This document shows, piece after piece, positions 1-64,000 of a stretch of DNA of 64,000 nucleotides (positions are counted from its first letter, which is position 1; each line of letters starts with the position of its first letter). Source of the stretch: an uncultured Gemmatimonadales bacterium (lineage in GTDB: Bacteria; Gemmatimonadota; Gemmatimonadetes; Gemmatimonadales; GWC2-71-9); assembly GCA_963709905.1 (NCBI GenBank), contig CAVPYI010000018.1, positions 350,214 to 414,213 of the forward strand, written 5' to 3'. The translations under genes were made by a program, and so were the position numbers. Below the pieces are notes generated by a model. It saw only the letters and a list, made by a program, of their open reading frames with translations, ran no database searches and had not been told where the DNA came from.

Positions 1-233
1 TCAGGTCGGGATTCCTGCCCGGCATATTGGGTGTTCTGGTGATGATAGGGTGTCTGGGCTATCTGATCGATTGTGTGGTGCTCATTCTGTTCCCGACCTC
101 CGCTATGACGATCAGCCAGTTCACGTTTGTCGGAGAGTTGCTGTTTCCGCTGTGGCTTCTGTTCAAGGGCGTGAACGTCGAACAGTGGGAGCATCGCGCT
201 CGCGACGCGGCCCATCACCCGAAGTCGGCGTAA
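1..233 (+). CDS. hydrophobic membrane protein, C-terminal fragment (DUF4386-like); gene starts upstream of window
   Basis: Frame is open from nt 3 to the stop at 231-233. Translation ..GILGVLVMIGCLGYLIDCVVLILFPTS..GELLFPLWLLFKGV forms two hydrophobic helices. The family name is recalled similarity, not a search result. Confidence 0.45.
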   Translation, partial: RSGFLPGILGVLVMIGCLGYLIDCVVLILFPTSAMTISQFTFVGELLFPLWLLFKGVNVEQWEHRARDAAHHPKSA

Positions 234-460
234 GCCGGAGCCGGGCAGCAGCAGTGGTCCTCCGGTGCAAGGACCTCGAGCGGGGTTGTCGTGGCACGTC
301 CCGGTCTTTCGGCCCGGCCGTTCATCCCTTCACGTCTGTTTCATGATCGGCGGACTAGGTTGGTTCAATGCACCGACTGCCACAGGGGGCACGTGGGACC
401 CTCAGCCGTCATCCTGCCACACGACAACCCTGTTCTCCCACCTGCTTCAGGAGATGACTC

Positions 461-1573
461 ATGCCGATGAAACCCATGTCGCTGCTGGCGATGGCCCTGG
501 CAATGGGATGTGCACGGAGCCAGGAATCAGGGCCGGGCCAGCGAGCCGAGATCCCGACCAACCCGGCCCAAATGGAACGAGTCACCGAGACCCTGGTGGC
601 TCCGCCGTCCGTACCGGTCCACGATCAGGTGGCTATCGGACCGCCCAAGATCGTCCAGGTCAAGATGGTGATCGCGGAGAAACTCGTCGATGTCGGCCCC
701 GACGGCGCCAAGATCTGGGCGATGTCGTTCAACGGGACCGTGCCGGGTCCGCTGATCGTGGCGCACCAGGACGACCAGGTCGAACTTACCCTGGTCAATC
801 CGGCCACCAACACGCTGGTCCACAACATCGACTTCCATGCGGCGACCGGGGCTCTGGGAGGAGCCGATCTCACCTACGTTGCCCCTGGGCAGGAAGTGGT
901 GCTCCGGTTCAAGGCCACCAAGGCGGGGGTCTTCGTGTATCACTGCGCGCCCGGCGGCCCGATGATTCCGTTCCATGTCGTCTCGGGAATGAACGGGGCC
1001 ATCATGGTGTTGCCCCGGGACGGCCTGCGGGATGCAGAAGGGAAACCGGTGAGGTATGACCGGGCCTACTACGTCGGGGAGCAGGACTTCTATCTGCCTA
1101 GGGATGCCAAGGGGAAATACCGCCAGTATCCGACGCCGGCCGCCGGCATGGCTGACATGCTCGAGGTCATGAAGACCCTGACGCCGACGCACGTGGTCTT
1201 CAACGGGGCGGTGGGGGCCCTGACCGGCACCGCCGCCTTGACGGCAATAACCGGTGAGCGAGTCCTGTTCATTCACTCGCAGGCCAACCGGGACACCCGA
1301 CCACACCTGATCGGCGGGCATGCCGATCTCTTCTGGCGGGGCGGCTCGTTCGCCGATCATCCGGCCACCAATCTCGAGACCTGGTTCGTCGAAGGCGGAT
1401 CGGCCGCGGCGATGCTGTACCGGTTCCGGCAGCCGGGCGTGTACGTCTACCTCAATCACAACCTGATTGAGGCGGTCCTGCTGGGTGCGGCTGCGCACGT
1501 GAAGGTGGATGGCGAATGGGACAACGAACTGATGGAACAGGTAGCCAAGCCCGGCCCGATCAAGGCGCAGTGA
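461..1573 (+). CDS. nirK: copper-containing nitrite reductase (NirK) with lipoprotein-type leader
   Basis: 370-aa ORF with AGGAGA 6 nt before the ATG and leader [10 protein letters not shown]. Diagnostic Cu-ligand motifs [14 protein letters not shown] and [27 protein letters not shown] are present. Confidence 0.95.
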
Positions 1574-1624
1574 ATGAGCGCTCGATCGGCCGGGACAATC
1601 GCCGCGGCGCCGCTGGGGGCGGGA

Positions 1625-2836
1625 CTAGCATGGAGCCGCGTGGCATAACTGGAATTTCCACAGCGCTCCGCCCATGCCTTTGGTGGCGAGCACCAGCCAG
1701 TCCCGGTAGGGCCAATACTGGATGGTCATGAACCGCTGGTCCGACCGGACCACGGTATCCCATGCCACCAGGTCCCGGGTGACCACGACCCGACCGTCGT
1801 CCGAGATTGCGTACAGGAAGCCGCCGGCCACCGCCGCCCAGTTATAGGCTACGGAGTCCACGGTGAATGGGACGTCGACTTCGGTGGGCGTGCCCTTCGG
1901 CGGCAGCAAGTGCAGGGCGCCACGGGCAGCGTCTAGGGCGATCAGGTTGCCGGCGAAGCTGACCAATCGATGCGCGCAAGCCACCTGTCCGCCGGGAACC
2001 ACGTTCTCCCACGTCGACTGGCCGGGCGGTTGGGCCACCAGGGTGCAGGTATCGTCGCGGCTCACGGCGTACAGTGAACCCTGGTGCCCCATGACGTCGT
2101 AGGTGCGATACGCGCCGACCCCGTCGCCGCCGTCCGCCACCAGCTCCCAGTGGGCGCCCTCGTCTCCGGTCCGCCAGATCTGGCCGATCGAGGTCAGAAA
2201 GTCGCCGGGGTGGGCACTGGCCGCCAGATAAGTGGCCCCCTCCCCGGCGTCGTACCAGACGCCCCAGCCGTGCAGGACGTTCGGCAGGTTGCGCAGTTTG
2301 ATGAGCCCGGTGGCGGGGCGATACAGATAGAAATTGCCCGACTCCCAGCCATCGGGGCAGCAGGGATCGACGCCGGGAATCAGCAGGGTCTGATCGGCGA
2401 CGGTCATGTCGAGCATGCCCTGCTCGTCCAGCGGAGCGATGGCGCGCAGGCCCTGATCGTCGAAAGCAGCGAGCAGGGCGCCGTCCCGACGGGCCGGGAG
2501 ATCGGCGCCGAAGCCCAGGTACAGGATGTCCGCCAGGGGCTGCATGGTGAAGGCGCCGAAGGCATCGGGGTTGACCGAAGAGCCGGTGTGTTCGGCGAAC
2601 CACGTATCGTAAGGCCACCCGGGTACGAGTTCTACCAGTTCGGACCGGCCGAGGTCGTGCGGCGAGGTGCAATGCAGGACAAGGACACCCGCTGCCAGTA
2701 CCGCCAGTTGGCGCGCCGACCTCCTGACGCCTCGCCCCAGGCGCGCGGGGTTTTCCGGTGACCCGCGCACGGCGGTCAGAGGCACCGCGAGACGGGTGGA
2801 CAGGTTCGAAGCATACCCGGATCCTGAATCTCGCAT
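1625..2836 (-). CDS. hypothetical secreted protein (beta-rich, propeller-like repeats)
   Basis: Lies in the long minus ORF 1625-3199. I start it at ATG 2836 (MRDSG..RRSARQLAVLAAGVLVLHCTSP, signal-like) because the upstream codons look like Arg/Gly-rich read-through. No family motif recognised. Confidence 0.5.
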   Translation of the reverse strand: MRDSGSGYASNLSTRLAVPLTAVRGSPENPARLGRGVRRSARQLAVLAAGVLVLHCTSPHDLGRSELVELVPGWPYDTWFAEHTGSSVNPDAFGAFTMQPLADILYLGFGADLPARRDGALLAAFDDQGLRAIAPLDEQGMLDMTVADQTLLIPGVDPCCPDGWESGNFYLYRPATGLIKLRNLPNVLHGWGVWYDAGEGATYLAASAHPGDFLTSIGQIWRTGDEGAHWELVADGGDGVGAYRTYDVMGHQGSLYAVSRDDTCTLVAQPPGQSTWENVVPGGQVACAHRLVSFAGNLIALDAARGALHLLPPKGTPTEVDVPFTVDSVAYNWAAVAGGFLYAISDDGRVVVTRDLVAWDTVVRSDQRFMTIQYWPYRDWLVLATKGMGGALWKFQLCHAAPC

Positions 2837-3165
2837 GCCTCCGCTCGTCCCCGCCCACCTGCCGAACTGCTGTGCCACTGCCATGGGAGAAGCAGTAGTC
2901 CCACCGTGGTAACGATGATGACCCATCCAAGGTATCTGAACGGGTGCGGGTACCACATCGAAGGTGCGAAGATGACCAGTGCTCCGCCCGCCATTAGGCG
3001 CCACACCCGTTCGGTATAGTGAGCCCGCGCCGAACTCGCGAAAGTCCTGAGGAATCGTTCGGCAAGCCGCGGCTTGACCGCAATGACGGAAGCCAACCCG
3101 ACGAGACAGGCGCCAACCCCCGCGACGACGATGCCCGAGAGCAGTTCCATGATCCGGAATCTCAT
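2776..3165 (-). CDS. possible small membrane protein
   Basis: Inside ORF 2776-3513. ATG 3165 gives MRFRIMELLSGIVVAGVGACLVGLASVIAV.. with three hydrophobic segments. The 3' end overlaps the next gene by ~60 nt and the tail looks non-coding, so boundaries are uncertain. Confidence 0.3.
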   Translation of the reverse strand: MRFRIMELLSGIVVAGVGACLVGLASVIAVKPRLAERFLRTFASSARAHYTERVWRLMAGGALVIFAPSMWYPHPFRYLGWVIIVTTVGLLLLPWQWHSSSAGGRGRAEACEIQDPGMLRTCPPVSRCL

Positions 3166-3422
3166 GCCGCACCGAGTAGTGAGCAAACCGGGAGTGCACA
3201 GCCCGGGGTGACTCAGGTTGGCCGGTTGGCGGCCGTCGCCGTGAGCGAGGACGTCCCGGTCAGATCTCTCAGGCATTGGCCCCTGGAACCGCCGCGAGGC
3301 AGGCATTCCAACCCCTGACCAACCGCAATCAGCCCACTCGGAGGCCCCGTTGCTTGGCATGGGCCTTGCCCAATTCAGGGCACCGGACCCTGCGCTATCC
3401 ATACCAACACTTGGGGACCAGC

Positions 3423-3686
3423 GTGACCAAGCCATTTCTTTCTCTCGCAGCGGCAGGGGGGCTCCTGCTGTGGCCGCAACCGACCGTGACAGCCCAGCCC
3501 AGCTCGGAGCCAAGCAACCTCAAGATGACAATCTGTCATGTGCCACCCGGCAACCCGGCGAATGCTCACTTCATATCGGTGAGTATCTCGGCTCTCCGTG
3601 CGCACTTGGCCCACGGTGACCCGTGGCCCGGGACTGACGGCCCCTGCGGGGGGGGTGGGTCGGGGGAAGACGAGACCAATACCTGA
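3423..3686 (+). CDS. small secreted protein with ICHxPPGNPxN...HLxHGD motif
   Basis: In-frame GTG 3423 gives a signal-like N-terminus VTKPFLSLAAAGGLLLWPQPTVTAQ, then MTICHVPPGNPANAHFISVSISALRAHLAHGD. A strong hairpin terminator lies ~44 nt downstream. Confidence 0.45.
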   Translation: MTKPFLSLAAAGGLLLWPQPTVTAQPSSEPSNLKMTICHVPPGNPANAHFISVSISALRAHLAHGDPWPGTDGPCGGGGSGEDETNT

Positions 3687-3729
3687 GGCGACCGCCTGAA
3701 TCAGGCTTGAAGCGCACCCTACACTCAGC

Positions 3730-3762
3730 GGCCCCAGGCAACGCCTGGGGCCTTCTCAGTTT
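3730..3762 (+). terminator. intrinsic terminator-like hairpin
   Basis: GGCCCCAGGC-aac-GCCTGGGGCC (10-bp perfect stem) followed by TTCTCAGTTT. One of the few hairpins here with a T-rich tail. Confidence 0.5.
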
Positions 3763-3992
3763 AGACATCTGACCCGGCCTGGGACTGTACGGACCGATCC
3801 CCCGAGCCTGTTGGAGGCCCGCCACATTGCGCGTTGGAGTCGGATCTGAGGCGGTGGCGCCTCGACCTCAGACTGGTAATCTTGTCAAGGCGAGCACGTC
3901 CCGGGGGACCTTGAGGCACGGACCGCGAGCCCTGGCTCCTTTCCCACACCACCGTTGTCCTCGGCCCCTGGATCCACAGACCGACTTCCACC

Positions 3993-4346
3993 ATGTCTGA
4001 TGCCCCAGAGCTTCGGGTAAGGTTGACCGGATGTCTCCCTGACACGGCCTCCTCCGCGTCGATCCGGCCGAATGGCAGCCTGGTGATCGAGATCTATGAT
4101 TGGAGCGCCGAAGCGGAGCAGTGGCTGGGTCGGGAGGCCGCCTACTTCATGATCGTGGCGGCCGAGCACAAGGGCAGAATCCTAGCGCACCTGGTTCCTG
4201 AGGACGAGACAGTTTCCACGACGACAGGCATCGATCACCGGCTACTGACAGTCCTGCAGCAGCGGTTCATCGATTACTACGCCGTGAAGCAATGGCTGGA
4301 AGCGACCGGCATTCCGTTCGAGAAGGACTTCGACGGGTGGGCGTAG
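3993..4346 (+). CDS. hypothetical protein
   Basis: 117-aa ORF with balanced, non-repetitive composition (..LVIEIYDWSAEAEQWLGREAAYFMIVAAEHKGRILAHLVPED..). No clear SD and no family recognised. Confidence 0.4.
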   Translation: MSDAPELRVRLTGCLPDTASSASIRPNGSLVIEIYDWSAEAEQWLGREAAYFMIVAAEHKGRILAHLVPEDETVSTTTGIDHRLLTVLQQRFIDYYAVKQWLEATGIPFEKDFDGWA

Positions 4347-4550
4347 TCCGGCGGACCCGGCCAGATGGCCTGCTGTAGCCTGCCAGACCTCAAGCCTAAC
4401 TATCGCGGGAAGCCTTGGGGGCGCCGTCATCGCCTCGCCCCGCCTCATTCGCTTTCGTACCCGGGAAGGCTTGCCGAACCCACCGCGACCCGGCAGCTTG
4501 TACGCCGACATCGGGCAGGTATGACGGACGTCCATTCGCGGTGTTGACCT

Positions 4551-5327
4551 TTGCCGGACCGGCCCAGGCATCAAACGACAGACCAGGCGTCGAGCAAGGT
4601 TCCGGAAGTCACCCTGCTCTTCTGGATCGTGAAGATCGCCGCCACCACCCTGGGTGAAACGGGCGGTGACGCCGTGTCGATGTCGATGAACCTGGGCTAT
4701 CTGGTCGGCACCGTCATCTTCGCAGTCATTTTTCTGGTCGCCGTCGCGGCCCAGATCAAGGCCACGGGCCTGCATCCGTTTCTCTACTGGACGACGATCA
4801 TCGCCACGACCACCGTGGGCACCACGCTGGCGGATTTCGTGGATCGCTCGCTGGGCATCGGCTACGCCGGAGGCGCGTCGCTGCTCTTCATTCTGCTCAT
4901 GGCCTCTTTGGCCATCTGGTATCGGTCGCTGGGCTCCGTTTCCATCAGTACCGTGAGTTCGCCCAGGGCGGAACTGTTCTACTGGGTCACGATCATGTTC
5001 TCGCAGACACTGGGCACGGCGCTGGGCGACTGGACGGCCGATACCGCCGGCCTCGGATACACCGGGGGCGCCCTGGTGTTCGGCTTGCTTCTGGCCTTGG
5101 TGGTAGCGGCCTACTACTGGACGAGTATCTCACACACCGCGCTTTTCTGGGCGGCCTTCATCCTGACGCGGCCCTTCGGTGCGGTGGTGGGTGATCTGCT
5201 CGACAAGCCGGTTGCTGCCGGCGGCCTGGCGTTGAGTCGCTATTCGGCATCGGCCGCGCTCATCGTTTTCATCGTTGCCTGCCTCCTGATATTTCCGCAG
5301 CGGGCGGCGACGGGTCGTGCCCATTGA
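4551..5327 (+). CDS. polytopic membrane protein (COG4705-like, internally repeated)
   Basis: 258-aa ORF with TTG start. SKVPEVTLLFWIVKIAATTLGETGGDAVS recurs as FYWVTIMFSQTLGTALGDWTAD and LFWAAFILTRPFGAVVGDLL. The start codon is uncertain. Confidence 0.65.
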   Translation: MPDRPRHQTTDQASSKVPEVTLLFWIVKIAATTLGETGGDAVSMSMNLGYLVGTVIFAVIFLVAVAAQIKATGLHPFLYWTTIIATTTVGTTLADFVDRSLGIGYAGGASLLFILLMASLAIWYRSLGSVSISTVSSPRAELFYWVTIMFSQTLGTALGDWTADTAGLGYTGGALVFGLLLALVVAAYYWTSISHTALFWAAFILTRPFGAVVGDLLDKPVAAGGLALSRYSASAALIVFIVACLLIFPQRAATGRAH

Positions 5328-5491
5328 AGAGATAGGGTCCCGATTGCTGCGCCCCGGGGGCCTTCAATCACGATCGGCCTGGACCTCACGTATGCCCGGA
5401 ACGGGGGAGCGGCAATGACCGGGAGGAGCGTCTGATTCCCGCCAACGCACCGTGGCGGAGGGCTCGGGTCACGGCGCTGGTCTCGTATGCC

Positions 5492-6172
5492 GTGACCGGC
5501 GCGGCCCTGGTAGCCAGCGTCCTGATTCTCGGCAGCCAGGTCTCGCATCACATCCAGGGGTTCGAGACGTGGATCGAGAGTCTGGGGCCGTGGGCGGTGG
5601 TGGTTTTCACGCTGTTGTATGCGGTGCTCGGATCGGTGTTTGTCCCCGACGCGCTGCTTGGCGTCGTTGCCGGCGCCTCGTTCGGATTCTCCCGCGGCCT
5701 CGCAGCGGTGGTGGCCGGCAGCTTCCTGGCAGCTTGCCTGCAGTACGCCCTGTCCCGCCATCTCCTCAAGCCGACCATAGAGAAGTTTCTCCGCTCGAAG
5801 CCGACCATGGTCGCCGTCCTGGCCGCCGTTCGCCGGCAGGAGCTGAGGCTGCAGTTGCTCATCCGTCTCACACCGCTCAACCGGGCACTGACGAGTTATC
5901 TGCTGGGCGCGGCAGGCGTGGGGTTCACGCGGTTCGCCGCGGCGTGCGTTGCCCTGCTGCCCTCCCTGTGTCTCGAGGTCTACTTCGGCTATGCCGGGAA
6001 GCACCTGGCGCGCCTGACCAGCCAACCGGGACACACCGTCCTGCTGCATGACGTGGCGCTGTTCGCCGGACTCGCCGTAGCTATCGCCGTCATGGTGGTG
6101 GTGTCCAGGACGGCGCGAAAGGCTGTCGAGGCCGCCGCGGCGCCCGGACCGGACCAGCCGCTCGGAGCGTGA
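5492..6172 (+). CDS. TVP38/TMEM64 (DedA-related, SNARE-associated) family membrane protein
   Basis: 226-aa ORF. LGPWAVVVFTLLYAVLGSVFVPDALLGVVAGASFGF and LIRLTPLNRALTSYLLGAAGV are typical of this family (recalled). Confidence 0.7.
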   Translation: MTGAALVASVLILGSQVSHHIQGFETWIESLGPWAVVVFTLLYAVLGSVFVPDALLGVVAGASFGFSRGLAAVVAGSFLAACLQYALSRHLLKPTIEKFLRSKPTMVAVLAAVRRQELRLQLLIRLTPLNRALTSYLLGAAGVGFTRFAAACVALLPSLCLEVYFGYAGKHLARLTSQPGHTVLLHDVALFAGLAVAIAVMVVVSRTARKAVEAAAAPGPDQPLGA

Positions 6173-6302
6173 GGAAGCGACGTCGGCCGGAGGTCGCTGA
6201 GGTATCCGACGATTTGCAGGATCTGTCCCCTGGTGGTCCTCGCCGCTCGCTGCTGACCTTCGACGGCTCCGCCGGGGGTGGGCCGTTCGACCCGGCGCCG
6301 AC

Positions 6303-6927
6303 TTGCCGCCTCAACCGGTCCCCGGCAACTTATCCGCGATTCGCAAGCAGAGGGGAGATGACACCGTGGAACACCTGCTCGATGCTGCGCGGACGGACCT
6401 GCTCAACCCCAGGACCCTGATCGGAGCGGTGGTCTGGGGCATCGGATTCCTTGCGGTCGCGACCGTACTGGCAGGCGTGGCCCGCCGGTTCTCACGTCGA
6501 CTCGAGTCCCACCTGTCGGATGCGACCGGCCTCCGGTTTGGCACCGCACTGGCTCAGGTGCTGGCATACCTGATCGCGTTCATCCTGTATGCCCACCTCG
6601 TCCCTGAATTGCGCGCCCTGGGGACAGCGCTTCTCGCCGGCGTGGGGGTCGTTTCCGTCGTGCTCGGTCTCGCCGCTCAGAACACGCTCGGCAATCTGAT
6701 CGCGGGATTATCGCTCGTGCTGTACCGGCCAATTCGCCTGGGAGACACCATCGAGCTGAACACCCCCAAGGGACTGACGGTCGCCACGGTGGAGCTGGTG
6801 TCTCTCGGGTATACCATCCTTCGCGACACGGGACAAGAACGAGATCATCGTCCCCAATAGCGTGATGGCGAGCAGCGTCGTTGTACGGCTCGCAGGACAG
6901 CGTATCGCCGATCGCCCTGCCGGCTGA
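6303..6927 (+). CDS. MscS-family mechanosensitive channel, reading frame broken by one extra G (ORF-track piece 6303-6860; continuation 6829-6927 in the +1 frame)
   Basis: Pore-helix region LLAGVGVVSVVLGLAAQNTLGNLIAGLSLVLYRPIRLGDTIEL. After TILRDT the frame yields a premature stop, but the next frame reads (R)DKNEIIVPNSVMASSVVVRL, the canonical MscS xxIVPNS motif. The break is at the GGG run 6830-6832. Confidence 0.7.
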
Positions 6928-7158
6928 CGCCAGCGGCCTGCATTTCTCCGGGCGGACCGGTCCCGCCGGAGGGTCATCTCGCGCATCCGGCCAGGCACGC
7001 CGGTCAGGACGTGGGCGCTCTGGCGAGCGCCGCCGCGGCATGGTTAATTGCAGCGTCCCGGCGCCGATCCCAGCGATAGTCCACCGGCAGAGGCGATATC
7101 CTCCGCTCGGCGCGGGGCACGTGCACCTCGTCGCCGGCTCTCACTCAGGGTTTCGCCC

Positions 7159-7959
7159 ATGGCCTCTGCGCCGCTCCCGATCCGCCGTCGTTTCGGCGAG
7201 ACCATGCGCACCGACAGGTGGTGGGTGGCGCCGGCGATGGTGTTCCTGATCCTGTCGATCTTCCTCCTGTACGCCAACTGGGCCGCGTGGCAGGGCGACC
7301 ACTACGCCTACGGCCCGTACCTCTCGCCCTTCTACTCCCCCGAACTGTGGGGCAACTCACCCCACGCCTGGTTCGGACCGCCGCCCCAGTGGTGGCCCAG
7401 CTGGCTGGTGTTCTCCCCCGCCCTGCTGATCCTGCCCTTCCCGGGGCTGTTTCGGGTTACCTGCTACTACTATAGAGGAGCCTATTACCGGGCCTTCTGG
7501 GCCGATCCGCCCGCCTGCTCGGTCGGCGAGCCCCGGAACAAATACATCGGCGAGTCGTCCTTCCCGCTGATCGTCCAGAACATCCACCGCTATTTCCTCT
7601 ATGTAGCGCTGGGGTTCCTGGTGGTGCTCCTGCACGACGTCTACAAGGCGCTCTGGTTCGTCGACCCGGCGACCGGACGGGAATCGTTCGGGATCGGCGT
7701 CGGCACCCTGGTGCTGGCCGCCAACGTGACGCTGCTCGGCGGCTATACCCTGGGCTGCCATGCGCTCCGCCACGTGGTAGGCGGATTCAAGGACCACCTG
7801 TCAGGAGCACCGATCCGGAAACGGCTGTACGACTGTTCCAGCTGTCTCAACCGCAGTCACTTCCTGTGGGCGTGGAACAGCCTGTTCTCGGTGATGTTCG
7901 CCGACATCTACGTGCGGCTCTGTTCGATGGGCATCTGGACCGACTTCAGGATCCTGTGA
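7159..7959 (+). CDS. putative membrane anchor subunit of succinate dehydrogenase/fumarate reductase
   Basis: Inside ORF 7048-7959, started at ATG 7159. Has ~5 hydrophobic helices and sits directly upstream of the flavoprotein and Fe-S subunit genes. It resembles the anchor of actinobacterial Rv0249c-type enzymes (recalled, not searched). Confidence 0.6.
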   Translation: MASAPLPIRRRFGETMRTDRWWVAPAMVFLILSIFLLYANWAAWQGDHYAYGPYLSPFYSPELWGNSPHAWFGPPPQWWPSWLVFSPALLILPFPGLFRVTCYYYRGAYYRAFWADPPACSVGEPRNKYIGESSFPLIVQNIHRYFLYVALGFLVVLLHDVYKALWFVDPATGRESFGIGVGTLVLAANVTLLGGYTLGCHALRHVVGGFKDHLSGAPIRKRLYDCSSCLNRSHFLWAWNSLFSVMFADIYVRLCSMGIWTDFRIL

Positions 7960-7963
7960 GGGG

Positions 7964-8078
7964 GGCGGCTCGGCGGCTCGGCCCGAAGGTCCGCGACACC
8001 GCACAATTCCACGCTAGCCCCTGGACTCGTACTGTGCCTTATGACTGCCGAGCCGCCGAGCCGCCGAGCCGCCGAGCC
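7964..8078. repeat. inverted octamer-repeat pair (GGCGGCTC x2.5 at 7964-7983; GCCGAGCC x4 at 8047-8078) between sdhC-like gene and sdhA
   Basis: Direct reading; spacer ~63 nt. The pair fills most of the 127-nt intra-operon gap. Confidence 0.85.
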
Positions 8079-8086
8079 AACGTCTC

Positions 8087-9439
8087 ATGACTGACTACCA
8101 GACCTTCGAACACGACGTGCTGGTGATCGGCGCCGGCGGCGCGGGGCTCCGGGCCGCCATCGCCGCGGCGGCTGCCGGCGCGTCGGTGGGTCTGGTCTGC
8201 AAGTCGCTGCTTGGCAAGGCCCACACGGTCATGGCGGAAGGCGGGATCGCGGCGGCGCTGGCCAACGTGGACAACCGGGACGGCTGGGAGGTGCATTTCG
8301 CCGACACCATGCGGGGTGGCCAGTACCTCAACAACTCGCGCATGGCCGAGCTGCACGCGAAGGAGGCGCCGGACCGGGTGCGGGAGCTGGAGGCGTGGGG
8401 GGCGCTGTTCGACCGCACCCCCGACGGACGGATCCTCCAGCGCAACTTCGGCGGCCACAAGTACCCGCGGCTGGCGCACGTCGGCGACCGGACCGGGCTG
8501 GAGATGATCCGCACGCTGCAGGACCACAGCATCCACCAGGGCATCGACGTGCACATGGAGTGCACGATCACGCGGCTGCTTACCGCCAGCGGCCGGATCA
8601 CCGGGGCGTTCGGCTACGACCGCGAGCGGGGCCGGTTCCAGCTCTACCGCTGCCGGGCGATCGTGCTTGCGACCGGCGGGATCGGCCGGGCCTATTCGAT
8701 CACCAGCAACAGCTGGGAGTACACCGGCGACGGCCAGGCCCTGGCCTACCATGCCGGCGCCGCCCTGCAGGACATGGAGTTCGTGCAGTTCCATCCCACC
8801 GGGATGGTCTGGCCGCCGAGCGTGCGCGGCATCCTGGTCACCGAAGGGGTGCGCGGCGAGGGCGGAGTGCTGCGCAACAAGGACGGGCGGCGCTTCATGT
8901 TCGACGACATCCCGGAGAACTACCGGGCGCAGACCGCCGACAACGAAGATGAGGGCTGGCGCTACACCCAGGGCGACAAGAACGCCCGGCGGCCGCCCGA
9001 GCTGCTGACCCGTGACCACGTGGCCCGCTGCATCATGCGGGAGGTGCGGGAGGGCCGCGGGAGTCCACACGGCGGCGTGTTTCTCGACATTTCGTGGATC
9101 AAGGAACGACTGCCCGGTGCCCGGCAGCACATCATGAAGAAGTTGCCGAGCATGTACCATCAGTTCAAGGAACTGGCGGACATCGACATCACCGCCGAAC
9201 CGATGGAGGTCGGACCGACGACTCATTACATGATGGGCGGGATCCGGGTGGACGGCGACAGCCAGATGTCCACGGTCCCGGGCCTGTTCGCCGCCGGCGA
9301 ATGCGCCGCCGGCCTGCACGGCGCCAACCGGCTGGGCGGCAATTCGCTGTCGGACCTGCTGGTATTCGGCAAGCGGGCCGGGGAGTACGCGGCCGAGTTT
9401 GCCCGGAAGCAGCGGCGCGGCCACCATCGACAGCGCTGA
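8087..9439 (+). CDS. sdhA: succinate dehydrogenase/fumarate reductase flavoprotein subunit, N-terminal 450 aa (frame-shifted gene, part 1)
   Basis: FAD fold DVLVIGAGGAGLRAAIAAA, HTVMAEGGIAAAL, HPTGMVWP, and GGNSLSDLLVFGKRAG near the end. The frame then runs into ..KQRRGHHRQR-stop. Confidence 0.9.
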   Translation: MTDYQTFEHDVLVIGAGGAGLRAAIAAAAAGASVGLVCKSLLGKAHTVMAEGGIAAALANVDNRDGWEVHFADTMRGGQYLNNSRMAELHAKEAPDRVRELEAWGALFDRTPDGRILQRNFGGHKYPRLAHVGDRTGLEMIRTLQDHSIHQGIDVHMECTITRLLTASGRITGAFGYDRERGRFQLYRCRAIVLATGGIGRAYSITSNSWEYTGDGQALAYHAGAALQDMEFVQFHPTGMVWPPSVRGILVTEGVRGEGGVLRNKDGRRFMFDDIPENYRAQTADNEDEGWRYTQGDKNARRPPELLTRDHVARCIMREVREGRGSPHGGVFLDISWIKERLPGARQHIMKKLPSMYHQFKELADIDITAEPMEVGPTTHYMMGGIRVDGDSQMSTVPGLFAAGECAAGLHGANRLGGNSLSDLLVFGKRAGEYAAEFARKQRRGHHRQR

Positions 9440-9908
9440 AGTCGAAGAGGCGGCGCGGCAGGCCCTGGCCCCGTTCGAGCGGGGAGCGGCGTCGAACGGG
9501 AGCGGGCCCTACCAGGTGCAGCAGGAGCTGCAGGGGATGATGCAGGAGCTGGTCGGCATCGTGCGCAAGGGCCCCGAGATGGAGCGCAGCCTCGAGGGCA
9601 TCGAGAAGCTCAAGCGCCTGGCCGGAAAGGTCGCCGTGACCGGTAACCGCGAGTACAATCCCGGCTGGCACACCGCGCTCGACCTGCCCAACCTGCTCGC
9701 CGTGTCCGAGGCAATCGCCCGGGCGGCGATCGAGCGGAAGGAGAGCCGGGGCGGGCACTTCCGGGAAGACTACCCCGAGAAGGACCCGACGTACGCCAGG
9801 TTCAACATCGTAATAATGAAAGGGACGGACGGGACGATGCGGCTCAGCCGCGAGCCGATCTCGCCGTTGCCGCCGGAACTGGCCCGAGTGATCGAGGAGC
9901 AGAAGTGA
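9399..9908 (+). CDS. sdhA: succinate dehydrogenase/fumarate reductase flavoprotein subunit, C-terminal domain (frame-shifted gene, part 2)
   Basis: ..TIDSAEVEEAARQALAPFER..LQGMMQELVGIVRK..NPGWHTALDLPNLLAVSEAIARAAIERKESRGGHFREDYPEKD is the SdhA/FrdA C-terminal domain, read in the +1 frame relative to 8087-9439. Confidence 0.85.
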   Translation: MPGSSGAATIDSAEVEEAARQALAPFERGAASNGSGPYQVQQELQGMMQELVGIVRKGPEMERSLEGIEKLKRLAGKVAVTGNREYNPGWHTALDLPNLLAVSEAIARAAIERKESRGGHFREDYPEKDPTYARFNIVIMKGTDGTMRLSREPISPLPPELARVIEEQK

Positions 9909-10681
9909 CAATGGCGACAGAACCGGCGACCGGCACAAAAGCCACCTTCCGCGTCTGGCGCGGTGACGCCCAGGGCGGCCGACTGGTCGATTACACCACA
10001 CCGGTGGCCGCCGGCATGGTGGTGCTCGACGCGATCCATCAGATCCAGGCCGAACAGGCGAACGACCTCGCCGTACGCTGGAACTGCAAGGCCGGGAAGT
10101 GCGGCTCATGCTCGGCAGAGGTGAACGGCAGCCCGAGGCTCATGTGCATGACGCGACTGAACGACCTGCCGCTCGACCAGCCGGTCACCGTGGAACCGAT
10201 GCGTGCCTTTCCGCCGGTCAAGGATCTGGTGACCGACGTGTCGTGGAATTTCCGGGTCAAGAAACAGATAAAGCCGTTCACGCCCCGCCCGCCCGACGCC
10301 GCCGACGGCACCTGGCGGATGGACCAGGCCGACGTCGACCGGGTGCAGGAGTTCCGCAAGTGCATCGAGTGCTTCCTGTGCCAGGACGTATGCCACGTGC
10401 TCCGGGACCATCACCTGCACGAGGAGTTCATCGGGCCCAGGTTCCTGGTTCATGTCGCCGCCCTCGAGATGCACCCGCTGGACACCGCGGACCGGGTGGA
10501 GGAGCTTCAGCGGGCCCACGGCATCGGGTACTGCAACATTACCAAATGCTGTACCCGGGTCTGCCCCGAGCACATTACTATTACGGACAACGCCATCATC
10601 CCGCTCAAGGAACGGGTGGTGGACGAGTTCTACGATCCGTTGGGGAAACTATTCAGGATCTTCAGCCGACGCGGCGATTGA
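9905..10681 (+). CDS. sdhB: succinate dehydrogenase/fumarate reductase iron-sulfur subunit
   Basis: 258 aa with a 4-nt overlap onto the sdhA stop. Cys clusters CKAGKCGSCSAEVNG..LMC, CIECFLCQDVC and CNITKCCTRVCP. Confidence 0.92.
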   Translation: MTMATEPATGTKATFRVWRGDAQGGRLVDYTTPVAAGMVVLDAIHQIQAEQANDLAVRWNCKAGKCGSCSAEVNGSPRLMCMTRLNDLPLDQPVTVEPMRAFPPVKDLVTDVSWNFRVKKQIKPFTPRPPDAADGTWRMDQADVDRVQEFRKCIECFLCQDVCHVLRDHHLHEEFIGPRFLVHVAALEMHPLDTADRVEELQRAHGIGYCNITKCCTRVCPEHITITDNAIIPLKERVVDEFYDPLGKLFRIFSRRGD

Positions 10682-10696
10682 GGGAGGGGGATCTGC

Positions 10697-10851
10697 GGAT
10701 TGAGGGATTGAGGGATTGAGGGATTGGGGGATTGAGAGATTGACGATTGGCCTCGGTCGACTTCCCAACTCTATCGTGAGCGAACCTCAATCCCTCAATC
10801 CCCCAATCCCCCAATCCCTCAATCCCTCAATCTCTCAATCCCCCAATCCTC
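10697..10851. repeat. inverted octamer-repeat pair (GGATTGAG x~6.7 at 10697-10750; CCTCAATC/CCCCAATC x8 at 10785-10851)
   Basis: Direct reading; 34-nt spacer. Lies immediately after the sdhB stop. Confidence 0.9.
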
Positions 10852-10865
10852 ACCGGGGTGTCCTC

Positions 10866-11366
10866 ATGTTCCAGCCCAAGCCGATCTCGAAGAAAGGCGT
10901 CCCGCTCGCGCTGCAGAAGGCGGAGCGCTACCGGGTGATCAACGACCCATGGTCCGCCGAGAGCATCTGCCTCGACATCCTGGGGGTGGAACCCGATAAT
11001 CAGCAGGCCCTGGTCACTCTCCTCCTCGCGATCACCGATCAGTTTCCCCTGGAGCACACCGAAGGGGTGCGGGAGGCGAAAGAGCTGCTTCCGAAGCTGG
11101 AGGACTCATACAAGCAGGCGTACTACGCCGGCATCATCGCCGAACGCTGGGCCAAGGCCCAGATGCGCCGGGGCGGGATGGCCTCGGGGGAAATGGCCTA
11201 CCATTCGTTCCGTGAAGCGATGGACTGGTACGACAAGGCGGAGGCACAGCGTCCGGCAGGGAACGACGAAGCGATCCTGCGCTGGAACGCCTGCGCCCGG
11301 ATCCTGGCCCAGAACGCGCACCTGAGCCCGCGGGCGGCCGAGTCGGTGGAGTTGGGGCTGGAGTAG
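10866..11366 (+). CDS. hypothetical helical protein
   Basis: ATG 10866 inside ORF 10716-11366; the upstream codons are translated octamer repeat. MFQPKPISKKGVPLALQKAERYRVINDPWSAESICLDILG.. has non-repetitive, balanced composition. Confidence 0.5.
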   Translation: MFQPKPISKKGVPLALQKAERYRVINDPWSAESICLDILGVEPDNQQALVTLLLAITDQFPLEHTEGVREAKELLPKLEDSYKQAYYAGIIAERWAKAQMRRGGMASGEMAYHSFREAMDWYDKAEAQRPAGNDEAILRWNACARILAQNAHLSPRAAESVELGLE

Positions 11367-11431
11367 GCGGCTCGGCGGCTCGGCGGCTCGGCGGCTCGGC
11401 GGCTCGGCGGCTCGGCGGCTCGGCGGCTCGG
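11367..11431. repeat. solitary octamer array (GGCGGCTC x8)
   Basis: Direct reading. Starts at the stop codon of 10866-11366. I saw no complementary arm within ~250 nt. Confidence 0.9.
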
Positions 11432-11656
11432 GAGGTTTGGCGGACTTGATCGGTTCGTCAATCCGGGAGCCGGGAGGCGCCAGAGCGCGCTGGGGTACAC
11501 GCGACGGTTCAGGGGCGCACCACTCGGCGGCGGCGCCGCGGCACGACTCGAGCCCATTACTCCGAGCACCCGTTCCTGTATCACCTTGCGCATCGAACGG
11601 GAGGCCGCATCTTATCTCCCGTCCTAGATCCATACCCCCTCGACCGTGGAGCCCCA

Positions 11657-11917
11657 ATGGACCTCACGACCATTCTCATTCAGGTGATCTCCGGCGCGGT
11701 CGGCGGGAATCTCGGTGGCCTGCTCAACAAGGCGAAGAGCCTCGGCCCCCTGCTCAACACCGTCCTGGGCGCGGTGGGCGGAGTTGGTGGAGGTCAGCTG
11801 CTGGGCGGCTCGCTGTCGGGGATGCTCGGCAATGCCACCGCCGGCCAGGCGACCAGCTCGGCGCTGGTCGGACTGGTGGTCCCGTTGCTGGCGGGGATGC
11901 TCAAGAAGAAGGCGTAA
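11657..11917 (+). CDS. small Gly-rich membrane-associated protein
   Basis: 86-aa ORF with GGAG ~9 nt upstream. MDLTTILIQVISGAVGGNLGGLL...VGLVVPLLAGMLKKKA. Confidence 0.4.
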   Translation: MDLTTILIQVISGAVGGNLGGLLNKAKSLGPLLNTVLGAVGGVGGGQLLGGSLSGMLGNATAGQATSSALVGLVVPLLAGMLKKKA

Positions 11918-11924
11918 ACCGACC

Positions 11925-12404
11925 GTGCGCATCGGGCTGGTTTTCTCCGGCCTGCTGGCCGGGCTCGCCTGCGGCGGGGACTCCGGTGGAGGCCCTTCCA
12001 ACCCGAGCCCGGTCGCCGCGACGCTCGAGGTCTGGAGTTGCCTCCCCGGCTCCTGTCAGACCAGAACGCCGATCGACACCGTCAGCCGCGGTGATTCAGT
12101 CCTGGTGGTATTCGTGGCAGTGGATTCCACCCGGACGACGGACTCCATTGATGTGCGCCCCGCCTGCGCGCTCAACGCGGTGTTCACCCTTGGGGCGGCC
12201 ACCGGGCTGACGGTGCCCGCCAATCCAACCTGCCCGGACTCTATCGAACGGGTCGAACTACAGGTCTTGCCTACCTATCACCTCCACGAGGTCCGTCGGC
12301 TGGTGCACATCCCCGGCGGGCTGGCCACCGGATCGTACCGGGTGCGGTCCCGGTTTTTCATCTCACCGCCTCTGGCGCCAGCGTATGTACTCGAGATCGA
12401 GTGA
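11925..12404 (+). CDS. probable lipoprotein
   Basis: In-frame GTG 11925 inside ORF 11715-12404 gives VRIGLVFSGLLAGLACGGDSGGG (signal + Cys). The upstream codons overlap the preceding gene. Confidence 0.45.
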   Translation: MRIGLVFSGLLAGLACGGDSGGGPSNPSPVAATLEVWSCLPGSCQTRTPIDTVSRGDSVLVVFVAVDSTRTTDSIDVRPACALNAVFTLGAATGLTVPANPTCPDSIERVELQVLPTYHLHEVRRLVHIPGGLATGSYRVRSRFFISPPLAPAYVLEIE

Positions 12405-12412
12405 TTGGCGAG

Positions 12413-12572
12413 GAGGCGTCAAGGCGTCAGGCGTTAAGGCGTTAAGGCGTTAAGGCTTCAGGCGACGGGTAACAGGCCTGCCATCAACTGTCGCGACTTG
12501 ATTTCTGGATCCCTGACGCCTGACGCCTGACGCCTCAACGCCTGACGCCTCGACGCCTCGACGCCTTCCGCC
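12413..12572. repeat. inverted 7/8-mer repeat pair (GGCGTCA/GGCGTTAA x~6 at 12413-12466; CTGACGC/CTCGACGC x~8 at 12512-12572)
   Basis: Direct reading; 45-nt spacer. Lies between the lipoprotein gene and pirin. Confidence 0.9.
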
Positions 12573-12609
12573 TTGTATATTCCCGACCGAGCACCGATCT
12601 GAGGAGCCG

Positions 12610-13521
12610 ATGTCGATTCGAGCGGTACAACGGGTCATCCAGTCCAAGCCGACCATCGAGGGCGCCGGCGTCAAGCTGCGCCGCGGGTTCGGGTTCGGCG
12701 AGACCAGCGAGTTCGATCCGTTCCTCCTGTTCGACGATTTCCGGAATGAGCGGCCGGAGGACTATCTCGCCGGCTTCCCGTGGCACCCGCACCGGGGGAT
12801 CGAGACCATCACCTATGTCCTCACCGGCACGGTGGACCACGGGGACAGTCTGGGCAACAGCGGCTCGCTCGGCGCGGGTGACGTCCAATGGATGACTGCC
12901 GGCCGCGGGATTCTCCACCAGGAGATGCCCCGCGGAGATCCCAAGGGACGCATGCACGGCTTCCAGTTGTGGGCCAATCTGCCGTCGTCCCTGAAGATGA
13001 CGACGCCTCGGTATCAGGACGTGTCATCGAAGGACATTCCCGTCGTGGTGGATGACGACGGGACCACCGTTCGGGTCGTCTGCGGCGACTTCTGGGGCAA
13101 GAGCGGCCCGGTCGACGGCATCGCCGCCGAACCGCGCTACCTCGACATCTTGGTGCCGCCGGGGCTCAGGAAGACCCTGCCGGTACGCACATCCCAACAT
13201 GCATTCGCCTATGTGTTCGAGGGCTCGGGGACGTTTCGCGATGCCTCGGAGCCGCGGTCGGTTCGGACCGACCCGGTCGGCGCCGACGAGCCGCCGGTCG
13301 TGCCAGCCGTACCGGATGTCGAGAACCGATCGCTGGTGCTCTTCGGCGACGGCGACGAGGTGACGGTGCAGGCGGGTGAGCAGGGCGTCCGGTTCCTGCT
13401 GGTCTCCGGCAAGCCGCTCGCGGAGCCGGTGGCGTGGTACGGCCCCATCGTGATGAACACGCAGGATGAGCTGGAACAGGCAGTTCGGGAGCTCAGGGAA
13501 GGGACGTTCATCCGGAAGTAG
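12610..13521 (+). CDS. pirin family protein
   Basis: 303 aa. FDPFLLFDDF..FPWHPHRGIETITYVLTGTVDHGDSLGN..GDVQWMTAGRGILHQEMP is the pirin cupin signature. Confidence 0.9.
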   Translation: MSIRAVQRVIQSKPTIEGAGVKLRRGFGFGETSEFDPFLLFDDFRNERPEDYLAGFPWHPHRGIETITYVLTGTVDHGDSLGNSGSLGAGDVQWMTAGRGILHQEMPRGDPKGRMHGFQLWANLPSSLKMTTPRYQDVSSKDIPVVVDDDGTTVRVVCGDFWGKSGPVDGIAAEPRYLDILVPPGLRKTLPVRTSQHAFAYVFEGSGTFRDASEPRSVRTDPVGADEPPVVPAVPDVENRSLVLFGDGDEVTVQAGEQGVRFLLVSGKPLAEPVAWYGPIVMNTQDELEQAVRELREGTFIRK

Positions 13522-13533
13522 GCGGGACTCGCC

Positions 13534-13953
13534 TCACGGGATGAGGCCACTTGCGTCGACCGAACCGGAGGAGAGTCTCCGCTGTCTCGGCGTCACCACC
13601 GCCAGCCGGCCCGCGGCGACCAGGAAGCCGACCGGCGCGGCAATGAGCGGATTCAGGTGCAGTGCGAATCCCACCCCGCCGAACACGATGGTCGCGAGCG
13701 TAGTCTGGACGATCATCCTGCCGATCGGCACGTGCCGCATGAAGAGCCAGGCCGTGAGCGGGGCGGCCACACCGCCAATCACCGCCCCGACCCCCCCCGT
13801 GATACGCCAGATGTCGAGGTCCACCGCCGCCCGCCAATCACCCAGAAGAATGAGGGAGAGGGCGAGGGCGAATCCTCCGGCAACGGCGCCGGCCACGATC
13901 CCGGCGATCATCAACCCACCGGTCACAGCCAGAATGCGGGAAATACTCGGCAT
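13534..13953 (-). CDS. small polytopic membrane protein
   Basis: ATG 13953 inside ORF 13534-14040 (MPSISRILAVTGGLMIAGIVAGAVAGGFALAL..). Four hydrophobic helices. Confidence 0.45.
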   Translation of the reverse strand: MPSISRILAVTGGLMIAGIVAGAVAGGFALALSLILLGDWRAAVDLDIWRITGGVGAVIGGVAAPLTAWLFMRHVPIGRMIVQTTLATIVFGGVGFALHLNPLIAAPVGFLVAAGRLAVVTPRQRRLSSGSVDASGLIP

Positions 13954-13982
13954 GATAGGCCTCCACCAATACCGCGAAAACT

Positions 13983-14090
13983 GCGCATCGCGCCCCTTAG
14001 CGTCCTTCGCGCCTCGCGCCTTCGCGCCTTCGCGGTCCACAGCAGGACCGGCGATCCACTGAGTATCACCGCCAAGGCGCGAGGAACGCC
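13983..14090. repeat. octamer array (GCGCCTTC-type x~6, 13983-14034) with short complementary partner (AAGGCGCGAGG.., 14074-14090)
   Basis: Direct reading. The partner arm is short, so pairing is weaker than at other loci. Confidence 0.6.
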
Positions 14091-14136
14091 AGGCTGTACG
14101 GCGTCACTTGCCATACCCAGTGCGCGGTGCGCGGCT

Positions 14137-15513
14137 CTAATCTGATGAGGGTCGCGGTGACCCCACGTGCACCCGCGCAATCCGCGATGGCAGTGGCCCC
14201 GGGGCCGCGCCGTACGCCACCCAGAGGTCGTGGGTGCGGGGATCGATCGCCAGGTGCCGAACCAGCGCCCCGCGGCTCGGCAAGGGATACACAGTGAACC
14301 GCTCCCCGGCCGGATCGAATGCCACAATGGCGTCAGCTGCCCCGGTGCCGATCCAGATACGACTCGTGACCTGATCGATGCGGACGACATAAGGTACCGC
14401 ATCAGGAATCGGGAGCACGTATCGCCGGAATTCACCGGTGGCCGGATCCAGCCGTACCAGCTCGTTGGCGGCGTAGGCCGGAATCCACACCCGGCCCTGG
14501 CGGTCGAGGTCGAGACGCCGCGGTCCGCTGTGCGAAACCGGCATCTGGTACGTCCGGAACCGTCCGGTCGATGGCTCCATCACGAAGACCCGGTTTCCCA
14601 TCAGCTCGGAACCCCACACTCTCCCATCCGGGCCGATCCGGATCTCGTAGGGAATCGGACCGCCGGGCACACCGGCCAGGATCGGGTGGGGTGTGACCGG
14701 GAACGTCTCCAGACGCCGGGTGGCGACATCGACCCGGCCGATCAGCTCGGGATTGCGGGTGAAGTGGCCGTTGACCCAGACCTCCCCGGGTCTCCCCAGC
14801 GCCAGGCTATGGGGATAGAACCCCACCGGGAAGGAAGTCCACTCCCGTGATTGAGGTCGATAACGGGCCACCTGCATCGGCTGACCTAACACTGCCCACC
14901 AGTTGCCGGCGGAGTCGATCTCGACGGCACGCGGGTTGGCCTTGGGGATCGGGATCGCGACGGTTTCGAAGGTACCGGTCGCCGGATCCAGCACGAATAG
15001 CCGATGACTGAACATGCCGGTGATGATCACCCGTCCGGCCGGGTCTACTGCGACGTCGTGCGGCAGATCCTCGGCGACAGGTGTGTCATACTCGGTGACC
15101 TGACCGGTCACGGTGTCGGTACCGGACGGAGGTCTGGGGGCGGGTTCGCGAGCCAGACTGGCCTCGAGCCACGCGGCGGTGGCGACGGCATCTCGGTCGT
15201 TGGCTATGACCGGGAACCCGGTCGTCGCGCCGGCGTAACTGAGCATCCGGCTGACCGCGTCGACCCACTCGTCTTTCGAGCGTGGCCGCCCGTTCACCCG
15301 GGCCATGCGTTCATCGAACTGGTGGCAGCCGGTGCAGTCCAGGATGAAACGTCGTTTGGCCTCGCCTTCGGGCAGGAGACCCAGCCAGTCCGCGCTGGCA
15401 AAGGGCTTGTTCCTTGGGCCGACCACGGGCTGGTGGGTAAGAGAAGCGGCAATTCCCAGAAGGCCGAGCCCGAAGGCGGCGCCCAACCCGATTCCGGCCA
15501 TTCGTCGTGTCAT
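14137..15513 (-). CDS. Vgb-like (streptogramin-lyase-type, COG4257-like) beta-propeller protein with N-terminal CxxCH motif
   Basis: ATG 15513 inside ORF 14137-15657 with signal anchor MAGIGLGAAFGLGLLGIAA. CTGCH heme-c-type motif, then repeated ..D.AGRVW......L.R.DPATG.F..Y.. blades. Confidence 0.6.
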   Translation of the reverse strand: MTRRMAGIGLGAAFGLGLLGIAASLTHQPVVGPRNKPFASADWLGLLPEGEAKRRFILDCTGCHQFDERMARVNGRPRSKDEWVDAVSRMLSYAGATTGFPVIANDRDAVATAAWLEASLAREPAPRPPSGTDTVTGQVTEYDTPVAEDLPHDVAVDPAGRVIITGMFSHRLFVLDPATGTFETVAIPIPKANPRAVEIDSAGNWWAVLGQPMQVARYRPQSREWTSFPVGFYPHSLALGRPGEVWVNGHFTRNPELIGRVDVATRRLETFPVTPHPILAGVPGGPIPYEIRIGPDGRVWGSELMGNRVFVMEPSTGRFRTYQMPVSHSGPRRLDLDRQGRVWIPAYAANELVRLDPATGEFRRYVLPIPDAVPYVVRIDQVTSRIWIGTGAADAIVAFDPAGERFTVYPLPSRGALVRHLAIDPRTHDLWVAYGAAPGPLPSRIARVHVGSPRPSSD

Positions 15514-15737
15514 GTCGAGTGAGGTGAGGTGGTGCGGGGCCCTACGGGCTGGAGGGGCTGGAGGTTCTAACCGGCGCCGCCCAGCCACACCACCAACCCC
15601 AGGAGTACCCATCCCGCCAATTCGACCCGCTCCCACCGCTCCTCCCAGAGCGGCCACCCGGCGGCCTCCTCATGCCCGATGGCCGTGAAGGCCGCCAGCA
15701 TCCCCGCCAGTATCACCGCCAGCACCGGCATCCTGAC

Positions 15738-16502
15738 TCAGCGTCCGGCAACCGGGACCGTGGGCAGGGCCAGGTAGACCGGCGCGTGCCCCGGGCTCCG
15801 CTCGTGCCCTATCAGGAATCGATGGACCACCACATCGTCCGCGAGGAAGAGCCGGACCGGTGTCACGCCCGCCGGCAGGGCGAAGCGAAGGGTGGTGAGA
15901 TACGACTCCCCTGGCTTCAGCGGCTGATCCAGCCGCGTCGACTTCATATCCCCGTCCGTCCAGTCCGTCTTGTCCGCCCTGCTTGCCCCGAGCGCCAGCG
16001 AGGGGTCCGCCCTCTCCGCCCTCTCCTCCCCGTCCGCCACCTCGTACCGCCGCCCATCCGATCCCACCAACTCGACCCGTCGAGGCAACGGCAGGAGCGT
16101 GGCGTCGCGCGGCCGGCGACTCGAGATCGTGGTCTCGTCGAACCGGGTGCGAATAGTCACGACCCAGTCTGATGACCCATCGCCTGGTCTCCCCGTCGCC
16201 CCGTCGCCGAGGGAGTGGGGACCTCGGACCCCGGTGACGACGTAGGCAAGGTGGCAGTCGAGTTCACAGAAGTACTTCTCGCTGCCGGCCGGCAGCACCC
16301 GCTCCTTGCTGGCAAGCCCGACGCCGACCAGAACCAGGGCATAGACCCCCGCCAGACCGCCGCCCAGGAGGGCGACGGCACGCGCCCGGTCACGCCGGCC
16401 GCGGAATCCCAACCACAGGGCGGCGGCGGCGGCCAGCGCAATGAGGCCGACGGTACCAAGAAAGGCCAGGATGGCGATGAGCATCGAGAGCGTGCTGGTC
16501 AT
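15738..16502 (-). CDS. membrane-anchored hypothetical protein
   Basis: ATG 16502 inside ORF 15738-16793, overlapping the upstream stop as ATGA. Two N-terminal helices (MLIAILAFLGTVGLIALAAAAALWL; LLGGGLAGVYALVLVGVGL) precede a soluble domain. Confidence 0.45.
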   Translation of the reverse strand: MTSTLSMLIAILAFLGTVGLIALAAAAALWLGFRGRRDRARAVALLGGGLAGVYALVLVGVGLASKERVLPAGSEKYFCELDCHLAYVVTGVRGPHSLGDGATGRPGDGSSDWVVTIRTRFDETTISSRRPRDATLLPLPRRVELVGSDGRRYEVADGEERAERADPSLALGASRADKTDWTDGDMKSTRLDQPLKPGESYLTTLRFALPAGVTPVRLFLADDVVVHRFLIGHERSPGHAPVYLALPTVPVAGR

Positions 16503-18037
16503 GGAGACGCTTCGTCGTGGAGGGTGAGGATGGCGCGACGGGCCCGCTCCCGGCCGTAGTGCCAGTCGCGAAGGTCGGTGGAATAGATGTCCGAGCGTTT
16601 CATGAGACCATCCCGCACAATGGCGCGTTCCGGGTCGGCAAGCGACGGCAGAGCCGCGACCAGGGCCGGGACGGCATCGGTGCCGAGTCGGGCAAGATGG
16701 GAGGCGTCGAGGCTCTTGCCCACGGCGTGACGCCGGAGATTCGTGGTCACTATCAGGCGGTCGGGATTGGCGAGGTTCAAGAGCGCGAGCCAAACCCCCC
16801 AGGCGACGAGCGCCCCGCGCGCAAACAGCAACGCCCTCCCCTGCAACACGGTGGCGATGAACCAGGCACAGGTGACGGCCGCGCCGGCCATGAACGCGGA
16901 GGCGAACAGCCGGTCCTGCGTCAGCCCGAACTCACCCTGGTACAGCGCCATCCGGTGCATCCCGGACCCGATGATGGCGAGCAGCAGAGCGACCTGGATC
17001 CCGGCCAGCCAGCGGTAGCACCGGCGCGCCCGGGGATCGTCCGGCGTCAGCCGGGTGTTGAGCAGGAGCAGCAACGGCAGTACCAGCGCGGTCACCACCA
17101 CCAGCTCGAAGAAACCCCTTCGGGCGTACTCGGCGAGCGTGACACCCATGGTCCGCTGCACCCAGTCCGTCCCGCCGAAGAAGTAGGGAACCTGCCAGGC
17201 GATGAAGCCGGCAAAGAGGAGATCGACCACCCCCAGCGTCAGGCCAATCTCGATCGCGCCCAGGCCCCGGCTGGGCGGCCGCGAAGTTCCAGAGAGGTAA
17301 TCAACGGCCGCGGGCAGCAATCCGCGCAGGATGGCCGCCGCGATCCAGGCCGCCAGGGTCACGCCCAGTACGTGGCCGATCAGAACCTCGGGATCCACGG
17401 CGACGATTCGGCGCATGGCGTCGCCGAACACCGGGTCGGCCGAACCCAGCAGGGTGCCGAAGACCGCGCCGGTGGGCACGGCGATCATGAGCCCACGCGC
17501 CAAGGCACCGAGCGGAAGCGTCCGCCTCGCCTTGGAGTCGCGCGATTCGCGCTCCGCCTCGAGCACGGTCGGCAACAGGCCCGAGACCCCCCGACCGGCC
17601 AGACCAGCCAGTGCCCTGAGCAGCTGGGCCACGGTCAGCCGCCCCAAGGCCGTGCGGCAATCGGCCACGCGAGCCAAAGGCAGGAGCGCGAAGACCAGGA
17701 TCAGCGCGAGGGCATCGAGGAACCGGAGCATGGCGTTGTCCCGCCATACCCACGCGGCGGCGAGGGCCAGGGCGCACACCAGCAGTCCGCGCTCCCATGA
17801 GCGGCTCGGCGGCTCGGCGGCTCGGCCGCTCGGCGCAGGGCATGAATCGACCACCGACCCGCCAGCCGCCGAGCCGCCGAGTCGCCGAGTCGCCGAGTGC
17901 CAAACCAGAACCGCTCCCCCGGTCCAGACCAGGACGTTCAGGCCGAGATGATTGGCCCGGAACAGCAAATCACCCGCGACACCGAGGGCCAGGATCGGCC
18001 AGAGCAGTCCTCCGGCCGAAGCTTTCGGACCGGTCAT
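16499..18037 (-). CDS. polytopic membrane protein (DUF4153/DUF4173-like) carrying an in-frame octamer-repeat insertion
   Basis: ATG 18037 inside ORF 16499-18487, overlapping the uppS stop as ATGA. About 10 hydrophobic helices, with N-terminus [28 protein letters not shown] typical of the family (recalled). Confidence 0.55.
17800..17897. repeat. inverted octamer-repeat pair (GCGGCTCG-type at 17800-17835; GCCGAG(C/T)C-type at 17865-17897) inside CDS 16499-18037
   Basis: Direct reading. Translated in-frame on the minus strand as ..[33 protein letters not shown].. Confidence 0.85.
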
Positions 18038-18744
18038 GCCGTGCCCTCCTCGACCACCCGGCCGAACCGCCGTTGCCGGCCGCGGAACTCGGCGATCGCT
18101 TCGGCCAGCTGTGGCGCACCGAAATCGGGCCAATGGGTTTCGCTGAAGATCAGCTCCGCGTAGGCGCTTTCCCAGAGCAGGAAATCGCTCAGGCGGCGTT
18201 CGCCGCCGGTTCGAATGAGCAGGTCGACGTCTGGTGCGGGGCGGCGGTCGTGGCCAGTTTGCCCGAGACAGGCGGCGAAGCGCTCGCGTGAGAGTCCCTT
18301 GACCGCGGCCGCCCGGCGCGCGGCGCGGAGGATCTGGTCGCGGGCGGAGTAGTCGAGGGCGACGCGAAGCCAGAGCCGGCGGCCCTCCCGGGTGCGCCGT
18401 TCGGCCACCGCGATGGCGGCGCGGAGCGGAAACGGCAGTCGGTCGCGCCGGCCGATCACCGTCAGCCGCACGCCGGACTCGGCGCATTCCGCCGCTGATT
18501 CCCGCAGATAGTCGGTGAACAGCCGCATGAGCGCTTCCACCTCCGCCGCGGGGCGCTGCCAGTTGTCGGACGAGAAGGCGTAGAGGGTGAGGACGCCGAT
18601 GCCCTGCTCCGCCGCGGCCCGGGTCACATCCCGCACCCGCCTGGCCCCTTCGGCATGACCGGCCGCGCGCGGCAGCCCCTGGCTCTCGGCCCAGCGGCCG
18701 TTGCCGTCCATGATGATGGCGACGTGGAGTGAAGTGCTTTGCAT
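18034..18744 (-). CDS. uppS: isoprenyl transferase / undecaprenyl-diphosphate synthase
   Basis: 236 aa. [27 protein letters not shown] and [25 protein letters not shown] are UppS signatures. Confidence 0.92.
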
Positions 18745-18767
18745 CGTAAAGTATTACTCCGTGAAAG

Positions 18768-18846
18768 AAGGCGTTGGGCGTTGAGGCGTCAGGCGTCAGA
18801 CCTTGATCCGAGGCTGCCGCCGCAACGCCTGACGCCTCAACGCCTG
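18768..18846. repeat. inverted 7/8-mer repeat pair (GGCGTTG/GGCGTCA x4 at 18768-18799; CAACGCC/TGACGCC x3 at 18823-18846) between the wHTH regulator gene and uppS
   Basis: Direct reading. The right arm contains the regulator stop codon. Same unit family as 12413-12572. Confidence 0.85.
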
Positions 18847-19244
18847 GCCACCTTGATCAGCGCTTCCATGTGATCCAGGTACCGCTCCAGCGCTTTCCTG
18901 CCGGCCGCAGTGAGCCGGTACTCGGTCCGCGGGATCCGGTCCTCGAACGACTTGGTACAGGCGACATACCCCGCGTCCTCGAGCTTGCGGGCATGGACGC
19001 TCAGATTACCGTCGGTGGTTTGGAGCAGCGCCTTGAGTTCGTTGAATGTGAGGCTGTCGTTCACGGCCAGCGCACTCACGATGGCCAGGCGGAGGCGCTC
19101 GTGGATGACCCGATCCAGGTCCGGTGTGAGAGCCGCCCGGCCACCCTTGACGCCCTTGAGCCCCGCGTCACCGGCAGGGCCACCCGTTGCGCCGGTATGG
19201 TTCCCCGCGCCACCGCCCGCGCGGGCCGCGCTCCCCTTACCCAC
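18837..19244 (-). CDS. winged-helix transcriptional regulator (HTH_34/MarR-like)
   Basis: C-terminal 95 aa LDRVIHERLRLAIVSALAVNDSLTFNELKALLQTTDGNLSVHARKLEDAGYV..RTEYRLTAAGRKAL. The Gly-rich N-terminal extension makes the start uncertain. Confidence 0.65.
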   Translation of the reverse strand: MGKGSAARAGGGAGNHTGATGGPAGDAGLKGVKGGRAALTPDLDRVIHERLRLAIVSALAVNDSLTFNELKALLQTTDGNLSVHARKLEDAGYVACTKSFEDRIPRTEYRLTAAGRKALERYLDHMEALIKVARR

Positions 19245-19848
19245 CGTACCTCCTCGCGATCACGGCCCCGAAGCCGATGTGCACCAGGCCGAACCCGGCG
19301 GCGAGCAGCCAGTCTCCCCAGGCCGCGGGGGCGAACAGCGCCACCGTTCCCAAGCCGACGAAACACGCGCCCATCACCGGCACCAGGGGCACTGACAGGG
19401 CCCCACCGGTCACCACACCGGTGCCATACAGGAGCAGCCATACCCCCGGGAGCAGGCCGGTCAAACCGGCCCGGTAGAGAACGACTGTCAGGACCGCGCC
19501 AGCCAGGATCGGCGGGACGTAGGCAAGCACGAAACGACGGCCGGGCTTGGAGGTGAGGGGGGTATCGCCGGCCGGGGCCTTCCGCACCATGGCGATCACG
19601 CCGATGGCGAAGGCCAACCAGCCCTCGGCGACCCAGGTCAGGAGCCACCGGTCGAGGGTGGGCTGCTGAGCCGCGATCCAGGCGGCGGCCAGGGCCGTCA
19701 CCCCCATCCCTACCCCGCCCCATCCTGGCACGCCGGTGAAGGAGTGGGCCCGTTCCATGGTGTCGCGGATGAAGCGGAGGTTTTCGATAGCCCGGTCCTG
19801 CAGCGGAACCTCTTCTGCAGCTGGGCGACGGGGACGGAGCTGGGGCAT
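19237..19848 (-). CDS. polytopic membrane protein, co-oriented partner of the wHTH regulator
   Basis: ATG 19848 inside ORF 19237-19899. Five to six hydrophobic helices, with an 8-nt overlap onto the regulator gene. Confidence 0.5.
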   Translation of the reverse strand: MPQLRPRRPAAEEVPLQDRAIENLRFIRDTMERAHSFTGVPGWGGVGMGVTALAAAWIAAQQPTLDRWLLTWVAEGWLAFAIGVIAMVRKAPAGDTPLTSKPGRRFVLAYVPPILAGAVLTVVLYRAGLTGLLPGVWLLLYGTGVVTGGALSVPLVPVMGACFVGLGTVALFAPAAWGDWLLAAGFGLVHIGFGAVIARRYGG

Positions 19849-19903
19849 GGAGCCAAGGTAGGGAGTAGGCTGAGTTTCGTCAAGTGCTTTGTACCACAAA
19901 GTC

Positions 19904-20109
19904 GGCGGCTCGGCGGCTCGGCGGCTCGGCGGCTCGGCGGCTCGGCGGCTCGGCGGCTCGGCGGCTCGGCGGCTCGGCGGCTCGGCGGCTCGGCGGCTCG
20001 GCGGCTCGGCGGCTCGGCGAAGGATGCCGAACTAGCTGGTTCGCGCAATGGTCCGTTCCGAGGAGGGACTCGCCCTAGTCTATTCACGAGCCGCCGAGCC
20101 GCCGAGCCG
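19904..20109. repeat. GGCGGCTC x~14 (19904-20018) plus complementary GAGCCGCC x~2.7 (20088-20109) at the 3' end of the giant surface-protein gene
   Basis: Direct reading; this is the longest array in the window. It generates the spurious (GGSAARRL)n / (PSRRAAEP)n ORFs. Confidence 0.9.
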
Positions 20110-20111
20110 TC

Positions 20112-23100
20112 CTATTGCACCTGCACCGGACGAACCCCGGCGGTGGTGGTGATGAATCCCGTGATGGCGGCGGAGATCGAGGCATTTCCTGGCGCGACCG
20201 GCCGGAGCCCTACCCCGCCGGTCGCCACGGTGGTCGGCGTGTAATAGAACCCGGCTGTAATCTGGGCCGTCTCCGAGGTGGCACCGGCCGTCTGGGTGCT
20301 GGTGACCATGGACGCCGCATTGACGTTACTGGTGTTGAACGTTGCCGTCAGCGGCCCCGGACCTCCCGCCCGGATGTTCTGCACCTGGGTCAGCGCCGTG
20401 TTCCCGACGTTCGGCGTACCGACCCGCACGTAGATGCCCACCACCGGCGCAGTCGACGAGACCGTGGCCGGCACCCCCTGCAGATCCAGGGCCCCCTGCA
20501 CGATGGTCATCACGGCATTGCCGTTGCCAAATCCGGTCGCGGTCACGGTCACGGCCGAGGTGGCCGTCTGAGTGACATTCTCGACACCCTGCACGTAGAA
20601 GCTCCGGAACGTCGTTCCGTCGGCCAGGTTGAAGCTGACCTGCTGCTGGCCGGGCGTGGTTGCGTCGGGGGACAGCAGGATCTGGGGGTTGGCGCTGTTC
20701 AAGGTGACCGTCACCCCGCCGTGCTCCGGCGCGGCCAGCGAGAGGCTGGTAGCCTCCTGCAACCCGCTCCCCACCGTCAGCGTGCCTACCGTGATCCCGG
20801 GCTGCGATACGGTGATGGGTCGGGTTGCCTGGGAAGTCGCGATCACGCCAGGAATAGATGCGACCACGCTGGTCGATCCGATGATGAGCGGGTGGAAGGC
20901 GACGCCACCCGAGGTGGTGTCGGTGGGCGTGTAGTAGAGCCCGACCGGGATAGTCGCCTGGTGCGTGGTGCTCGGTGCCGCTCCCGCCTTGAGGAGTTCA
21001 CCCACCCCGTTGGCCGGTACAAGGGTGAACGTCGCCGTGAGCGGTACGCCACCGGCCCGGATGTTCTGGACCTGGGTCAGTGCGGTGTTCTGGGCATTCG
21101 CCGTACCCACACGGACGTAGGCCGCACTGGCCGCGGCCAACGTCGTGGTCGTGGTCGGGACCCCCTGGAGGTCAATCGCAACCGGGACGATAGTCTGGGT
21201 GCTGGTGCCATCGGTGAATCCCGAGGCGCTCACCGTTACGGTGGTGGCGGTCAGCTGGCTTACACCCTCGTTGCCCTGGACGTAGAAGCTTCGGAAAGTC
21301 TCTCCGTCATTCAGGTTGAACGAGATGCTCCCCTGGCCCGGTGCGGTTGAGCTGGTCGACAGCAGCATGGCCGCATTGGAGCTGGTCAGCGTGACCGTCA
21401 CGCCACCGTGGTTGGCGGCACCGAGGCTGAAGCTGGTTGCATCCTGGAGCCCGCTGCCGACCGTGAGGCTGCCGACCGTGATCCCGGGCTGGGACACCGT
21501 GATGGACCGCGTCGCCTGGGCGGTCGCGATGAAGTCCGGGATGGTGGCGCTCACGGTGGTCGTTCCGCCCAGCAGCGGATGGAACGCCACTCCGCCTGAG
21601 GTGGTGTCGGTCGGCGTGTAGTACAGCGTCCCGCTGGCCGGGATGGTCGCGGTCTGGGTCTGTCCCGGGCCGGTCGCCGCCTTCAGGAGTTCCCCGATGC
21701 CCACCGGAGTAGTGAAGGTGGCCACCTTGGGCGTCCCGCCAAACCGCACGTTCTGCACCTGGGTCAGGGCGGTATTGGCCGCGTTCGGCGTCCCCGCCCG
21801 CACGTACACCGCGTTCGACGGCGACAGCGTGGTCGTCGTCCCCGGCAGTCCCTGCAGATCGATGGCCGGCGGGATGGCGTTCACCGTCCCGGTCCCGTTG
21901 CTGAAGCCGGTGGCCGAGACCGTGAGCGTCGCCGTCACCGTGTCGGTCACCCGCCCCTCCACCGCCTGCACGTAGAAGCTCTGGAACGTCGTCCCGTTCG
22001 GCAGCGTGAAGTTGATCGACGGCTGGCCCGCCGAGGTGGCGTTCGGTGCCACCAGCACGTCCGTACTCGAGCTGGCCACCGTCACCGTTACCCCGCCGTG
22101 GTTCGACGCCCCCAGGCTGAAGCTGGTGTTATCCTGGAGCCCGCTGCCCACCGTCAGGCTGCCGACCGTGATCCCCGGCTGCGACACGGTGATCGACCGG
22201 GTGGCCTGGGTGGTCGAGATGAAGTCCGGGATGGTGGCACTCACCGTCGTGCCGCCCGCCAGGAGCGGGTGGAAGGCCACTCCGCCCGACGTGGTATCGG
22301 TCGGGGTGTAGTACAGCGTCCCGTTGGCCGGGATGGTCGCAGTCTGGGTCAACCCCGGCGCCGTGGCCGCCTTGAGCAGCTCCCCGAAGCCGTTCGATGG
22401 CGTCGTGAAGGTGGCCACCTTGGGCGTCCCGCCGAAGCGGACGTTCTGCACCTGGGTCAGGGCGGTGTTGGCCGCGTTCGGCGTCCCCGCCCGCACGTAC
22501 ACCGCGTTCGACGGCGACAGCGTGGTCGTCGTCCCCGGCAGCCCCTGCAGATCGATGGCCGGCGGGATGGCGTTCACCGTCCCGGTCCCGTTGCTGAAGC
22601 CCGTGGCCGAGACCGTGATCGTGGCCGTCACCGTGTCGGTCACCCGCCCCTCCAGCGCCTGCACATAGAAGGTCTGAAACGTCGTCCCGTTCGGCAGCGT
22701 GAAGTTGATCGACGGCTGTCCAGTCGAGGTGGCGTTCGGCGCTACCAGCACGTCCGGGCTCGAGCTGGCCACCGTCACCGTCACCCCGCCATGGTTGGAC
22801 GCCCCGAGGCTGAAGCTGGTCTGGTCCTGCAGTCCGCTGCCCACCGTCAGGCTGCCGACCGTGACCCCCGGCTGCGACACGGTGATGGACCGCGCAGCCT
22901 GGGTGGTCGAGATGAAGTCCGGGATGGTGGCACTCACCGTCGTGCCGCCCGCCAGGAGCGGGTGGAACGCCACCCCACCCGACGTGGTATCGGTCGGGGT
23001 GTAGTACAGCGTCCCGTTGGCCGGGATGGTCGCGGTCTGGGTCAACCCCGGTGCGGTGGCCGCCTTGAGCAGCTCGCCGAAGCCGTTCGATGGCGTCGTG

Positions 23101-26063
23101 AAGGTGGCCACCTTGGGCGTCCCGCCGAACCGGACGTTCTGCACCTGGGTCAGGGCGGTGTTGGCCGCGTTCGGCGTCCCCGCCCGCACGTACACCGCGC
23201 TCGACGGCGACAGCGTGGTCGTCGTCCCCGGCAGCCCCTGCAGATCGATGGCCGGCGGGATGGCGTTCACCGTCCCGGTCCCGTTGCTGAAGCCCGTGGC
23301 CGACACCGTGATCGTGGCCTGGACCGTGTCCGTGACCCGGCCCTCCACCGCGTGCACGTAGAAGCTCTGGAACGCCGTCCCGTTCAGCAGCGTGAAGTTG
23401 ATCGACGGCTGGCCCGCGGTGGTGGCGTTCGGCGCTACCAGCACGTCCGGGCTCGAACTGGCCACCGTCACCGTCACCCCGCCGTGGTTGGACGCCCCGA
23501 GGTTGAAGCTGGTCGCGTCCTGGAGCCCGCTGCCTACCGTGACACTTCCCACCGTAATTCCCGGAAGGACCTGCACGGTGGCGTTGATGCTGTCCGCCAG
23601 CAGGTTCGTCGCCTGGGCCAGGAGCTTGGTGGTGCACGGCAACGACGCCGACCCACCGTACGTGAGCGTCGCGGTGGTGCTCACGAGACCGGTGGGAATG
23701 GTGACCGGCGTCGTGACCGCAAGACAGCTGGGGTCGGTCGGCGTGAGGTCGACCGTGATCCCTGGCGAGGGCGCGGCCGCCGGGACGCCGCTGCTCTCGA
23801 AGTTGATGGTGATCGAGGTGCCGAAGCTCTGGTTCAGCGTGGCCGACGCCTGCACGATGTTGAGCGACGCGGTGGTGCTGGCCGCGGTGACGCCGTCGAT
23901 GTAGGCCGGGTTGGAGACCGTGATCGTCGCCGGCCCGGGGAGCACGCCGTTGAGCGTGGCGTTCGCGGTCTGGCCGCCGGCCGCGATGGTCACGGGCGAC
24001 GTGGCGACGCTGACGTTTCCGGGCGCGCTGCTCTGGACGGTGAAGGTGACCCCACCGGCTGGCGCCGGATCGGGCAGCTGGATCGGCAGCGAGGCGGTAC
24101 CGCCGTACGGCACGTTCAGGGTGGCCGGCACGCTGATGTTCCGGTTCTGCACCGTGATCGGTAGCGTGCCATCGGTGAAGCCCGTGGCGGTCACCCGAAG
24201 CGTGGTACTCCCCACGGCCACGCCGTTCACCACGAAGTCGACGGTGGTGCTCCCCTGCGGGATGGTCCGGGTGGCAGGGGCCTGAACACCGACGATTCCG
24301 GTCGGGGGATCACTCGCCAGCGTCACGGCGACTCCACCCGCCGGCGCGGCGGCGGGAATCGTCGCCCGCACCGTAGTCGAAAGTCCCACGCCGACCCCGG
24401 GGACCCCGACAAACGACAGCGTGATCGGGGACGGCCCGAAGGTGGCCGTCGCCGTGAAGGTGGCCGTCCCTCCCGCCAAGGCGGAGGCCGTCTGGCTCGG
24501 CGCCGTGGGGCCGAGTGTCCAGGTCGCCTGGGCACGGCCATTCACATCGGTCGGGCCGCTGGCAGGGGAGAACGAGCCGCCGTCGGGTGTTGCCCAGTTC
24601 ACCGTCACCTGGGGCATCGGGTTGCCCTGTATGTCGAGCACCTCGACGACCAGAGGGCTCGCCAGCGGCGCCCCGGCGGGACCGGTCTGGCCATCTCCCG
24701 AGATCACGGTCACGATACAGCACCCATCCACCAGGACGGCGATGCCCGTGAAGCTCACGGAGGGGAGCGTGCCAACAGTCGCGGTGAGGGTGTAGCTGCC
24801 CGTGGTCTGGGGCATTGTCCAGCTGCCCACCGTCGCCACACCATTGGCGTCCGTGGTCTGGGTGGCACCCGTGATGGTGCCGTTACCCGGCTGGACGGCG
24901 AAGGTCACGGTGGCATTGGGAACCGGCAGGTTCGCCGCGTCGCGCACGATCACCGACGGCGGGGACGAGACCGGCGTGTTGATCCCCGCGGTCTGGGAGA
25001 GCGGCGAGTTCGCCGCGACGCTCGCCGGCGGGCCCGGTGCTGCGACCGCGATGGCGCTGAAGATCACCGGCGAGCCGATGAGTCCGCTGGCCGTCGCTTC
25101 GACCGTGATGGGCCCGGCAGCCGAACCGGCGGTGACCACCGTCTGGGCACGGCCCTGGCCATCGGTGGTGGTCGACAGCGGAGTGACCGACGTGCCGCTC
25201 GGCCCGAGCGTGACGGCGAAGTCCACCGGATAGCCCGGCACGGGGTTGTTCTGGCCGTCCCTCACTTCGACCACCAGCGGAGCCGGAGCCTGGGTACCGA
25301 CCAGGACGCTCTGCCCGTCGCCGCTTACCAGCACGATCGCCACCGCAGTGGGCGCCCAGGACACCGTCCCGCTGGTTGTGAGCCCGTTGGGTGTCTGAGC
25401 CGTGATCGTCACGCTCCCCGAGCCGGTGAGCGGAGTGGTCACCGTGGCCTGGTTGAGACCCAGCGGCACCGGAGTGAGCAGCCCCGGATTGCTGGAGGTG
25501 AAGGACACCGGCACGCCAGTAAGCGTGGTGTTCCCCTGCATTACGACGGCTGAAAGCGTCGCCGTCTGACCGTTGCCGAGCGTCGTGAGCGCGGGAAAGA
25601 TGAGCTGGTCGGCCCCGAGCCCGGGACCGGTGTACGTCGGCGCAATCGGATTGGTAGTGGCCTGGCCCCCCGCCGTCGCGATCACGTTTCCAGTGGCGCG
25701 GTAGTACTCGATCCCTCCACCCCGGACGATGGCGGTGAAGATGAATTCCTCGGTCGTGCTCTGCAGATCGAGCGTAACCTCGATCCGCAGCTGGGTCGTG
25801 GTGGTGGACCATTCCGCCGACGTCAGAGTTCGACTGAAGGCCACCGTGTTGTCGGACACCCGTCGCAGCTCGAGCACTACTTCGTCGACGGGAATCGGGA
25901 ATTCGCGGGCGGCCACCAGGAGGGACCCGACATCCATGGTGCCCCGGACCGTGCCCCGGGGAGACATCGCGCTGTCGGTGGAGCATGTGGTCAACACCAA
26001 CGCCCCGGCGAGAACGCGGGCGGCGCGTCTCAAAACCCTCCAGCGGGGGGCGACGGGACTCAC
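20112..26063 (-). CDS. giant cell-surface protein (1983 aa) with Ig-like (Big_1-type) domains and five C-terminal ~230-aa tandem repeats; possible lipoprotein
   Basis: GTG start. Leader RRAARVLAGALVLTTCS. N-terminal half has SGDGQ..PLVVEVRD..GNPVPG modules typical of Big_1 domains. C-terminal half repeats PGITVGSLTVGSGLQD.TSFSLGASNHGGVTVTV... five times. The five + strand shadow ORFs with the MKL.. start recur at 687-693-nt spacing. Confidence 0.85.
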   Translation of the reverse strand: MSPVAPRWRVLRRAARVLAGALVLTTCSTDSAMSPRGTVRGTMDVGSLLVAAREFPIPVDEVVLELRRVSDNTVAFSRTLTSAEWSTTTTQLRIEVTLDLQSTTEEFIFTAIVRGGGIEYYRATGNVIATAGGQATTNPIAPTYTGPGLGADQLIFPALTTLGNGQTATLSAVVMQGNTTLTGVPVSFTSSNPGLLTPVPLGLNQATVTTPLTGSGSVTITAQTPNGLTTSGTVSWAPTAVAIVLVSGDGQSVLVGTQAPAPLVVEVRDGQNNPVPGYPVDFAVTLGPSGTSVTPLSTTTDGQGRAQTVVTAGSAAGPITVEATASGLIGSPVIFSAIAVAAPGPPASVAANSPLSQTAGINTPVSSPPSVIVRDAANLPVPNATVTFAVQPGNGTITGATQTTDANGVATVGSWTMPQTTGSYTLTATVGTLPSVSFTGIAVLVDGCCIVTVISGDGQTGPAGAPLASPLVVEVLDIQGNPMPQVTVNWATPDGGSFSPASGPTDVNGRAQATWTLGPTAPSQTASALAGGTATFTATATFGPSPITLSFVGVPGVGVGLSTTVRATIPAAAPAGGVAVTLASDPPTGIVGVQAPATRTIPQGSTTVDFVVNGVAVGSTTLRVTATGFTDGTLPITVQNRNISVPATLNVPYGGTASLPIQLPDPAPAGGVTFTVQSSAPGNVSVATSPVTIAAGGQTANATLNGVLPGPATITVSNPAYIDGVTAASTTASLNIVQASATLNQSFGTSITINFESSGVPAAAPSPGITVDLTPTDPSCLAVTTPVTIPTGLVSTTATLTYGGSASLPCTTKLLAQATNLLADSINATVQVLPGITVGSVTVGSGLQDATSFNLGASNHGGVTVTVASSSPDVLVAPNATTAGQPSINFTLLNGTAFQSFYVHAVEGRVTDTVQATITVSATGFSNGTGTVNAIPPAIDLQGLPGTTTTLSPSSAVYVRAGTPNAANTALTQVQNVRFGGTPKVATFTTPSNGFGELLKAATAPGLTQTATIPANGTLYYTPTDTTSGGVAFHPLLAGGTTVSATIPDFISTTQAARSITVSQPGVTVGSLTVGSGLQDQTSFSLGASNHGGVTVTVASSSPDVLVAPNATSTGQPSINFTLPNGTTFQTFYVQALEGRVTDTVTATITVSATGFSNGTGTVNAIPPAIDLQGLPGTTTTLSPSNAVYVRAGTPNAANTALTQVQNVRFGGTPKVATFTTPSNGFGELLKAATAPGLTQTATIPANGTLYYTPTDTTSGGVAFHPLLAGGTTVSATIPDFISTTQATRSITVSQPGITVGSLTVGSGLQDNTSFSLGASNHGGVTVTVASSSTDVLVAPNATSAGQPSINFTLPNGTTFQSFYVQAVEGRVTDTVTATLTVSATGFSNGTGTVNAIPPAIDLQGLPGTTTTLSPSNAVYVRAGTPNAANTALTQVQNVRFGGTPKVATFTTPVGIGELLKAATGPGQTQTATIPASGTLYYTPTDTTSGGVAFHPLLGGTTTVSATIPDFIATAQATRSITVSQPGITVGSLTVGSGLQDATSFSLGAANHGGVTVTLTSSNAAMLLSTSSTAPGQGSISFNLNDGETFRSFYVQGNEGVSQLTATTVTVSASGFTDGTSTQTIVPVAIDLQGVPTTTTTLAAASAAYVRVGTANAQNTALTQVQNIRAGGVPLTATFTLVPANGVGELLKAGAAPSTTHQATIPVGLYYTPTDTTSGGVAFHPLIIGSTSVVASIPGVIATSQATRPITVSQPGITVGTLTVGSGLQEATSLSLAAPEHGGVTVTLNSANPQILLSPDATTPGQQQVSFNLADGTTFRSFYVQGVENVTQTATSAVTVTATGFGNGNAVMTIVQGALDLQGVPATVSSTAPVVGIYVRVGTPNVGNTALTQVQNIRAGGPGPLTATFNTSNVNAASMVTSTQTAGATSETAQITAGFYYTPTTVATGGVGLRPVAPGNASISAAITGFITTTAGVRPVQVQ
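20115..23570 (-). repeat. intragenic tandem repeat, 5 copies of ~690 bp (copies 1-3 nearly identical, 4-5 diverged)
   Basis: Protein blocks starting PGITVGS(V/L)TVGSGLQD recur five times. Shadow ORFs 22324-22668 and 23017-23361 have almost identical translations. Confidence 0.8.
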
Positions 26064-26091
26064 GATCTGACCATGACCTTGTTGGATAAAG

Positions 26092-26106
26092 TCAAGCTAC
26101 AGGCCA
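26092..26106 (-). promoter_or_regulatory. weak candidate sigma-54 (-24/-12) promoter upstream of the giant surface-protein gene
   Basis: The minus strand reads TGGCCT-GTAGC-TTGA against consensus TGGCAC-N5-TTGC. The GG and the spacing are correct, but the -12 GC is GA. It lies ~30 nt upstream of GTG 26063 and next to a sigma-54 activator gene. Confidence 0.25.
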
Positions 26107-26178
26107 ACTTGCGCCGAGTCAAATCCGGCCTGACAAACCGACCCGACCGGCTTCACGGCTGTTGGGGGCCTGGAGCCC

Positions 26179-27486
26179 CTATTTCGGAAGCCAGAGTCGT
26201 GCCCGGCAGCCGCGGCGGTCCTCACGGTTCTCGAGCCGGAGGGAGCCACCGTGGACTTCGGCGATCTGCCGGGAGAGTGCCAGGCCGATTCCCGATCCAC
26301 CGGGCTTGGTGGTATAGAAGGGCACGAAGAGATTGGCGGTATCGGCGATCCCCGGCCCCTCGTCCTCGACCGTCACCTCGAGGCCGGCGGCGGCCAGCGC
26401 CCAGGTGATCCGGACGCCGCCGCCGGTCTCGGCCACGGCATCGACGGCGTTCCTGAGCAGGTTGATGAGCAGTTGCTCCAGTTGATCGCGATCGGCCTGG
26501 ATCGCCAGCGGCGGCCCGGCCACAATTTCGACTTCGCGGCGGCGCTCCAGCGCCACTACCCGCCGGACCCAGGGGTCGACTTCGACAGTGGCCTTGACCG
26601 GCTTGGGCAGCCGGGCCAGGCGGGCGTAGGCTGCCATGAACCTGCCTAACGCATCGGCCCGCTGGCCGATAATGTCCAGGCCCTGATGCAGGTCTTCTTC
26701 CTTGTCGGTCTCCTGCGATCCGCGGTCAATCAGGTTCCGCAGACTGCCGGCCAGCGACCGGATGGGCGCCAGCGAGTTATTGATCTCGTGGGAAAGGACC
26801 CGGATCAGCCGCTGCCACGCCTGCCGTTCCTCGGCCTGGAGGGTGCGGCTCACATCGGTGAGCACCACCAGTTGATGCGGACGACCATCCTGGCGGAACG
26901 TTCCCCGGCGGAGTTCCCACCGGCCGGGGTGCGGACCGCTCCGATCCAGCACCCGGGGCGATTCTCCCTCGAGACAATCCCCCAGGCCCAGCGCCGGCGC
27001 CGTGAGCCCGTGGAGGCGCTCGGCCGGCTGGCCCACGAGCCGCTCCCCGGCGCGGTTCACCAGGCGCAGCGCGCCGTTGTTATCGAAGGCGAAGACGGCG
27101 GCGTCGATCTCCGCCATGACGGTCCGGAGCAGCGCCGTCGCCTCCAACGCGCCGAGGCGCTGGCCGCGAAGGGTATCGGCCAGGGCATTGGCTTCCAGGT
27201 ACACCAGGCCCAGGGAATCATCCCGGGGGTCGGCCCGCCGGGCCCGAAGGGAGTAATCGCCTTCGCGGAGGGCGGCGAGGATGTTCGACAGGGTCTGGAG
27301 CGGGCGCACTACCCGCTCGTGGAGGGCTGCCAGGCCGATGGCCAGCGCACCCAGCACGAACAGGGCGACGGTCCACCGGACTTTGTCACTGAAATCACCG
27401 GACCAGAGCAGCCACAGGCCGAGCGCCACTCCCGGCGTCGCTGACAGGGCGGCGAGGAGGAGGACGCGTCGGGGGTGGGAGGGCAT
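26179..27486 (-). CDS. sensor histidine kinase (2 TM, HAMP, PAS-like, HisKA, HATPase_c)
   Basis: 435 aa with H-box LIRVLSHEINNSLAPI, N-box LLINLLRNAVDA, and G-boxes EDEGPGI / GGSGIGLALSRQI. Confidence 0.9.
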   Translation of the reverse strand: MPSHPRRVLLLAALSATPGVALGLWLLWSGDFSDKVRWTVALFVLGALAIGLAALHERVVRPLQTLSNILAALREGDYSLRARRADPRDDSLGLVYLEANALADTLRGQRLGALEATALLRTVMAEIDAAVFAFDNNGALRLVNRAGERLVGQPAERLHGLTAPALGLGDCLEGESPRVLDRSGPHPGRWELRRGTFRQDGRPHQLVVLTDVSRTLQAEERQAWQRLIRVLSHEINNSLAPIRSLAGSLRNLIDRGSQETDKEEDLHQGLDIIGQRADALGRFMAAYARLARLPKPVKATVEVDPWVRRVVALERRREVEIVAGPPLAIQADRDQLEQLLINLLRNAVDAVAETGGGVRITWALAAAGLEVTVEDEGPGIADTANLFVPFYTTKPGGSGIGLALSRQIAEVHGGSLRLENREDRRGCRARLWLPK

Positions 27487-27504
27487 GGGAGGGGAAGTTA
27501 GCAG

Positions 27505-27650
27505 GCTGTCGGCTATGCACTGTCGGCTGTCAGCTATCAGCTATCAGCTATCAGCTCTTGGGGGATCCCAACGTGCGCGTCGTGAATATGCCTGAAGGCT
27601 GAGATCTGACAACGGATCGCCCACAGCCGTCAGCGGACAGCCGACAGCCG
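27505..27650. repeat. inverted heptamer-repeat pair (GCTGTCG/GCTGTCA/GCTATCA x~7 at 27505-27556; complementary CTGACAA..GCCGTCAGCGGACAGCCGACAGCCG at 27606-27650) between response regulator and kinase genes
   Basis: Direct reading. There is a 12-nt perfect match (CTGTCGGCTGTC) between one arm and the reverse complement of the other. Confidence 0.8.
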
Positions 27651-27658
27651 CCTCCGCC

Positions 27659-29017
27659 TCACAACCCGTACTTCTCCTTCCGCCGGTACATCGCCGTGCG
27701 ACTCAGTCCCAACGCCTTGGCGGCTTCACTCACGTTGCCCCCGGTTCGGGCGAGTGCCTTCTGCACCAGCAGCTTTTCGACTTCCTCGAGGGTGAGCTGG
27801 TCGAGTCGCACCGCCTGGTCGGCGGGCGGGGCCAGCGCCAGGTCGGCCACCCGGATCTCGGTGCCATCGGCCAGCAATACCGCCCGCTCGATGGTGTGGT
27901 CGAGCTCCCGCACGTTCCCGGGCCAGCCGTAGCGGAGCAGCGCTTCGACGGCGTCCGGCCGAAAGCCGGTGATGGGCTTCCGGTAGCGGCCGGCGTGCCG
28001 GGACAGGAACTGGGCCGCCAGCGGCGGGATGTCCTCACGCCGGTCCCGGAGCGGCGGAATGGTGATCTCCACGGTGTTGAGGCGGTAGAGCAGGTCCTCA
28101 CGGAACCGGCCGGCGGCAACCTCGGCGCGGGGGTCGACGTTGGTGGCGGAGAGCACGCGGACGTCTACCTTGCGGGTCTTGGACGATCCGACGCGCTCCA
28201 ACTCGCCGGTGTTGAGCACGCGCAGGAGCTTGGCCTGCTGGCCCGGGGTGATGGTGGCGATCTCATCCAAGAGGAGCGTGCCCCCGTCGGCCAGCTCGAA
28301 CCGGCCGATCCGGTCGGTCTTGGCGTCGGTGAAGGCGCCTTTCAGGTGGCCAAACAGCTCGCTCTCGAATACCCCTTCGGAAAGCCCACCCACATTCACC
28401 GTGATCATCGGGCGGCTGGCGCGAGGGCTGGCAGCGTGCAGCCAGCGGGCGGCGATCTCCTTACCTACCCCGTGTTCACCCAGGATCAGGGCGTTGGCGT
28501 CGGATGGCCCGACCCGCTCCATCAGGCGAGCGACCTGCCGCATCGCCGGAGACTCGACCACCAGGTCCGGCAGCCCCTCGCGCTGGAGTGTCAGGTTCTC
28601 GCTCTCCAGTCGCTGGCTCCGCTTGAGCGCGCGGCCCAGTTCCACCTGGGTGCGCAGCACTGCCACCAGCCGGTTGTTGTCCCACGGCTTCTCGAGGTAG
28701 TCGCGGGCACCGCGGCGCATCGCCTCGACCGCACCCTCGACGCTGCCGTAGGCGGTCATGACGACCACGGGGAGCGACTGATCCAGCAGCTGGATCCGGC
28801 TCAGAAGGTCGAACCCCTCGCGTCCCGACGTGGTATCGCGGGTGTAGTTGAGATCGATGAGCAGGACGTCGAAATCCTTGAGCTCGAGCGCGACCAGCAC
28901 CCCGCCGGGCGAGGCCGTGGTTTCCACCTCGAAGCCTTCCCCCTTGAGCAGGAGCCGAAGCGCCTGGAGGACGTCCGGCAGGTCGTCGGCGATGAGGACG
29001 CGGGGGGTGGGAGCCAT
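27659..29017 (-). CDS. sigma-54-dependent response regulator (REC-AAA+-HTH_8, NtrC family)
   Basis: 452 aa. REC domain VLIADDLPDV..DVLLIDLNY; Walker A GEHGVGKE; GAFTDA variant of the GAFTGA loop; LLLDEI; NVRELDH; C-terminal GNVSEAAKALGLSRTAMYRR. Confidence 0.95.
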   Translation of the reverse strand: MAPTPRVLIADDLPDVLQALRLLLKGEGFEVETTASPGGVLVALELKDFDVLLIDLNYTRDTTSGREGFDLLSRIQLLDQSLPVVVMTAYGSVEGAVEAMRRGARDYLEKPWDNNRLVAVLRTQVELGRALKRSQRLESENLTLQREGLPDLVVESPAMRQVARLMERVGPSDANALILGEHGVGKEIAARWLHAASPRASRPMITVNVGGLSEGVFESELFGHLKGAFTDAKTDRIGRFELADGGTLLLDEIATITPGQQAKLLRVLNTGELERVGSSKTRKVDVRVLSATNVDPRAEVAAGRFREDLLYRLNTVEITIPPLRDRREDIPPLAAQFLSRHAGRYRKPITGFRPDAVEALLRYGWPGNVRELDHTIERAVLLADGTEIRVADLALAPPADQAVRLDQLTLEEVEKLLVQKALARTGGNVSEAAKALGLSRTAMYRRKEKYGL

Positions 29018-29020
29018 TAA

Positions 29021-29048
29021 CCGTCGGCCGTCAGCCGTCAGCCGTCAG
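29021..29048. repeat. heptamer array CCGTCGG/CCGTCAG x4 (left arm flanking the four-helix-bundle gene)
   Basis: Direct reading. Begins 4 nt after the start codon (minus strand) of the response-regulator gene. Confidence 0.85.
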
Positions 29049-29141
29049 ACCGTGATGCAACGAATTGCGCTGAGGTGCGGGATTCTGATCACTCATCTCC
29101 TGAGCGAGACAGCTTGAGGCACCCACGCGACGGGGACGATC

Positions 29142-29501
29142 GTGCAGAATTTCAGGAAGCTCAAGGTATGGCAGAAGGCACATGGTCTGGTGCTGGAAAT
29201 CTACCGGGTGACAGGACCGTTCCCCGCCCGGGAGCGGTTCGGTTTGACCGATCAACTCCGTCGTGCTGCGATATCCGTTGCGGCCAACGTCGTTGAAGGT
29301 ACCGCCGAGGCGACCGACCGCGAAGCGGTCAGGTTCCTCCGAATCTCGCTGGCGTCGGCTGCCGAGGTTGAGTACCACCTGATGCTCAGTCATGATCTCG
29401 GGCTCCTGCCGGCCGGCCCGCACGCGGAACTTGAGCGACGAACCATCGAAATCAAGCGCATGCTCAGTGGCTTCATCCGCCATCTGTCGGCTGAAGGCTG
29501 A
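29142..29501 (+). CDS. four-helix-bundle protein (TIGR02436 / 23S rRNA intervening-sequence protein family, PF05635)
   Basis: 119 aa, GTG start. FRKLKVWQKAHGLVLEIYRVT..FPARERFGLTDQLRRAAISVAANVVEG..RFLRISLASAAEVEYHL is the family signature. It is the only + strand gene in a 39-kb minus-strand run, and its last codons lie in a heptamer-repeat arm. Confidence 0.85.
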   Translation: MQNFRKLKVWQKAHGLVLEIYRVTGPFPARERFGLTDQLRRAAISVAANVVEGTAEATDREAVRFLRISLASAAEVEYHLMLSHDLGLLPAGPHAELERRTIEIKRMLSGFIRHLSAEG

Positions 29502-29514
29502 TGGCTGACGGCTC
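29484..29514. repeat. heptamer array CTGTCGG-CTGAAGG-CTGATGG-CTGACGG (right arm, imperfect reverse complement of 29021-29048)
   Basis: Direct reading. Encodes the last 6 codons of the four-helix-bundle gene and abuts the stop of permease paralog 1. Confidence 0.85.
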
Positions 29515-31917
29515 TTACTCCGCCCGCATCGCCACGACCGGATCGACCCGCGCCGCCCGGCGGGCCGGTCCGATGGTGGCCACCACCGCCGCGACGGCCA
29601 GGATGAGGACGGCCCCGCCCAGGGCGACCGGATGATCTGGCGTCACCTTGTACAGCAACCCGCGCAGGAATCCGACGGTCGCGATCGCCGCGAGGCTCCC
29701 CGCGATCACCCCGATTCCCACCAGGCGGCCGCCATCCCACAGCACACCGCGGAGGATTCGGACCGGGCTGGCGCCCAGCGCGAGTCGAATCCCGAATTCC
29801 CGTTGCCGCTGCTGGGCGATGAAGGCCAGCAGGCCGTAGACGCCCGCGGTGGCCAGGATCAGCGCCATGGCGGCGAGTCCGCCGAACATCAGCAGGTGGA
29901 ATCGTGGAGCGGCGGTGGTCCGCGCGAGCTGCTCGCTGAGGGGCGCGAGACCGCCCACCGGCTGATCCGGATCGAGCTGATGCACCACGCCCTTGATCAG
30001 GGCAATCACCGAGGCGGTCGGTCCGGTCGCCCGTACGACCAGGTTCATGCTGCCGTACGCAGGGTACTGCCGCAGCGGCACGAAGACCTCGGGCCGCGGA
30101 TCCACCTGCAACCCACGGTGGCGAACGTTCCCTGCCACCCCGACGATGTCCAGCCAGCCGTTGCCACCGCCAACCCTGATGCGGCGACCGAGGGGGTCCT
30201 CCTCCGGGAACCAGAGGCGCGCAAGCTCCTGGTTGATGATCGCCACCGGGGGACTGTCCTCGCGGTCGGTGAGGCTGAATTCGCGTCCTCGCACGGGGAT
30301 GTCGAGCACGCTGAAGTAGCCCGCCGTCGCGATCCGGAAATCCACCTCCTCCCCGGGAGGGACCTCGCGACCGTCGATCGCGAACGGGATGTCGTGGTCC
30401 ACTCCCGTCGTTGCCATGGGCGTGGTGGTGGCGAACGCCGCGCCGGCGACCCCCGGGTTCTCCTGGAGCCGCTGGACCACCTGCTCCATGAAGGCGTACT
30501 GCTGATGATTCTCCGGAGAGCGGCCACTTGACAGACTCAGATTGGCCACCATCACCTGTTCCGGAGTGAAGCCCGGTCGTTCACCGAGCAATCGTGTGAG
30601 GCTCAGAATCAGGAGCGTCGCCGATACGAGCAACACCGTCGAGAGCGCCACTTGCGCGGTCACCAGCCAGTGCCGGAGCCGGGCTCCCGCCTTGCCGCCA
30701 CGGCCACCGGCGCGCTCGCGGCCTACCAGGTCCATCAATCCGCGGTGGCGGTGGTACCGGGCTGGCACCAGACCGACCAGGACGGACACGATGACCGTCA
30801 GCACTGCCACGGCTCCCAGGACCGCAGCGTTCAGCCGGAACTCCCGCCAGTGGGTCAGCAGACCGGGATCGTAGTCGAGGACGAATCGTGTGAACCAGAT
30901 CGCCAGCACCACGCCGATCGTCGAGCCTAGCCCGGCCACGACTACCCCCTCGGCGAGCAGGGTGCGGACCAGCCCTCCGACCCCTGCGCCGAGGGCGGTC
31001 CGGATCCCCAGTTCACGAGCCCGAGCCAGACTCCGTGCCAGCGACAGGCTGACCACGTTGGCTCCGGCGATCAGCACGAGAGTCACGACAGCGGCTCCCA
31101 GCAGAATCACGATCTCCTTCGACGGCACCAGCACATCCCGGGCACTCCGCACCCGAACCGTCCAGCCGGCATTCGCCTTGGGATACTGATCGGCAAGCCG
31201 GGCCGCGACGCCGGTGAGTTCCGCTTGAGCGCTGGTCAATGACGCCTCGGGCCGGAGCCGTCCCAGCACCTGGAACATCCGTTGGGTCCGGGTCGTCCGC
31301 TCATGTTCGGCCAGCACCAGGGGAACCCAGGCCGCGATATCGTCGCGGTCGGGGAAGCGGAACCTGGCCGGCATCACACCGACCACCGTCACCGGGGCGC
31401 CGTCGAGCTGAATGGCCCGGCCCACGGCGCCGGGATCGCCACCCAGCCGGGTCTGCCAGAAGCCATGGCTCACGAGGGCCACCGGGGTGCCACCGGGCCG
31501 CTCGTCTTCGGGCGTGATGGAGCGGCCTATCGCCGGCCCGACCCCGAGCAGGGGGAACAGGCTGGCCGTGGTTCTCACAACGCTCAACTCGACCGGCTCG
31601 CCCAGCTCGGTGAGGTTGAATCCCCACACCGTCCAGGCAGCGAGGCCGCTGAACGATGTCGCCTGACTCCGCCAGTCGGCGAAATTCACAGCGGACGCCT
31701 CGTCCACCCGGCCCTGATCGGGCTTCTCCTCGGAAAGCACCACCAGGCGATCCTGATCGGGAAACGGCAGCGGCGCGATCAGAATGGTTTCGGCCAGACT
31801 GGCTACCGTCGTGAATGCTCCGATGGACAGTCCGATGACGAGTACCACGACCACCAGGAACACGGGTGCCCGGAGAAGCGACCGCCAGGCCCGTCTGATT
31901 TCGCGCAGGAACTCCAT
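29515..31917 (-). CDS. ABC permease, duplicated MacB_PCD/FtsX architecture (ADOP family), paralog 1 of 8
   Basis: 800 aa. N-terminus MEFLREIRRAWRSLLRAPVFLVVVVLVIGLSIG and C-terminus [16 protein letters not shown]. It has the most divergent N-terminus of the eight. Confidence 0.9.
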   Translation of the reverse strand: MEFLREIRRAWRSLLRAPVFLVVVVLVIGLSIGAFTTVASLAETILIAPLPFPDQDRLVVLSEEKPDQGRVDEASAVNFADWRSQATSFSGLAAWTVWGFNLTELGEPVELSVVRTTASLFPLLGVGPAIGRSITPEDERPGGTPVALVSHGFWQTRLGGDPGAVGRAIQLDGAPVTVVGVMPARFRFPDRDDIAAWVPLVLAEHERTTRTQRMFQVLGRLRPEASLTSAQAELTGVAARLADQYPKANAGWTVRVRSARDVLVPSKEIVILLGAAVVTLVLIAGANVVSLSLARSLARARELGIRTALGAGVGGLVRTLLAEGVVVAGLGSTIGVVLAIWFTRFVLDYDPGLLTHWREFRLNAAVLGAVAVLTVIVSVLVGLVPARYHRHRGLMDLVGRERAGGRGGKAGARLRHWLVTAQVALSTVLLVSATLLILSLTRLLGERPGFTPEQVMVANLSLSSGRSPENHQQYAFMEQVVQRLQENPGVAGAAFATTTPMATTGVDHDIPFAIDGREVPPGEEVDFRIATAGYFSVLDIPVRGREFSLTDREDSPPVAIINQELARLWFPEEDPLGRRIRVGGGNGWLDIVGVAGNVRHRGLQVDPRPEVFVPLRQYPAYGSMNLVVRATGPTASVIALIKGVVHQLDPDQPVGGLAPLSEQLARTTAAPRFHLLMFGGLAAMALILATAGVYGLLAFIAQQRQREFGIRLALGASPVRILRGVLWDGGRLVGIGVIAGSLAAIATVGFLRGLLYKVTPDHPVALGGAVLILAVAAVVATIGPARRAARVDPVVAMRAE

Positions 31918-31927
31918 GCTGCCTCCC

Positions 31928-32602
31928 TTATGATGCGTCGCTGCCGACCATCCACCCGTCCTTGAGGTTGATGATCCGGCGACCGTAGCGGGCGTTCTCT
32001 TCCGAGTGGGTCACCTGAATGATCGTCGTACCTTCCGTATTGAGCTGGCGGAACAGCTCCATGATTTCCCGTCCCTGGGCGGAGTGCAGGTTGCCGGTGG
32101 GCTCGTCGGCGAGCAGCAGCGGTGGCCGGGAGATGACCGCGCGGGCCACGGCGACCAGCTGCTGCTGCCCACCCGACAGCTGTCGGGGATAGAGATCCTT
32201 CTTGCCTACCATCTTGAAGCGGTCCAGGGTGTCCGCGACCAGGGCAGCCCGCACGGAGCTCTTCATGTCCCGATAACTGAGCGGCACATCGAGGTTTTCG
32301 GCGACGGTGAGATCGTCCAGCAGGTGATACTGCTGGAACACGAATCCGATACTGGCCCGCCCGAGACTGTTCCGTTCCTTCGGCTTCAGTCGGTGAACCG
32401 GCTCGGCCTGGAAGTGGTACTCGCCGGTGAACTCGCTATCGAGCATGCCCAGGATGGCCAGCAGCGTGGATTTCCCCGCCCCGCTCGGCCCCATGATCGT
32501 GACGAACTCGCCCGGCTGAATCTCCAGGTTGATCCGGCGCAGGATCCAGGTCGGGGACGGCTTGGTCGGGACCGATTTCTCGAGGTCGATCAGGCGAATC
32601 AC
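31928..32602 (-). CDS. ABC transporter ATP-binding protein (MacB/LolD-type), copy 2
   Basis: Real domain inside ORF 31928-33274, started at GTG 32602 ([10 protein letters not shown]..) just after the upstream permease stop. Walker [10 protein letters not shown], signature LSGGQQQ, Walker [12 protein letters not shown]. Confidence 0.9.
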
Positions 32603-32625
32603 GTTGGCTCCATTGGCAATATCGT

Positions 32626-35103
32626 TTAGTCCGCTCTCAATGCGGCCATCGGGTCCACCCGCGAGGCGCGGCGGGCGGGGAGATAGCTGGCCACCAGGGT
32701 GACGGCACCCAGCAAGACGGCCACTCCGGCCAGCGTCACCGGATCGCCCGGCGTTACTCCATACAGTAGCGAGGCCAGGACCCGGGAGACGGCCAGAGCG
32801 CCCAGCACCCCCAGCACGAGTCCGTACACGGCCACCCGAGCGCCTTCGGTCAGCACGAGGGAGCGCACCGCCGGGCCGTCCGCGCCCAAGGCCATGCGGA
32901 TCCCGATTTCCCGCGTCCGACGGGCGACCATGTAGCTGAGCAGGCCATGCACTCCGGCAACGGCCAGCAGGAGTGCCACCCCGGCGAAGAGGCCCAGGAC
33001 GGTCGTCGTGAAGCGCTCCTGGCCCGTGGAGTTGGAGAGCGTGGTCGCCAATGGCTCCACGCCGAACAGCGGGAGGGCCGGATCCAGTTCCCGGACGATC
33101 GCCCGGATCGCCGGTGCCAGCTCCGCGGGATCGTGACGGCCCCGAACCAGCAGGCTGCCACCGCCGGCCGGGGCTTGGGTGATTGGCAAGTACACGGATG
33201 GCGGAGTAGCGCTGGACAGTCCGTGGATCCGCTCGTTGCCGATGACTCCGACCACCGCTCGTTCCCGGCCCCACATCCGGATGCGCTCGGCGAGCGGATC
33301 CCGGTCACCGAAGAACCGTTGTCGGGCCGTTTCGTTGATCAGAACGACCGGACTTGCCTCAGTGTCGTCGGAGAGAGTGAAGCCGCGGCCGGCAAGCAAC
33401 GACACCTGCATCGTCTCGAGGTAACCGGCGTCGATCCGCCTGATGGATGGCTCGGGCCAGTCCGCGGCTTCGGCCTCGCGGCCGGGGACCGCGATCGAGT
33501 TCGTGAAGCCGGCATCGAGCGGGTGGCTGCCGGCGATCGTCACCGAGATCACGCCGGGCAGGGCCGCCACGCGGTGTCGCAGTTCGTCCGTGAATCGATG
33601 TACTTCCGACCACCGCGGCCAGTTCGCGAAATTCCGCGGATACCGGCTCGTGGGGAGCTGGTATTCGGCTTTCAGTATGCTCCCCACCTGAAACCCCGGA
33701 TCGACCCGCCGCAGTCGCCACAGACTGTTGATCAGCAGCCCGGCCCCGACCATCAGCATCACTGCCATGGCCAGCTCGGCCATCACCAGCGCCGAACGAA
33801 ACCGGCTGTGGCCGCGACTCGCCGTCGCGCCGCGCCCCGGGTCGTTCTCGAGGGCGAGTCGAAGACCATGACGGCGGGCCTGCAGCAGGGGGAGCAGCCC
33901 GAACACCAGCGCAACCACCGCGGTCACGACGGTCGTACCCAGCAACACCCGGGCGTCGATGCCGATGCTGCCGACGCGGGGAATGGAGGCGGGAGCGAGG
34001 TCGACGAGCAGCTCGAGCAGCCCGTAGGCAAGGGCAACCCCGGCGAGGCTCCCGACGAGGGTCAGGACGATGCCCTCTGCCAGGAACTGCCGCGCCAGGC
34101 GCCACGAACTGGCTCCCAACGCCACCCGGACCGTCACGTCGTGCATCCGGGCCGTACCGCGCGCGAGCAGAAAATTGGCCACGTTCACGCACGTCACCAG
34201 CAGCACCAGGAGGACGGCACCGAGCAGCAACAGCAACGCCGGACGCACCGGGCCGAAGACCACGCTGGGCAGCGACTCGACGAAGGCGCCCCGGGCATCG
34301 TTCTCGGGGTAGGCGCGCTCGAGTTCTGCCGTAATGGTCGCCATCTCCTGCTGGGCCTGGCTCAGGTTCGACCCTGACGCCAGCCGCCCAACCACGATGA
34401 TCGGATGGGTCTGTCGCGGCAAGGCGACCGGGTCGGGCGCCAGCGGAACCCACAAGTCGACCCGGGTCTGCCCGCCGCGCTCGGCGAACGCCCGTCCATA
34501 AGTTGCCGCTCCCAGGATCTGAAGGGCACCGAAGTCCGCTCCGGCTTGCAGCACGCCGACAACCGTCCGCGGAGTGTCGTCGAGGATGATCTCACGTCCG
34601 AGGACCGCCGGATCGCGATCGAAGAGCCGCTCCCAGAGCGCTTCGCCGATCAGCGCGACCGCCGGGCCGCCTGGTCGATCCTCTTCGACAGTGAAGGTGC
34701 GGCCGAGCAAGGGAGAGACACCCAGCATCGGCAGAAACCCGTGCCCCACGGCCAGGGCCGGAAGCCGGGCAGGCTCGCTTCCCGACTGATTCAGGTTGAG
34801 TTCGGCGCCGTTGAACGCCGAGAGCTGCTGAAAGCGCTCGCTCCGCTCCTGAAAATCCAGGAAGTCGGGAACTGAGGCGGGTTCCCGGACGGTACCGCTC
34901 TTGCGATCGGTCTCCCACACCAGGGCGAGCCCTTCCGGGTTCGCGAATGGCGTCGGACGGAGCAGTACGCCGTCCACCACACTGAAGATGGCGGTGTTGG
35001 CTCCGATCCCGAGCGCCAGAGTTGCGACGGCCACGAACGTGAACGCCGGCGTCCGGCGCAGGGCACGCAGCGCGTACCGCAGATCGGCCATGATGTCCTT
35101 CAT
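32626..35103 (-). CDS. ABC permease, ADOP family, paralog 2 of 8
   Basis: 825 aa. [41 protein letters not shown].. and C-terminus ARRASRVDPMAALRAD. Confidence 0.9.
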   Translation of the reverse strand: MKDIMADLRYALRALRRTPAFTFVAVATLALGIGANTAIFSVVDGVLLRPTPFANPEGLALVWETDRKSGTVREPASVPDFLDFQERSERFQQLSAFNGAELNLNQSGSEPARLPALAVGHGFLPMLGVSPLLGRTFTVEEDRPGGPAVALIGEALWERLFDRDPAVLGREIILDDTPRTVVGVLQAGADFGALQILGAATYGRAFAERGGQTRVDLWVPLAPDPVALPRQTHPIIVVGRLASGSNLSQAQQEMATITAELERAYPENDARGAFVESLPSVVFGPVRPALLLLLGAVLLVLLVTCVNVANFLLARGTARMHDVTVRVALGASSWRLARQFLAEGIVLTLVGSLAGVALAYGLLELLVDLAPASIPRVGSIGIDARVLLGTTVVTAVVALVFGLLPLLQARRHGLRLALENDPGRGATASRGHSRFRSALVMAELAMAVMLMVGAGLLINSLWRLRRVDPGFQVGSILKAEYQLPTSRYPRNFANWPRWSEVHRFTDELRHRVAALPGVISVTIAGSHPLDAGFTNSIAVPGREAEAADWPEPSIRRIDAGYLETMQVSLLAGRGFTLSDDTEASPVVLINETARQRFFGDRDPLAERIRMWGRERAVVGVIGNERIHGLSSATPPSVYLPITQAPAGGGSLLVRGRHDPAELAPAIRAIVRELDPALPLFGVEPLATTLSNSTGQERFTTTVLGLFAGVALLLAVAGVHGLLSYMVARRTREIGIRMALGADGPAVRSLVLTEGARVAVYGLVLGVLGALAVSRVLASLLYGVTPGDPVTLAGVAVLLGAVTLVASYLPARRASRVDPMAALRAD

Positions 35104-35124
35104 GATTTCACTCCCGGCTGACGT

Positions 35125-37566
35125 TCACTCGGACCTGAGCGCCGCCATCGGATCCACCCGCGCAGCGCGCATCGCCGGCAGCCAGCTTGCGGCGAGCGCG
35201 ACCGCCAGCATGAGTCCGGCGACCCCGAGCAGGATCAGTGGATCGAATGGAGAGACGTCGTACAGGATGGCTCGCACCCACCGACCGCTCATGATACTCA
35301 GGCCGAGACCCAGGCCGATACCGATCAGCCCGCGTCCCAACCCCTGCCAGACGACCTGCCGACGGATGCGGGACGGATCGGCGCCAAGGGCCAGCCGAAT
35401 GCCGATCTCACGGGTCTGGCGCTGGACCGCATAGCTCAGCAGCCCGAAGAGCCCGACCGCCGCCAGCGCCGCCGCCAGGCCCGCGTACAGCAACGCGAGG
35501 AACGAGAGCAGGCGCTCGGTGTTCGACGCGAGCTCGAGGTGGCCAGCGAGCGAACGCACGGCGAAGACCGGCAGGCCGACGTCCAGTTCCCGGACCGTCT
35601 GGCGAATCAGGGCGGCGACCGAGGCCGGCTCGGTTCCCGCCCGGGCCCGGACCAGCAGGGTGCCGGTCAGCGGTGGATCCTGCAGGGCCGACAGATATAC
35701 GACCGGGGTCGGACCCTCCCGAAGCGAGCGATACTTCCCGTCGGCCACGACGCCCACCACCACCGCCGGCCGGGTCGAGTCGCCGGAGAGGAAGATCCCC
35801 CGGCCGAGGGCCGACTGGTCGGGCCAGTATCGGCGGGCCATCGCGTCATTGATTACCGCGACCAGTGGTGCCTCACCGCGGTCGATGGTCTCGATGGCAC
35901 GCCCCCGGAGCACCGGGATCCCCAGCAGGCGGAAGTAGCCTGGGCCGACCATGTTGAGATCGAACTGGACTTGCTCCCTGGGCACGGCCGAGGCCTCGAG
36001 GGCCGTCGCTTCGAGCCGCATGCCCCCCCGACTGGGGTTCACGATCCTGGTCACGCTGGCGCCATCAACCAGCGGCGAACCTGACAGCCGCCGAACCATC
36101 TCCTCCCAGAATTGCATCGCCCGCGCGTCGGTGTAGCCCCGCGCCTGCAGGTCGACGGTCGAGAGTTGAATGCCGGCCGGATCGTATCCCGGCCGGACCG
36201 ACGCCAGGCGGCGGGTGGTGACCGCGAGGAGACCGCCCGTAAATACCAGCACAACGGCCAGGCTGAGTTGAGCGACGACCAGCCGGGTCCGGAGCCGCTG
36301 GCCCGCCGGGTCACCGGAGGTTGTGGCCGCGCGAAAACCGGATCCGACCTCGAGACGTGACGACCAGAAGGCCGGACCCGCCGCGATTCCTGCAGCCACC
36401 CCGAGGGCCAGCAGGGCGAGCAACCCGAAAGCGCGGAGATCGAGACCCTCCGGGATGAGCAGCTGCGCTCCGAACAGCGTGCGGAGTGTGGGCGCGGTGG
36501 TCGCCAGCCACGCCGCTACTCCCAGGCCGGCGCCGGCCCCAAGCAGGGCGAGCAGAGCGCCCTCCGCCAGGAACAGTCGGGCCAGGCGCCCTCGGGTAGC
36601 ACCCAGCGCCACCCGGATGGCGAGCTCCCACTGTCGGGTAGTGGCGCGGGCGAGCAGGAGGCCAGCCAGATTCAATCCCGCGATGGCGACAATGATGAGC
36701 GAAGCCGCAAACAAGACCCCCAGCGGCTGCCGGAGATCTCCCACCAGGTCGGTGAATCCGGCCGCCCCGTCCCGGAGCAGGATCCGGGACCCGGCCGGGA
36801 GCAGACTGTCCGCCACGAGCGCGCCTGACAGCCCCAGGGTCTGCGCCGCGGCTCCGGTCCGACTGGTTCCCGGCGCGATCCGGGCGAGGACGTCGAGCCA
36901 ACTGACGCTGCGGCGCTGGTACAGGTCCGAGAGGCCCGGAATCGTGGTGGCGGTGATTGGGATCCAGGCGTCTTCCGCGGCGCCGCGAACCGGACCGAGA
37001 AAGTCCCGCGGAGCGACACCAATCACGATGAACGGGGAACCGTTGAGGGTAACGGCGCGTCCGAGCACCGCCGAATCGGCGCCGAAGCGCGTCCGCCAGA
37101 GCGCGTGCGACAGCACCGCGACCGGCTGCCCCGCCCCGGGCACGTCCTCCTCGGTTGAGATCTCGCGACCCAGCGAGAACCGGACACCGAGCGCGGTGAA
37201 GAACCCGGCGGACACGCCGGCCGCCTCGAGCCGGATGGCTTCGTCCCCAAGCTGCAGGGTGAGATTGGTCGGCGCATGCGCCAGCACGGCGTCGAAGGCC
37301 CGGGTGCGGTCGCGGACGTCCCGGTAGAGCGGATAGGAGAGATTCGCATTCGCGTGAGCCTGCCCCTCCCGGCCCACGACAATCTGGACCCACCGGTCGG
37401 GATCGCTGCCCGAGGGCAGGGGCCGCAGGAGCGCCCGGTCGAGCACCGAGAAAACAGCCGTCACGATACCGAACCCGAAGGCCAGCACCACGACGATGAC
37501 CAGCGACAGCCACGGGTTCCGCCGGATGGATCGCGCGGCGTACCGGAGATCACTCAGGGCGTTCAC
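35125..37566 (-). CDS. ABC permease, ADOP family, paralog 3 of 8
   Basis: 813 aa. MNALSDLRYAARSIRRNPWLSLVIVVVLAFGFG.. and C-terminus [15 protein letters not shown]. Confidence 0.9.
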   Translation of the reverse strand: MNALSDLRYAARSIRRNPWLSLVIVVVLAFGFGIVTAVFSVLDRALLRPLPSGSDPDRWVQIVVGREGQAHANANLSYPLYRDVRDRTRAFDAVLAHAPTNLTLQLGDEAIRLEAAGVSAGFFTALGVRFSLGREISTEEDVPGAGQPVAVLSHALWRTRFGADSAVLGRAVTLNGSPFIVIGVAPRDFLGPVRGAAEDAWIPITATTIPGLSDLYQRRSVSWLDVLARIAPGTSRTGAAAQTLGLSGALVADSLLPAGSRILLRDGAAGFTDLVGDLRQPLGVLFAASLIIVAIAGLNLAGLLLARATTRQWELAIRVALGATRGRLARLFLAEGALLALLGAGAGLGVAAWLATTAPTLRTLFGAQLLIPEGLDLRAFGLLALLALGVAAGIAAGPAFWSSRLEVGSGFRAATTSGDPAGQRLRTRLVVAQLSLAVVLVFTGGLLAVTTRRLASVRPGYDPAGIQLSTVDLQARGYTDARAMQFWEEMVRRLSGSPLVDGASVTRIVNPSRGGMRLEATALEASAVPREQVQFDLNMVGPGYFRLLGIPVLRGRAIETIDRGEAPLVAVINDAMARRYWPDQSALGRGIFLSGDSTRPAVVVGVVADGKYRSLREGPTPVVYLSALQDPPLTGTLLVRARAGTEPASVAALIRQTVRELDVGLPVFAVRSLAGHLELASNTERLLSFLALLYAGLAAALAAVGLFGLLSYAVQRQTREIGIRLALGADPSRIRRQVVWQGLGRGLIGIGLGLGLSIMSGRWVRAILYDVSPFDPLILLGVAGLMLAVALAASWLPAMRAARVDPMAALRSE

Positions 37567-37583
37567 GGCATCGCCTCCAGAGG

Positions 37584-39989
37584 CTAGTCGGCCCGCAACG
37601 CGGTCATCGGATCCACCCGCGCGGCCCGGCGGGCCGGCAGCCAGGCGGCGAGCAGCACCACCAGTGTGAGCACCGTGGCCACGGCGGCAAGGGTTCCCGG
37701 ATCGCCGGGCGCCACCTGGTACAGGAGATGGGTAAGCACGCGGGTCGAGAGCAACGCGCCCGCGACTCCCAGCGCCACGCCTCCGAGCGCCAGCGCCACA
37801 GCGCCGGAAAGAACCAGACGGGCCACGTTACCCGGGCTGGCCCCGAGCGCGATTCGGACGCCGAATTCCCTGGTGCGGAGTCCCACGCCGTGGGCCACGA
37901 CGCCGTAGATCCCGATCGCCGCCAGGGTGACCGCCAGAGCGCCGAACAGCCCGAGCAGCAGCATCGGATAGCGGCGGTCGGCCACCGATCGGCGGACGTA
38001 CTCCTGCATCGTGGCGATGTCGCCGATCGGGAGCGCCGGGTCCGATTCGCGGACCACACCGCGGATGGCTGTCGTGAGGGCGGTCAGGTCCCCGGCGGCC
38101 CGCACGACCAGCACCATGTAGCCGGACGGACTCTGGGCTCGCGGGTAGTAGATCATCGGCCGGACGTCGCCGTCGAGACCGTTATGCCGCACATCCCCGA
38201 CCACGCCGACGATCTCGGGCTCCGCCTCGGGGTCGTCCCAGCTGACCCGCACCCTGGCACCGATGGGATCGCCGTCGGGCCAGAGCTGGCGGGCCATGGT
38301 CTCGTTGATCACCACCACCGGCGGGGAGCCGGCGGCGTCACTGACTGCCGGCAACCGGCCCCGTATCAGAGGAATCCCCAGGGCGGGGAAATAGCCCTCG
38401 TCCGCGAGCCGGATGTCTGCCACCGGCGCCTGGCCGGGCGCCGGGGGCGGCTGCCCCACGACGCTGAACGAGGTGGCGCTTGCCAGCCCGGTGAGCGGGA
38501 GCGCGCTGACGGAGCCGGCCGCGTCGACACCCGGAAGGGCGTCGACCCTGGCAAGGACCTGATCGAAGAAGGCGGTGCGGCGCGCGTCGTTCTCATAGAG
38601 CGCGGACGGCAGACTCAGCTCGACGGTGAGCACGCTGGTCGGATCGAACCCCGGATGGACTGCGAGCAGCCTAGCCAGCGAGCGGATCATCAAGCCGGCG
38701 CCGGTGAGCAGCATGAGGGCGAGCGCGAGCTGGATGACCACCAAGCCTTGTCGCCAGCGGGTCGCGGCGCCACCCACGGTAGTCCGGGTGGTCGCTTCGC
38801 CGAGCGCCGGGCGCCGGGTGCCGATTCCGAGAGCGGCTGGCAACCCGGCCAGGGCGCCGACAACCATCACCGCCAGCGCCGTAGCCCCGAGGACCGCGCC
38901 GTCGATGCGAATCTCGGCCAGGCGGGGAACGTCACTCGGGGCGAGGGCCTTGAGCAGATCCACGCCCCACGCGGCGACCAGCAGGCCCACGGCGCCCCCG
39001 ATGCCGGCAACCACCAGGCTCTCCAGCAGCCACTGCCGGGCGAGCTGCCACCGGGGCGCACCCAGCGCGACCCGCACCGCGGTCTCCCGGGCCCGACCCG
39101 CGGCGCGGACCAGCGTGAGATTGGCCACGTTGGCGCATGCGATCAGCAGCACGAGCGCCACGGCCCCCAGCAGCACCAGGAGCATCTCCCGGGCCCCGCC
39201 TACCACCTGTTCCGTGAGCGACACGACGTTGGTGCTCCAGCCGGTGTCGTGCTCCGGGAACTCGCGCTCCAGCCCCCGGGCGATGGTCATCATCTCGGCC
39301 CTGGCGGCCTCCGCCGACACGCCGGGCTTGAGCCGGCCCATCACCATGGCGTAGCGGCCCATGGGCTTCCAGTTCTCCGCGCTGATGGTGAACGGCTTCC
39401 AGTACTCCTCCGTCCCCAGCGGGCGGAAGGTCGCCGGCATCACGCCCACCACCGTGACCGTTCCGCCGGCGACCGCCACCGGGCGACCGACGACGGCCGG
39501 ATCGCCTCCGAAGCGGCGCTGCCACAGCCCGTGACTCAGGATGATGACCTCGGGCCCGCCCGTAACGCCTTCTTCGGGGGTGAAGAGCCGCCCGCGCGCC
39601 GGCTGGGCGCCGAGTACGGAGAACAGGTTGGTGGTGACCGACCGGCCGGGCACCCGCTCGGGGGCGTCACCACCGGTGAACACGGTCGACGCCCAGGTGT
39701 ACATGGCCAGGTCGGTGAACGAGGTCGCCCGTTCCTGCCAGCGCAGGTAGTTGGCCGGGGACACCACGTTGCGGTCGCGTTGCCGGGGGATGTTGTGCTC
39801 CCAGACCATCACCAGGCGCTCGGGCTCGGCATAAGAAAGCGGGCGAAGCAGAACCGCCTGGATCACGCTGAACATCGCAGTGTTGGCGCCGAACCCCAGC
39901 GCCAGCGTGAGGCACGCCACCAGCGCGAAACCCGGAGTCCGGCGGAGGGAGCGCAGTGCGTAGCGGAAGTCCTGAAGCAACAGGTCCAT
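37584..39989 (-). CDS. ABC permease, ADOP family, paralog 4 of 8
   Basis: ORF-track frame 37584-40073, started at ATG 39989 ([41 protein letters not shown]). C-terminus [16 protein letters not shown]. Confidence 0.9.
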
Positions 39990-40069
39990 GGCTCGGCCCT
40001 CGTGGTTGGCAGCCCCGCAATTCGTCGAACGCGTTGCCTCTGATCCGGCGCCGGCGGCAGTCGAGCGGG

Positions 40070-42484
40070 TCACCGGCCCTTGAGTACGATGGCCGGATCG
40101 ACCCGTGCCGCCCGCAAGGCCGGGACACAGCAGGCGGCCAGCGTCACCAGCGCCAGCCCGGCCGTGCCGGCGGCAAAGGTCCCGGGATCAAGCGGTTCGA
40201 CGCCGTACAACTGATTGGCCAGGAGTCGGGTCAACAGCGCCGCGCCGGACAACCCCAGCGCCACCCCGACCAGCGTGAGCCGCAGCCCCCGACCAAGCAC
40301 CAGGCGGAGGACGTCACCAGGCAACGCGCCCAGCGCCAGGCGCACCCCGATTTCCTGTCGCCGCTGGATGACCACATACGACATCAGACCGTACACGCCC
40401 ACGGCGGCGAGCAGCAGCGCCAGGCCGGCAAATGCCCCGAGCAGCAGCATGATGAAGCGTTGCAGGGCCAGCGTCTCGGCCAGGACCTCCGTGAGGGGCC
40501 GCACGCGCCCCACGGGGACCTGACCGTCGCTTCGCCGGATGGCAGTGGTCAGTACGTCGGTGAGCGGCGCGGCATCCCCCCGCGCGCGGACGACGACATG
40601 AATGGGGAACCAGCTGCTGAAGATCCGGGTGTACGACTGTGGTGTTTGCGCGGAGGAGAGAAACACGGTCGGCGGAGCCGGCAGTCCGATGTAAGAACGC
40701 ACGTCGGCCACCACTCCGACTACTCGGCGACGCACGCCCTCTCCGCCACCGACGGTGATCATCCGACCGACCGGCGACCCCGACCCGAGCAACTGGCGTG
40801 CGAAGATCTCGTTCACCAGGGCGACCGGCTCGCCGCCCTCGACATCGCTCGAGGCCAGCAACCGGCCCGCGCGGAGCGGCACGCCAAGCACGTCGAAATA
40901 GGACGGTGTGACCGCCCGGTAGTCCACCGAGCGGGGATCCGCGTTGTCGTCCACGGTCACCTGGAGGTTGCCGCCCCGGTCGAGGGGCAGCCCGGCCTCG
41001 ACGACCGCCGCGCGCTCGACTCCCGGCGACCCCTCGAGCTCCGCGATGACCCGACGGTAGAAGTCGCTCGTGGCGGCCGTGGATTCGTACCGTGTTCCGG
41101 TCAGCCAGATCTCGGCGCTGACGACCCGATCGGGAACGAAACCCGGATCGGTGCTCAGAAGGTTGCTGAAGGTCCGGATGAGGAGACCGGCCCCGGCGAG
41201 CAGCACCAACGCCAGCGCGAGCTGACCGGCGACGAGGGCGTTGCGGAGCTCACCCTGCCGCGCCCCGGAGGTAAGGCGCCCCGATCCTTCGTTGAGGGCA
41301 TCAGTCACCGCCGCTTTGCCGGCCCGCAGCGCCGGCAGCAGCCCCACCGCCACCCCCACGAGCAACGACAGCCCCAGGGTGAACCCGAGCGCCGAGCCGT
41401 CCAGGCCGATGTCGGCCGCCCGCGGAACGTCGGCCGGCAGGAAGGCCAGCAGGGCCTGCAGTCCCCACACGGCGCACAGCAGTCCCAGCGCTCCGCCCAC
41501 GAGGCCCAGGACCACACTCTCCGTGAGCAGCTGGCGCAGCAATCGCCCCCGCCCCGCCCCGAGGGCGTGCCGCAAAGCCAGCTCTCGACTCCGGGACACC
41601 GAACGCCCGAGCACCAGGCTGGCCACGTTGGCGCATGCAATGAGCAGAACGAACGCGATGGCCCCGACCAGGATGCGCACGGGGCGGGCGAGGTCGAGCA
41701 CCATCAACCGATGGTAGGGCTGCAGTTCGATCGCCGCTTCCTTCGAGACCCAGCCCTCGAAGCTCTCGCGAAACCCGGCGACGGTGGAGGGGAGCCGGGC
41801 GCGGGCCTCCGACAGGCTCACGCCGGGCGAGAGTCGCGCCAGCATCCGCAGATTCTGCCCGCTCCCGATCGTGCCTCCCACCTGCGCCAGGGTCGACCAT
41901 GCGTCGACCGTCGGAATCGAACGGAATCCCGCCGGCATGACGCCCACGACGACATGAGGAGCGCCATCCAGCGGGACGGTCCGACCCACGACGGCAGGAT
42001 CGCCTCCGAAGGCGCGTTGCCAGAACCCGTGGCTCAGGACCACGGCGTTGGGGCCGCCGGGCCGGTCCTCATCGTCGAGAAAGCCGCGACCCAGAGCCGG
42101 AGGCACACCCAGGACACCGAAGTAGTTCGCCGAGACTCGTTGTCCGAAAGCACGCACCGCCCCGGCGTCCGTGACCATATTGAAGCCGACCGTAGTCGTG
42201 CCTGCGATGCCTTCCATCCCCGTCACATGATCCCGGAGAAACCGGAACTGGTTCCAGGTGACGTACATCTCGTTTTCACCGTCCCGGTAGCGCTGGGCCA
42301 GCTGCACGAGCCGGTAGGGCTCGGGATACGGGAGCGGGCGCAGCAGGACGCCATATAGCACGCTGAAGATGGCCGTGTTGGCGCCGATGCCGAGCGCCAG
42401 GGTAACCACCGCCACCAGCGTGAACGCTGGCGACCGACCCAGGGATCGGAGGGCGAACCGGAAGTCCTGCAGCAGGGCGGCCAT
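40070..42484 (-). CDS. ABC permease, ADOP family, paralog 5 of 8
   Basis: 804 aa. [41 protein letters not shown].. and C-terminus [15 protein letters not shown]. Confidence 0.9.
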
Positions 42485-42502
42485 GGATCGTTCCGGGGTG
42501 GA

Positions 42503-44926
42503 TTAGTCCGACCGGAGCGCCGTCATCGGATCCACTCGCGCCGCGCGGCGAGCCGGAACGAAGCAGGCTAATGCGGCGGCGACCAGCAACACCGCTGCGG
42601 CGCCTGCCAGGGCGAAGGGGTCTCCCGGTGACACGCCGTAGAGCAGCGGTCCGAGGCGCCACATGAACAGAGCGGCAAGACCGAGGCCCAGGATCACGCC
42701 GAACAGCGCCAGCCGCACGCCGTCTCCCAGGACCCGGGTCACGACCGAGGGCGGCGTGGCACCAAGGGCGAGGCGGATCCCGAACTCGCGGGTCCGCTGG
42801 ACCACGAGCTGGGTCATGACGCCGTACGTTCCGAGGGCGGCGAGCAGGGTGGCCGTCACCGCGAAGCCGCCGACCAGCAGGAGGTAGAGGCGCTCCCGGG
42901 CCGTCGCCGCCGCGACCAGTTGGTCCATCGATCGGACGCGAAACATCGGAATGTCGGGATCGTGTGCCGCCAGGACCTTCCGAATGGGCTCGACCAGCGC
43001 ACCCGGTTCGCCCCGACCGCGCAGGGTCCACGCCAGGTACCCGACGGGAAACTGAGCGTGGGCAACGTAGAGGGTCGGGCCCGGCGGCGTAGCCGGCCCC
43101 AGATCGTGGACGTCGCCGACCACACCGACCACCTCACCACCGACGCGGGGCCAGTCCCGCCCGAGACCGAGACGGGTCCCCAGCTCCGTCGAGTGTCCCA
43201 TCGGGTCGCCCTCAGGCCAGAGCAGCCGGGCGGCGCTCGCACTCAGCACCGTGACCGGCCGGGAGGCCTGACGATCCTCTGCCGTGAACCCGCGCCCACG
43301 CAGCATCGGAATCCCCATGGCGCGGAAGTAGTCGGGCGTCACCACCCGGACATTCAGGTTCAGGCGATCCTGTTCACGGTCGTCCAGTACCCGACCGTCG
43401 ATCGTGTAGGCGCTGATCGTGTAACCGAACCCCGTGAGCGGCAGCCCGAACACCGCCCCGGCCACGTCCACCCCGGGAAGGCGGGCAAGCTCCCCGGTGA
43501 GAGTCGCGACGAACGCCCGCGCCCGCTCACGGTCGTACCGGGCATCGGGGAGGGATGCCGCAAACGTCTGTACGCCGTCGGGGCGAAAGCCGAAGTCCAC
43601 CCGGGTGAGGTGCCGAAAGCTCCGGAGCAGGAGTCCCGCGCCGACCAGCAGGGTGACAGCGAGCGCCAGCTGGACGACGACCAGCGATGCCCGGGTTCGC
43701 CGCTGCGAGCGGTCTCCGCCCCCGCCGCTGGCCCGGATCCGGCTGGTCAGATCGCTGGTCGTGGTGGCCCGCCAGGCCGGGAACAGGCCCGAGAGCAGGC
43801 CCGCAACGACCGTGACGCCGATCGCGAACAGCAGCACCGGGCCATCGAGGCGGCTCTGGTCGAGGAGCGCAATCCCGGCCGCATCGGTCGCGGCAATGGC
43901 GGCACTGCCCCAGATGGCCAGCAGCACGCCGGCGCCGCCGCCGATGACTCCCAGCACCAGGCTTTCGGCGAGCATCTGCGACACCAGCCGCCCCCGGTTG
44001 GCGCCCAGCGCCGCTCGGATGGCTTGATCCCGCGTACGCGCGAGGCCGCGCGCCAACAGCAAGCCCGTTACATTCACGCAGGCCAGCAGCAGCACCAGGA
44101 CGACCGCCCCGAACAGCACCAGCAGCGCGGGTCGGGCATCGCCGACCAGGGCGTCCCGGAACGGCTGCAGGGTGGCGCCCTTTTCACTGTTGGATTGCGG
44201 ATAGGCATCGCGCAGCCGAGCAGCGATCGTCACGATATCGGCGGATGCTTCGGCGGCGGTCACGCCCGGCTTGAGCCGCCCGATGACATCGAGGTACTGG
44301 GCCCCGCGCTGGGTACGAAGTACTTCGGCGGTGAACCCTGTCGGCGTCCACAGCTCCGCCCCGAGCGGGTAGGAGAACCCGCGCGGCATCACGCCGACCA
44401 CCACGTGGGGCTCACCACGGAGCTGAATCGTGCGGCCGACGATGCCTGAGTCGGTCCCGAAGCGCCGGGTCCAGAGCCCGTGTCCCAGGACCACGACCCG
44501 CTCGCCCGGTCGATCGTCGTCCGGGCCCAGCGTCCGGCCGACCGCGGCGTCGACCCCGAGCACCGCGAAGAAGCCACCGGTCACCTCGGCGTCCGGAATC
44601 TGTTCCGCGGGCCCCTCGCCGGTGAGGGGCGACGTGCGTGCGTTGAGGGCCGCCAGCTCCCTGAAGGAGCGATTCTCGGCCCGGAAATCAGCGAAGTCCG
44701 GTGGCGAGACGTTGGACGCGCTTCCGTGCCAGGTGGTGTAAACCTGTACCAGCTCTTCCGGTGCCGGATACGGCAGCGGACGCAGCAGCACTGCGCGAAT
44801 CGCGCTGTACGCCGCCGTGGTTGCCCCGATGCCGAGCGCCAGCGTCAGCGCCACCATCGCCGTGAAGCCGGGCGCACGCCCGGCGGACCGAACCGCCTGA
44901 CGGAGATCCTCCGCGACCCTGCGCAT
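42503..44926 (-). CDS. ABC permease, ADOP family, paralog 6 of 8
   Basis: ORF-track frame 42503-45223, started at ATG 44926 ([41 protein letters not shown]). An alternative ATG at 45010 overlaps the upstream stop but would translate an octamer repeat. Confidence 0.88.
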   Translation of the reverse strand: MRRVAEDLRQAVRSAGRAPGFTAMVALTLALGIGATTAAYSAIRAVLLRPLPYPAPEELVQVYTTWHGSASNVSPPDFADFRAENRSFRELAALNARTSPLTGEGPAEQIPDAEVTGGFFAVLGVDAAVGRTLGPDDDRPGERVVVLGHGLWTRRFGTDSGIVGRTIQLRGEPHVVVGVMPRGFSYPLGAELWTPTGFTAEVLRTQRGAQYLDVIGRLKPGVTAAEASADIVTIAARLRDAYPQSNSEKGATLQPFRDALVGDARPALLVLFGAVVLVLLLACVNVTGLLLARGLARTRDQAIRAALGANRGRLVSQMLAESLVLGVIGGGAGVLLAIWGSAAIAATDAAGIALLDQSRLDGPVLLFAIGVTVVAGLLSGLFPAWRATTTSDLTSRIRASGGGGDRSQRRTRASLVVVQLALAVTLLVGAGLLLRSFRHLTRVDFGFRPDGVQTFAASLPDARYDRERARAFVATLTGELARLPGVDVAGAVFGLPLTGFGYTISAYTIDGRVLDDREQDRLNLNVRVVTPDYFRAMGIPMLRGRGFTAEDRQASRPVTVLSASAARLLWPEGDPMGHSTELGTRLGLGRDWPRVGGEVVGVVGDVHDLGPATPPGPTLYVAHAQFPVGYLAWTLRGRGEPGALVEPIRKVLAAHDPDIPMFRVRSMDQLVAAATARERLYLLLVGGFAVTATLLAALGTYGVMTQLVVQRTREFGIRLALGATPPSVVTRVLGDGVRLALFGVILGLGLAALFMWRLGPLLYGVSPGDPFALAGAAAVLLVAAALACFVPARRAARVDPMTALRSD

Positions 44927-45009
44927 CACCGGGCCGCCACCGGAAGACCGCTGGCCGGCCCGGTTCTCTGCCGGGCCGTCCAGCCGCCGAGCCGCCGAGT
45001 TCGCTGCCA

Positions 45010-47448
45010 TCACTCCTCCCGCAGGACCACCGAAGGATCTACACGGGTCGCCCGCCGGGCCGGGAGCCAGGTGGCGAGCAGGGTCACGCCGACCAGCAAG
45101 AGCGAGATCACCAGGAAGGTCAGCGGGTCGGTGGCACTCAGATTGAACAGCATGGTCTGCAGCACGCGGGTGAGGATCAGCGCCGCGGCCAGGCCGAGCG
45201 CCACGCCCAGGGCCACCAGCCACATCCCCTGGCGGAGCACCAGCCCGAGTACGTCCACCGACTTCGCACCGAGGGCCAGGCGTACGCCGAGTTCCCGGGC
45301 GCGCTGGGTCACGATGAAGGACATGACGCCGTACAGCCCGATCGCCGCCAGCGCTGCCGCCAGCCCCGAAAAGACGGCCAGCAATACCATGGAGAACCGG
45401 CGCGATCCGGTGCTGTCGTCCACCAGTTGCGCCATCGTGTTCACGTTGGACAGCGGGAGATCGGGATCGACCGATTTGAGCGCCGTCCGAACGGAGCGAA
45501 CCTGGGCGAGCGGATCGCCGGCGCCGGCGCGCACGGCGTAGGCAAGGAAGGGAATCCCGAACTGCCGGAGCGGGAAGTACACCTGCACTCGGCGATCACC
45601 GTCGAGTCCCTCGTGCAGGGTGTGGCGAACCACCCCGACCACCTCGATCCACTGGGTGCTGGGGTCGGCCGGATCGCCCCGGGTGATCCGCTTGCCGATC
45701 GGGTCGTCATTCGGCCAGTAGCGTCGTACCAGCTCTTCGTCCACGATCGTAACCGGACGCGACCCCGGGCCATCCTGCTCCGTGAAGTGCCGACCCCTGA
45801 GCAGCTGCACGTCGAGCGTCGGCAGGAATCCGGGGGTGACGATCCGGATGTCGCCCCAGGGCCCGGGGGTGTTCTCCGGCGCCTGGTATCCCTCCACCCG
45901 GAAGCTTCCCGTCGACCACGATCCGCCGAACGGCAGCACCGAGGTCCCGCCCACACCGCTCACGCCCGGCAAGGCAGCGATCTCGGCCGACACTCGCTCG
46001 AACAGCGCGACCTGGCTGGTATCGGACGGGTACTTGGCGGTGGGCAGCGCGATGTTGAACGTGAGCAGCTGCTCCGACCGGAACCCCGGATCCACCCGGA
46101 GCAGGTGGGCGAAGCTGCGGATCATGAGGCCGGCCCCGGCTAACAATGTCAGCGCCAGCGCGACCGTCCCCACCACCAGCCCGCGCCGCAACCGGAGTCC
46201 TCCCCGGTCGACGGTCGCCCCGCGACTCCCCTCCTTGAGCGAATCGTGAAGGTTGCCGCTGGTGATGCGGAGTGCAGGGGCCAACCCGAACAGGAGCCCG
46301 GTCACGAGCGCGACCAGCAGCGTGTAACCCAGAACCGTGGCGTCGAGCCGGATGTCCTGGGACGGCGGCAGGTTGTTGGGGTTGAGCGCCAGCAGCGCCG
46401 GCACGCCCCAGATAGCGAGCAGCAATCCGACCAATCCACCCAGCAGGGCGAGCAGCACGCTTTCAGTGAGCAGCTGCCGGGCCAGTGCCCCCGGGGACGC
46501 GCCCATCGCGACCCGGATCGCGATTTCCCGGGTGCGCCCCGCCGCGCGAGCCAGCTGCAGGTTGGCCACGTTGGCGCAGGCGATGAGCAGGACCAGACCC
46601 ACAGCGCCGAGCAACACCCACAGCGCCCGCCGGAGGTCGCCGCGCGCCTCCTCATTGAGCGTGGTGACCCCGAGGTCCCAGTCCGGGGGGTAGGCATCGG
46701 TGTACTCGCTCTTGAGCCGTCCAGCCAGGCCGTGCATTTCTGTCTGGGCCTGCTCCGGCGTCACGCCGGCCTTGAGCCGGCCGGTGAACGCCAGGAATTC
46801 GTTGGTCCGCCGGGCGTCGCTGAACTGCTCCGGCTGGAACGCCAGCGGCACCCACAGCTCGGCCCGCCGGTTCCAGAACGCCCGGAACGTCTCGGGCATC
46901 ACTCCGACGACCTCATAGCTTTCGCCGTTGAGGAGCAGACGCTGTCCCAGGACGGTTGCGTCCCCTCCGAACATCCGCTGCCAGAAGCCGTGGCTCAGGA
47001 CTACGACCTTGTCCTGCCCCACCTCCGCCTCCTCCGGCCGGAGGGCCCGCCCCAGGAGCGCGGCGACTCCGTAGGTGGTGAACCAGTCGCCCGTGACCTG
47101 AGAGGCGCGGAGTCGTTCAGGGTCGCCCCGGCCGGTGAGGTTCGGTGCCCAGCCGGTTTCGACCGCCGCGTACTCGAACACCTGCTGCTGGGCCCGGTAA
47201 TCGCGGAACCCGGGAACCGACACCGGAGCTTCCAGATTGTCGAGCGATGGGTAGAGGTGCTCGACCGTGATCAGTCGGTCCGGGTTCTGGTAGGGCAACG
47301 GGCGGAGCAGAACCGCGTTGATCACCGAGAAGATCGCGGTGTTGGCCCCGATTCCGAGTCCCAGCGTGAGGATGGACACCGCCGCAAACCCCGGCGCCCT
47401 CGTCAGAGTGCGGACAGCGTACTTGAGGTCCTGGGCGAAGGTGGCCAC
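45010..47448 (-). CDS. ABC permease, ADOP family, paralog 7 of 8
   Basis: 812 aa, GTG start. [41 protein letters not shown].. and C-terminus ARRATRVDPSVVLREE. Confidence 0.9.
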   Translation of the reverse strand: MATFAQDLKYAVRTLTRAPGFAAVSILTLGLGIGANTAIFSVINAVLLRPLPYQNPDRLITVEHLYPSLDNLEAPVSVPGFRDYRAQQQVFEYAAVETGWAPNLTGRGDPERLRASQVTGDWFTTYGVAALLGRALRPEEAEVGQDKVVVLSHGFWQRMFGGDATVLGQRLLLNGESYEVVGVMPETFRAFWNRRAELWVPLAFQPEQFSDARRTNEFLAFTGRLKAGVTPEQAQTEMHGLAGRLKSEYTDAYPPDWDLGVTTLNEEARGDLRRALWVLLGAVGLVLLIACANVANLQLARAAGRTREIAIRVAMGASPGALARQLLTESVLLALLGGLVGLLLAIWGVPALLALNPNNLPPSQDIRLDATVLGYTLLVALVTGLLFGLAPALRITSGNLHDSLKEGSRGATVDRGGLRLRRGLVVGTVALALTLLAGAGLMIRSFAHLLRVDPGFRSEQLLTFNIALPTAKYPSDTSQVALFERVSAEIAALPGVSGVGGTSVLPFGGSWSTGSFRVEGYQAPENTPGPWGDIRIVTPGFLPTLDVQLLRGRHFTEQDGPGSRPVTIVDEELVRRYWPNDDPIGKRITRGDPADPSTQWIEVVGVVRHTLHEGLDGDRRVQVYFPLRQFGIPFLAYAVRAGAGDPLAQVRSVRTALKSVDPDLPLSNVNTMAQLVDDSTGSRRFSMVLLAVFSGLAAALAAIGLYGVMSFIVTQRARELGVRLALGAKSVDVLGLVLRQGMWLVALGVALGLAAALILTRVLQTMLFNLSATDPLTFLVISLLLVGVTLLATWLPARRATRVDPSVVLREE

Positions 47449-47480
47449 GAGTCCTCCGGGGTTGCGCGGGCATGGGGGCG

Positions 47481-47695
47481 GTCGGCAGTCGGCTGTGAGC
47501 GACCAGCTATGAGCTATGAGCTATGAGCTATGAGCCATCAGCTATCAGCTATCAGTTATCAGTCATCAGTCATCAGATATCAGGTATCGCTGATCAGCCG
47601 TCGGCAGCGGTCAACTCATAGCTCATAGCTCATGGCTCAAGGCTCACGGCTCGTGGCTCACGGCTCATGGCTCACGGCTCACGGCTCCCAGCTCA
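47481..47695. repeat. composite heptamer-repeat locus: (CTATGAG)x4, (C/T)(T/C)ATCAG x~9, central palindromic TGATCA region, then (CTCATAG/CTCACGG/CTCATGG)x~12
   Basis: Direct reading. Occupies nearly all of the 257-nt gap between permease paralogs 7 and 8. Confidence 0.9.
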
Positions 47696-47705
47696 TCGCC
47701 CGCAC

Positions 47706-50156
47706 TCACTCCGCCCGGAGCGCCACCACCGGGTCCACTGCCGCAGCCCGGCGCGCGGGGAGCCAGCTGGCCAGGACCGCCACCGCGCCGAACACCGCGA
47801 CGGCGCCGCCGAAGGCGGCCGGATCGACCGGCGAAAGCCCGTAGAGGAACTGCCGGACGAGCACCGCCAGCGGCAACGCCAGCGCAACGCCGACTCCGAG
47901 CCCGATCGCAACCAGTCGCAGGGCGTCGCGCACGACCAGCCGAATGACCTCGCCATGCCGCGCGCCAAGGGCGACGCGAATGCCGATCTCCCGCACCCGC
48001 TGGCTCACTCCGAACGCCACCACGCCGGCCACACCCAGGCTCGCGAGGACCAGGCCCAACAGTCCGAACAGTCCGAGGACCACGCCAGCTATGCGCGCCG
48101 GGAGCAGTGACAGGTCGATGTGGCCGTCCAGCGTGCTCACCCCCTCCACCGGCAGGCTGGGGTCCAGCCCGCGGATTATTGCTTTCACCGGCCCGGCCAG
48201 GGCCGCCGGCTCGATCGAGCTCCGCGCCACCAGGGTGACGCTGTTCTCGGGCACCTGCCCCAGCGGCCGGTAGAAGTACGGTTTCGGATCCTCGTACAGC
48301 GACTGGTATTTGCTGTCGCGGGCGACACCCACCACCTCGAGAAACGGACCCTCCGGCCCACTGAGGCTGAGACGCCTCCCCAAGCCGTTCGATTCCGGCC
48401 AGTACCGCCTCACAAAGCTCTCGTTGACCATCACGACGCCGGGGGTGCCCTCGCGGTCGGCGGCCGTGAAGGCGCGCCCCCTGGCGAGGGGCAACTCCAT
48501 GACCTCGAAGAATCCGTCGCTCACGGTATTGGAGAGAATCTCCATGTCCTCGCCGGTGGTCTCCCGGTATCCCTCGACGGTGATGCCCTGCCGCCCGCCG
48601 TCGAAGGACAACGGCAGGACCGAGGCGAAGGCCACCGCCTCGACACCGGCGACGGCCTGCACCCGCTCGCGCAGATCGGCCTGGAACTGGCGCGCCCGGT
48701 CGGCGGAGTAGCGATTGAGCCCCAGGTCCAGCGCCACGATCAGCGCCCGGCGGGCACCGAACCCCGGATCGATGGCCATCGCCTCCCTCAGGCTGCGCAG
48801 GAACAGGCCCGCACCGACGAGCAGGACCAGCGACAGCCCGACCTGCAGCACCACGAAGGCGTTCCGAGCTCGTGAGCGGCGACTGCCACCGGCAGGCGCC
48901 GCGTCCTTGAGGACCGGCGCCAGCGAGAGCCGCGAGGCCTGCAGCGCCGGGGCGATCCCGACCAGGGCACCGGCCAGGACCGCGAGCAGAGCCACGAACA
49001 GGAACACCCGGAAGTCGGGATGGATGTCGAGCGCGATCGGCACCGGCAACGGGGGGCGATACTGGGAGGCGAGGGCGGCCATCCAAGTGGCGAGCGCGAG
49101 ACCCGCGAGGCCACCGACCGCGCCCAGCACCACATTTTCCACCAGCACCTGGCGCACCATCCGGGATCGGCTGGCCCCGAGGGCGAGGCGGACCGCGAAT
49201 TCACGCCCCCGGGCACTGGCGCGGGCCATGACCAGATTGGCGAGGTTGGCACACGTGATCAGCAGGACGATGCCCACAACCACGGCGAACAACGCCCCCA
49301 CTCCCAGGACCTGACCGCTGATCATCGGCAGCACCCGGATCCGGGATTCGGGCAGCACGGTGAGCGTGCGGCCGGTCCCCTGGATGTTCTCCCAGCGGTC
49401 GGGGTACTCCTCGAACATCCGCGCCGCCAGCACCGTGGCCTCGGCCTGCGCCCCGTCGACCGAGGCGCCGCGGCGGAGTCGGCCATACAGCAACGTGCCG
49501 CGGTCGCCTCGCGAGGTGAGGGCGTCGCTGCCCGGCCGCAGGATGGGGTCGGTCGCGAACGGCACCCAGGCTCCTTCCGTGACGCCGCGCAGCAGCCCGG
49601 AGTAGCCTGCTCGGGCCACGCCGACGACCGTGAACGGCGCCCCGCCGAGCCGCACCGGCCGGCCAATGATCGCCGGGTCGCCGCCGAAGGCGCTGGTCCA
49701 CAGCGCATGGCTCAACACCACGGACGGGGCGCCGCCAGGCTGGATCTCGTCCGGGGTGAAGCCACGCCCGACCTGCTGAGGAACCCGCAGGACCCCGAAA
49801 TAGTCGCCCGCCACGATCCCGACCAGGATCCGTCGGCTGTCAGTTCCGTCGCCACCTACCGAGGTGGGGTGTAGCGACATACCGGTGAGTCCCTCGAGTG
49901 ACGGCAGCCCCTGCGCCAGATCGAGGTAGTCGGGATGGGACGAGGTTCCGTAGCGGCCGTGACTGTAATCGGCGGTGTAGACCGCCACCAGCCGGTTGGG
50001 TTCAGGGACCGGGAGGGGCTGGAGGAACAACGTATTGAGCAGCGTGGCCACGAGGGCATTGCCGGCGATACCCAGTCCGAGCGTCACCGCGGCCACGAGC
50101 GTGAAACCCGGGCTCCGCACGAGTTGGCGCAATGCGTATCGGAAATCCTGCAGCAT
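47706..50156 (-). CDS. ABC permease, ADOP family, paralog 8 of 8 (first permease after ATPase 1)
   Basis: 816 aa. [37 protein letters not shown].. and C-terminus ARRAAAVDPVVALRAE. Confidence 0.9.
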   Translation of the reverse strand: MLQDFRYALRQLVRSPGFTLVAAVTLGLGIAGNALVATLLNTLFLQPLPVPEPNRLVAVYTADYSHGRYGTSSHPDYLDLAQGLPSLEGLTGMSLHPTSVGGDGTDSRRILVGIVAGDYFGVLRVPQQVGRGFTPDEIQPGGAPSVVLSHALWTSAFGGDPAIIGRPVRLGGAPFTVVGVARAGYSGLLRGVTEGAWVPFATDPILRPGSDALTSRGDRGTLLYGRLRRGASVDGAQAEATVLAARMFEEYPDRWENIQGTGRTLTVLPESRIRVLPMISGQVLGVGALFAVVVGIVLLITCANLANLVMARASARGREFAVRLALGASRSRMVRQVLVENVVLGAVGGLAGLALATWMAALASQYRPPLPVPIALDIHPDFRVFLFVALLAVLAGALVGIAPALQASRLSLAPVLKDAAPAGGSRRSRARNAFVVLQVGLSLVLLVGAGLFLRSLREAMAIDPGFGARRALIVALDLGLNRYSADRARQFQADLRERVQAVAGVEAVAFASVLPLSFDGGRQGITVEGYRETTGEDMEILSNTVSDGFFEVMELPLARGRAFTAADREGTPGVVMVNESFVRRYWPESNGLGRRLSLSGPEGPFLEVVGVARDSKYQSLYEDPKPYFYRPLGQVPENSVTLVARSSIEPAALAGPVKAIIRGLDPSLPVEGVSTLDGHIDLSLLPARIAGVVLGLFGLLGLVLASLGVAGVVAFGVSQRVREIGIRVALGARHGEVIRLVVRDALRLVAIGLGVGVALALPLAVLVRQFLYGLSPVDPAAFGGAVAVFGAVAVLASWLPARRAAAVDPVVALRAE

Positions 50157-50210
50157 GGATGCCCCCGAAACCGCGTGGCCGGTCCGCCTACTCGAACCGG
50201 AGATGCTCCA

Positions 50211-50924
50211 TCAGACCCCTGCCGCCTCGGCCACCCGGTCTTCAACCACCCGCCCGTCGAAGAGGTGGATCGCCCGATCTGCGTGCCTCGCGTAGCGGGG
50301 ATCGTGGGTCACCATGCAGATGGTGGAGCCGGCCCGGTGCAGCTCCTGCAGCAGGTCCATCACCGCTTCGCCGTTGGTCGAATCGAGATTTCCAGTCGGC
50401 TCGTCGGCCAGCAGGATGAGCGGCTCCCCCGCGACGGCCCGGGCCACCGCGACCCGCTGCTGCTGGCCGCCCGAGAGCTGCGAGGGGTAGTGTTTGACGC
50501 GGTGGGACATCCCGACCCGCTCCAGGGCCGACATCACCCGTTGTTTCCGATCGGCGGCGGGCAGACCACGGTAGGTGAGCGGCAATTCGACGTTCTCGTA
50601 CACCGTGAGATCGCCGATGAGGTTGAAGGCCTGGAAGATGAATCCGATCTCGCGGTTGCGGATCCGGGCTCGCTCGGAAGCGGACAGCTGGGCGACCGGC
50701 TTGCCGTCCAGGTAGTACTCGCCACCGGTCGGAGTGTCGAGCAAGCCGAGCAGCGAGAGCAGTGTCGTCTTGCCGCAGCCGGACGGGCCGGCGATGGCAA
50801 CGTACTCCCCCTTGCGGATCTCCAGGTGCACCTCGGACAGGGCGTGAGTCTCAACCTCGTCGGTGTAGAACACCTTCTTGATCCCGTCGAGTCGGATGAG
50901 AATGTTGCCGTTCGTCGTGGTCAT
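50211..50924 (-). CDS. ABC transporter ATP-binding protein (MacB/LolD-type), copy 1
   Basis: 237 aa. Walker A GPSGCGKTT, signature LSGGQQQRVAVARA, Walker [15 protein letters not shown]-loop MVTHD. Confidence 0.93.
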   Translation of the reverse strand: MTTTNGNILIRLDGIKKVFYTDEVETHALSEVHLEIRKGEYVAIAGPSGCGKTTLLSLLGLLDTPTGGEYYLDGKPVAQLSASERARIRNREIGFIFQAFNLIGDLTVYENVELPLTYRGLPAADRKQRVMSALERVGMSHRVKHYPSQLSGGQQQRVAVARAVAGEPLILLADEPTGNLDSTNGEAVMDLLQELHRAGSTICMVTHDPRYARHADRAIHLFDGRVVEDRVAEAAGV

Positions 50925-50958
50925 GCGGGCTCCGGTGAAGGTGGTCGTTCCTGGTTGA

Positions 50959-51054
50959 CTAATGGCTAATGGCTAATGGCGATTTGCCATTGGCCGTTGG
51001 CCGTTGGCCGTTCTTCGATGCTGGGCCCTGGGCCCTGGGCCCTGGGCCCTGGGC
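50959..51054. repeat. heptamer hairpin (CTAATGG x3 / loop / GCCATTG-GCCGTTG x3, 50959-51013) followed by quasi-palindromic (CTGGGCC)x5 (51021-51054)
   Basis: Direct reading, in the adaptor|ATPase gap. On the + strand the first element folds as a ~22-bp stem with 5 G-T(U) pairs and no mismatches. Confidence 0.85.
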
Positions 51055-51055
51055 A

Positions 51056-52300
51056 CTATTTAAGTCGCACCCGCTCCACCCCGTCCCAGCGCGACATGTC
51101 GGACAGGATCACCACGTCGCCCTTTTCCAGACCCTGCAGAATCTCGATCGCGTTCACCGAGCTCCGGCCCAGGGCGACCCGAACCCGCTCGGCGTCACGG
51201 CTGCCGTTCACCAGCCGGAACAGCCCGACCGTGGAATTGGCCTGTCCGTAGGCCGGCCGGCCGACGTGGAGCACGTTGTCGAGTCGTTCGATCTCGATGG
51301 TACCGTCCACGCTCAGGTCGGGTCGGGCACCCTTGGGAAGCGGTTCGGTAAACGTGACGTCCACCGTGACCGTGCCGTTCTGGGACGAGGGGTCGATCCG
51401 GATGACGCGTCCCGCGACTATTCCGTTTCGGGTGTCGATGGCGGCACCCTGCCCAATGGCCACGTCTCTCGCCTGGGTCTCCGGGATCCGCAACACCGCC
51501 TTGAGCTTCTCGGGCTGTACCACCTTGGCGAGCGTGACCCCCGAGATCGCCCACTGGCCCACCTCGAGCGGCAGCTCCTGCAACACGCCGCTGGCGCCGG
51601 CCCGGACCACCATGGCGTCCACCATCGAACGCTGGAAATCGGCTACCGCCTTGAGGCGGCGGACCTGGGTCTCCTGGACCTCGAGCTGGGGCGCAATGTT
51701 CTCGGTGTAGATTTGTAGTCGCTGCTGCTCCACCTTGAGCCGCTCGGTGTATTCTTCCGCCCGATCCCGCGACCCGGCGTATTCGGACGTAGAGATCAGG
51801 TTCTGGGCCGCCAGATCAGAATCGGCCGCAGCCTTCCGCAACGCCTCGCGGTACTGGGACCGGACTGTCGCCAGCACCCCCGCCTGATTGAGGCGCTGGG
51901 TCTCGAGCGTGGTCTTGAGCGAGACCAGCTGAGCCTGCGACTCGGTGAGCTCACGTTCCGCCTGCAGGCGCTGGATCTGGACGTCGGGGTTGCTGAGCTC
52001 GAGTAACACCGTCGCGGCCGTGACCCGCTCCCCCGGCTGAACCAGCTTCCGCTCCACCCGCCCGGGAACCACCGCGGAGACCCACCGGATCTGCTCGGGG
52101 ACCAGGCTCCCAGGGCCCCGAACCTCGCGCAGCATCTGGCCCTGACGGACGGTGTCCATCCAGAGGGTGCCCTCCTCAACGCTCGGCGCCGCCGGCTTGA
52201 GCCGCGACAATCCGATGGTCAGCAGCACCACCCCGGCCAGTCCGCCACCTATATAGAGGAAGCGCCGACGATTCGGCTTCCGTTCGCGCGCGATGTCCAA
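51056..52300 (-). CDS. periplasmic adaptor (HlyD/MacA-type membrane fusion protein)
   Basis: ORF-track 51056-52384 (TTG start). I prefer TTG 52300, giving MDIARERKPNRRRFLYIGGGLAGVVLLTIGLSRLKPAAPSVEEGTLWMDTVRQGQM, a typical N-terminus for this adaptor class. A coiled-coil segment (QIQRLQAERELTESQAQLVSLKTTLE) and beta-barrel C-terminus follow. Confidence 0.85.
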   Translation of the reverse strand: MDIARERKPNRRRFLYIGGGLAGVVLLTIGLSRLKPAAPSVEEGTLWMDTVRQGQMLREVRGPGSLVPEQIRWVSAVVPGRVERKLVQPGERVTAATVLLELSNPDVQIQRLQAERELTESQAQLVSLKTTLETQRLNQAGVLATVRSQYREALRKAAADSDLAAQNLISTSEYAGSRDRAEEYTERLKVEQQRLQIYTENIAPQLEVQETQVRRLKAVADFQRSMVDAMVVRAGASGVLQELPLEVGQWAISGVTLAKVVQPEKLKAVLRIPETQARDVAIGQGAAIDTRNGIVAGRVIRIDPSSQNGTVTVDVTFTEPLPKGARPDLSVDGTIEIERLDNVLHVGRPAYGQANSTVGLFRLVNGSRDAERVRVALGRSSVNAIEILQGLEKGDVVILSDMSRWDGVERVRLK

Positions 52301-53009
52301 CTGGAGCCCTCCAGGAGAGGCTGCCCATACGGTGCGCCCAGCAGCAGCACTGCTTTGACCGCCGATGATCGACTTTGGATGCAAGGCTTACGGAATCGCT
52401 ACTTGGTAAGATCCATGCCGCCGGTAGGCTCCCGCCCGAACCCACAACCACAGGTCTCTCAAGGACTTCCGGGCCGGCGTTCCAGCGCCGAAACGCGACG
52501 GTTGTCCGATTCCGGGATTGCGGGTGCCGCAACCGGACGCCCTGCAACATACGCGAGGTCGTCCTATGAGAGCGATTGTCAAGAGCGCACCCAGCCGTTT
52601 GGCGACTCCGAATCCGCGTGGCCGCTGGCAGCACTACAGTGCCGGGCGCAGCATGGTTCTATCGGACTCGTTCCCCGGCCGGCCTGACGCTTCTTCGGAT
52701 CTGGCGAAGGAGCCTGGAGTTAGGCGAGTGCATCGGCGGCACTGCTGACCCTGGCCGACGTCCTGCAGGGACTCCCCCCCCGCCGGTTGCCGGGGATTCG
52801 GAGCCACGGACGAGGGGACCGTCCCGCGGCGGCGCGCTCGAACCGCCCGCCCAATGGCGCTTGCCGAGTCACCTGGATCGGATCGTACCTTGCTCCCCTC
52901 TTCCACGGCCGCAGCGGGAGGGCGGCGACCTTGCAGGTGCCCGCTTCGGCCATTGGTGGTCCCCATACTCAAGGTGCACCGGCATTGAGATCGATTCCGT
53001 GATGACTCC

Positions 53010-53038
53010 TTGACAGGCGTGGTACGGGACCGTAAGAG
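53010..53038 (+). promoter_or_regulatory. candidate sigma-70-type promoter for the riboswitch leader
   Basis: TTGACA (53010-53015), a 17-nt spacer, then TAAGAG (53033-53038). The predicted start lies ~10-20 nt before the aptamer. An 8-bp palindrome GGTGCACC sits ~30 nt upstream (52973-52980). Confidence 0.35.
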
Positions 53039-53057
53039 TGACATTCAAGAAGAGCTT

Positions 53058-53195
53058 TCACCTGGTGAGAAGAGGCAAAACCCGGCGAAAGTCGGGTGAC
53101 GCAAAGCCACGGGTCCTCGCCTCCTCCGCGACGCCTGACGCCGACGCCACGAAGGTCCCGCACGATCGCCGGGCTGCCAACAGGTAGCTCGGCGT
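53058..53195 (+). ncRNA. c-di-GMP-I (GEMM-I)-like riboswitch aptamer; boundaries approximate
   Basis: 53074-53108 reads GGCAAAACCCGGCGAAAGTCGGGTGACGCAAAGCC. That is GGCAAA, a 7-bp stem ACCCGGC/GTCGGGT capped by a GAAA tetraloop, then GACGCAAAGCC, matching the hallmark 5' half of Vc2-type GEMM-I. A 3' AGGTAGC element lies at 53182-53188. Confidence 0.7.
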
Positions 53196-53500
53196 TCGTG
53201 TTGCTGGCGGGGTGGCCAATTCACCCGCAGCACTCAAGCCTCCGTGCTGGCAAACGCGGGAGGTGTCGATGTGCAATCGGCCTGCCGCTTCCGGGCATCT
53301 CCGCTGGCGCCGCAGTCCGGGTGATTCACCTCGTTACCCTGGCGTCGCTGGTGGCATGCGGCGAGAGCTCCGCCCCCAAGCGACTGTGCCTTCGCTTGAG
53401 ACACTACTCGGTGAGCCGGAGCTACACCATCCCCCTGTACCGGCCTGCAGGCTTATCGTTCGACCAGCGCCTCGTCACCCCATAACAACGGGAGGAGGCC

Positions 53501-55183
53501 ATGCGGCCCGATCGCGTTTTCTCCTCGCGCTCCATTCTCCTCATCACCTTCCATCGTTGCTGGCGCCTGGTGCTCGGCGGCCTATTTCTGTACCTCTTCG
53601 CCGCGGCCTGCGGCGGGGGCGATGCCGCGCTCGGCCCGACCAGCTACAACCTCTCCGGCCTGTGGTACTTCGAAGAGACCTTCGCCGACAATGCCGTAGG
53701 GCTCACCTGCAGCGATACAGGAAGGCTGGTCGTAACTCAGAGCGGCCCGACGTTCAGTGCCGCCGGGTTCCAGGAGGGCATGTGCAGCGGGCCCGGGGGG
53801 ACGGTACCGGTTGCGGACAGCTTCCGTATGGTGAACGGTCGGATTGACGGTGCTCGAATCTCCTTCCGCGTTGATCCCTGTCCGTACTCCGGAACGGCCA
53901 TCGGTGCCGCTCCCGACAGCGTCGCCGGAAGCATCGATTGCCGAGTGAGCATCGAGGACGTGAGCCTCCACCTCCAGGGGACGTGGCGGATGCGGCGCCC
54001 ACTGCCACCGCCACCACCACCGATCATCGCGTTGCTCGACCTGAGCCCGCTGGATCTCACAACGGGAAACTTTCAGAGCCCGGGTGTGGCCTTCAATGAC
54101 CAGGGAATGATCCTCGTCGTCTACGACAAAGATCGAGCACTGATCTCCAAGTTCTCCGATGGGAGCACGACGCCGCCCGCCTGGCAGACGCCCGGCATAG
54201 GAGCCGCGAACTACTGGCCAGCCGCACCCGATCACCAGCTGGTAATGAATGCATCGGGTGCCGCGGGACTGGTCTACAAGGTCAGCTCGGATCAGCTGAA
54301 TGAGGACCGGAACCGGTTCGGATTCGCCTATTTCGACGGCGCCGCGTGGCGCTACAATCAAACGCTCGAGGGCGCGATACAGCACCCCTTTTCCGTTGGC
54401 GACATTCGCACGCCCATCGTCGGCATCGACAACAATGGAACGGCGTATGTCGCGTTCAAGAAGGTGGCAAACGGTGCCCCAATCGATGTGCTGGTCCTCG
54501 CCCGGTTCACGGTGGCAGGGTTGCTGGACACGACCGAGTTTTCGGAACCGGTGGGGAATCTGTATCTGTCCGTGAGCGCCAGCGGTCAGGTCATGGTGCT
54601 CAACACCGGCGCCGGATCCAGGACCTTCGATGGCACATCGTGGAGCCCGCTGAAACCCGTGACGGTGCCGGGCGAGGGGCCCGCATTCCTGGCCCTCTCG
54701 AGTTCAGGCAGCGCGGAGGTGGTTACCCTCTACAACGCGATCACGCATTACCACTATGACGGGGCATCCTGGGGACCGGGCGTGCGAATCAACGGCAGCT
54801 TCAGTGCGGGCAACGGAGCCGCCGCAGTCGACGGTGCCGGAAACATCATGGTGGCCTACATGGGACCATCCGGCGGCCCGGAATACCATATTCAGGCCAA
54901 TCTCTACGATGGTACGTCGTGGGGTCCTCCAAAAGACGTCGACAATACGGCTGAGTATGAAGCGAACCCCGCGCTGCTGGTCGATGGCATCGGGAACTTC
55001 GTGGCGCTGTACGGTAGCTACGCAAACTATTTTGCTGGTGCGTCCTGGCACACGCCGACTGTCCTTGAAGGGCAACCCGGCGTCCTGTATCCCGCCGTCG
55101 CCATGAAGGACGATGGGGATTTTGTGGTTATCTCCCCTGCGGGAGGTGGCTTGTACAGCTTTCTCTACACGTTTTCCCCCTGA
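53501..55183 (+). CDS. secreted/lipoprotein of unknown function (560 aa)
   Basis: GGGAGGAGG lies 2 nt before the ATG (GGAGG core 5-6 nt upstream). Leader LVLGGLFLYLFAAACGGG, a poly-Pro linker (RRPLPPPPPPII), then a beta-rich domain with recurring DG.SW/GASW motifs. Confidence 0.6.
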   Translation: MRPDRVFSSRSILLITFHRCWRLVLGGLFLYLFAAACGGGDAALGPTSYNLSGLWYFEETFADNAVGLTCSDTGRLVVTQSGPTFSAAGFQEGMCSGPGGTVPVADSFRMVNGRIDGARISFRVDPCPYSGTAIGAAPDSVAGSIDCRVSIEDVSLHLQGTWRMRRPLPPPPPPIIALLDLSPLDLTTGNFQSPGVAFNDQGMILVVYDKDRALISKFSDGSTTPPAWQTPGIGAANYWPAAPDHQLVMNASGAAGLVYKVSSDQLNEDRNRFGFAYFDGAAWRYNQTLEGAIQHPFSVGDIRTPIVGIDNNGTAYVAFKKVANGAPIDVLVLARFTVAGLLDTTEFSEPVGNLYLSVSASGQVMVLNTGAGSRTFDGTSWSPLKPVTVPGEGPAFLALSSSGSAEVVTLYNAITHYHYDGASWGPGVRINGSFSAGNGAAAVDGAGNIMVAYMGPSGGPEYHIQANLYDGTSWGPPKDVDNTAEYEANPALLVDGIGNFVALYGSYANYFAGASWHTPTVLEGQPGVLYPAVAMKDDGDFVVISPAGGGLYSFLYTFSP

Positions 55184-55722
55184 GCGCGTTCCTCACTCAG
55201 AACGGGCCCGACGTTCGGGCAACTGTCCGCAACCGTGTGCCTCACCGGCTGCGAGGTCTGGAGGACGGGCTACATCAACCGCGCATGGCTGCTCCTCTGG
55301 CCCCAGGAGTTGTAAATCGGGCACCGGGCCAGTGGTCCAACGGCTTCGTGTTCAGCCTCGTCGAATGGGCCACCGCCCCGCGGACAGCCGCAGCCAGCTG
55401 CCGATTGTAGTCGAAGACGTCTTGTGCGTCCTAACGCACATCAACGTGCGACGGCTCTGCTGAAGGGAGCCCGCGGCCGATCGTCACCCTGTCCGGGATC
55501 CCGAGATCCAGCCAGGACGCGGCCATCAGTTGTCCAAGGGCCCGCACCACCAGCCGCGGTGGGTGAATAGGCACGCCGCGGACACCCCAGAGCCCTGACC
55601 TGTGTCCGGGAACTGGGTTACGTCGTCCCCATGCCCTGAGTACCTTGGGTTGGCCGGCCCCGGGTATGTCTGCCCGCCGTTGATCACCGACAGCAAACAA
55701 ACTCCGACGGACCGTCTCACCG

Positions 55723-56793
55723 ATGCGCATCGGACCCGTAGCCGCGCTGGTGCTCGCCATTCCCGCGGCCTGCATGCACTCGGATCCCTTTCCGATCGAT
55801 CCTCCGGTCGCCGACGGGCCGTTCGACCCCAGCCCGCCGATCCGGCTCACGTACAACGCTGGGCAGGACCTCGCCCCAGGCTGGCGCACCGGGAACGCCG
55901 GCCTGCTGTACTCGTTCCAGACCGGCCAGAGCGATCGCGATCTCTGCCTCGGAGTGCTCCCGGAAGGCGGGGGCGCACGGATCCTCGAGAAGTGCTCGCT
56001 CGGCGACCCGGCTCGCGCATCGCGCGACGCTCTGACTGAACCGTCCGAAAGCCCGGCCGGCCGTCTGGCCTGGCTCGAGACCCACCACCCGATCTCACTC
56101 TACACACCGCTCCGCACGGTGCTCAGGCTCGGCACTTTCGCGCGGGCGGATACCGGGGCGGTGCTCCGCGAGTTGCCCTACCTTGCCCCGAGTGGTGAGA
56201 CCTATTCGGTGGTCTCGCACGTCGGCTGGCTCGGACCCGACACCCTGGTCCTCATCGGCGCCGACCTCAGTTACACCCAGCCGCCGGGCTGTCCCTCCTG
56301 CCCGATCGATACCCTGATCGTCGATCCGGAGATCGTCCTGTTCGACCTCACCACGAGCCCCGTTACCGAACTCAATCTCCCCGGAACCCTCCAGGCGACC
56401 TCGGTCTGGCCCGCCGCCGATCGGACCGCCCTGTTCTACACCATGACCGGCGACAGCCGGGTGTTCCGGTTGACCCTGATCGGCGGCGCCGTGACGGTCG
56501 CACATGATTTCGGGACGGGACGAGTCGCGCGCGACGCCCAGGTGCGCGGCAACCAGCTCTGGGCCGTGGTCGACGGGCAGGTGAGCGGCGCGGTCGACCG
56601 CGGGGGACGCCTGACCGTCGTCGATCTCTCCACCGGGCAGGAGACCCTGCTCCCCGAGGCGGCGTACTTCTACAAGCGTCTGGCCGTGGCGCCGTCGGGG
56701 AGTCGGGTCGTGGCCGAGGGCTACGATGCCATCATCGCCGGTCCCGATACGACCGTGGGAACGGTGGCCGACCTGTGGCAGGTCGACCAGTGA
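55723..56793 (+). CDS. probable lipoprotein, beta-propeller-like (TolB-like repeats)
   Basis: 356 aa with leader MRIGPVAALVLAIPAACMHS. The stop overlaps the GTG of the following TonB-dependent receptor gene (GTGA). Confidence 0.55.
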   Translation: MRIGPVAALVLAIPAACMHSDPFPIDPPVADGPFDPSPPIRLTYNAGQDLAPGWRTGNAGLLYSFQTGQSDRDLCLGVLPEGGGARILEKCSLGDPARASRDALTEPSESPAGRLAWLETHHPISLYTPLRTVLRLGTFARADTGAVLRELPYLAPSGETYSVVSHVGWLGPDTLVLIGADLSYTQPPGCPSCPIDTLIVDPEIVLFDLTTSPVTELNLPGTLQATSVWPAADRTALFYTMTGDSRVFRLTLIGGAVTVAHDFGTGRVARDAQVRGNQLWAVVDGQVSGAVDRGGRLTVVDLSTGQETLLPEAAYFYKRLAVAPSGSRVVAEGYDAIIAGPDTTVGTVADLWQVDQ

Positions 56794-59180
56794 CCCGGGT
56801 TTCGTGGTGTCTGGTGGCGGTCCTCGGAACCGGGTTTGCCGGCGGCGCCACGGCTCAGTCGAGCGGCGCCGTCGAAGGCGTGGTTCGTCAGGCGGGGACC
56901 GAGCCCGTGCGGCTGAGCGGGGCGCTGGTGACGGTGGACGGCGGCCGATTCGTGACCAGCACCGACGAGCGCGGCTTCTACCGGGTGCGCGAACTGTCTC
57001 CCGGCTGGCACGTGGTGACCGCCGCGGCGATCGGCTACCGCCCGCAGAGCCGCGACAGCGTTCTGGTCCGGGCCGGCCAGACCACCGCGCTCGACTTCGC
57101 CCTGCAGCCTGACCCGGTAGGGCTCGAGCCGATCGAGGTCATAGCGGCCCGGGTGGACTCCGTCCTCGACCCGCTCGCGGTCACCGACCAGCAGCGCTAC
57201 ACCACTGAGGACCTCCGCCGCCTGCCGGTGTCGACGGTCGAGGAGGCGATCGGGCTTTCCTCCGGTGCCGTGGGAGAGAGCTACCGCGGCGGGCGGCTGG
57301 GTCAGCAGGCGTTCATTCTGGACGGCCTGGGGGTCAAGAATCAGCTCGATGCGTCGAGCGGGTCCCTCGGCGTTCGCGTCCCACCCGATATCCTGGCCGA
57401 GGCATCGCTGATCACCAATGGCTTCTCTGCCCGTTACGGGCAGGCGGTCTCAGCGCTGGTGAATCTTTCCACCCGGGATGGAGGCGATCGCTGGGGTGGC
57501 CGGCTCGCCTACGAGACCGACCGCCCCCTCGGCGGCGGCGCCGATCACGGTCTTGATCGCGCGGTCGTGGGATTCGAAGGCCCGCTCTTCGGCGGGATCA
57601 GCCTCATCGGAGTTGCCGACCTCTCGGCCCGGCTGAATGCCGACGCGGTCAACGCCCCGGCACCGTCGAACCCCCGCGATCCGCGGCACGCCGCCCCCTG
57701 GATCCTGCCGCACAACAGCGCCGAGCAGGCCGACCTCGCCGCCAAGCTCACCATCCCGCTCGGAGCGCGGCAGACGCTGCGTCTCCTTGGCCTGCACTCC
57801 ACCGAGCAGCGGCTGCTGTTCGACCCGGCGTTCAAGTACGATCCCGGGTTCGGTCCGGTCCGCCGGACCACCGGCAAGCTGCTCAACGCGCACCTGCAGC
57901 GGACCTTCCCGGGGCCCGGAATCACCGCAGACCTCAGGATCGGGTATTTCGGACGCGAGTTCATCCGCGGCCCGTCGGCCGAGTCCATCGATTACCGGTT
58001 CGGCGCGTTCACCGGGCAACACCTCGGCATTCTGGCCGAACAAATCGCCCGCGATCAGGATACCGCGCGGGCCCGAAACCCGCTCCCTGGCTACGCCCCG
58101 CCGGGGTTGAGCTCCAACACCCCGTGGGGTGTCCCGGCGTTCTTCCTCGGGGGCGCGTCGCGCGGCGACCTGGCCTGGAACCGGTTCCGCGAGGTCCGCT
58201 CTCGCCTCGACCTCGGCTTTCCGGCGGGGCGGAGCGGCGACTTCTACATCGGCGCCGAGTATTCGGGCCAGCGGGTGCAGACCTTTCAGCGGATTCGCTC
58301 CTACCTGCCCGCCGGCGACTCGGTCCCCCCACCCAGCGCCTCGGATTTCACGCCCTGGGCCGGGGCGCTCTACGCCGAGATGCAGCAGCGGGCAACCGAC
58401 CTGGCCATCACCCTCGGGCTGCGATACGACCAGTTCAGCGGTCGGGACGATCTGCCCGGGCAGGCGGCCCGCACCAGCCGCTCGCTTTCGCCCCGGTTCG
58501 CCGTGAGCACGGTGCTCAAAGGCGCCACGATGGTCGCCAGCTTCGGGAAATTCAGTCAGGCGCCGGATTATCAGTATCTCGCTGATGCCGCATTCGACGA
58601 TACCACCCGCACCGGCCGGTTCCGGCAGGGCAATCCCGACCTCGGGTTTGAGCGGTCCACCCAGTACGAACTCAGCCTCCGGGTGCGGCCGACGGCACAG
58701 ACCAGCCTGCGGGCCAATCTCTACGTCCGCCGCCTCGACGGCCTGGTGGCGTCGGTGCCGCTGGGCGTCAACCCCGACTCGAGCATCTTCGGCAACACCG
58801 ACGCCGGCTCGGTCAAGGGCTTCGAAGTCATTCTCGAGCGGGAGTTCACCCGGGGGTGGGGGGCACGGCTGAGCTACGCGCTCCAGCAAGCCACGGCCCA
58901 TTCATCGGATGCCTACTTCATCCGGCGGGTCATCCGCATCGACCCGGTCACCGGCGATACCATCTTCCCCGGGAAAGTGGAGTTTCCACTGGACTTCGAC
59001 CGCCGGCACTCGCTGATCGCCATCGTGACCGGCTCGGTGCCGGCCGGATTCGGGCCTTCCCTGCTCGGAACGAGACCGCTGGCGGGCATCGACGGCACGG
59101 CGATCCTCCGGGTCAAGTTCGGGCCTGCCGTTCTCGCGAGTCGATGCGGCCGCCGATTCCATTCTCGGATTGCCCAATGA
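56790..59180 (+). CDS. TonB-dependent receptor with N-terminal carboxypeptidase-regulatory-like domain (frame-shifted gene, main part)
   Basis: ORF-track start is 56775. GTG 56790 overlaps the upstream stop and gives signal VTRVSWCLVAVLGTGFAGGATAQS. CarbopepD_reg-like VEGVVR..GALVTVDG..TDERGFYRVRELSPGWHVV is followed by plug motifs (DLRRLPVSTVEEAIGLSSGA) and a beta-barrel. The frame is lost near 59105. Confidence 0.85.
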   Translation: MTRVSWCLVAVLGTGFAGGATAQSSGAVEGVVRQAGTEPVRLSGALVTVDGGRFVTSTDERGFYRVRELSPGWHVVTAAAIGYRPQSRDSVLVRAGQTTALDFALQPDPVGLEPIEVIAARVDSVLDPLAVTDQQRYTTEDLRRLPVSTVEEAIGLSSGAVGESYRGGRLGQQAFILDGLGVKNQLDASSGSLGVRVPPDILAEASLITNGFSARYGQAVSALVNLSTRDGGDRWGGRLAYETDRPLGGGADHGLDRAVVGFEGPLFGGISLIGVADLSARLNADAVNAPAPSNPRDPRHAAPWILPHNSAEQADLAAKLTIPLGARQTLRLLGLHSTEQRLLFDPAFKYDPGFGPVRRTTGKLLNAHLQRTFPGPGITADLRIGYFGREFIRGPSAESIDYRFGAFTGQHLGILAEQIARDQDTARARNPLPGYAPPGLSSNTPWGVPAFFLGGASRGDLAWNRFREVRSRLDLGFPAGRSGDFYIGAEYSGQRVQTFQRIRSYLPAGDSVPPPSASDFTPWAGALYAEMQQRATDLAITLGLRYDQFSGRDDLPGQAARTSRSLSPRFAVSTVLKGATMVASFGKFSQAPDYQYLADAAFDDTTRTGRFRQGNPDLGFERSTQYELSLRVRPTAQTSLRANLYVRRLDGLVASVPLGVNPDSSIFGNTDAGSVKGFEVILEREFTRGWGARLSYALQQATAHSSDAYFIRRVIRIDPVTGDTIFPGKVEFPLDFDRRHSLIAIVTGSVPAGFGPSLLGTRPLAGIDGTAILRVKFGPAVLASRCGRRFHSRIAQ

Positions 59181-59233
59181 ATCGCGACTGCCGTCGAGCT
59201 ATACGCTGGATCTGCTGATCCGCCGTCCGCTGA

Positions 59234-59569
59234 AGGTCGGCACAATGGGGAGGCAGCCTGTACGTCGATGTGCGCAACGTGCTCAACCGTCGCAACGTCA
59301 TCGCGGTGCGCCGGGATACCGGCACCGAGACCCTGCCCCCCACGACGATCCAGCAACTGGCCACCGCCGCGTACGCGGCTGATCCAGCGCCGATCCCGTA
59401 CGAGTCTCCGCGCTATCGCGCCTGGGCGGACCAGGATGCCAATGGGGTACTGGAGGGACCGGGTGAACTGATGCCGCTCTTCCTGGCCGCGGCACGGGAC
59501 TTCGCCCAGCCGATCTTCTTCTACGGGCCACCGCGACTGTTCCGGCTGGGGGTCGAGTTCGAGTTCTAG
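59234..59569 (+). CDS. C-terminal barrel strands of the TonB-dependent receptor (third reading frame; ORF-track piece 59270-59569)
   Basis: ..GGSLYVDVRNVLNRRNVIAVRRDTG...PRLFRLGVEFEF-stop is a canonical TBDR C-terminus ending in Phe. The middle piece (LPFSRVDAAADSILGLPNESRLPSSYTLDLLIRRPLKVG) lies in a second frame at ~59110-59250. Confidence 0.75.
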   Translation, partial: RSAQWGGSLYVDVRNVLNRRNVIAVRRDTGTETLPPTTIQQLATAAYAADPAPIPYESPRYRAWADQDANGVLEGPGELMPLFLAAARDFAQPIFFYGPPRLFRLGVEFEF

Positions 59570-59686
59570 GGGATCGAATCCAGAATTCCCATCGCTGCGC
59601 GAGGGCTTCGGGATGAGGAGTGGCGGCATCCATGCCCAGGCATGTATGCCGCCCTTTACGTTTCCCTCCCCGATCCATCTCACCCA

Positions 59687-60097
59687 TCATGCGGCCGGCG
59701 CCAATGGATCCCCCGCCGGCGGCGGTTCCTCCCGGGTCGGCGACGGGAGGTTCCTGGCGCTTTCCCAGGCCGCCAGCCGCTCCGCATCATCCCGGAATCG
59801 ATAGCGGTTGAGGCCGTCGAGCAGATCCACCATCCGCATGTTGTCGCGGGTGACGGCGTCCAGGTCGGCGGTGGCGCCGACATGCGCACCACGACCGCTG
59901 TTGACCCGATCGGACGCGGCGTCGTACTGATCGAGCGTCGACACCAGATCGGTGAGCATGGCCTCCGACAAGCCGTGGCGGAGGAACAGCTCCTTCCGAG
60001 CCAGGGCCTGATCGGCGATGGCGCGGGCGGCCGTGCGCCAGACGGTCCCCCGGGCGTTGAAGCGCGGGAGGTTGGGGCAGGGCACCGTGACGAGCAT
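59687..60097 (-). CDS. hypothetical protein
   Basis: ATG 60097 inside ORF 59687-60316. ..FNARGTVWRTAARAIADQALARKELFLRHGLSEAMLTDLVSTLDQYDAASDRV.. is helical and non-repetitive. No family recognised. Confidence 0.35.
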   Translation of the reverse strand: MLVTVPCPNLPRFNARGTVWRTAARAIADQALARKELFLRHGLSEAMLTDLVSTLDQYDAASDRVNSGRGAHVGATADLDAVTRDNMRMVDLLDGLNRYRFRDDAERLAAWESARNLPSPTREEPPPAGDPLAPAA

Positions 60098-60385
60098 GAA
60101 CGACGGACCGCGAGCCCCCCAACCACTTCGCGGCCGGGGGGAGGGCAGAGCATCAGGCATGCCAGAGCTCACGGGTGAGTTGTGAGGCAGGTCGGACTGC
60201 TCGTTGGCAGACGGTGGGCCATGGATGGTGATGCTGGCGCAAGTCAGGGGTGGGCAAGCAGCTAGGTGCCCATTGACCGGGGGACGTGCGGACTGGTGGA
60301 CGGCCGGCGGGGACACGACAGAGTGGTATCGTCGCCGATGGGTCGCGGTCTGGCGGAGTGTCTACTCCGGGAGACGGGGACAGTG

Positions 60386-60563
60386 GCGGAGGACGGAAAG
60401 ACGGAAAGACGGAAGGACGGAAGGCGGAAGGACGGAAGGAAGATTACAGTGCGTCAGCAGTTTTGCTGCATTGCCGAGCGCGACCGCCGGGCGGTCGGGC
60501 CGTCCGCCTCCCATGACCGTCTGACCGTCTGACCTTCCGTCCTTCCGTCCTTCCGTCCTTCCG
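60386..60563. repeat. inverted octamer-repeat pair (GACGGAA(A/G) x~6.5 at 60386-60440; GACCGTCT x2 + CTTCCGTC x4 at 60515-60563)
   Basis: Direct reading. Each arm is followed in direct orientation by AGATTACAG(T/C)GCG (60441-60453 and 60569-60581). Confidence 0.85.
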
Positions 60564-60599
60564 ACGGCAGATTACAGCGCGCCGGCATTTCTGATGGCG

Positions 60600-61140
60600 A
60601 CCGGCAGGATTCCGGGTCCGATGGCGGACGCTCCGGCGTGGACGCAGGCCGTCATTCCGATGACGGAGGTCGTTACAGCGGTGACGATGGACACTGCCTC
60701 GACGACGCAGGACGCTGCCGCCATGTCGAAGGACGTATGCACGATGACGGCGGTCCCTCCGGCGGCGACGCAGGTCGTTACCGCCGTGACCATGGACGTT
60801 GCCCCAATGACGGAGGTCGCTCCCTCGAGGACGGAGGCCGATACCCCGGTGACGATGGACGCTGCCGCGATGACGCAGGACGTTCTCCCGCTGACGATGG
60901 ACGCTACCGGCGTGACGACGGGCGCTCCCGCAACGGTGCAGGACGTTCCCCCGGTGACGATGGACGCTACCGGCGTGACGACGGGCGCTACCGCGATGAC
61001 CGAGGACGTTCCACCCGATGACGCAGTCGCTCCTGCGACGACGCGGGACGCTCCCCACCTGACGATGAAGATCCCCGCGATGACGGCGGTTACTCCCCCG
61101 ATGGCGACGGTCGCTCCCCCGATTGCGGCGGAGACCCGCC
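60600..61140. repeat. degenerate tandem array, ~25 units of ~21 nt (consensus roughly cGaTGACGnaGGACGcTnCCc); possibly coding (ORF 60594-61247 +)
   Basis: Direct reading shows units such as ggtgacgatggacgctaccg / gcgtgacgacgggcgctcccg / caacggtgcaggacgttccccc, and a 63-nt higher-order copy at 60948-61010. All six frames are open. Confidence 0.75.
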
Positions 61141-61610
61141 TGGGCGGCCGGGGCCGGGCCGGGGCGGGCGAGGTGGCGGTGACCGAGCGAGACCGTGAGC
61201 GGTGGCTGGGGGGGAGACCGCGGGGATCGTTCGGGGAGGCTGGGTGACCCAGCGCAGCCTAATCCGTCCGGGCAGCATTCCCGGCGACCCTAAACGCCCT
61301 AGCCCCCCAGATTCCTGGCATTCTCAGGATCATGGCAGGTCCTGTGAGGGGGCTGTAGACCCGCTGGGGGGCCAGCGGTTTCCGCATCGCCGGCGGAGAG
61401 TTGGGGGAGCGCCGACCTTGCGGCTTTTGTCCCCAGGCGGTCACTTTTGGGCAAAGGAAGCGTGGGAGCGCCGAGCTCCTCCACGCGTGCCTCCCGGATT
61501 ACGGGGGATTGGCGAGGGAGCTATGTGGGGGAGGGGTCTCTATGATCCGCCGGAGTGGATGCAGCCATGGCGGTTTAGGCCGCACTCAGCGCGGCGGCGC
61601 GGGGTTAGAG

Positions 61611-62934
<1,324 letters not shown>

Positions 62935-63694
62935 CCCTGATTATCGACGTCGAGTTACTGGCGATCCTGCCGCTGTGAGGTCAAGAAGAGCGATCTCCAT
63001 GTCGTCGTCCGCCGCGGCCTGGACCGGCGGCTTGGAGCTAGCAGCGCGGCCCCACGGGTAACTCGGGGCTGAGTTCACGAGTCGCGCCTTGCAGCTCGGA
63101 CGCGGAACGTGAGGCGGCTTTGAGGTTGGTGAGCCGATCCCGACGCCCCGTGCCACGCTCTTCATGGGTCGCCGGGCGATGGTTCGAGCCCGATGATCAC
63201 AACGGCCGCCATACAGCGCGCAGCGTTCGCCCGACCTCACCCACCGGCCCTCACGACGACTTTCGAAGCTCGAGTTGCGGAACCTCCGCCGGCGCGGTCC
63301 GCACAAACGTTTCACGCATCCGGGCGGTGCGCCGATCACGGTCCCGTGTGTGGGCTGACGCGGCGTTCGGCCGCACGGACGCATCGTCTCCGCCGGCGGA
63401 GGGGAGTGCGTGCAGGGCGCGGGACACCGGGCCGGCGCCGGCCGGAAGGAAAGCCAGGTGACGGGCGCGACGGGGGAAGTGAGGAGGGGTAGTACCGGGT
63501 ACCGGGTGACCGGTGCCCGGGCAAGGTGTCCTGCCGTGCTCGCCATCCATGGCAGGGGCAGCGGATTGTGGAAGCTTCCGCTGTGCGACGTGGCGCCATG
63601 TTAGGCCTTGGCGAGACAAGAACCGGACCGTACCGGGCCAACGCCATTGTTCCCCACAGAGGCACAGAGTGGGCCAGCGGCTGCTTGGATGTTC

Positions 63695-63723
63695 TTGACA
63701 GGCGGTGTCCCGGGAGCTAACTG
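63695..63723 (+). promoter_or_regulatory. candidate sigma-70-type promoter for the sigma-factor gene
   Basis: TTGACA (63695-63700), a 17-nt spacer, then TAACTG (63718-63723). It shares the extended -35 context CTTGACAGGCG with the 53010 promoter. Confidence 0.3.
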
Positions 63724-63745
63724 AGGGGCAGTTCGGAGGGCGTTC

Positions 63746-64000
63746 GTGGAGCCCTGGGCAGACCGCCTGGCAGTGGGGGACCCCGACGCGGCGTGGGATC
63801 TCTTCCTCGGGCGCTACCGCCGCCTTATCTTCGCCTCGATCCGGCATTACACGACGGACCATGACGAAGTCATGGATGTGTTTGCGCAGGCCTGCCAGCT
63901 TCTGCGCGCCGACGACTGTGCCCGCCTGCGACGGTATCTCCAACAACCGAACCACAGCGCCCGCTTCTCCACCTGGTTGGTTACCGTTGTCCGGCACCTC
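63746..64000 (+). CDS. RNA polymerase sigma factor, sigma-70/ECF-type, N-terminal fragment (runs off window)
   Basis: Not in the ORF track because it has no stop. GGAGGG lies 5 nt before GTG 63746, and the frame stays open to nt 64000. VEPWADRLAVGDPDAAWDLFLGRYRRLIFASIRHYTTDHDEVMDVFAQAC..FSTWLVTVVRHL resembles sigma region 2. Confidence 0.7.
   Translation, partial: MEPWADRLAVGDPDAAWDLFLGRYRRLIFASIRHYTTDHDEVMDVFAQACQLLRADDCARLRRYLQQPNHSARFSTWLVTVVRHL

Follow-up and report, generated by a model that had tools for sequence, protein, structure and literature searches.

Palindromic arrays of 7-8-nt repeats in a Gemmatimonadales genome share the design of gene-bearing 23S rRNA intervening sequences

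The 64-kb window analysed here, a stretch of 64,000 nucleotides from an uncultured Gemmatimonadales bacterium, contains many short tandem arrays, and their loci (Table 1) are best read as copies of a single type of palindromic short-tandem-repeat element, in which two convergent arms of 7-8-nt units flank a short loop that varies from locus to locus; the G-rich strand usually comes first. This design is the architecture of the 23S rRNA intervening sequence that carries the 'S23p' four-helix-bundle (4HB) gene, and one copy in the window (29021-29514) carries a 4HB gene, while the remaining copies are without one. We lean towards the view that these are intervening-sequence-type stem-loop elements, mostly gene-less, whose transcripts may be processed by RNase III by analogy with Coxiella. 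In the Coxiella 23S intervening sequence, 3-4 tandem heptamers form a 28-bp stem of the same design as the window elements, RNase III cuts at the first repeat and the copy number varies between strains (PMC4990558). Unlike the known intervening sequences, which reside in 23S rRNA genes, the window elements lie in or between ordinary genes.

Both the arrays and their pairing are genuine, with pairs far more frequent than chance allows. Tandem Repeats Finder detected period-7/8 arrays at all the loci that a preliminary description had listed as dispersed, inverted 7-8-nt arrays, and the window holds 11 convergent pairs of same-family arrays with arms at most 500 nt apart, plus three solitary arrays. 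When the 26 arrays were placed at random in position and orientation and same-family convergent pairs within 500 nt were counted, 0.2 pairs were expected; the maximum in 20,000 randomisations was 4, and 11 was reached in none. Unrelated control loci totalling 834 kb contained 2.9 period-7/8 arrays per 100 kb. A repeat search showed the arms to be reverse complements, for example at 89% (10689-10743/10795-10849), 94% (60394-60424/60533-60563) and 100% (19906../20087-20109), and folding predicted a long hairpin for each pair on both strands (z-scores about -3 to -13), in agreement with the hairpin capacity proposed earlier. As other, independently assembled genomes have similar arrays at the corresponding junctions, the arrays are not assembly artefacts. 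The placement of pairs between co-oriented, co-transcribed genes had been correctly described, but several loci required correction. The pair at 13983-14090 is weak, the one at 17800-17897 is not intergenic but in frame within a gene, and the ~430-nt 'spacer' at 29021-29514 is the 4HB gene; both this gene and the in-frame position had been overlooked. The supposed solitary array at 53130-53148 was rejected, since it is part of a c-di-GMP-I riboswitch.

Table 1. Repeat elements and associated features of the window (z, folding z-scores; x, number of units).
Coordinates	Feature	Arms and loop	z	Position and remarks
7964..8078	pair	GGCGGCTC x2.4, 64-nt loop, GCCGAGCC x4		4 nt from sdhC-like stop, 8 nt from sdhA ATG
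10689..10852	pair	GGATTGAG x5.9, loop ~41 nt, CCTCAATC x8.1	-10.9 / -12.8	between sdhB and conserved 166-aa gene
11366..11431	solitary array	GGCGGCTC x8.2		immediately 3' of 166-aa gene stop codon
12407..12572	pair	AGGCGTCA/AGGCGTTA x6.6, 47-nt loop, CCTGACG x7.4	-8.7 / -10.9	upstream of pirin gene
13983..14090	doubtful pair	CGCGCCTT x5.5 and short imperfect complementary stretch	-3.9 / -2.6	C-rich arm first
17800..17897 (-)	pair	GGCGGCTC family, 4.4 / 5.6 units, 18-nt loop		in frame within DUF4153 gene (16499-18037, minus strand), between predicted membrane segments
18768..18846	pair	AGGCGTTG/AGGCGTC, 14-nt loop, CAACGCC/TGACGCC		between HTH_34 regulator gene and uppS
19902..20109	pair	GGCGGCTC x14.8, 67-nt loop, CGAGCCGC x2.9		2 nt past stop of 1983-aa Big_1 surface-protein gene
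27504..27650	pair	GCTGTCA/GCTATCA, 62-nt loop, complementary arm		9 nt from sigma-54 response-regulator stop, 17 nt from kinase ATG
29021..29053	cassette left arm	CCGTCAG x4.6		3 nt from opposite-strand response-regulator start codon
29142..29501 (+)	119-aa four-helix-bundle gene			PF05635 23S_rRNA_IVP, TIGR02436, Avd-like
29489..29513	cassette right arm	GGCTGAA/GGCTGAT/GGCTGAC x3.6		abuts opposite-strand MacB-type permease stop codon
44970..44999	solitary array, short, degenerate	GCCGAGCC x3.8, 77% matches		between two permease genes
47485..47696	pair	AGCTATG/AGCTATC x13.6, 16-nt loop, CTCATAG/CTCACGG x10.4	-10.2 / -6.8	between two MacB-type permease genes
50959..51012	pair	CTAATGG x3.1, 6-nt loop, GCCGTTG x3.9		between HlyD-type adaptor gene and ABC ATPase gene; fully paired only if G-U pairs on plus strand are counted
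51021..51054	solitary array	CTGGGCC x4.9, partly self-complementary		1 nt from adaptor gene stop; adjoins pair 50959..51012
53064-53181	c-di-GMP-I riboswitch			includes listed "array" 53130-53148
60386..60563	pair	GACGGAAG x6.5, loop ~73 nt, TGACCGTC x2.6 then CCTTCCGT x3.9	-6.8 / -8.2	

The units had been regarded as specific to each locus and as belonging to no described family. However, about six unit families recur among the window loci, and a few families are shared among loci and among genomes. GGCGGCTC is used at five window loci (7964, 11366, 17800, 19902 and 44970), AGGCGTYA is common to 12413 and 18768, and GCYRTCA to 27504, 29021 and 47485. Many Gemmatimonadales genomes contain GGCGGCTC, with at least 107 stretches of four exact units and several per genome, and 4HB genes are enclosed by GGCGGCTC arms in other genomes of this order. 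Moreover, precedents exist in Xanthomonas, with 70-75 convergent heptamer-array pairs per genome (PMC4692102), and in Geobacter metallireducens, where paired octa- or heptanucleotide sites were described (PMC2700814).

The gene-bearing cassette is vertically inherited and its protein is under purifying selection. The enclosed gene matches the PF05635 "23S rRNA intervening-sequence protein" profile (E 5.6e-34), and its product also matches TIGR02436 and XCC0516 (PDB 2GSC), in a family related to the Avd protein of diversity-generating retroelements. It is antisense to the surrounding operon, and its final codons and TGA stop come from the right arm. Orthologous cassettes (L326-L331) are found at this locus too, share its arm unit (CCGTCAG on the left) and encode proteins 61-71% identical to that of the window, with a dN/dS of about 0.15 against L326. 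The loop sequences of the window loci are unrelated to one another and no 4HB-gene remnant was detectable in the loops of the gene-less pairs; thus, descent of these pairs from gene-bearing cassettes finds no support. Neither target-site duplications nor copies that had transposed recently were observed.

The association of arrays with PF05635 genes extends across phyla, and such genes are almost always array-flanked. Among 131 loci with PF05635 homologues from many phyla, drawn from two independent locus sets and including Xanthomonas XCC0516, an array of period 6 to 9 adjoins the gene in 114 and lies on both sides in 80. Beside the gene there are 3.67 arrays per kb, 8.5 times the density in the distal flanks of these loci (0.43 per kb); the control loci have 2.9 per 100 kb. 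Period 7 accounts for 163 of the 194 arrays beside 4HB genes (84%), arms have a median size of 4.3 units or 30.5 nt, and polarity is consistent, with G exceeding C in the upstream arm in 84 cases versus 8 and C exceeding G in the downstream arm in 88 versus 10. In these cassettes the upstream arm is preceded, at a median distance of 5 nt, by the stop codon of an ORF on the same strand, and the downstream arm is followed, at a median of 12 nt, by a start codon, which directly abuts it in 13 cases (0 nt). In 31 of 46 loci the genes on both sides read in the same direction as the 4HB gene. At least eight genera of Xanthomonadales have the cassette fixed between accB and accC, with the start codon inside the upstream arm and units identical to the published GGGAATC repeat. 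The general link between arrays and PF05635 genes appears to be new, as the literature found describes such a link in one species only.

Comparison of orthologous gaps revealed differences among relatives in both presence and copy number. Elements occupy junctions at which the genes abut or overlap in relatives, and slippage alters the number of units in the arms, both of which change in concert. Between sdhC and sdhA, L136 and L137 have a GGCTGCG/CGCGACC pair and the genes abut without an array in L138; sdhB and the 166-aa gene are separated by 5 nt in L136 and overlap in L138; and the regulator-kinase gap at the 27504 locus is 9 nt in L135. The DUF4153 pair has a longer equivalent at the same codon position in L133 and L134, a remnant in L132 and none in L135. 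The gap between the HTH_34 gene and uppS holds GAGGAGT x9.6 / CCTCACT x4.3 in L132 and GAGAAGT x16.4 / CACTTCT x3.6 in L133, so that here, as between sdhC and sdhA, the arms co-vary between the window and its relatives. The near-identical assemblies L136 and L137 differ solely by a 14-nt (two-unit) indel in one arm, which bears out the slippage-prone nature suggested earlier.

This indel would also suit a functionless by-product, in which replication slippage lengthens short native motifs where they stand, the resulting arrays persist wherever they do little harm, and template switching in quasi-palindromes creates and maintains arm complementarity. Some arrays may indeed have grown in place, as the site of the eight GGCGGCTC units at 11366 holds just one GCGGCTC in L136. 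The overlap of the GATTGAGG unit with the native sdhB stop-codon context, the unrelated loops and the very uneven copy numbers of the window arrays (2.4 to 14.8) point the same way. Nevertheless, we consider this origin quite unlikely, since the same handful of units recurs over so many loci and genomes, period, usual arm size and strand polarity are consistent across phyla, arrays are concentrated beside one protein family, and the empty junctions of relatives contain nothing equivalent to the 41-67-nt loops.

Complementary, co-changing arms would also be expected if one protein-binding motif were arrayed in opposite orientations. The elements would then act at the DNA level, each arm offering about four candidate binding sites for a multimeric protein, either the pentameric 4HB protein or a nucleoid protein (IHF/HU) as proposed for Geobacter metallireducens, for which a global-regulator reading exists (PMC2700814). 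The XCC0516 protein is a homopentameric ring according to the account of Lin 2006 given in PMC4990558. Consistent with binding, arm length has a sharp mode at 4.0-4.5 units with or without a G-tract in the unit, Xanthomonadales units have six conserved positions and a free seventh, variant units at the 10697 locus are not mirrored in hairpin register, and the 4HB protein is under purifying selection. G-U pairs number 20 on the sense strand versus 29 on the antisense strand, and this lack of sense bias means that nothing specifically indicates selection at the RNA level. However, the products of two 4HB genes that have the same GGCGGCTC arms share only 46% identity, and neither is closer to the other than to the window protein, which has different arms. 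In Xanthomonadales, variant units are mirrored in hairpin register, and compensatory changes preserve pairing, four of the 23 pairs of the consensus fold being kept through two-sided changes. With a DNA helical repeat of 10.5 bp, a 7-nt spacing is also unsuited to repeated contacts on one duplex face. Thus, action at the DNA level is possible, though unlikely.

Among the roles suggested in the preliminary description, whose interpretation as a whole is partly supported, double-stranded RNA processing appears to be the best-supported mechanism, by analogy with Coxiella. When an operon is transcribed, the arms would form a stem of some 20-60 bp that loops out the insert, and at its base the stop codon of the preceding gene would again meet the start codon of the next one. 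The paired stem would be a substrate for RNase III, by the Coxiella precedent, and loop-out and processing could render the insert tolerable inside translationally coupled operons. Two considerations tell against this reading: cleavage of an mRNA, in contrast to that of rRNA, separates cistrons, and the copy in the DUF4153 gene must be translated or bypassed, as cleavage there would destroy the mRNA.

The same hairpins had been suggested to be terminators or attenuators substituting for U-tract terminators. All pairs form strong hairpins, and the 19902-20109 pair stands at an operon end, exactly in the place of a GC-rich hairpin plus T-run in L135, and immediately precedes a conserved promoter/operator-like motif common to the window and L135. 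As a general role, however, termination is very improbable: at most loci the 3' arm is not followed by a T-run, most pairs lie between genes that in relatives abut or overlap, so that termination would do harm, one pair is within a coding sequence, and gene-bearing cassettes are usually oriented like their neighbours and abut the next start codon.

Finally, the GGGNATC repeats of Xanthomonas and Nostoc have been suggested to form G-quadruplexes or i-motifs; GGGAATC and GGGGAYT oligonucleotides form quadruplexes in vitro (PMC4692102), four units are preferred, and the GGATTGAG array has GGG runs. This explanation is scarcely credible for the elements in general, since 115 of the 194 arrays beside 4HB genes have no GGG or CCC run and still keep a median of 4.4 units, and the main window units GGCGGCTC, AGGCGTCA, GACGGAAG and GCYRTCA are free of G-tracts.

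Period-7 and period-8 arrays were found by Tandem Repeats Finder at every locus where the preliminary description had placed them, with both periods present in the window and copy numbers from 2.4 to 14.8. An inverted-repeat search also bore out that the two arms of each locus are reverse complements of each other, at 76-100%. The 26 arrays were coded by unit family and orientation, and two convergent arrays of the same family less than 500 nt apart were counted as a pair. This gave 11 pairs, whereas 20,000 trials of random placement and orientation averaged 0.2 and never exceeded 4. On either strand all the pairs fold into long hairpins, with z of about -3 to -13 relative to dinucleotide-shuffled sequences and with long arm-to-arm stems around the insert; the pair at 13983-14090 is a weak one. 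In 834 kb of unrelated control loci the density of such arrays was 2.9 per 100 kb. At 50959-51012 the arms CTAATGG / GCCGTTG are fully paired only through G-U on the plus strand (-37.1 kcal/mol on that strand against -18.8), which is antisense to the flanking genes.

Apart from the weak pair at 13983-14090, three points of the preliminary description had to be corrected. The units are not locus-specific: there are about six unit families in the window, which include GGCGGCTC (five loci), AGGCGTYA (two) and GCYRTCA (three). The array at 53130-53148, taken as solitary, sits within a c-di-GMP-I riboswitch, and the pair at 17800-17897 is not intergenic but lies inside the DUF4153 gene. No array matched an Rfam family at the gathering score, the riboswitch and an ALIL pseudoknot being the only matches in the window, where no rRNA and no PADLOC match to a defence system were found either. 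The window has a G+C content of about 68%, its UppS and SdhB are best related to Gemmatimonadales metagenome-assembled genomes, and the gene labels proposed earlier are supported by Pfam. Beyond the eight permease ORFs of the table lie an ABC ATPase gene and an HlyD adaptor gene, and only some junctions of the permease run hold array elements.

Genes and other features of the window, in window coordinates
Feature	Coordinates	Strand	Remarks
sdhA	8087-9908	+	Pfam; apparently split into two overlapping frames (8087-9439 and 9399-9908), a single protein of 594-606 aa in relatives; there may be a frameshift or sequencing error near 9400-9440
sdhB			Pfam
Sigma-54 response regulator, then histidine kinase			Pfam
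DUF4153 gene	starts at 18037		512 aa; ATGA overlap with uppS, as in relatives
HTH_34 regulator, then uppS			Pfam
4HB gene	29142-29501	+	119 aa; PF05635 (23S_rRNA_IVP), TIGR02436, XCC0516, phage Avd
ORF-less pairs	other 10 of the 11 pairs		no 4HB gene enclosed
MacB-type duplicated permeases, run	29515-50156	-	Pfam (checked for four); eight successive MacB_PCD/FtsX ORFs, ~800 aa each
HlyD-type adaptor, then ABC ATPase			Pfam
Big_1 surface protein			1983 aa; Pfam
c-di-GMP-I riboswitch aptamer	53064-53181	+	47.8 bits (gathering score 35); 5' of the 560-aa ORF
ORF	53501-55183		560 aa; no Pfam match
ORF	60594-61247	+	no Pfam match; built from tandem repeats of 63 nt and 21 nt in up to 3.9 copies (60703-61131); directly 3' of the 60386-60563 array pair
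IS3-type transposase	61641-63546	-	rve integrase core and HTH_21
tRNA-Gly(GCC)	61733-61811	-	coordinates overlap the end of the long ORF call
ALIL frameshifting pseudoknot	62489-62606	-	in the IS3-type transposase; 100.6 bits

What had been read as the spacer of the pair at 29021-29514 is actually a gene. Its product, a four-helix-bundle (4HB) protein of the PF05635 family, matches TIGR02436 ("four helix bundle protein") and the crystallised Xanthomonas protein XCC0516, and phage Avd more weakly. It is the only PF05635 ORF enclosed by a pair in the window, it runs antisense to the surrounding operon, and the right arm supplies its last codons and its TGA stop. Searches of all six frames with tblastn and a profile recovered no further copy or remnant in the window, although a decayed gene could escape notice in loops this short; the other pairs thus fit the intervening-sequence type only as ORF-less relatives. 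A conserved loop core was rejected: when loops from different loci were aligned pairwise, no similarity stood out from shuffled sequences (all z < 2.6).

The closest homologues of the window 4HB protein are 61-71% identical to it. The fetched orthologous contigs (L326-L331, with 4HB proteins 61-69% identical) have the gene at the same locus, in the same antisense orientation and with the same arm unit, AGCCGTC / GGCTGAC, flanked by the response-regulator start on one side and by a MacB-type permease or ABC-ATPase stop on the other, while copy numbers vary from 4 to 9 units upstream and from 3.6 to 6 downstream. Identity across these genomes is 78-92% for the neighbouring regulator, as against 61-68% for the 4HB protein, and between the window and L326 the 4HB gene has a dN/dS of 0.21/1.42, or ~0.15, with dS near saturation. 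These sequence comparisons indicate that the gene-bearing cassette is old and the 4HB protein constrained. In representative genomes at least 107 stretches contain four exact GGCGGCTC units; many of these lie in Gemmatimonadales genomes with several loci apiece, and in two such stretches (L251 and L323) arms of this type enclose a 4HB gene. The proteins of these two share only 46% identity, no more than either shares with the window protein, which has different arms. A simple rule matching protein to unit was therefore rejected. Over 31 loci, more alike proteins do have more alike units (r = -0.31, p < 2e-4), a correlation confounded by ancestry and GC content.

The link between 4HB genes and arrays extends across many phyla. 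In a sample of 51 loci with homologues of the window protein and 80 more collected with XCC0516 as an independent query, an array of period 6 to 9 adjoins 114 of the 131 4HB genes, on both sides in 80 of them; reverse-complement pairs with at most one mismatch per unit number 15 in the first set and 38 in the second. Beside the 4HB gene there are 3.67 arrays per kb, and in the distal flanks of these loci 0.43. Of 194 arrays, 163 have a period of 7; the number of units peaks sharply at 4.0-4.5, and arms have a median length of 30.5 nt. Upstream arms favour G over C by 84 cases to 8 and downstream arms C over G by 88 to 10, a polarity that is identical when a cassette is read from either strand. 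Because of this strand polarity we considered whether the arrays arose in a telomerase-like way, through addition of repeats to the 3' ends at a break; the idea is speculation, with no reverse transcriptase nearby and no supporting evidence, and it was set aside.

The 4HB cassettes fill gene junctions. Crude ORF detection places the stop of an upstream ORF on the same strand at a median of 5 nt before the first arm and a downstream start at a median of 12 nt past the second arm (0 nt in 13 cases), with both neighbours co-oriented with the 4HB gene in 31 of 46 loci. The XCC0516 cassette is found between accB and accC in Xanthomonas and at least seven other Xanthomonadales genera. Its arms have four GGGAATC-type heptamers each, which are the repeats of Rehm et al. 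2015 (PMC4692102), and the 4HB gene has its GTG or ATG start within the upstream arm. The accC ATG is 0-2 nt from the downstream arm in most loci, with 9-14 nt extra in three genera. The consensus fold has 23 pairs in 6-bp helices with the seventh nucleotide unpaired, and four of these pairs stay paired through changes on both sides. Since Xanthomonas carries both the cassette with the crystallised XCC0516 and ~70 gene-less pairs of the GGGAATC unit, the problem is testable in a culturable model.

Orthologous gaps were compared in relatives of at most 84% identity, on syntenic contigs covering the uppS region (L132-L135), the sdh region (L136-L138) and the 4HB gene, and both presence/absence and copy-number differences were found. 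In the window a 146-nt element fills the gap between regulator and kinase, which is 9 nt in L135. The junction of sdhB and the next gene holds a 155-nt pair in the window, against a 5-nt gap in L136 and an overlap in L138, and sdhC and sdhA abut in L138 but are separated by a pair in the window, L136 and L137. The empty junctions of the relatives contain no counterparts of the window loops, and no flanking duplication was seen at element junctions compared with empty sites. L135 (GCA_964585655.1), a 20.7-kb locus with ~20 kb of synteny and a response regulator 87% identical to that of the window, has no period-7/8 array anywhere, including the array-bearing junctions of the window; the arrays were either lost there or gained in other lineages.

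Arrays also differ in place. The DUF4153 frame continues through the pair at 17800-17897 without a stop; a longer pair of the same family stands at the equivalent codon position in L133 and L134, a remnant in L132 and none in L135. A simple ORF reading splits the gene into two here, a case in which arrays can mislead gene callers. At the HTH/uppS junction the window has AGGCGTYR and its complement, L132 has GAGGAGT / CCTCACT and L133 has GAGAAGT / CACTTCT, both arms changing together. Over 171 nt, L136 and L137 differ only by an indel of 14 nt, or two units, in one arm, which is slippage, and a single GCGGCTC in L136 lies at the site of eight in the window, which makes growth of the array in place possible. 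Pure slippage leaves several features unexplained: why units recur, why the period is fixed, why arms have a usual size and a polarity, and why the arrays are tied to one protein family.

The pair at 19902-20109 occupies the position of a GC-rich hairpin with a T-run in L135, and the same operator- or promoter-like motif follows in both. It is the one case in the position of a terminator, one of the roles proposed in the preliminary description. As a general role, transcription termination or attenuation is unlikely and the elements were not placed among intrinsic terminators, because most 3' arms have no T-run after them, the pairs mostly sit within operons at coupled junctions and one is inside a coding sequence. 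The neighbouring conserved motif (19860-19903 in the window, 8910-8950 in L135) is a palindromic TTTG-N-ACAAAG followed by ACTTGACGAAA. It stands upstream of the operon of a 205-aa gene, the HTH_34 regulator and uppS in the window and in a 74%-identity relative, and is probably an operator plus a -35 box.

The mechanism that we infer for the elements rests on the intervening sequence of Coxiella, which has an S23p ORF and a 28-bp stem cleaved by RNase III at the first repeat, and whose 5' end carries 3-4 tandem GACAGAT heptamers in a number that varies among strains (PMC4990558). By this analogy, the arms would pair within the operon transcript and loop the insert out, so that the upstream stop and the downstream start would meet at the base of the stem; the paired arms would also present a substrate for RNase III. 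Two points limit the pairing model. G-U counts, taken as a possible sign of RNA-level selection, show no sense-strand bias (20 G-U pairs on the sense strand and 29 on the antisense strand), and complementary arms that change together would also be expected from inverted arrays of the same protein-binding motif. Against cleavage, cutting the copy inside DUF4153 would destroy the mRNA.

Several described systems resemble these elements in part. The S23p intervening sequences of Coxiella burnetii and Leptospira, regarded as selfish, have a PF05635 ORF between terminal inverted repeats (PMC4990558), which in this type form a stem of some 25 bp or more around the insert. They share with the window cassette this ORF and the inverted ends, and in Coxiella also a stem of copy-variable tandem heptamers. 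However, the known examples lie in helix 45 (or 25) of 23S rRNA and are removed by RNase III, whereas the window elements lie between protein-coding genes of mRNA operons or inside one coding sequence, are mostly ORF-less and belong to several unit families in one genome. We file the window loci as intervening-sequence-type elements with these differences. Xanthomonas genomes have 70-75 convergent inverted heptamer pairs each, mostly between co-oriented ORFs, and the GGGAATC / GGGGAYT repeats of Xanthomonas and Nostoc, with about four units preferred and positions kept between species while copy number varies, were read as quadruplex-forming (PMC4692102). The window pairs are likewise convergent tandem heptamers chiefly between co-oriented ORFs, but with more variable copy number and about six unit families instead of one. 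GGGAATC is also the unit flanking the XCC0516 gene. Quadruplex formation, for which the GGGNATC unit has suitable G-tracts, cannot be the general explanation and was rejected as such: most window units have no G-tract (GGCGGCTC, AGGCGTCA, GACGGAAG and GCYRTCA lack a G3 run), and 59% of the arrays beside 4HB genes have no G3 or C3 run and yet reach ~4.4 units.

In Geobacter metallireducens, "global regulator binding sites" of classes 1-3, interpreted as IHF/HU sites, are pairs of arrays, one on each strand and a variable distance apart, in which an octa- or heptanucleotide is repeated 3-5 times in tandem, with dozens of pairs per genome, some within operons (between proB and proA) and some heptamer elements within genes (PMC2700814). 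They are like the window elements in their inverted paired arrays and their in-operon and in-gene positions, and unlike them in unit sequence and in that no 4HB link is reported. A CCGGTCC x4.1 array lies ~400 nt from a 4HB cassette in a Geobacteraceae MAG (L089, 2284-2312) and on the opposite strand reads as GGACCGG, the four-heptamer element of which G. metallireducens is reported to have 49 copies. TAACTGA repeats are intergenic tandem heptamers of Beggiatoaceae, cyanobacteria and Bacteroidetes, and these and the STRR repeats often end a few nucleotides from a start codon (PMC4679880). Within our sample, Aquimarina and Pirellulales loci have 4HB genes flanked by TAACTGA-type units. Both groups are described as direct, mostly unpaired and AT-richer than the window arrays. 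The STRR units of heterocystous cyanobacteria are CCCCAGT, TTGGTCA and CAACAGT; none is among the Tandem Repeats Finder arrays of the window, whose host is a Gemmatimonadales relative.

Other classes are more distant. REP/BIME elements and MITEs are, like the window elements, dispersed intergenic palindromes that give hairpins in transcripts, often in operons and non-autonomous in appearance. However, a REP consists of one imperfect palindrome of 20-40 nt and is associated with RAYT transposases, whereas the window arms are tandem 7-8-mers, and MITEs have a conserved core and target-site duplications, in contrast to the unrelated loops seen here, with no duplication at the compared junctions and no transposase seen; a MITE was therefore rejected. 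The palindromic elements that Ogata and co-workers are said to have described in Rickettsia in 2000, which can lie in frame inside protein-coding genes and be translated, resemble the pair within DUF4153 in being palindromic and in frame, but they are 100-150 nt long with a conserved sequence, no tandem short units and no sequence in common with the arrays. CRISPR arrays consist of direct repeats of 23-50 nt with unique spacers of similar size, and were rejected since the present units are 7-8 nt long and contiguous, in two inverted arrays per locus.

The preliminary description had recognised no described family with this organisation. Paired heptamer-type arrays were, in fact, already known in Xanthomonas (PMC4692102) and G. 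metallireducens (PMC2700814), and with the Beggiatoaceae repeats also described the architecture as such is not new. "S23" and "XCC0516" are absent from the text of Rehm et al. 2015 (PMC4692102), no literature was found with both "GGGAATC" and "XCC0516", and none linking PF05635 genes to heptamer arrays beyond Coxiella; as coverage of subscription journals was incomplete, we do not assert priority. A broader reading, which as a whole we consider doubtful, is that PF05635 4HB proteins, relatives of the Avd protein that belongs to diversity-generating retroelements, and inverted 7-nt arrays of ~4 units form one bacteria-wide system in which the pentamer acts on the arrays. If so, rRNA intervening sequences, GGGAATC, the Geobacter "regulator sites" and TAACTGA would be local names for it, as probably would STRR. 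The pentamer would bind about one unit per subunit, or work with a polymerase or reverse transcriptase; the protein would make, maintain or move the arrays, and gene-less pairs would rely on it in trans.

Tandem heptamers have been reported piecemeal for decades, under various names, and read as quadruplexes, IHF sites, translational regulators or rRNA intervening sequences; they are now tied to one very common protein family, numerous in many phyla. This family, kin of the reverse-transcriptase cofactor Avd, has also been noted between cas genes, inside cas loci (PMC3936711). The elements show how a bulky insert might persist in translationally coupled operons, and even within a gene. In addition, the arrays may break short-read assemblies: most contigs with close 4HB homologues (hits P0242-P0360) are only ~1 kb long, which could be caused by the flanking arrays.

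Follow-up and report, generated by a model that had tools for sequence, protein, structure and literature searches.

The window, by which we mean the whole stretch of 64,000 nucleotides analysed here, contains a small gene of the PF05635/TIGR02436 four-helix-bundle family that is enclosed by two inverted arrays of 7-nt units and lies between a permease gene and a sigma-54 response regulator gene (Table 1). According to a GC3-based gene call, it is the only plus-strand gene in an otherwise unbroken run of minus-strand genes of 38.9 kb (13534-52384). The part of this run at 18-52 kb encodes UppS, an HTH protein, a surface protein, a kinase, a regulator, permeases, ATPases and an HlyD adaptor. 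The gap between the permease and the regulator measures 497 nt and is almost entirely taken up by a 494-bp insert. On one side, the left array begins 3 nt away from the start codon of the regulator (CAT, 29015-29017), and on the other, 3 nt separate the last full unit of the right array from the stop codon of the permease (29515-29517). The right array is also partly coding, as it specifies the last five residues of the small protein (L-S-A-E-G) and its TGA stop. The gene, its spacer with a ribosome-binding site and the two inverted arrays of 7-nt units together are one copy of what we call an 'armed' cassette.

Table 1. Features of the cassette, its host genes and the gene-less heptamer hairpins in the window
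Feature	Position	Strand	Details and evidence
Gene-less heptamer hairpin, kinase|regulator gap	27520-27652		TCAGC-type units, inner CTGAAGG-CTGAGAT-CTGACAA block, TCAGC-type units
Host sigma-54 response regulator	27659-29017	-	Profile match
Left (5') arm, CCGTCGG-CCGTCAG-CCGTCAG-CCGTCAG	29021-29048, partial unit to 29050		Sequence, repeat scan
5' spacer, 91 nt	29051-29141	+	GGGGA Shine-Dalgarno-like motif, ends 6 nt ahead of GTG
Four-helix-bundle gene, 119 aa, GTG start	29142-29501	+	PF05635/TIGR02436
Right (3') arm, CTGTCGG-CTGAAGG-CTGATGG-CTGACGG	29484-29511, plus CTC to 29514		Sequence, repeat scan
Host MacB/FtsX-type (ADOP) permease	29515-31917	-	Eighth and final member of eight tandem paralogues
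Gene-less heptamer inverted pairs	27520-27652, 47505-47694, 50956-51012		Window arrays

Most of this layout had been proposed in a sequence-only reading of the same DNA. Sequence and profile match agree with it that a gene at 29142-29501 lies between inverted heptamer arms, and its placement of this gene between a permease and a sigma-54 regulator is borne out by profile matches to both. It had described the gene as the only one on the plus strand in a ~39-kb minus-strand run, which is what the gene call returns, and had assigned its last six codons to the right arm, where we find five codons and the stop. The coordinates given for the left arm and for the start of the right arm stand, whereas the right end at 29514 counts three extra bases (CTC).

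The cassette and its protein

An inverted-repeat search of 28900-29650 delimited arms of 29 nt that are 86% complementary, with 433 nt between them. Their complementarity score of 20.75 was reached in none of 500 shuffles (mean 9.3, maximum 14.75), and the minimum-free-energy and centroid folds of either strand are closed by the arms (z = -4.4 for the plus strand and -3.0 for the minus strand). A scan of the cassette for promoters and terminators identified neither a sigma-70 consensus promoter nor an intrinsic terminator for the gene, and the 5' spacer is little conserved among orthologues. There is no rRNA or other Rfam family within 26000-32000. Signs of a transposon or MITE are absent as well: TAA lies outside the left arm and CTC outside the right arm, with no direct repeat, and the cassette encodes no transposase, the four-helix-bundle gene being its only ORF.

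The 119-aa product matches PF05635 with an E-value of 5.6e-34 (117 bits, cutoff 33.8) and TIGR02436 with 113.4 bits (cutoff 24). Over residues 5-99 it also matches XCC0516 (PDB 2GSC; phmmer E-value of 2.2e-15), and the title of the structure paper for that protein announces an assembly of five four-helix bundles (Lin et al. 2006, via PMC3936711). The conserved motif of PF05635/TIGR02436 proteins, RxxxSxxxNxxE (PMC3936711), is present as R41-x3-S45-x3-N49-x2-E52, with all four residues invariant or nearly so in the homologue alignment. By analogy with XCC0516 and Avd, the cassette protein is probably a pentameric nucleic-acid binder. None of the PADLOC models of anti-phage defence was matched at E <= 0.01.

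It is very improbable that the gene is an orphan Avd gene of a diversity-generating retroelement or, alternatively, a small gene that met one of many array hairpins by chance. The first of these ideas draws on low-scoring hits to bAvd (22 bits) and the Avd equivalog NF033474 (26.1 bits), but both scores are far under their cutoffs (40 and 80 bits, respectively), and no reverse transcriptase is found among the neighbours within ~20 kb. The second is best judged from the relatives described below.

The permease|regulator junction in relatives

Six metagenomic contigs (L161-L167), which encode the closest homologues of the protein among those whose surroundings we analysed, carry an orthologous cassette at this junction. 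Relative to the window, their regulators are 80-92% and their four-helix-bundle proteins 61-71% identical (92.5% and 69% in L161, 85.4% and 65% in L165, and 80.1% and 61% in L166). In these contigs, the gene is antisense, with a sigma-54 regulator on one side and a MacB-type permease or its ATPase on the other, and 0-4 nt, in every case, separate the left arm from the start codon of the adjacent minus-strand gene. The arms are built from the unit family GCCGTCA/GCCATCA opposite GGCTGAC/GGCTGAT, in copy numbers ranging from ~4/4 to 9/7, and two orthologous contigs from a single sample differ in the composition of the right arm. Comparison of these contigs shows that this Gemmatimonadota lineage has passed on the cassette at its permease|regulator junction and that, among orthologous arms, the unit is kept while its copy number drifts.

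The composition and evolutionary rate of the gene set it apart from its surroundings. Its GC3 is 0.70 vs 0.83-0.88 in the adjoining host genes, and across the gene and its orthologues this value remains at 0.60-0.70. Compared with the orthologues, dN/dS is 0.06-0.17, at dS values of ~1 or higher, and dN is five times that of the regulator. Given the low dN/dS, high dN and low GC3 across orthologues, we take the gene to be functional, fast-evolving, compositionally atypical and long resident. Its persistently low GC3 and five-fold faster rate are compatible with a semi-foreign element and also with a host gene of weak expression.

A metagenome scan with the regulator as query yielded a wider set of 80 more loci (57-74% identity). 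In four of these, a four-helix-bundle gene is located directly upstream of the regulator, antisense in L081, L109 and L150 and sense in L132, where the gene has an in-frame stop. The arms of these four loci consist of distinct units (GGGGTCC, CCCCGAG, GGGGACT and GGTATCG). Their proteins are 27-46% identical to that of the window, while proteins from other phyla reach 56%, and they form a separate clade in a protein tree of ~120 columns (SH-aLRT 99-100). We considered an independent origin of the two junction clades; despite the SH-aLRT values, a single clade is not rejected by an AU test (p = 0.135).

Other members of the wider set have no gene at this position. Gene-less array hairpins occupy the junction in seven loci (L084, L085, L099, L106, L107, L136 and L160), that of L085 having octamers outside and TCAGC heptamers inside. 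Empty junctions, devoid of arrays and with 40-175 nt between the permease stop and the regulator start, occur in many more (L137, L145, L157, L146, L152 and L153). Because relatives display all four states, the junction can be described as filled, differently filled, gene-less or empty. The empty site in the permease|regulator gap that the sequence-only reading had proposed to look for thus exists (L137, L145 and L157), while the gene without arms, which would have spoken for a coincidental juxtaposition, was not encountered: heptamer arrays accompany the junction gene in 10/10 relatives, both arms being seen in nine and the tenth contig stopping within the gene. Six empty junctions that were folded are no more stable than shuffles, which does not support a pre-existing target hairpin. 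The window was found in DNA runs from a single kind of source, a hot-spring metagenome, where one identical contig covers it, and neither a deletion nor an inversion allele was found. The cassette looks static over long times in this lineage.

Complementarity at the junction is not confined to the arrays. In the window, the stem continues past the arrays, since the last ~20 nt of the permease gene and the initial ~25 nt of the regulator gene are complementary. Pairing of the host ends, i.e. of the gene abutting the right arm with the regulator, amounts to -24 to -34 kcal/mol in the window, L161, L164 and L165. This pairing of host gene ends would suit a domesticated local regulator of the sigma-54 system, in which the left arm and the paired host flanks bury the start of the regulator gene, and antisense transcription or protein binding tunes its translation. 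The same reading accommodates the distance of 0-4 nt between left arm and regulator start in the window and in L161-L165, the orthologues with the regulator next to the arm, the purifying selection on the protein across regulators that are 80-92% identical, and the antisense placement kept in all six orthologous contigs. We nevertheless consider it improbable. Cassettes of this type are found at unrelated junctions in other phyla, such as carA|carB (L009 and L060), some 70 of 78 related regulator loci have no cassette, and we know of no operator-like feature for the four-helix-bundle family.

Heptamer arrays with and without the gene

Across the intergenic gaps of the window, there are ~12 pairs of inverted tandem arrays with 7- or 8-nt units, and just one of them encloses a gene. 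Their units vary from gap to gap and include GGCGGCTC, GGATTGAG, AGGCGTCA, GCTATCA, CTAATGG and AGGACGGA; seven of the pairs are octameric or mix 7- and 8-mers. A six-frame profile search of the other hairpins in the window detected no second four-helix-bundle gene and no remnant of one. The sequence-only reading had linked the whole repeat family of the window to this gene as its protein partner, a suggestion that is weak with a single gene among ~12 pairs and no remnants elsewhere. The octamer and mixed pairs weaken it further, since period 8 was seen near only 2-3 of 81 members of the gene family (see below).

Some gene-less hairpins are nonetheless related to the cassette. The one in the kinase|regulator gap resembles the cassette arms and is retained in that gap by the orthologues; in L161, it is built of the cassette-arm unit itself. 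The source metagenome also has contigs with the arms alone, around a 32-nt loop, at other loci. The clearest case is L006, where 63 nt of the hairpin that immediately precedes the gene are identical to the 3' end of the gene itself; they include 28 nt of coding sequence (...FIQTLKADR*) followed by arrays. As the identical stretch includes coding sequence, the L006 hairpin is a cassette minus its ORF, and cassettes can thus give rise to gene-less hairpins.

To see how widely gene and arms occur together, we analysed 80 loci with 81 genes from species-representative genomes of more than 10 phyla, whose proteins are 44-56% identical to that of the window and which represent the family branch nearest to the query. 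An array was called if a 4-mer was repeated at least three times at exact 7-nt spacing, either within 200 nt upstream of the gene or at or after its stop. Arrays with period 7 were found upstream of 61 genes, at or after the stop of 65, and on both sides of 53, vs 41 of 1494 control windows (2.7%) from the same loci. With the identical test, periods 5, 6, 8 and 9 were seen in 0-3 of the 81 genes. At 2-3 of 81, period 8 is not associated with the four-helix-bundle genes sampled.

The flanks of 70/81 genes are complementary (score of at least 12), compared to 1% when shuffled, and median scores are 18.75 for flanks from the same locus vs 10.5 for flanks from different loci. Typically, heptamers of the NNTCAGC type lie upstream and heptamers of the GCTGANN type overlap the stop. 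The units differ by locus but co-vary between the arms, as in TTAGC/GCTAA, TCAGT/ACTGA and AGCAACT/GTTGCTA, and likewise GTCCGCC/GGCGGAC in L166. In L010, two upstream units, TTAGC and TTGGC, are mirrored downstream by GCTAA and GCCAA. The GCTGA type leads across phyla (35 of 72 classed loci) and clusters modestly on the protein tree, with 5 changes where shuffling gives a mean of 10.7; when all classes are considered, there are 28 changes vs 32 after shuffling.

The dimensions of the cassette in these relatives are compact. Median distances are 11.5 nt from the stop of the upstream gene to the 5' arm, 26 nt from there to the cassette start codon, and 16 nt from the 3' arm to the following start codon, and the 3' arm begins a median of 12 nt ahead of the end of the ORF. 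The median cassette length is 455 nt vs 494 nt in the window. Where both neighbours, called by ORF heuristics in these 80 loci, share a direction, 39 cassettes follow that direction and 11 run antisense to it, so the copy in the window belongs to the antisense minority. Complementary flanks also surround 49/55 relatives on IMG/VR viral contigs. In L043, metatranscriptome contigs span the gene and read through the upstream array, which shows that the cassette gene is transcribed there, barring DNA carry-over.

A gene between arms is thus the rule for the sampled branch across phyla. The cassette-like unit that the sequence-only reading had proposed recurs around most close relatives, in many phyla and on viral contigs. 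For the same reasons, a chance meeting of gene and hairpin, which the ~12 inverted array pairs of the window could have favoured, is refuted: it is excluded because period-7 arrays are enriched across phyla and because every relative with the gene at the junction has arms.

Comparison with known elements and possible mechanisms

The closest described system is the ORF-bearing intervening sequence of 23S rRNA, from which the cassette differs in its mRNA-junction site and tandem-heptamer arms. Intervening sequences of Coxiella burnetii and Leptospira contain a PF05635 ORF, as the cassette does (PMC4990558). The S23p element of C. burnetii is 428-444 nt long and has a 28-bp stem that is cleaved by RNase III (PMC4990558). 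A terminal-repeat stem of ~28 bp thus encloses the ORF, likewise the 29-nt arms in the window, and the sizes are comparable (428-444 nt vs 494 nt, or a median of 455 nt in the relatives of the cassette). Both have a lower GC content than their host and a sporadic distribution. In size, stem and protein family, the likeness that the sequence-only reading had drawn to these elements agrees with their description (PMC4990558). Intervening sequences have been proposed to be selfish or mobile (PMC4990558), and a mobility function for their ORF was put forward in 1993 by Ralph and McClelland, as cited in PMC4990558. Differences are also clear. Intervening sequences sit in an rRNA helix (9, 25 or 45), whereas the cassette lies between two protein-coding genes, and in the window it is antisense to its host operon. 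Its arms, unlike theirs, are tandem heptamer arrays whose unit varies by locus. Finally, cleavage by RNase III has been demonstrated for the intervening sequences, while the stem of the cassette is a putative target.

Gene-less arrays similar to those of the window have been described as convergent GGGAATC pairs in Xanthomonas (PMC4692102), heptanucleotide elements in Geobacter metallireducens (PMC2700814) and TAACTGA repeats in Beggiatoaceae and cyanobacteria (PMC4679880). Like the arrays of the window, these are intergenic tandem 7-mers of 3-14 units, often in convergent, hairpin-capable pairs near start or stop codons, but they are gene-less, whereas the cassette has a gene between its arms. 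The PF05635 family is not mentioned in any of these three papers, which were searched for relevant terms. Our literature search likewise found no report that ties PF05635 to heptamer arrays or describes gene and arms as a unit. Avd and XCC0516 share the four-helix-bundle fold family with the cassette protein, although no reverse transcriptase is nearby here.

The REP/REPIN elements with their RAYT genes offer a further parallel. There, inverted copies of a repeat enclose one gene, and the repeat is also scattered among intergenic hairpins that lack this gene. The cassette protein does not have the HUH transposase fold of RAYT, however. Nor does the repeat unit of the cassette stay the same throughout a genome, and its arms are tandem arrays rather than single palindromes.

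Based on these comparisons, we give about an even chance to an account in which the cassette is the non-ribosomal counterpart of ORF-bearing 23S rRNA intervening sequences and its paired arms loop the insert out of the junction. The arms, lengthened by the complementary ends of the host genes, would pair with each other in the transcript of the operon, in single-stranded DNA or in both. A helix that runs from host coding sequence through the arrays would hold the upstream stop opposite the downstream start; pairing would thereby loop out the ~430-nt insert and leave permease stop and regulator start side by side. Such looping out would limit damage to the host operon and would probably couple translation of the regulator to that of the permease. 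Ribosomes completing the permease would open the helix, so that coupling could be kept despite a 500-nt insert. By analogy with the 23S rRNA elements, which prolong a host helix and have their stem cleaved by RNase III (PMC4990558), a double-strand RNase would be likely to attack the stem here too, and processing is suggested. The protein would presumably act on the arms in the maintenance or spread of the cassette.

If pairing were maintained at the RNA level, the mismatches between arms might be expected to differ between strands. In the sample of 81 genes, there was no such bias, with 102 G-U pairs on the sense strand vs 95 A-C pairs, and sense and antisense duplex energies were alike (41 vs 33, p = 0.12). 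As neither wobble pairs nor duplex energies have a strand bias, RNA-level selection on pairing is not demonstrable. The looping-out account is also weakened by the antisense, minority orientation of the copy in the window, by its lack of a consensus promoter and by the static look of the cassette in this lineage. The role of mobility or processing boundaries, which the sequence-only reading had assigned to the arms, gains nothing from these wobble pairs, and neither movement nor target duplication was seen. A process acting on DNA, either hairpin-templated copying or recombination between arms, may instead preserve arm complementarity, and it would explain inversion (L132) and loss as well.

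This leads to a possible but doubtful alternative, a DNA-level element. The inverted arrays would serve as hairpin or cruciform substrates, or as short homologies, and cassettes would be captured, lost and inverted within pre-existing hairpins by recombination or template switching, with complementarity copied between the arms rather than selected in RNA. Besides the lack of strand asymmetry in wobble pairs and duplex energy, such an element would account for the filled, gene-less and empty states and both orientations at one junction, for gene-less hairpins of the cassette unit 1.4 kb away and, with a 32-nt loop, elsewhere in the source metagenome, and for the deletion derivative in L006. The lead of a single unit type (GCTGA, 35/72 loci) and the armed cassettes on viral contigs (49/55) are consistent with it too. 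Yet we found no recombinase or transposase, no target duplication and no near-identical copies at separate sites, the orthologues point to long vertical inheritance, and RecA-dependent exchange would have little homology to work with in arms of 20-60 nt.

The counterpart of the intervening sequences can also be placed in a wider and rather unlikely scheme, in which inverted heptamer arrays together with PF05635 proteins constitute a single, self-contained genetic system. In this scheme, the probable pentamer would read its own 7-nt units, and the cassette would colonise hairpins at transcribed junctions, such as rRNA helices, cistron boundaries and phage genomes, leaving gene-less hairpins behind by internal deletion. 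If true, it would account at once for the ORF that rRNA intervening sequences carry and for the excess of heptamer arrays in bacterial genomes, which has lacked an explanation.

The armed cassette joins two old puzzles. One is the conserved ORF that 23S rRNA intervening sequences carry; the other is the excess of heptamer arrays between genes, noted in separate reports on Xanthomonas, Geobacter, Beggiatoaceae and cyanobacteria (PMC4692102, PMC2700814, PMC4679880). The present locus contributes a set of orthologues with estimates of selection; another clade with different arms as well as gene-less and empty states at a single junction; an extension of the stem into the host genes; and a negative test for RNA-specific pairing. 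The orthologue series, second clade, gene-less hairpins and empty sites show that the gene and its arms travel together and are retained as a unit, and low dN/dS across the orthologue series places the protein under selection. Binding of the arrays, cutting of the stem and coupling of the flanking genes become directly testable questions. The arrays also matter for annotation. The C-terminal tails LTADG, LKADG and LKANG of homologues are translated heptamers, and odd C-terminal tails such as LTADG and LKADG, as well as adjacent contig breaks, arise from the arrays.

Extent of the stem and variation at the regulator junction

The regulator and permease genes are complementary at their facing ends, over the first ~25 nt of the former and the last ~20 nt of the latter (window 28990-29020 and 29515-29545), and the stem therefore reaches past the arrays into both coding regions. 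In the window and in three orthologous loci (L161, L164 and L165), pairing energies of these host gene ends ranged from -24 to -34 kcal/mol. Covariation between the two ends is not compelling, because one sequence is G-rich and the other C-rich. GC3 of the four-helix-bundle gene is 0.60-0.70 in the window (29142-29501) and all orthologues, and that of the adjacent regulator gene is 0.83-0.88. The four-helix-bundle gene shows no drift toward the host value despite its long residence.

The orthologous contigs L166 and L167, which derive from one sample, encode identical four-helix-bundle proteins, while their right arms differ (GGCGGAC versus GGCTGAC units); the regulator gene is truncated in L167. 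These differences look like strain-level variation of the arrays. At the more distant locus L132, a cassette occupies the same regulator junction in reversed orientation. Its four-helix-bundle gene is interrupted by an in-frame stop codon and is likely a pseudogene, and its GGTATCG/CGATACC arms remain intact. At another such locus, L083, a small membrane-protein gene occupies this junction in place of the four-helix-bundle gene. Here, CCCCGGA heptamers, a unit common to the L081 cassette, are found on the regulator side only.

Gene-less, two-copy and nested forms

The table lists positions of the hairpins and variant cassettes.

Positions of hairpins and variant cassettes
Feature	Sequence	Position	Setting
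Gene-less hairpin	L006	2850-3420	immediately 5' of four-helix-bundle gene
Truncated and full gene copies	L012	3001-3527	
Nested hairpin	L085	~240 nt upstream of regulator start at 4001	
Gene-less nested heptamer structure	window	27520-27652	kinase|regulator gap
Reversed cassette	L132	3300-4000	regulator junction
Small membrane-protein gene	L083	3437-4000	regulator junction
Octamer-array hairpins	window	7964-8078, 10697-10851, 17801-17898, 19902-20111, 60388-60565	

The hairpin of L006, a locus encoding a relative of the protein, shares 63 identical nt with the 3' end of the gene plus arrays and derives from a tandem cassette by deletion. In L012, a second such locus, a truncated N-terminal gene copy of 55 codons precedes an array, after which come the same spacer and one complete gene copy, an arrangement that reflects either nested insertion or partial duplication.

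The L085 hairpin combines octamer outer arms (ATTGAGTG/CACTCAAT) with TCAGC/GCTGA heptamer inner arms around a 27-nt loop. In the kinase|regulator gap of the window, TCAGC-type units enclose an inner CTGAAGG-CTGAGAT-CTGACAA block. A hairpin is retained in this gap in orthologues L161, L166 and L167; in L161, it and the cassette arms are built of one unit.

Octamer arrays and viral contigs

The window also holds many octamer-array hairpins, with units GGCGGCTC, GGATTGAG and AGGACGGA. In other genomes, the four-helix-bundle gene shows no association with arrays of period 8 (2-3 of 81), and these hairpins may therefore be a phenomenon separate from the cassette.

Armed four-helix-bundle genes were also found on predicted viral contigs from IMG/VR (L168-L222), with complementary flanks in 49 of 55 and unit types that include GAGT/ACTC and TAGG/CCTA. 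Such contigs are possible vehicles for the spread of the cassette.

Follow-up and report, generated by a model that had tools for sequence, protein, structure and literature searches.

The closest described relatives of the element analysed here are the GEMM-I riboswitches (c-di-GMP-I, Rfam RF01051). Their first hairpin was defined as 2-bp and ~6-bp stems with a 3-nt internal loop between them and a GNRA cap, and the linker between the two hairpins is “virtually always AAA” (PMC1950547). In one published design, counted in 78 of 322 GEMMs, a terminator overlaps P2, a layout for which higher expression is predicted when the ligand is bound (PMC1950547). The c-di-GMP-I riboswitches Vc2 and Vc1 of Vibrio cholerae were studied structurally and genetically (PMC4744006, PMC11705072), and Vc2 acts as an OFF switch at tfoY (bioRxiv 10.1101/617340). 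The cGAMP binders are defined by an adenine where Vc2 has G20 (PMC6140456). Bc1 of Bacillus thuringiensis reportedly has a long platform with two typical terminators placed 28 bp apart (PMC11218506).

The window considered here is the whole 64-kb stretch of Gemmatimonadales DNA; the genomes with which it has the subfamily and the promoter in common likewise point to a probable Gemmatimonadales-type source. The best overall explanation of the locus within it, to which we give a probability of about 0.75, is a c-di-GMP aptamer with an overlapping terminator that would place the first downstream gene under ON control. The features of the locus are as follows:

53010–53038, + strand: promoter-like element recognised by its sequence, with −35 TTGACA (53010–15), a 17-nt spacer containing GGTAC and the −10-like TAAGAG (53033–38).
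53060–53185, + strand: the whole c-di-GMP-I aptamer with its closing helix P1 (RF01051 score; P1 from direct reading of the sequence).
53075–53102, + strand: first hairpin (P1 in Rfam naming), from the cmscan alignment.
53105–53175, + strand: extended second hairpin P2, 71 nt, from cmscan and the subfamily alignment with pair counts.
53167–53204, + strand: intrinsic-terminator-like hairpin with U-rich tail, from the terminator scan.
53205–53489, + strand: long leader with no recognised element.
53321–53485, + strand: candidate small ORF suggested by composition, with a GTG start, 54 codons and a lipobox-like LVAC, in the same frame as gene 1.
53490–55183, + strand: SD GGGAGGAGG (53490–98) and gene 1 (53501–55183, 560 aa), a predicted lipoprotein with a 7-bladed β-propeller.
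55723–56793, + strand: gene 2, a 356-aa lipoprotein-like protein.
56775 to about 59569, + strand: gene 3, CarboxypepD_reg and TonB-dependent receptor; genes 2 and 3 were both assigned from Pfam and NCBIfam matches and the P0011 sequence.

When the 64-kb window was compared with 4227 Rfam families (cmscan), RF01051 matched 53064–53181 of the + strand; the score of 47.8 bits exceeds the gathering cut-off of 35, and the E-value of 2.9e-6 is far beyond what chance would give. The match is full-length (model positions 1–87 of 87), and the window agrees with every upper-case nucleotide of the model consensus. Judged by its covariance-model score, the element is therefore a class I c-di-GMP riboswitch. 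The initial annotation had made the same GEMM-I call and proposed this very search as its test; RF01786, which it named as a control family, is not among the matches in either Rfam scan. Its placement of the element as a 5′ regulator before envelope genes is likewise upheld, the aptamer lying upstream of these genes and on their strand, and the features it listed (TTGACA/TAAGAG, GGCAAAACCCGGCGAAAGTCGGGTGACGCAAAGCC, the GAAA-capped stem, the GACGCC units, AGGTAGC, the SD and the ATG) all lie where it had placed them, with GGCAAAACCCGGCGAAAGTCGGGTGACGCAAAGCC occupying 53074–53108 and AGGTAGC at 53182–88. The first hairpin rises from two base pairs (GC/GC) through a 3x3 internal loop (AAA/GAC) to a 7-bp stem (53080–86 with 53091–97, including one G·U pair) closed by a GAAA loop at 53087–90, and so agrees with the published definition in its 2-bp base, internal loop, longer stem and GNRA cap. 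Six pairs of its stem all show compensatory changes in the subfamily alignment (A2), e.g., CG 79 and UA 49 at columns 36–47. The AAA linker between the hairpins is A53103–A53105, within GCAAAGCC.

Residue numbering and ligand contacts were taken from the work on Vc2 (PMC4744006; PMC6140456). Mapped through the cmscan alignment only, G53074 corresponds to G20, A53103 to A47 and C53177 to C92, and, again by alignment only, C53100 and G53168 are the equivalents of the interhelical C:G pair. Because the pocket positions read G/A/C, the element is predicted to belong to the c-di-GMP-binding class. Recognition of another ligand, e.g., 3′,3′-cGAMP as in GEMM-Ib, by a pocket changed through the altered P2 and a relaxed tetraloop is very unlikely. 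It would fit the adenine found at the G20 equivalent in 16 of 140 aligned subfamily members, and also the many members that pass the variant model RF03167 (11 of the 20 scanned); however, the window copy has G at 20 (G53074, not the adenine of the cGAMP binders), A at 47 and C at 92, its RF03167 score of 44.5 bits is below the GA of 59, and it lacks the G at 47 of that model. Moreover, the changes that set the subfamily apart are peripheral, in a part of P2 that the secondary structure places at a distance from the pocket.

Helices P1 and P2 depart in part from the consensus. In P1, which lies outside the RF01051 model, ACCUG (53060–64) pairs with CAGGU (53181–85) in a non-consensus register, 10 nt from the first hairpin where 6 are usual; according to the RF03167 model, the P1 pairs are non-canonical here. 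The unusually long second hairpin of ~70 nt with three GACGCC units, as initially annotated, is present and measures 71 nt, its insert being 43 nt in comparison with 13 in the RF01051 model (cmscan). At its base, AGCC-A-CGGGUC pairs with GAU-CG-CCGGGCU (53105–15 with 53164–75). An internal loop follows, with CUCGCC (53116–21) opposite CCCGCAC (53157–63), and then a distal helix in which UCCUCCGCGACGCC (53122–35) pairs with GACGCCACGAAGGU (53143–56) around the terminal loop UGACGCC (53136–42). All 10 of the 10 modelled P2 pairs with the conserved 3′ strand GacAGCcggGcU are standard in the window. Among 140 subfamily sequences, the P2 base (columns 58–68/134–145) is 93.9% paired and nearly invariant, so that it offers no covariation. 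The distal helix, 92.6% paired in the subfamily alignment, shows compensations at columns 86–114 (CG 98, AU 20) and 91–111 (CG 79, AU 7, UA 7) as well as four conserved A·C mismatches; the window has in addition a U·U mismatch where relatives show U-A. The alternative register given by RNAalifold for this helix (columns 82–86 with 111–115) was rejected, as it makes fewer pairs, with 67% of cells paired versus 92.6%. The proposed identity of the GACGCC units (53130–35, 53137–42 and 53143–48) with the repeat element of the 12.5-kb and 18.8-kb loci is not supported: two of them form the conserved distal helix and the third lies in the loop. By comparison of aligned sequences, the long P2 and its GACGCC units are thus a hallmark of the subfamily and not a local oddity.

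In the RF01051 alignment, the 11-nt GAAA tetraloop receptor is absent from the window, which reads CCUC...ACG where the model has CUAAG...AUG. This receptor is found in only about half of GEMMs and is typical rather than defining. The subfamily aptamers likewise lack it and carry CUCGC(C/U) opposite (C)CC(C/U)A(A/C) in its place. More than 230 distinct aptamers of this kind were counted among the matches listed, in Gemmatimonadales, Thermoanaerobaculia and Woeseiaceae. They share the near-invariant strand GGGUCCUCGC(C/U)UCCUCC, and a strand of 24–37 nt is identical across the three lineages; exact copies of the 24-mer GCAAAGCCACGGGTCCTCGCCTCC are present in other genomes, in at least 118 stretches, and each time they lie within a GEMM-I aptamer. 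The genes following about 100 members encode mostly lipoproteins and secreted proteins, and these, like gene 1, are of the types associated with GEMM in the published work (PMC1950547). The subfamily is apparently a very large branch of the family that has not yet been described.

The promoter-like element TTGACA-17-TAAGAG, already proposed in the initial annotation, gains support from comparison, since TTGAC-N16-19-TA is found upstream in 68 of 90 high-GC subfamily regions versus 0.6 in shuffles; in 59 of these 68 the spacer measures 17 nt, and in 34 it contains GTAC. A strict sigma-70 scan does not call the window element because T is lacking at position 6 of the −10. A second copy of the pattern is located at 63695. 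Among RNA-seq runs, none was found to contain the stretch. Transcription is predicted to start near 53045.

The terminator stem is formed by CGCCGGGCUGCC (53167–78) and GGUAGCUCGGCG (53183–94) around the loop AACA and is followed by the tail UUCGUGUUGC. It has 12 bp, 9 of them G-C; the U tract is discontinuous, with 5 U in 10 nt. The 5′ arm is the P2 3′ strand and the 3′ arm takes in most of the P1 3′ strand, so the terminator overlaps both P2 and P1 and an expression platform competing with the aptamer is present. This does not bear out the ~300-nt expression platform of the initial annotation, as the 12-bp stem at 53167–53194 overlaps the aptamer itself. The unconstrained MFE structure of 53056–53210 contains the terminator (−72.2 kcal/mol, compared with −46.3 for the aptamer-constrained fold), and an equivalent P2-overlapping stem with a U-rich tail is found in 54 of 102 high-GC subfamily loci.

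It is proposed that the transcript starts near the predicted site and opens with the aptamer, which would fold during transcription and could then bind c-di-GMP. Binding would lock P2 and P1 in their paired state. When ligand is lacking, CGCCGGGCUGCC would pair with GGUAGCUCGGCG instead, and transcription would end at the resulting hairpin and UUCGUGUUGC near 53200. As the terminator 5′ arm is the P2 3′ strand, which would be free only when no ligand is bound, c-di-GMP is predicted to be the ON signal, allowing read-through into the long leader and gene 1, and possibly as far as the two envelope genes beyond it. By blocking the terminator, c-di-GMP would most likely switch on a lectin-like lipoprotein gene.

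Control mainly at the level of translation should also be considered. The CU-rich strand of P2, GCCUCCUCC (53119–27), might act as an anti-SD against GGAGGAGGC (53491–99) at the SD of gene 1; the two would pair when the aptamer is unfolded, and ligand binding would free the ribosome-binding site. They are indeed perfect 9-nt complements, and the low-GC members of the subfamily (Woeseiaceae type) are nearly free of terminators (2 of 127), with an SD and start codon no more than 70 nt past the aptamer in 94 of 127, for which an SD-directed mechanism is likely. In the window, however, the two sites are ~370 nt apart with a strong terminator between them, the MFE structure of the whole leader leaves them unpaired with each other, and the match carries little weight, as CCUCC complements any SD. 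The CU-rich strand is also equally conserved in terminator-bearing members; its conservation is therefore independent of the SD. Translation as the main level of control is unlikely for gene 1, and the overlapping terminator is the preferred read-out. The subfamily as a whole has two read-outs, the terminator in high-GC lineages and the aptamer-near SD in Woeseiaceae.

A more speculative proposal, possible but doubtful, concerns the P2 arm in general. It assumes that the arm is a register-slipping bistable module marking a GEMM-I subclass in at least three phyla or, otherwise, that the C-rich loop is a new NAAA-loop receptor. The P2 5′ strand contains two near-repeats, UCCUCG (53114–19) and UCCUCCG (53122–28), each of which is complementary to the 3′ strand CG-A-AGGA(CCC). 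The ligand-competent aptamer would correspond to one register; in the alternative register, formed by GGGUCCUCG and CGAAGGACCC, the P2 5′ strand would be held and its 3′ strand freed for the terminator or, in Woeseiaceae, for SD control. The four conserved A·C mismatches might make the distal helix sufficiently unstable for slipping, or render it pH-sensitive. Covariation across the two registers can be read only from seven G3-to-A variants, since the 5′ strand is almost invariant: GGAUCC, a rare compensating sequence, is present in two of them, and GAU, which compensates in the aptamer fold, in five (rough p ~0.03, not decisive).

The stretch between the terminator and gene 1 is the unusual part of the locus. 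The start codon lies ~323 nt past the aptamer; for the subfamily, the median of this distance is 54 nt and its 95th percentile 311 nt, which places the leader length in the top ~5%. No Rfam family was found in the leader, a permissive scan giving only chance-level matches (Atu_Ti3 with E 0.32, a CRISPR repeat and lncRNA), and blastn against 238 related loci found no related DNA; a second RNA element was therefore rejected. The candidate small ORF has a GC content by codon position of 0.59/0.50/0.81, and its codon score is higher than that of any other frame among the six; it has no SD, is not called by gene callers and has no homologue in the 238 related loci (blastn), and in the related strain X2 its GTG is altered and an extra base lies just upstream. 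It is doubtful that it is a real gene. A good SD (GGGAGG) also precedes the ATG at 53269, but this start was discarded because its frame has a poor codon score and runs out of frame into gene 1. Assembly indels were also dismissed as the cause of the long leader and of the 540-nt gap after gene 1, as short-read contigs agree with the window at both.

The long leader, together with the non-consensus P1, the distal U·U mismatch, the third GACGCC unit in the loop and an RF01051 score at the low end for the subfamily (members 40–62 bits), could be taken as signs of a decaying, non-functional relic, with gene 1 driven by a promoter within the leader. This is the least probable of the alternatives considered. 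The score is still 13 bits over the threshold, the promoter scan found no sigma-70-like promoter in 53200–53500, and promoter, aptamer core and terminator have each remained intact, at the proper spacing. The aptamer of strain X2 carries a single, compatible change, A-to-G at 53080 (A-U to G·U), although the strain differs from the window elsewhere. Over 53101–53698 the window is identical to a second assembly of this organism (run X1), obtained independently from short reads.

As for the presumed target of the switch, gene 1 has no Pfam match. Its signal peptide and lipobox (FAAAC) align with those of the homologue P0004, and in its AlphaFold model residues 175–560 are mostly above pLDDT 80, the N-terminal domain of ~170 aa being poorly modelled. 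Foldseek relates the model to the Photorhabdus lectins PHL/PLL (E 2.7e-11, TMt 0.65–0.67) and to sialidase-type propellers; on the basis of this modelling, the product is a lectin-like 7-bladed β-propeller lipoprotein. Its nearest homologues (P0002–P0004) are 42–57% identical and lie on unrelated contigs, on which GEMM-I is absent. The three-gene regulon of the initial annotation is uncertain, and with it the co-regulation of genes 2 and 3, because a 540-nt spacer follows gene 1; this spacer is real and variable, one relative having a 123-nt indel there. The two frame changes in gene 3 are single-base insertions in the window assembly and are absent from short-read contigs. No GGDEF motif turned up in a motif search of the 64-kb window, a result of little weight. 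The predicted direct control of the gene 1 lipoprotein by c-di-GMP fits the usual role of this messenger at the cell surface and in attachment. In these lineages, lipoproteins appear to make up large regulons under c-di-GMP riboswitches, and the subfamily is a good natural system for studying how a single aptamer fold is coupled to different expression platforms.

Among the known systems, the variant c-di-GMP-I-GGC (RF03167) has the same overall fold, and its consensus P2 loop begins with GGguC..uccuu, similar to the subfamily strand; it differs in that the linker opens with G (GCGAAGCC) where the window has A (GCAAAGCC). The “GGC” in the variant name, from the work of Weinberg and co-workers in PNAS in 2017, reportedly stands for pocket positions 20/47/92. 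Bc1 shares with the window a class I aptamer and an unusually long stretch before the gene, but, in contrast to the two terminators described for Bc1 (PMC11218506), the window has only one convincing terminator, which overlaps the aptamer, and the rest of its leader shows no recognised element. The first hairpin of Vc2 and Vc1 has nearly the same sequence as that of the window (GGCAAA..CGAAAG..GACGCAAAGCC), and their ligand-contact nucleotides and interhelical C:G pair have equivalents there, whereas Vc2 differs in its canonical tetraloop receptor and its short P2, both lacking in the window, and is OFF where the window terminator design predicts ON. The nearest counterpart is the GEMM with a terminator over P2 (RF01051; Weinberg et al., 2007, PMC1950547, Fig. 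2B type). The window differs from it in a P2 of 71 nt instead of about 40, a C-rich loop (CUCGCC / CCCGCAC) replacing the 11-nt GAAA receptor (CUAAG...AUG), an added distal helix of 14 nt per strand with A·C mismatches, a shifted P1 register and a leader of ~300 nt after the terminator. Both have the two-hairpin aptamer with its GAAA cap and AAA linker, the pocket nucleotides of the G20/A47/C92 type and a terminator whose 5′ arm is the P2 3′ side, so that ligand is predicted to raise expression, and in both it is outer-membrane proteins or lipoproteins that would be controlled.

The initial annotation had proposed a c-di-GMP-I (GEMM-I) riboswitch at this locus, with a scan of RF01051 as the check. 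All the strings quoted there are present at the positions given, and the scan upheld the call at 47.8 bits, where the gathering score is 35. The match runs over 53064-53181 (+) at full length, with an E-value of 2.9e-6 (Rfam 15; the whole window against all 4227 Rfam families). Apart from it, only an IS3 frameshift pseudoknot (ALIL) exceeds its threshold in the window; RF01786, named in that annotation as a control, is absent from both the standard and the permissive Rfam scan, and the c-di-GMP-I-GGC variant RF03167 scores 44.5 bits at the aptamer, under its threshold of 59. The stretch 53101-53698 is identical in an assembly of short reads from the same organism (X1). Judged from its sequence, the locus is a genuine c-di-GMP-I riboswitch of a fairly ordinary kind, predicted to be of the terminator ("ON") type. 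The features are as follows.

53010-15 and 53033-38, +, promoter-like element: TTGACA, 17-nt spacer, TAAGAG (sequence)
53060-64 and 53181-85, +, P1: ACCUG / CAGGU (read from sequence)
53074-53108, +, aptamer 5' half: GGCAAAACCCGGCGAAAGTCGGGTGACGCAAAGCC
53075-53102, +, first hairpin, GAAA loop
Between the hairpins, +, linker AAA (sequence and Rfam alignment)
53105-53175, +, P2, the second hairpin (sequence and Rfam alignment)
53130-48, +, three GACGCC units (sequence)
53167-53194, +, terminator-like hairpin: 12 pairs, 9 of them G-C; AACA loop; tail UUCGUGUUGC
53182-88, +, AGGTAGC element (sequence)
53321 (GTG) to 53483-85 (TAA), +, small ORF: 54 codons, lipobox-like LVAC
53490-53503, +, Shine-Dalgarno (SD) sequence and ATG of gene 1 (sequence)
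53501-55183, +, gene 1: lipoprotein signal aligning with that of a homologue
Gene 2, +, lipoprotein-like, 356 aa, co-oriented with gene 1
Gene 3, +, CarboxypepD_reg and TonB-dependent receptor, co-oriented with gene 1

Alignment to the model places G53074, A53103 and C53177 at the ligand contacts G20, A47 and C92 (Vc2 residues named as in PMC4744006 and PMC6140456), and C53100 and G53168 at the interhelical C:G pair. Binders of cGAMP are marked by adenine at position 20 (PMC6140456), and the window has G there, not the cGAMP-type A. The consensus of RF03167 has GCGAAGCC at the place that GCAAAGCC occupies in RF01051 and in the window. The G/A/C pocket and the match to GCAAAGCC mark the window copy, as far as sequence tells, as a canonical c-di-GMP type. 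P1 and the first hairpin are 10 nt apart, compared with 6 in the consensus, and in the Rfam alignment P2 has an insert of 43 nt, compared with 13 in the model, and no 11-nt GAAA receptor.

The window copy belongs to a large, little described branch of the family with a distinctive conserved arm; literature searches found no description of this branch. Metagenome contigs cover 53100-53136 six to ten times as deeply as the sequence around it, and they connect this segment to a wide range of first hairpins. Exact copies of the 24-mer GCAAAGCCACGGGTCCTCGCCTCC were counted in at least 118 stretches from species-representative genomes; the matches listed come mostly from Gemmatimonadales, Thermoanaerobaculia and Woeseiaceae or other Gammaproteobacteria, and one is from an Actinomycetota MAG. 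A second scan, which used only the flanks (CGCAAAGCCAC-N35-65-CGCCGRGCYGCC) and did not presuppose the strand itself, gave at least 127 different P2 domains; of those listed, about 95% start with GGGUCCUCG followed by (C/U)(C/U)UCCUCC. Many members pass the Rfam thresholds (RF01051 with 40-62 bits, or RF03167 with 59-75 bits despite A47), so an Rfam-based pipeline would annotate them as c-di-GMP-I-type. In an alignment of 140 members (A2), the first hairpin stem covaries at all six pairs, whereas the P2 base hardly varies. The distal helix UCCUCCGCGACGCC/GACGCCACGAAGGA is 92.6% paired and shows compensations, with CG 98 and AU 20 in one pair and CG 79, AU 7 and UA 7 in a second. It also has four A·C oppositions that are conserved; in a sub-type one of these is reversed, C·A becoming A·C. 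As the loop of the first hairpin, 71 members have GAAA, 47 have CAAA, 8 have AAAA and 7 have UAAA; in classic GEMMs this loop is "almost always GNRA" (PMC1950547). The 11-nt receptor is replaced by a C-rich internal loop, CUCGC(C/U) / (C)CC(C/U)A(A/C). The GACGCC units reported earlier are both strands of the distal helix, with one extra in the loop; their presence stands, but their description as the same unit as the repeats near 12.5 and 18.8 kb is not supported. Those repeats are a GACGCCT-type heptamer array with five clustered GACGCC (12515-12570) and inverted GGCGTC/GACGCC groups (18775-18850); the heptamer arrays share the hexamer with the distal P2 helix, and nothing else, functional or otherwise, was found to tie them to the aptamer.

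The alignment also contains a 3x3 internal loop in the first hairpin (AAA/GAC), whose middle bases (columns 32 and 52; 53078 and 53099 in the window) show non-Watson-Crick covariation, A·A in 72 members versus C·C in 35 or C·U in 14, which separates Gemmatimonadales-type from Woeseiaceae-type aptamers. The G20 equivalent (column 27) is A in 16/140 members, U in four and C in three; those with A may have cGAMP-type or dual specificity while belonging to the same subfamily. On several contigs two subfamily riboswitches lie within 0.6-2 kb (loci L142, L147, L150, L160, L161, L202, L036 and L116), each followed by a small secreted or lipoprotein gene of its own, which suggests arrays of separately switched genes.

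The expression platform, put at ~300 nt in the initial annotation, shrinks to ~40 nt overlapping the aptamer, namely the hairpin 53167-53194 and its tail. The 5' arm of the terminator is the P2 3' strand, and its 3' arm includes most of the P1 3' strand. The unconstrained minimum free energy (MFE) fold of 53056-53210 (-72.2 kcal/mol) contains the terminator hairpin, versus -46.3 kcal/mol for the aptamer-constrained fold, so that termination would be the default state. It is proposed that an aptamer locked by ligand during transcription would prevent the terminator. The conserved CCUCCUCC strand is also complementary to GGAGG-type SDs, and in the window GCCUCCUCC (53119-27) is complementary to the gene 1 SD GGAGGAGGC (53491-99). 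Pairing of these two as the read-out is only a minor rival here, because they lie ~370 nt apart with the terminator intervening. Among high-GC loci, a stem that overlaps the 3' strand of P2 and precedes a U-rich tail was found in 54/102, compared with only 2/127 low-GC loci, where an SD and start codon lie within 70 nt in 94/127. The window locus is of the first, terminator-bearing type; the SD complementarity of CCUCCUCC may matter in the low-GC, SD-near type.

The P2 5' strand carries two near-repeats, UCCUCG (53114-19) and UCCUCCG (53122-28), and the 3' strand CG-A-AGGA(CCC) is able to pair with either. The second-repeat register is compatible with the Rfam P2, whereas the first-repeat register, GGGUCCUCG with CGAAGGACCC, excludes it and occurs together with the terminator in the window MFE. 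That the conserved arm is a two-register mechanism, alternating between an aptamer register and a terminator-compatible one, seems to us rather unlikely, and there is little to support it. At position 16, opposite A10', C·A is replaced by U-A or C-G, which favours the aptamer register, and C-to-U changes predominate in the 3'-strand CCC. Two of the seven G3-to-A variants carry the otherwise rare GGAUCC, which would restore the alternative register; the other five have GAU, restoring the aptamer register.

Downstream of the terminator, the permissive Rfam scan gave nothing credible in the leader 53205-53489, and this DNA has no counterpart in any of the 238 related loci compared by blastn. A rough census covering 200 subfamily members puts the aptamer-to-start distance at a median of 54 nt and a 95th percentile of 311; the ~323 nt of the window is exceptional. 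Between ~53290 and the TAA at 53483-85, codon-position GC and codon score suggest that one frame could be coding. The 54-codon ORF from GTG 53321 is doubtful: it lacks an SD, has no homologue and is passed over by gene callers, and in a related strain (X2) the GTG is altered, with one base inserted directly before it. Inside it, 53343-53350 (GGCGTCGC) is the exact complement of the P2 5'-strand GCGACGCC (53128-35), and long-range pairs of this kind are used in the whole-leader MFE; given the number of possible 8-mer matches, chance is sufficient to explain the complementarity.

The TTGACA-17-TAAGAG promoter-like element is not called by a strict sigma-70 scan; it gains support from comparison, TTGAC-N16-19-TA occurring in 68/90 upstream regions of high-GC members versus 0.6 in shuffles. 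The spacer is 17 nt in 59/68 matches and contains GTAC in 34, as in the window. TTGACA-N6-GTAC-N7-TA has two copies in the window, the 53010 element and one at 63695 (one mismatch), where none is expected. The -10-like element lies 41 nt before the G20 equivalent, whereas 27-29 nt is the commonest distance among relatives; the difference matches the longer 5' part of the window aptamer. Gemmatimonadales-type promoters ahead of the aptamers (53010-53038, 63695-63723, L009-L126) share CTTGACAG, 4-5 nt, GGTACC, 6-8 nt and a TAACTC-like element, with GTAC conserved in the middle of the 17-nt spacer and a -10 often without the final T; this form may be either a lineage-specific housekeeping form or a regulator site. 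Woeseiaceae-type members share the ~21-nt TAAGTACATCCCAGAATTGAC, whose -35-like TTGAC end lies ~40-43 nt before the aptamer core (L016-L018, L020, L032, L035, L042, L043, L047, L052) and which has the look of a shared activator site, or else of a special promoter serving the riboswitch regulon as a whole.

The C-terminal ~390 aa of gene 1 are modelled with good confidence as a β-propeller, matching best the seven-bladed Photorhabdus lectins PHL/PLL (E 2.7e-11, TMt 0.65-0.67) and next sialidase-type propellers. The 540-nt spacer between genes 1 and 2 (55184-55722) is real and varies between strains, so that genes 2 and 3 are only candidate members of the regulon. The spacer has no convincing + strand ORF; in X2, 123 nt of it (55283-55405) are replaced by 5 nt, and a G+C-rich hairpin without a U tract, GCCCGACGUUCGGGC, follows the gene 1 stop codon. 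The two frame changes of the receptor (59100-59250) are single-base insertions in the window assembly; the short-read contigs of X1 and X2 each have one base fewer near 59113/59118 and near 59241/59243, and the C-terminal frame ends in a typical ...RLGVEFEF. The receptor gene is probably intact, and the window assembly carries indel errors.

Proteins downstream of 100 subfamily members show M..L..GC as their N-terminal consensus, readable as a lipobox, and include β-helix, NosD, BNR, FG-GAP, RCC1, subtilase, epoxide hydrolase and multihaem cytochrome families. These genes fit the GEMM associations with "environment, membranes, motility" (PMC1950547). The same paper, which first described GEMM, found terminators overlapping P2 in 78/322 instances and predicted that ligand raises expression; the overlap of terminator and P2 in the window is the same design.
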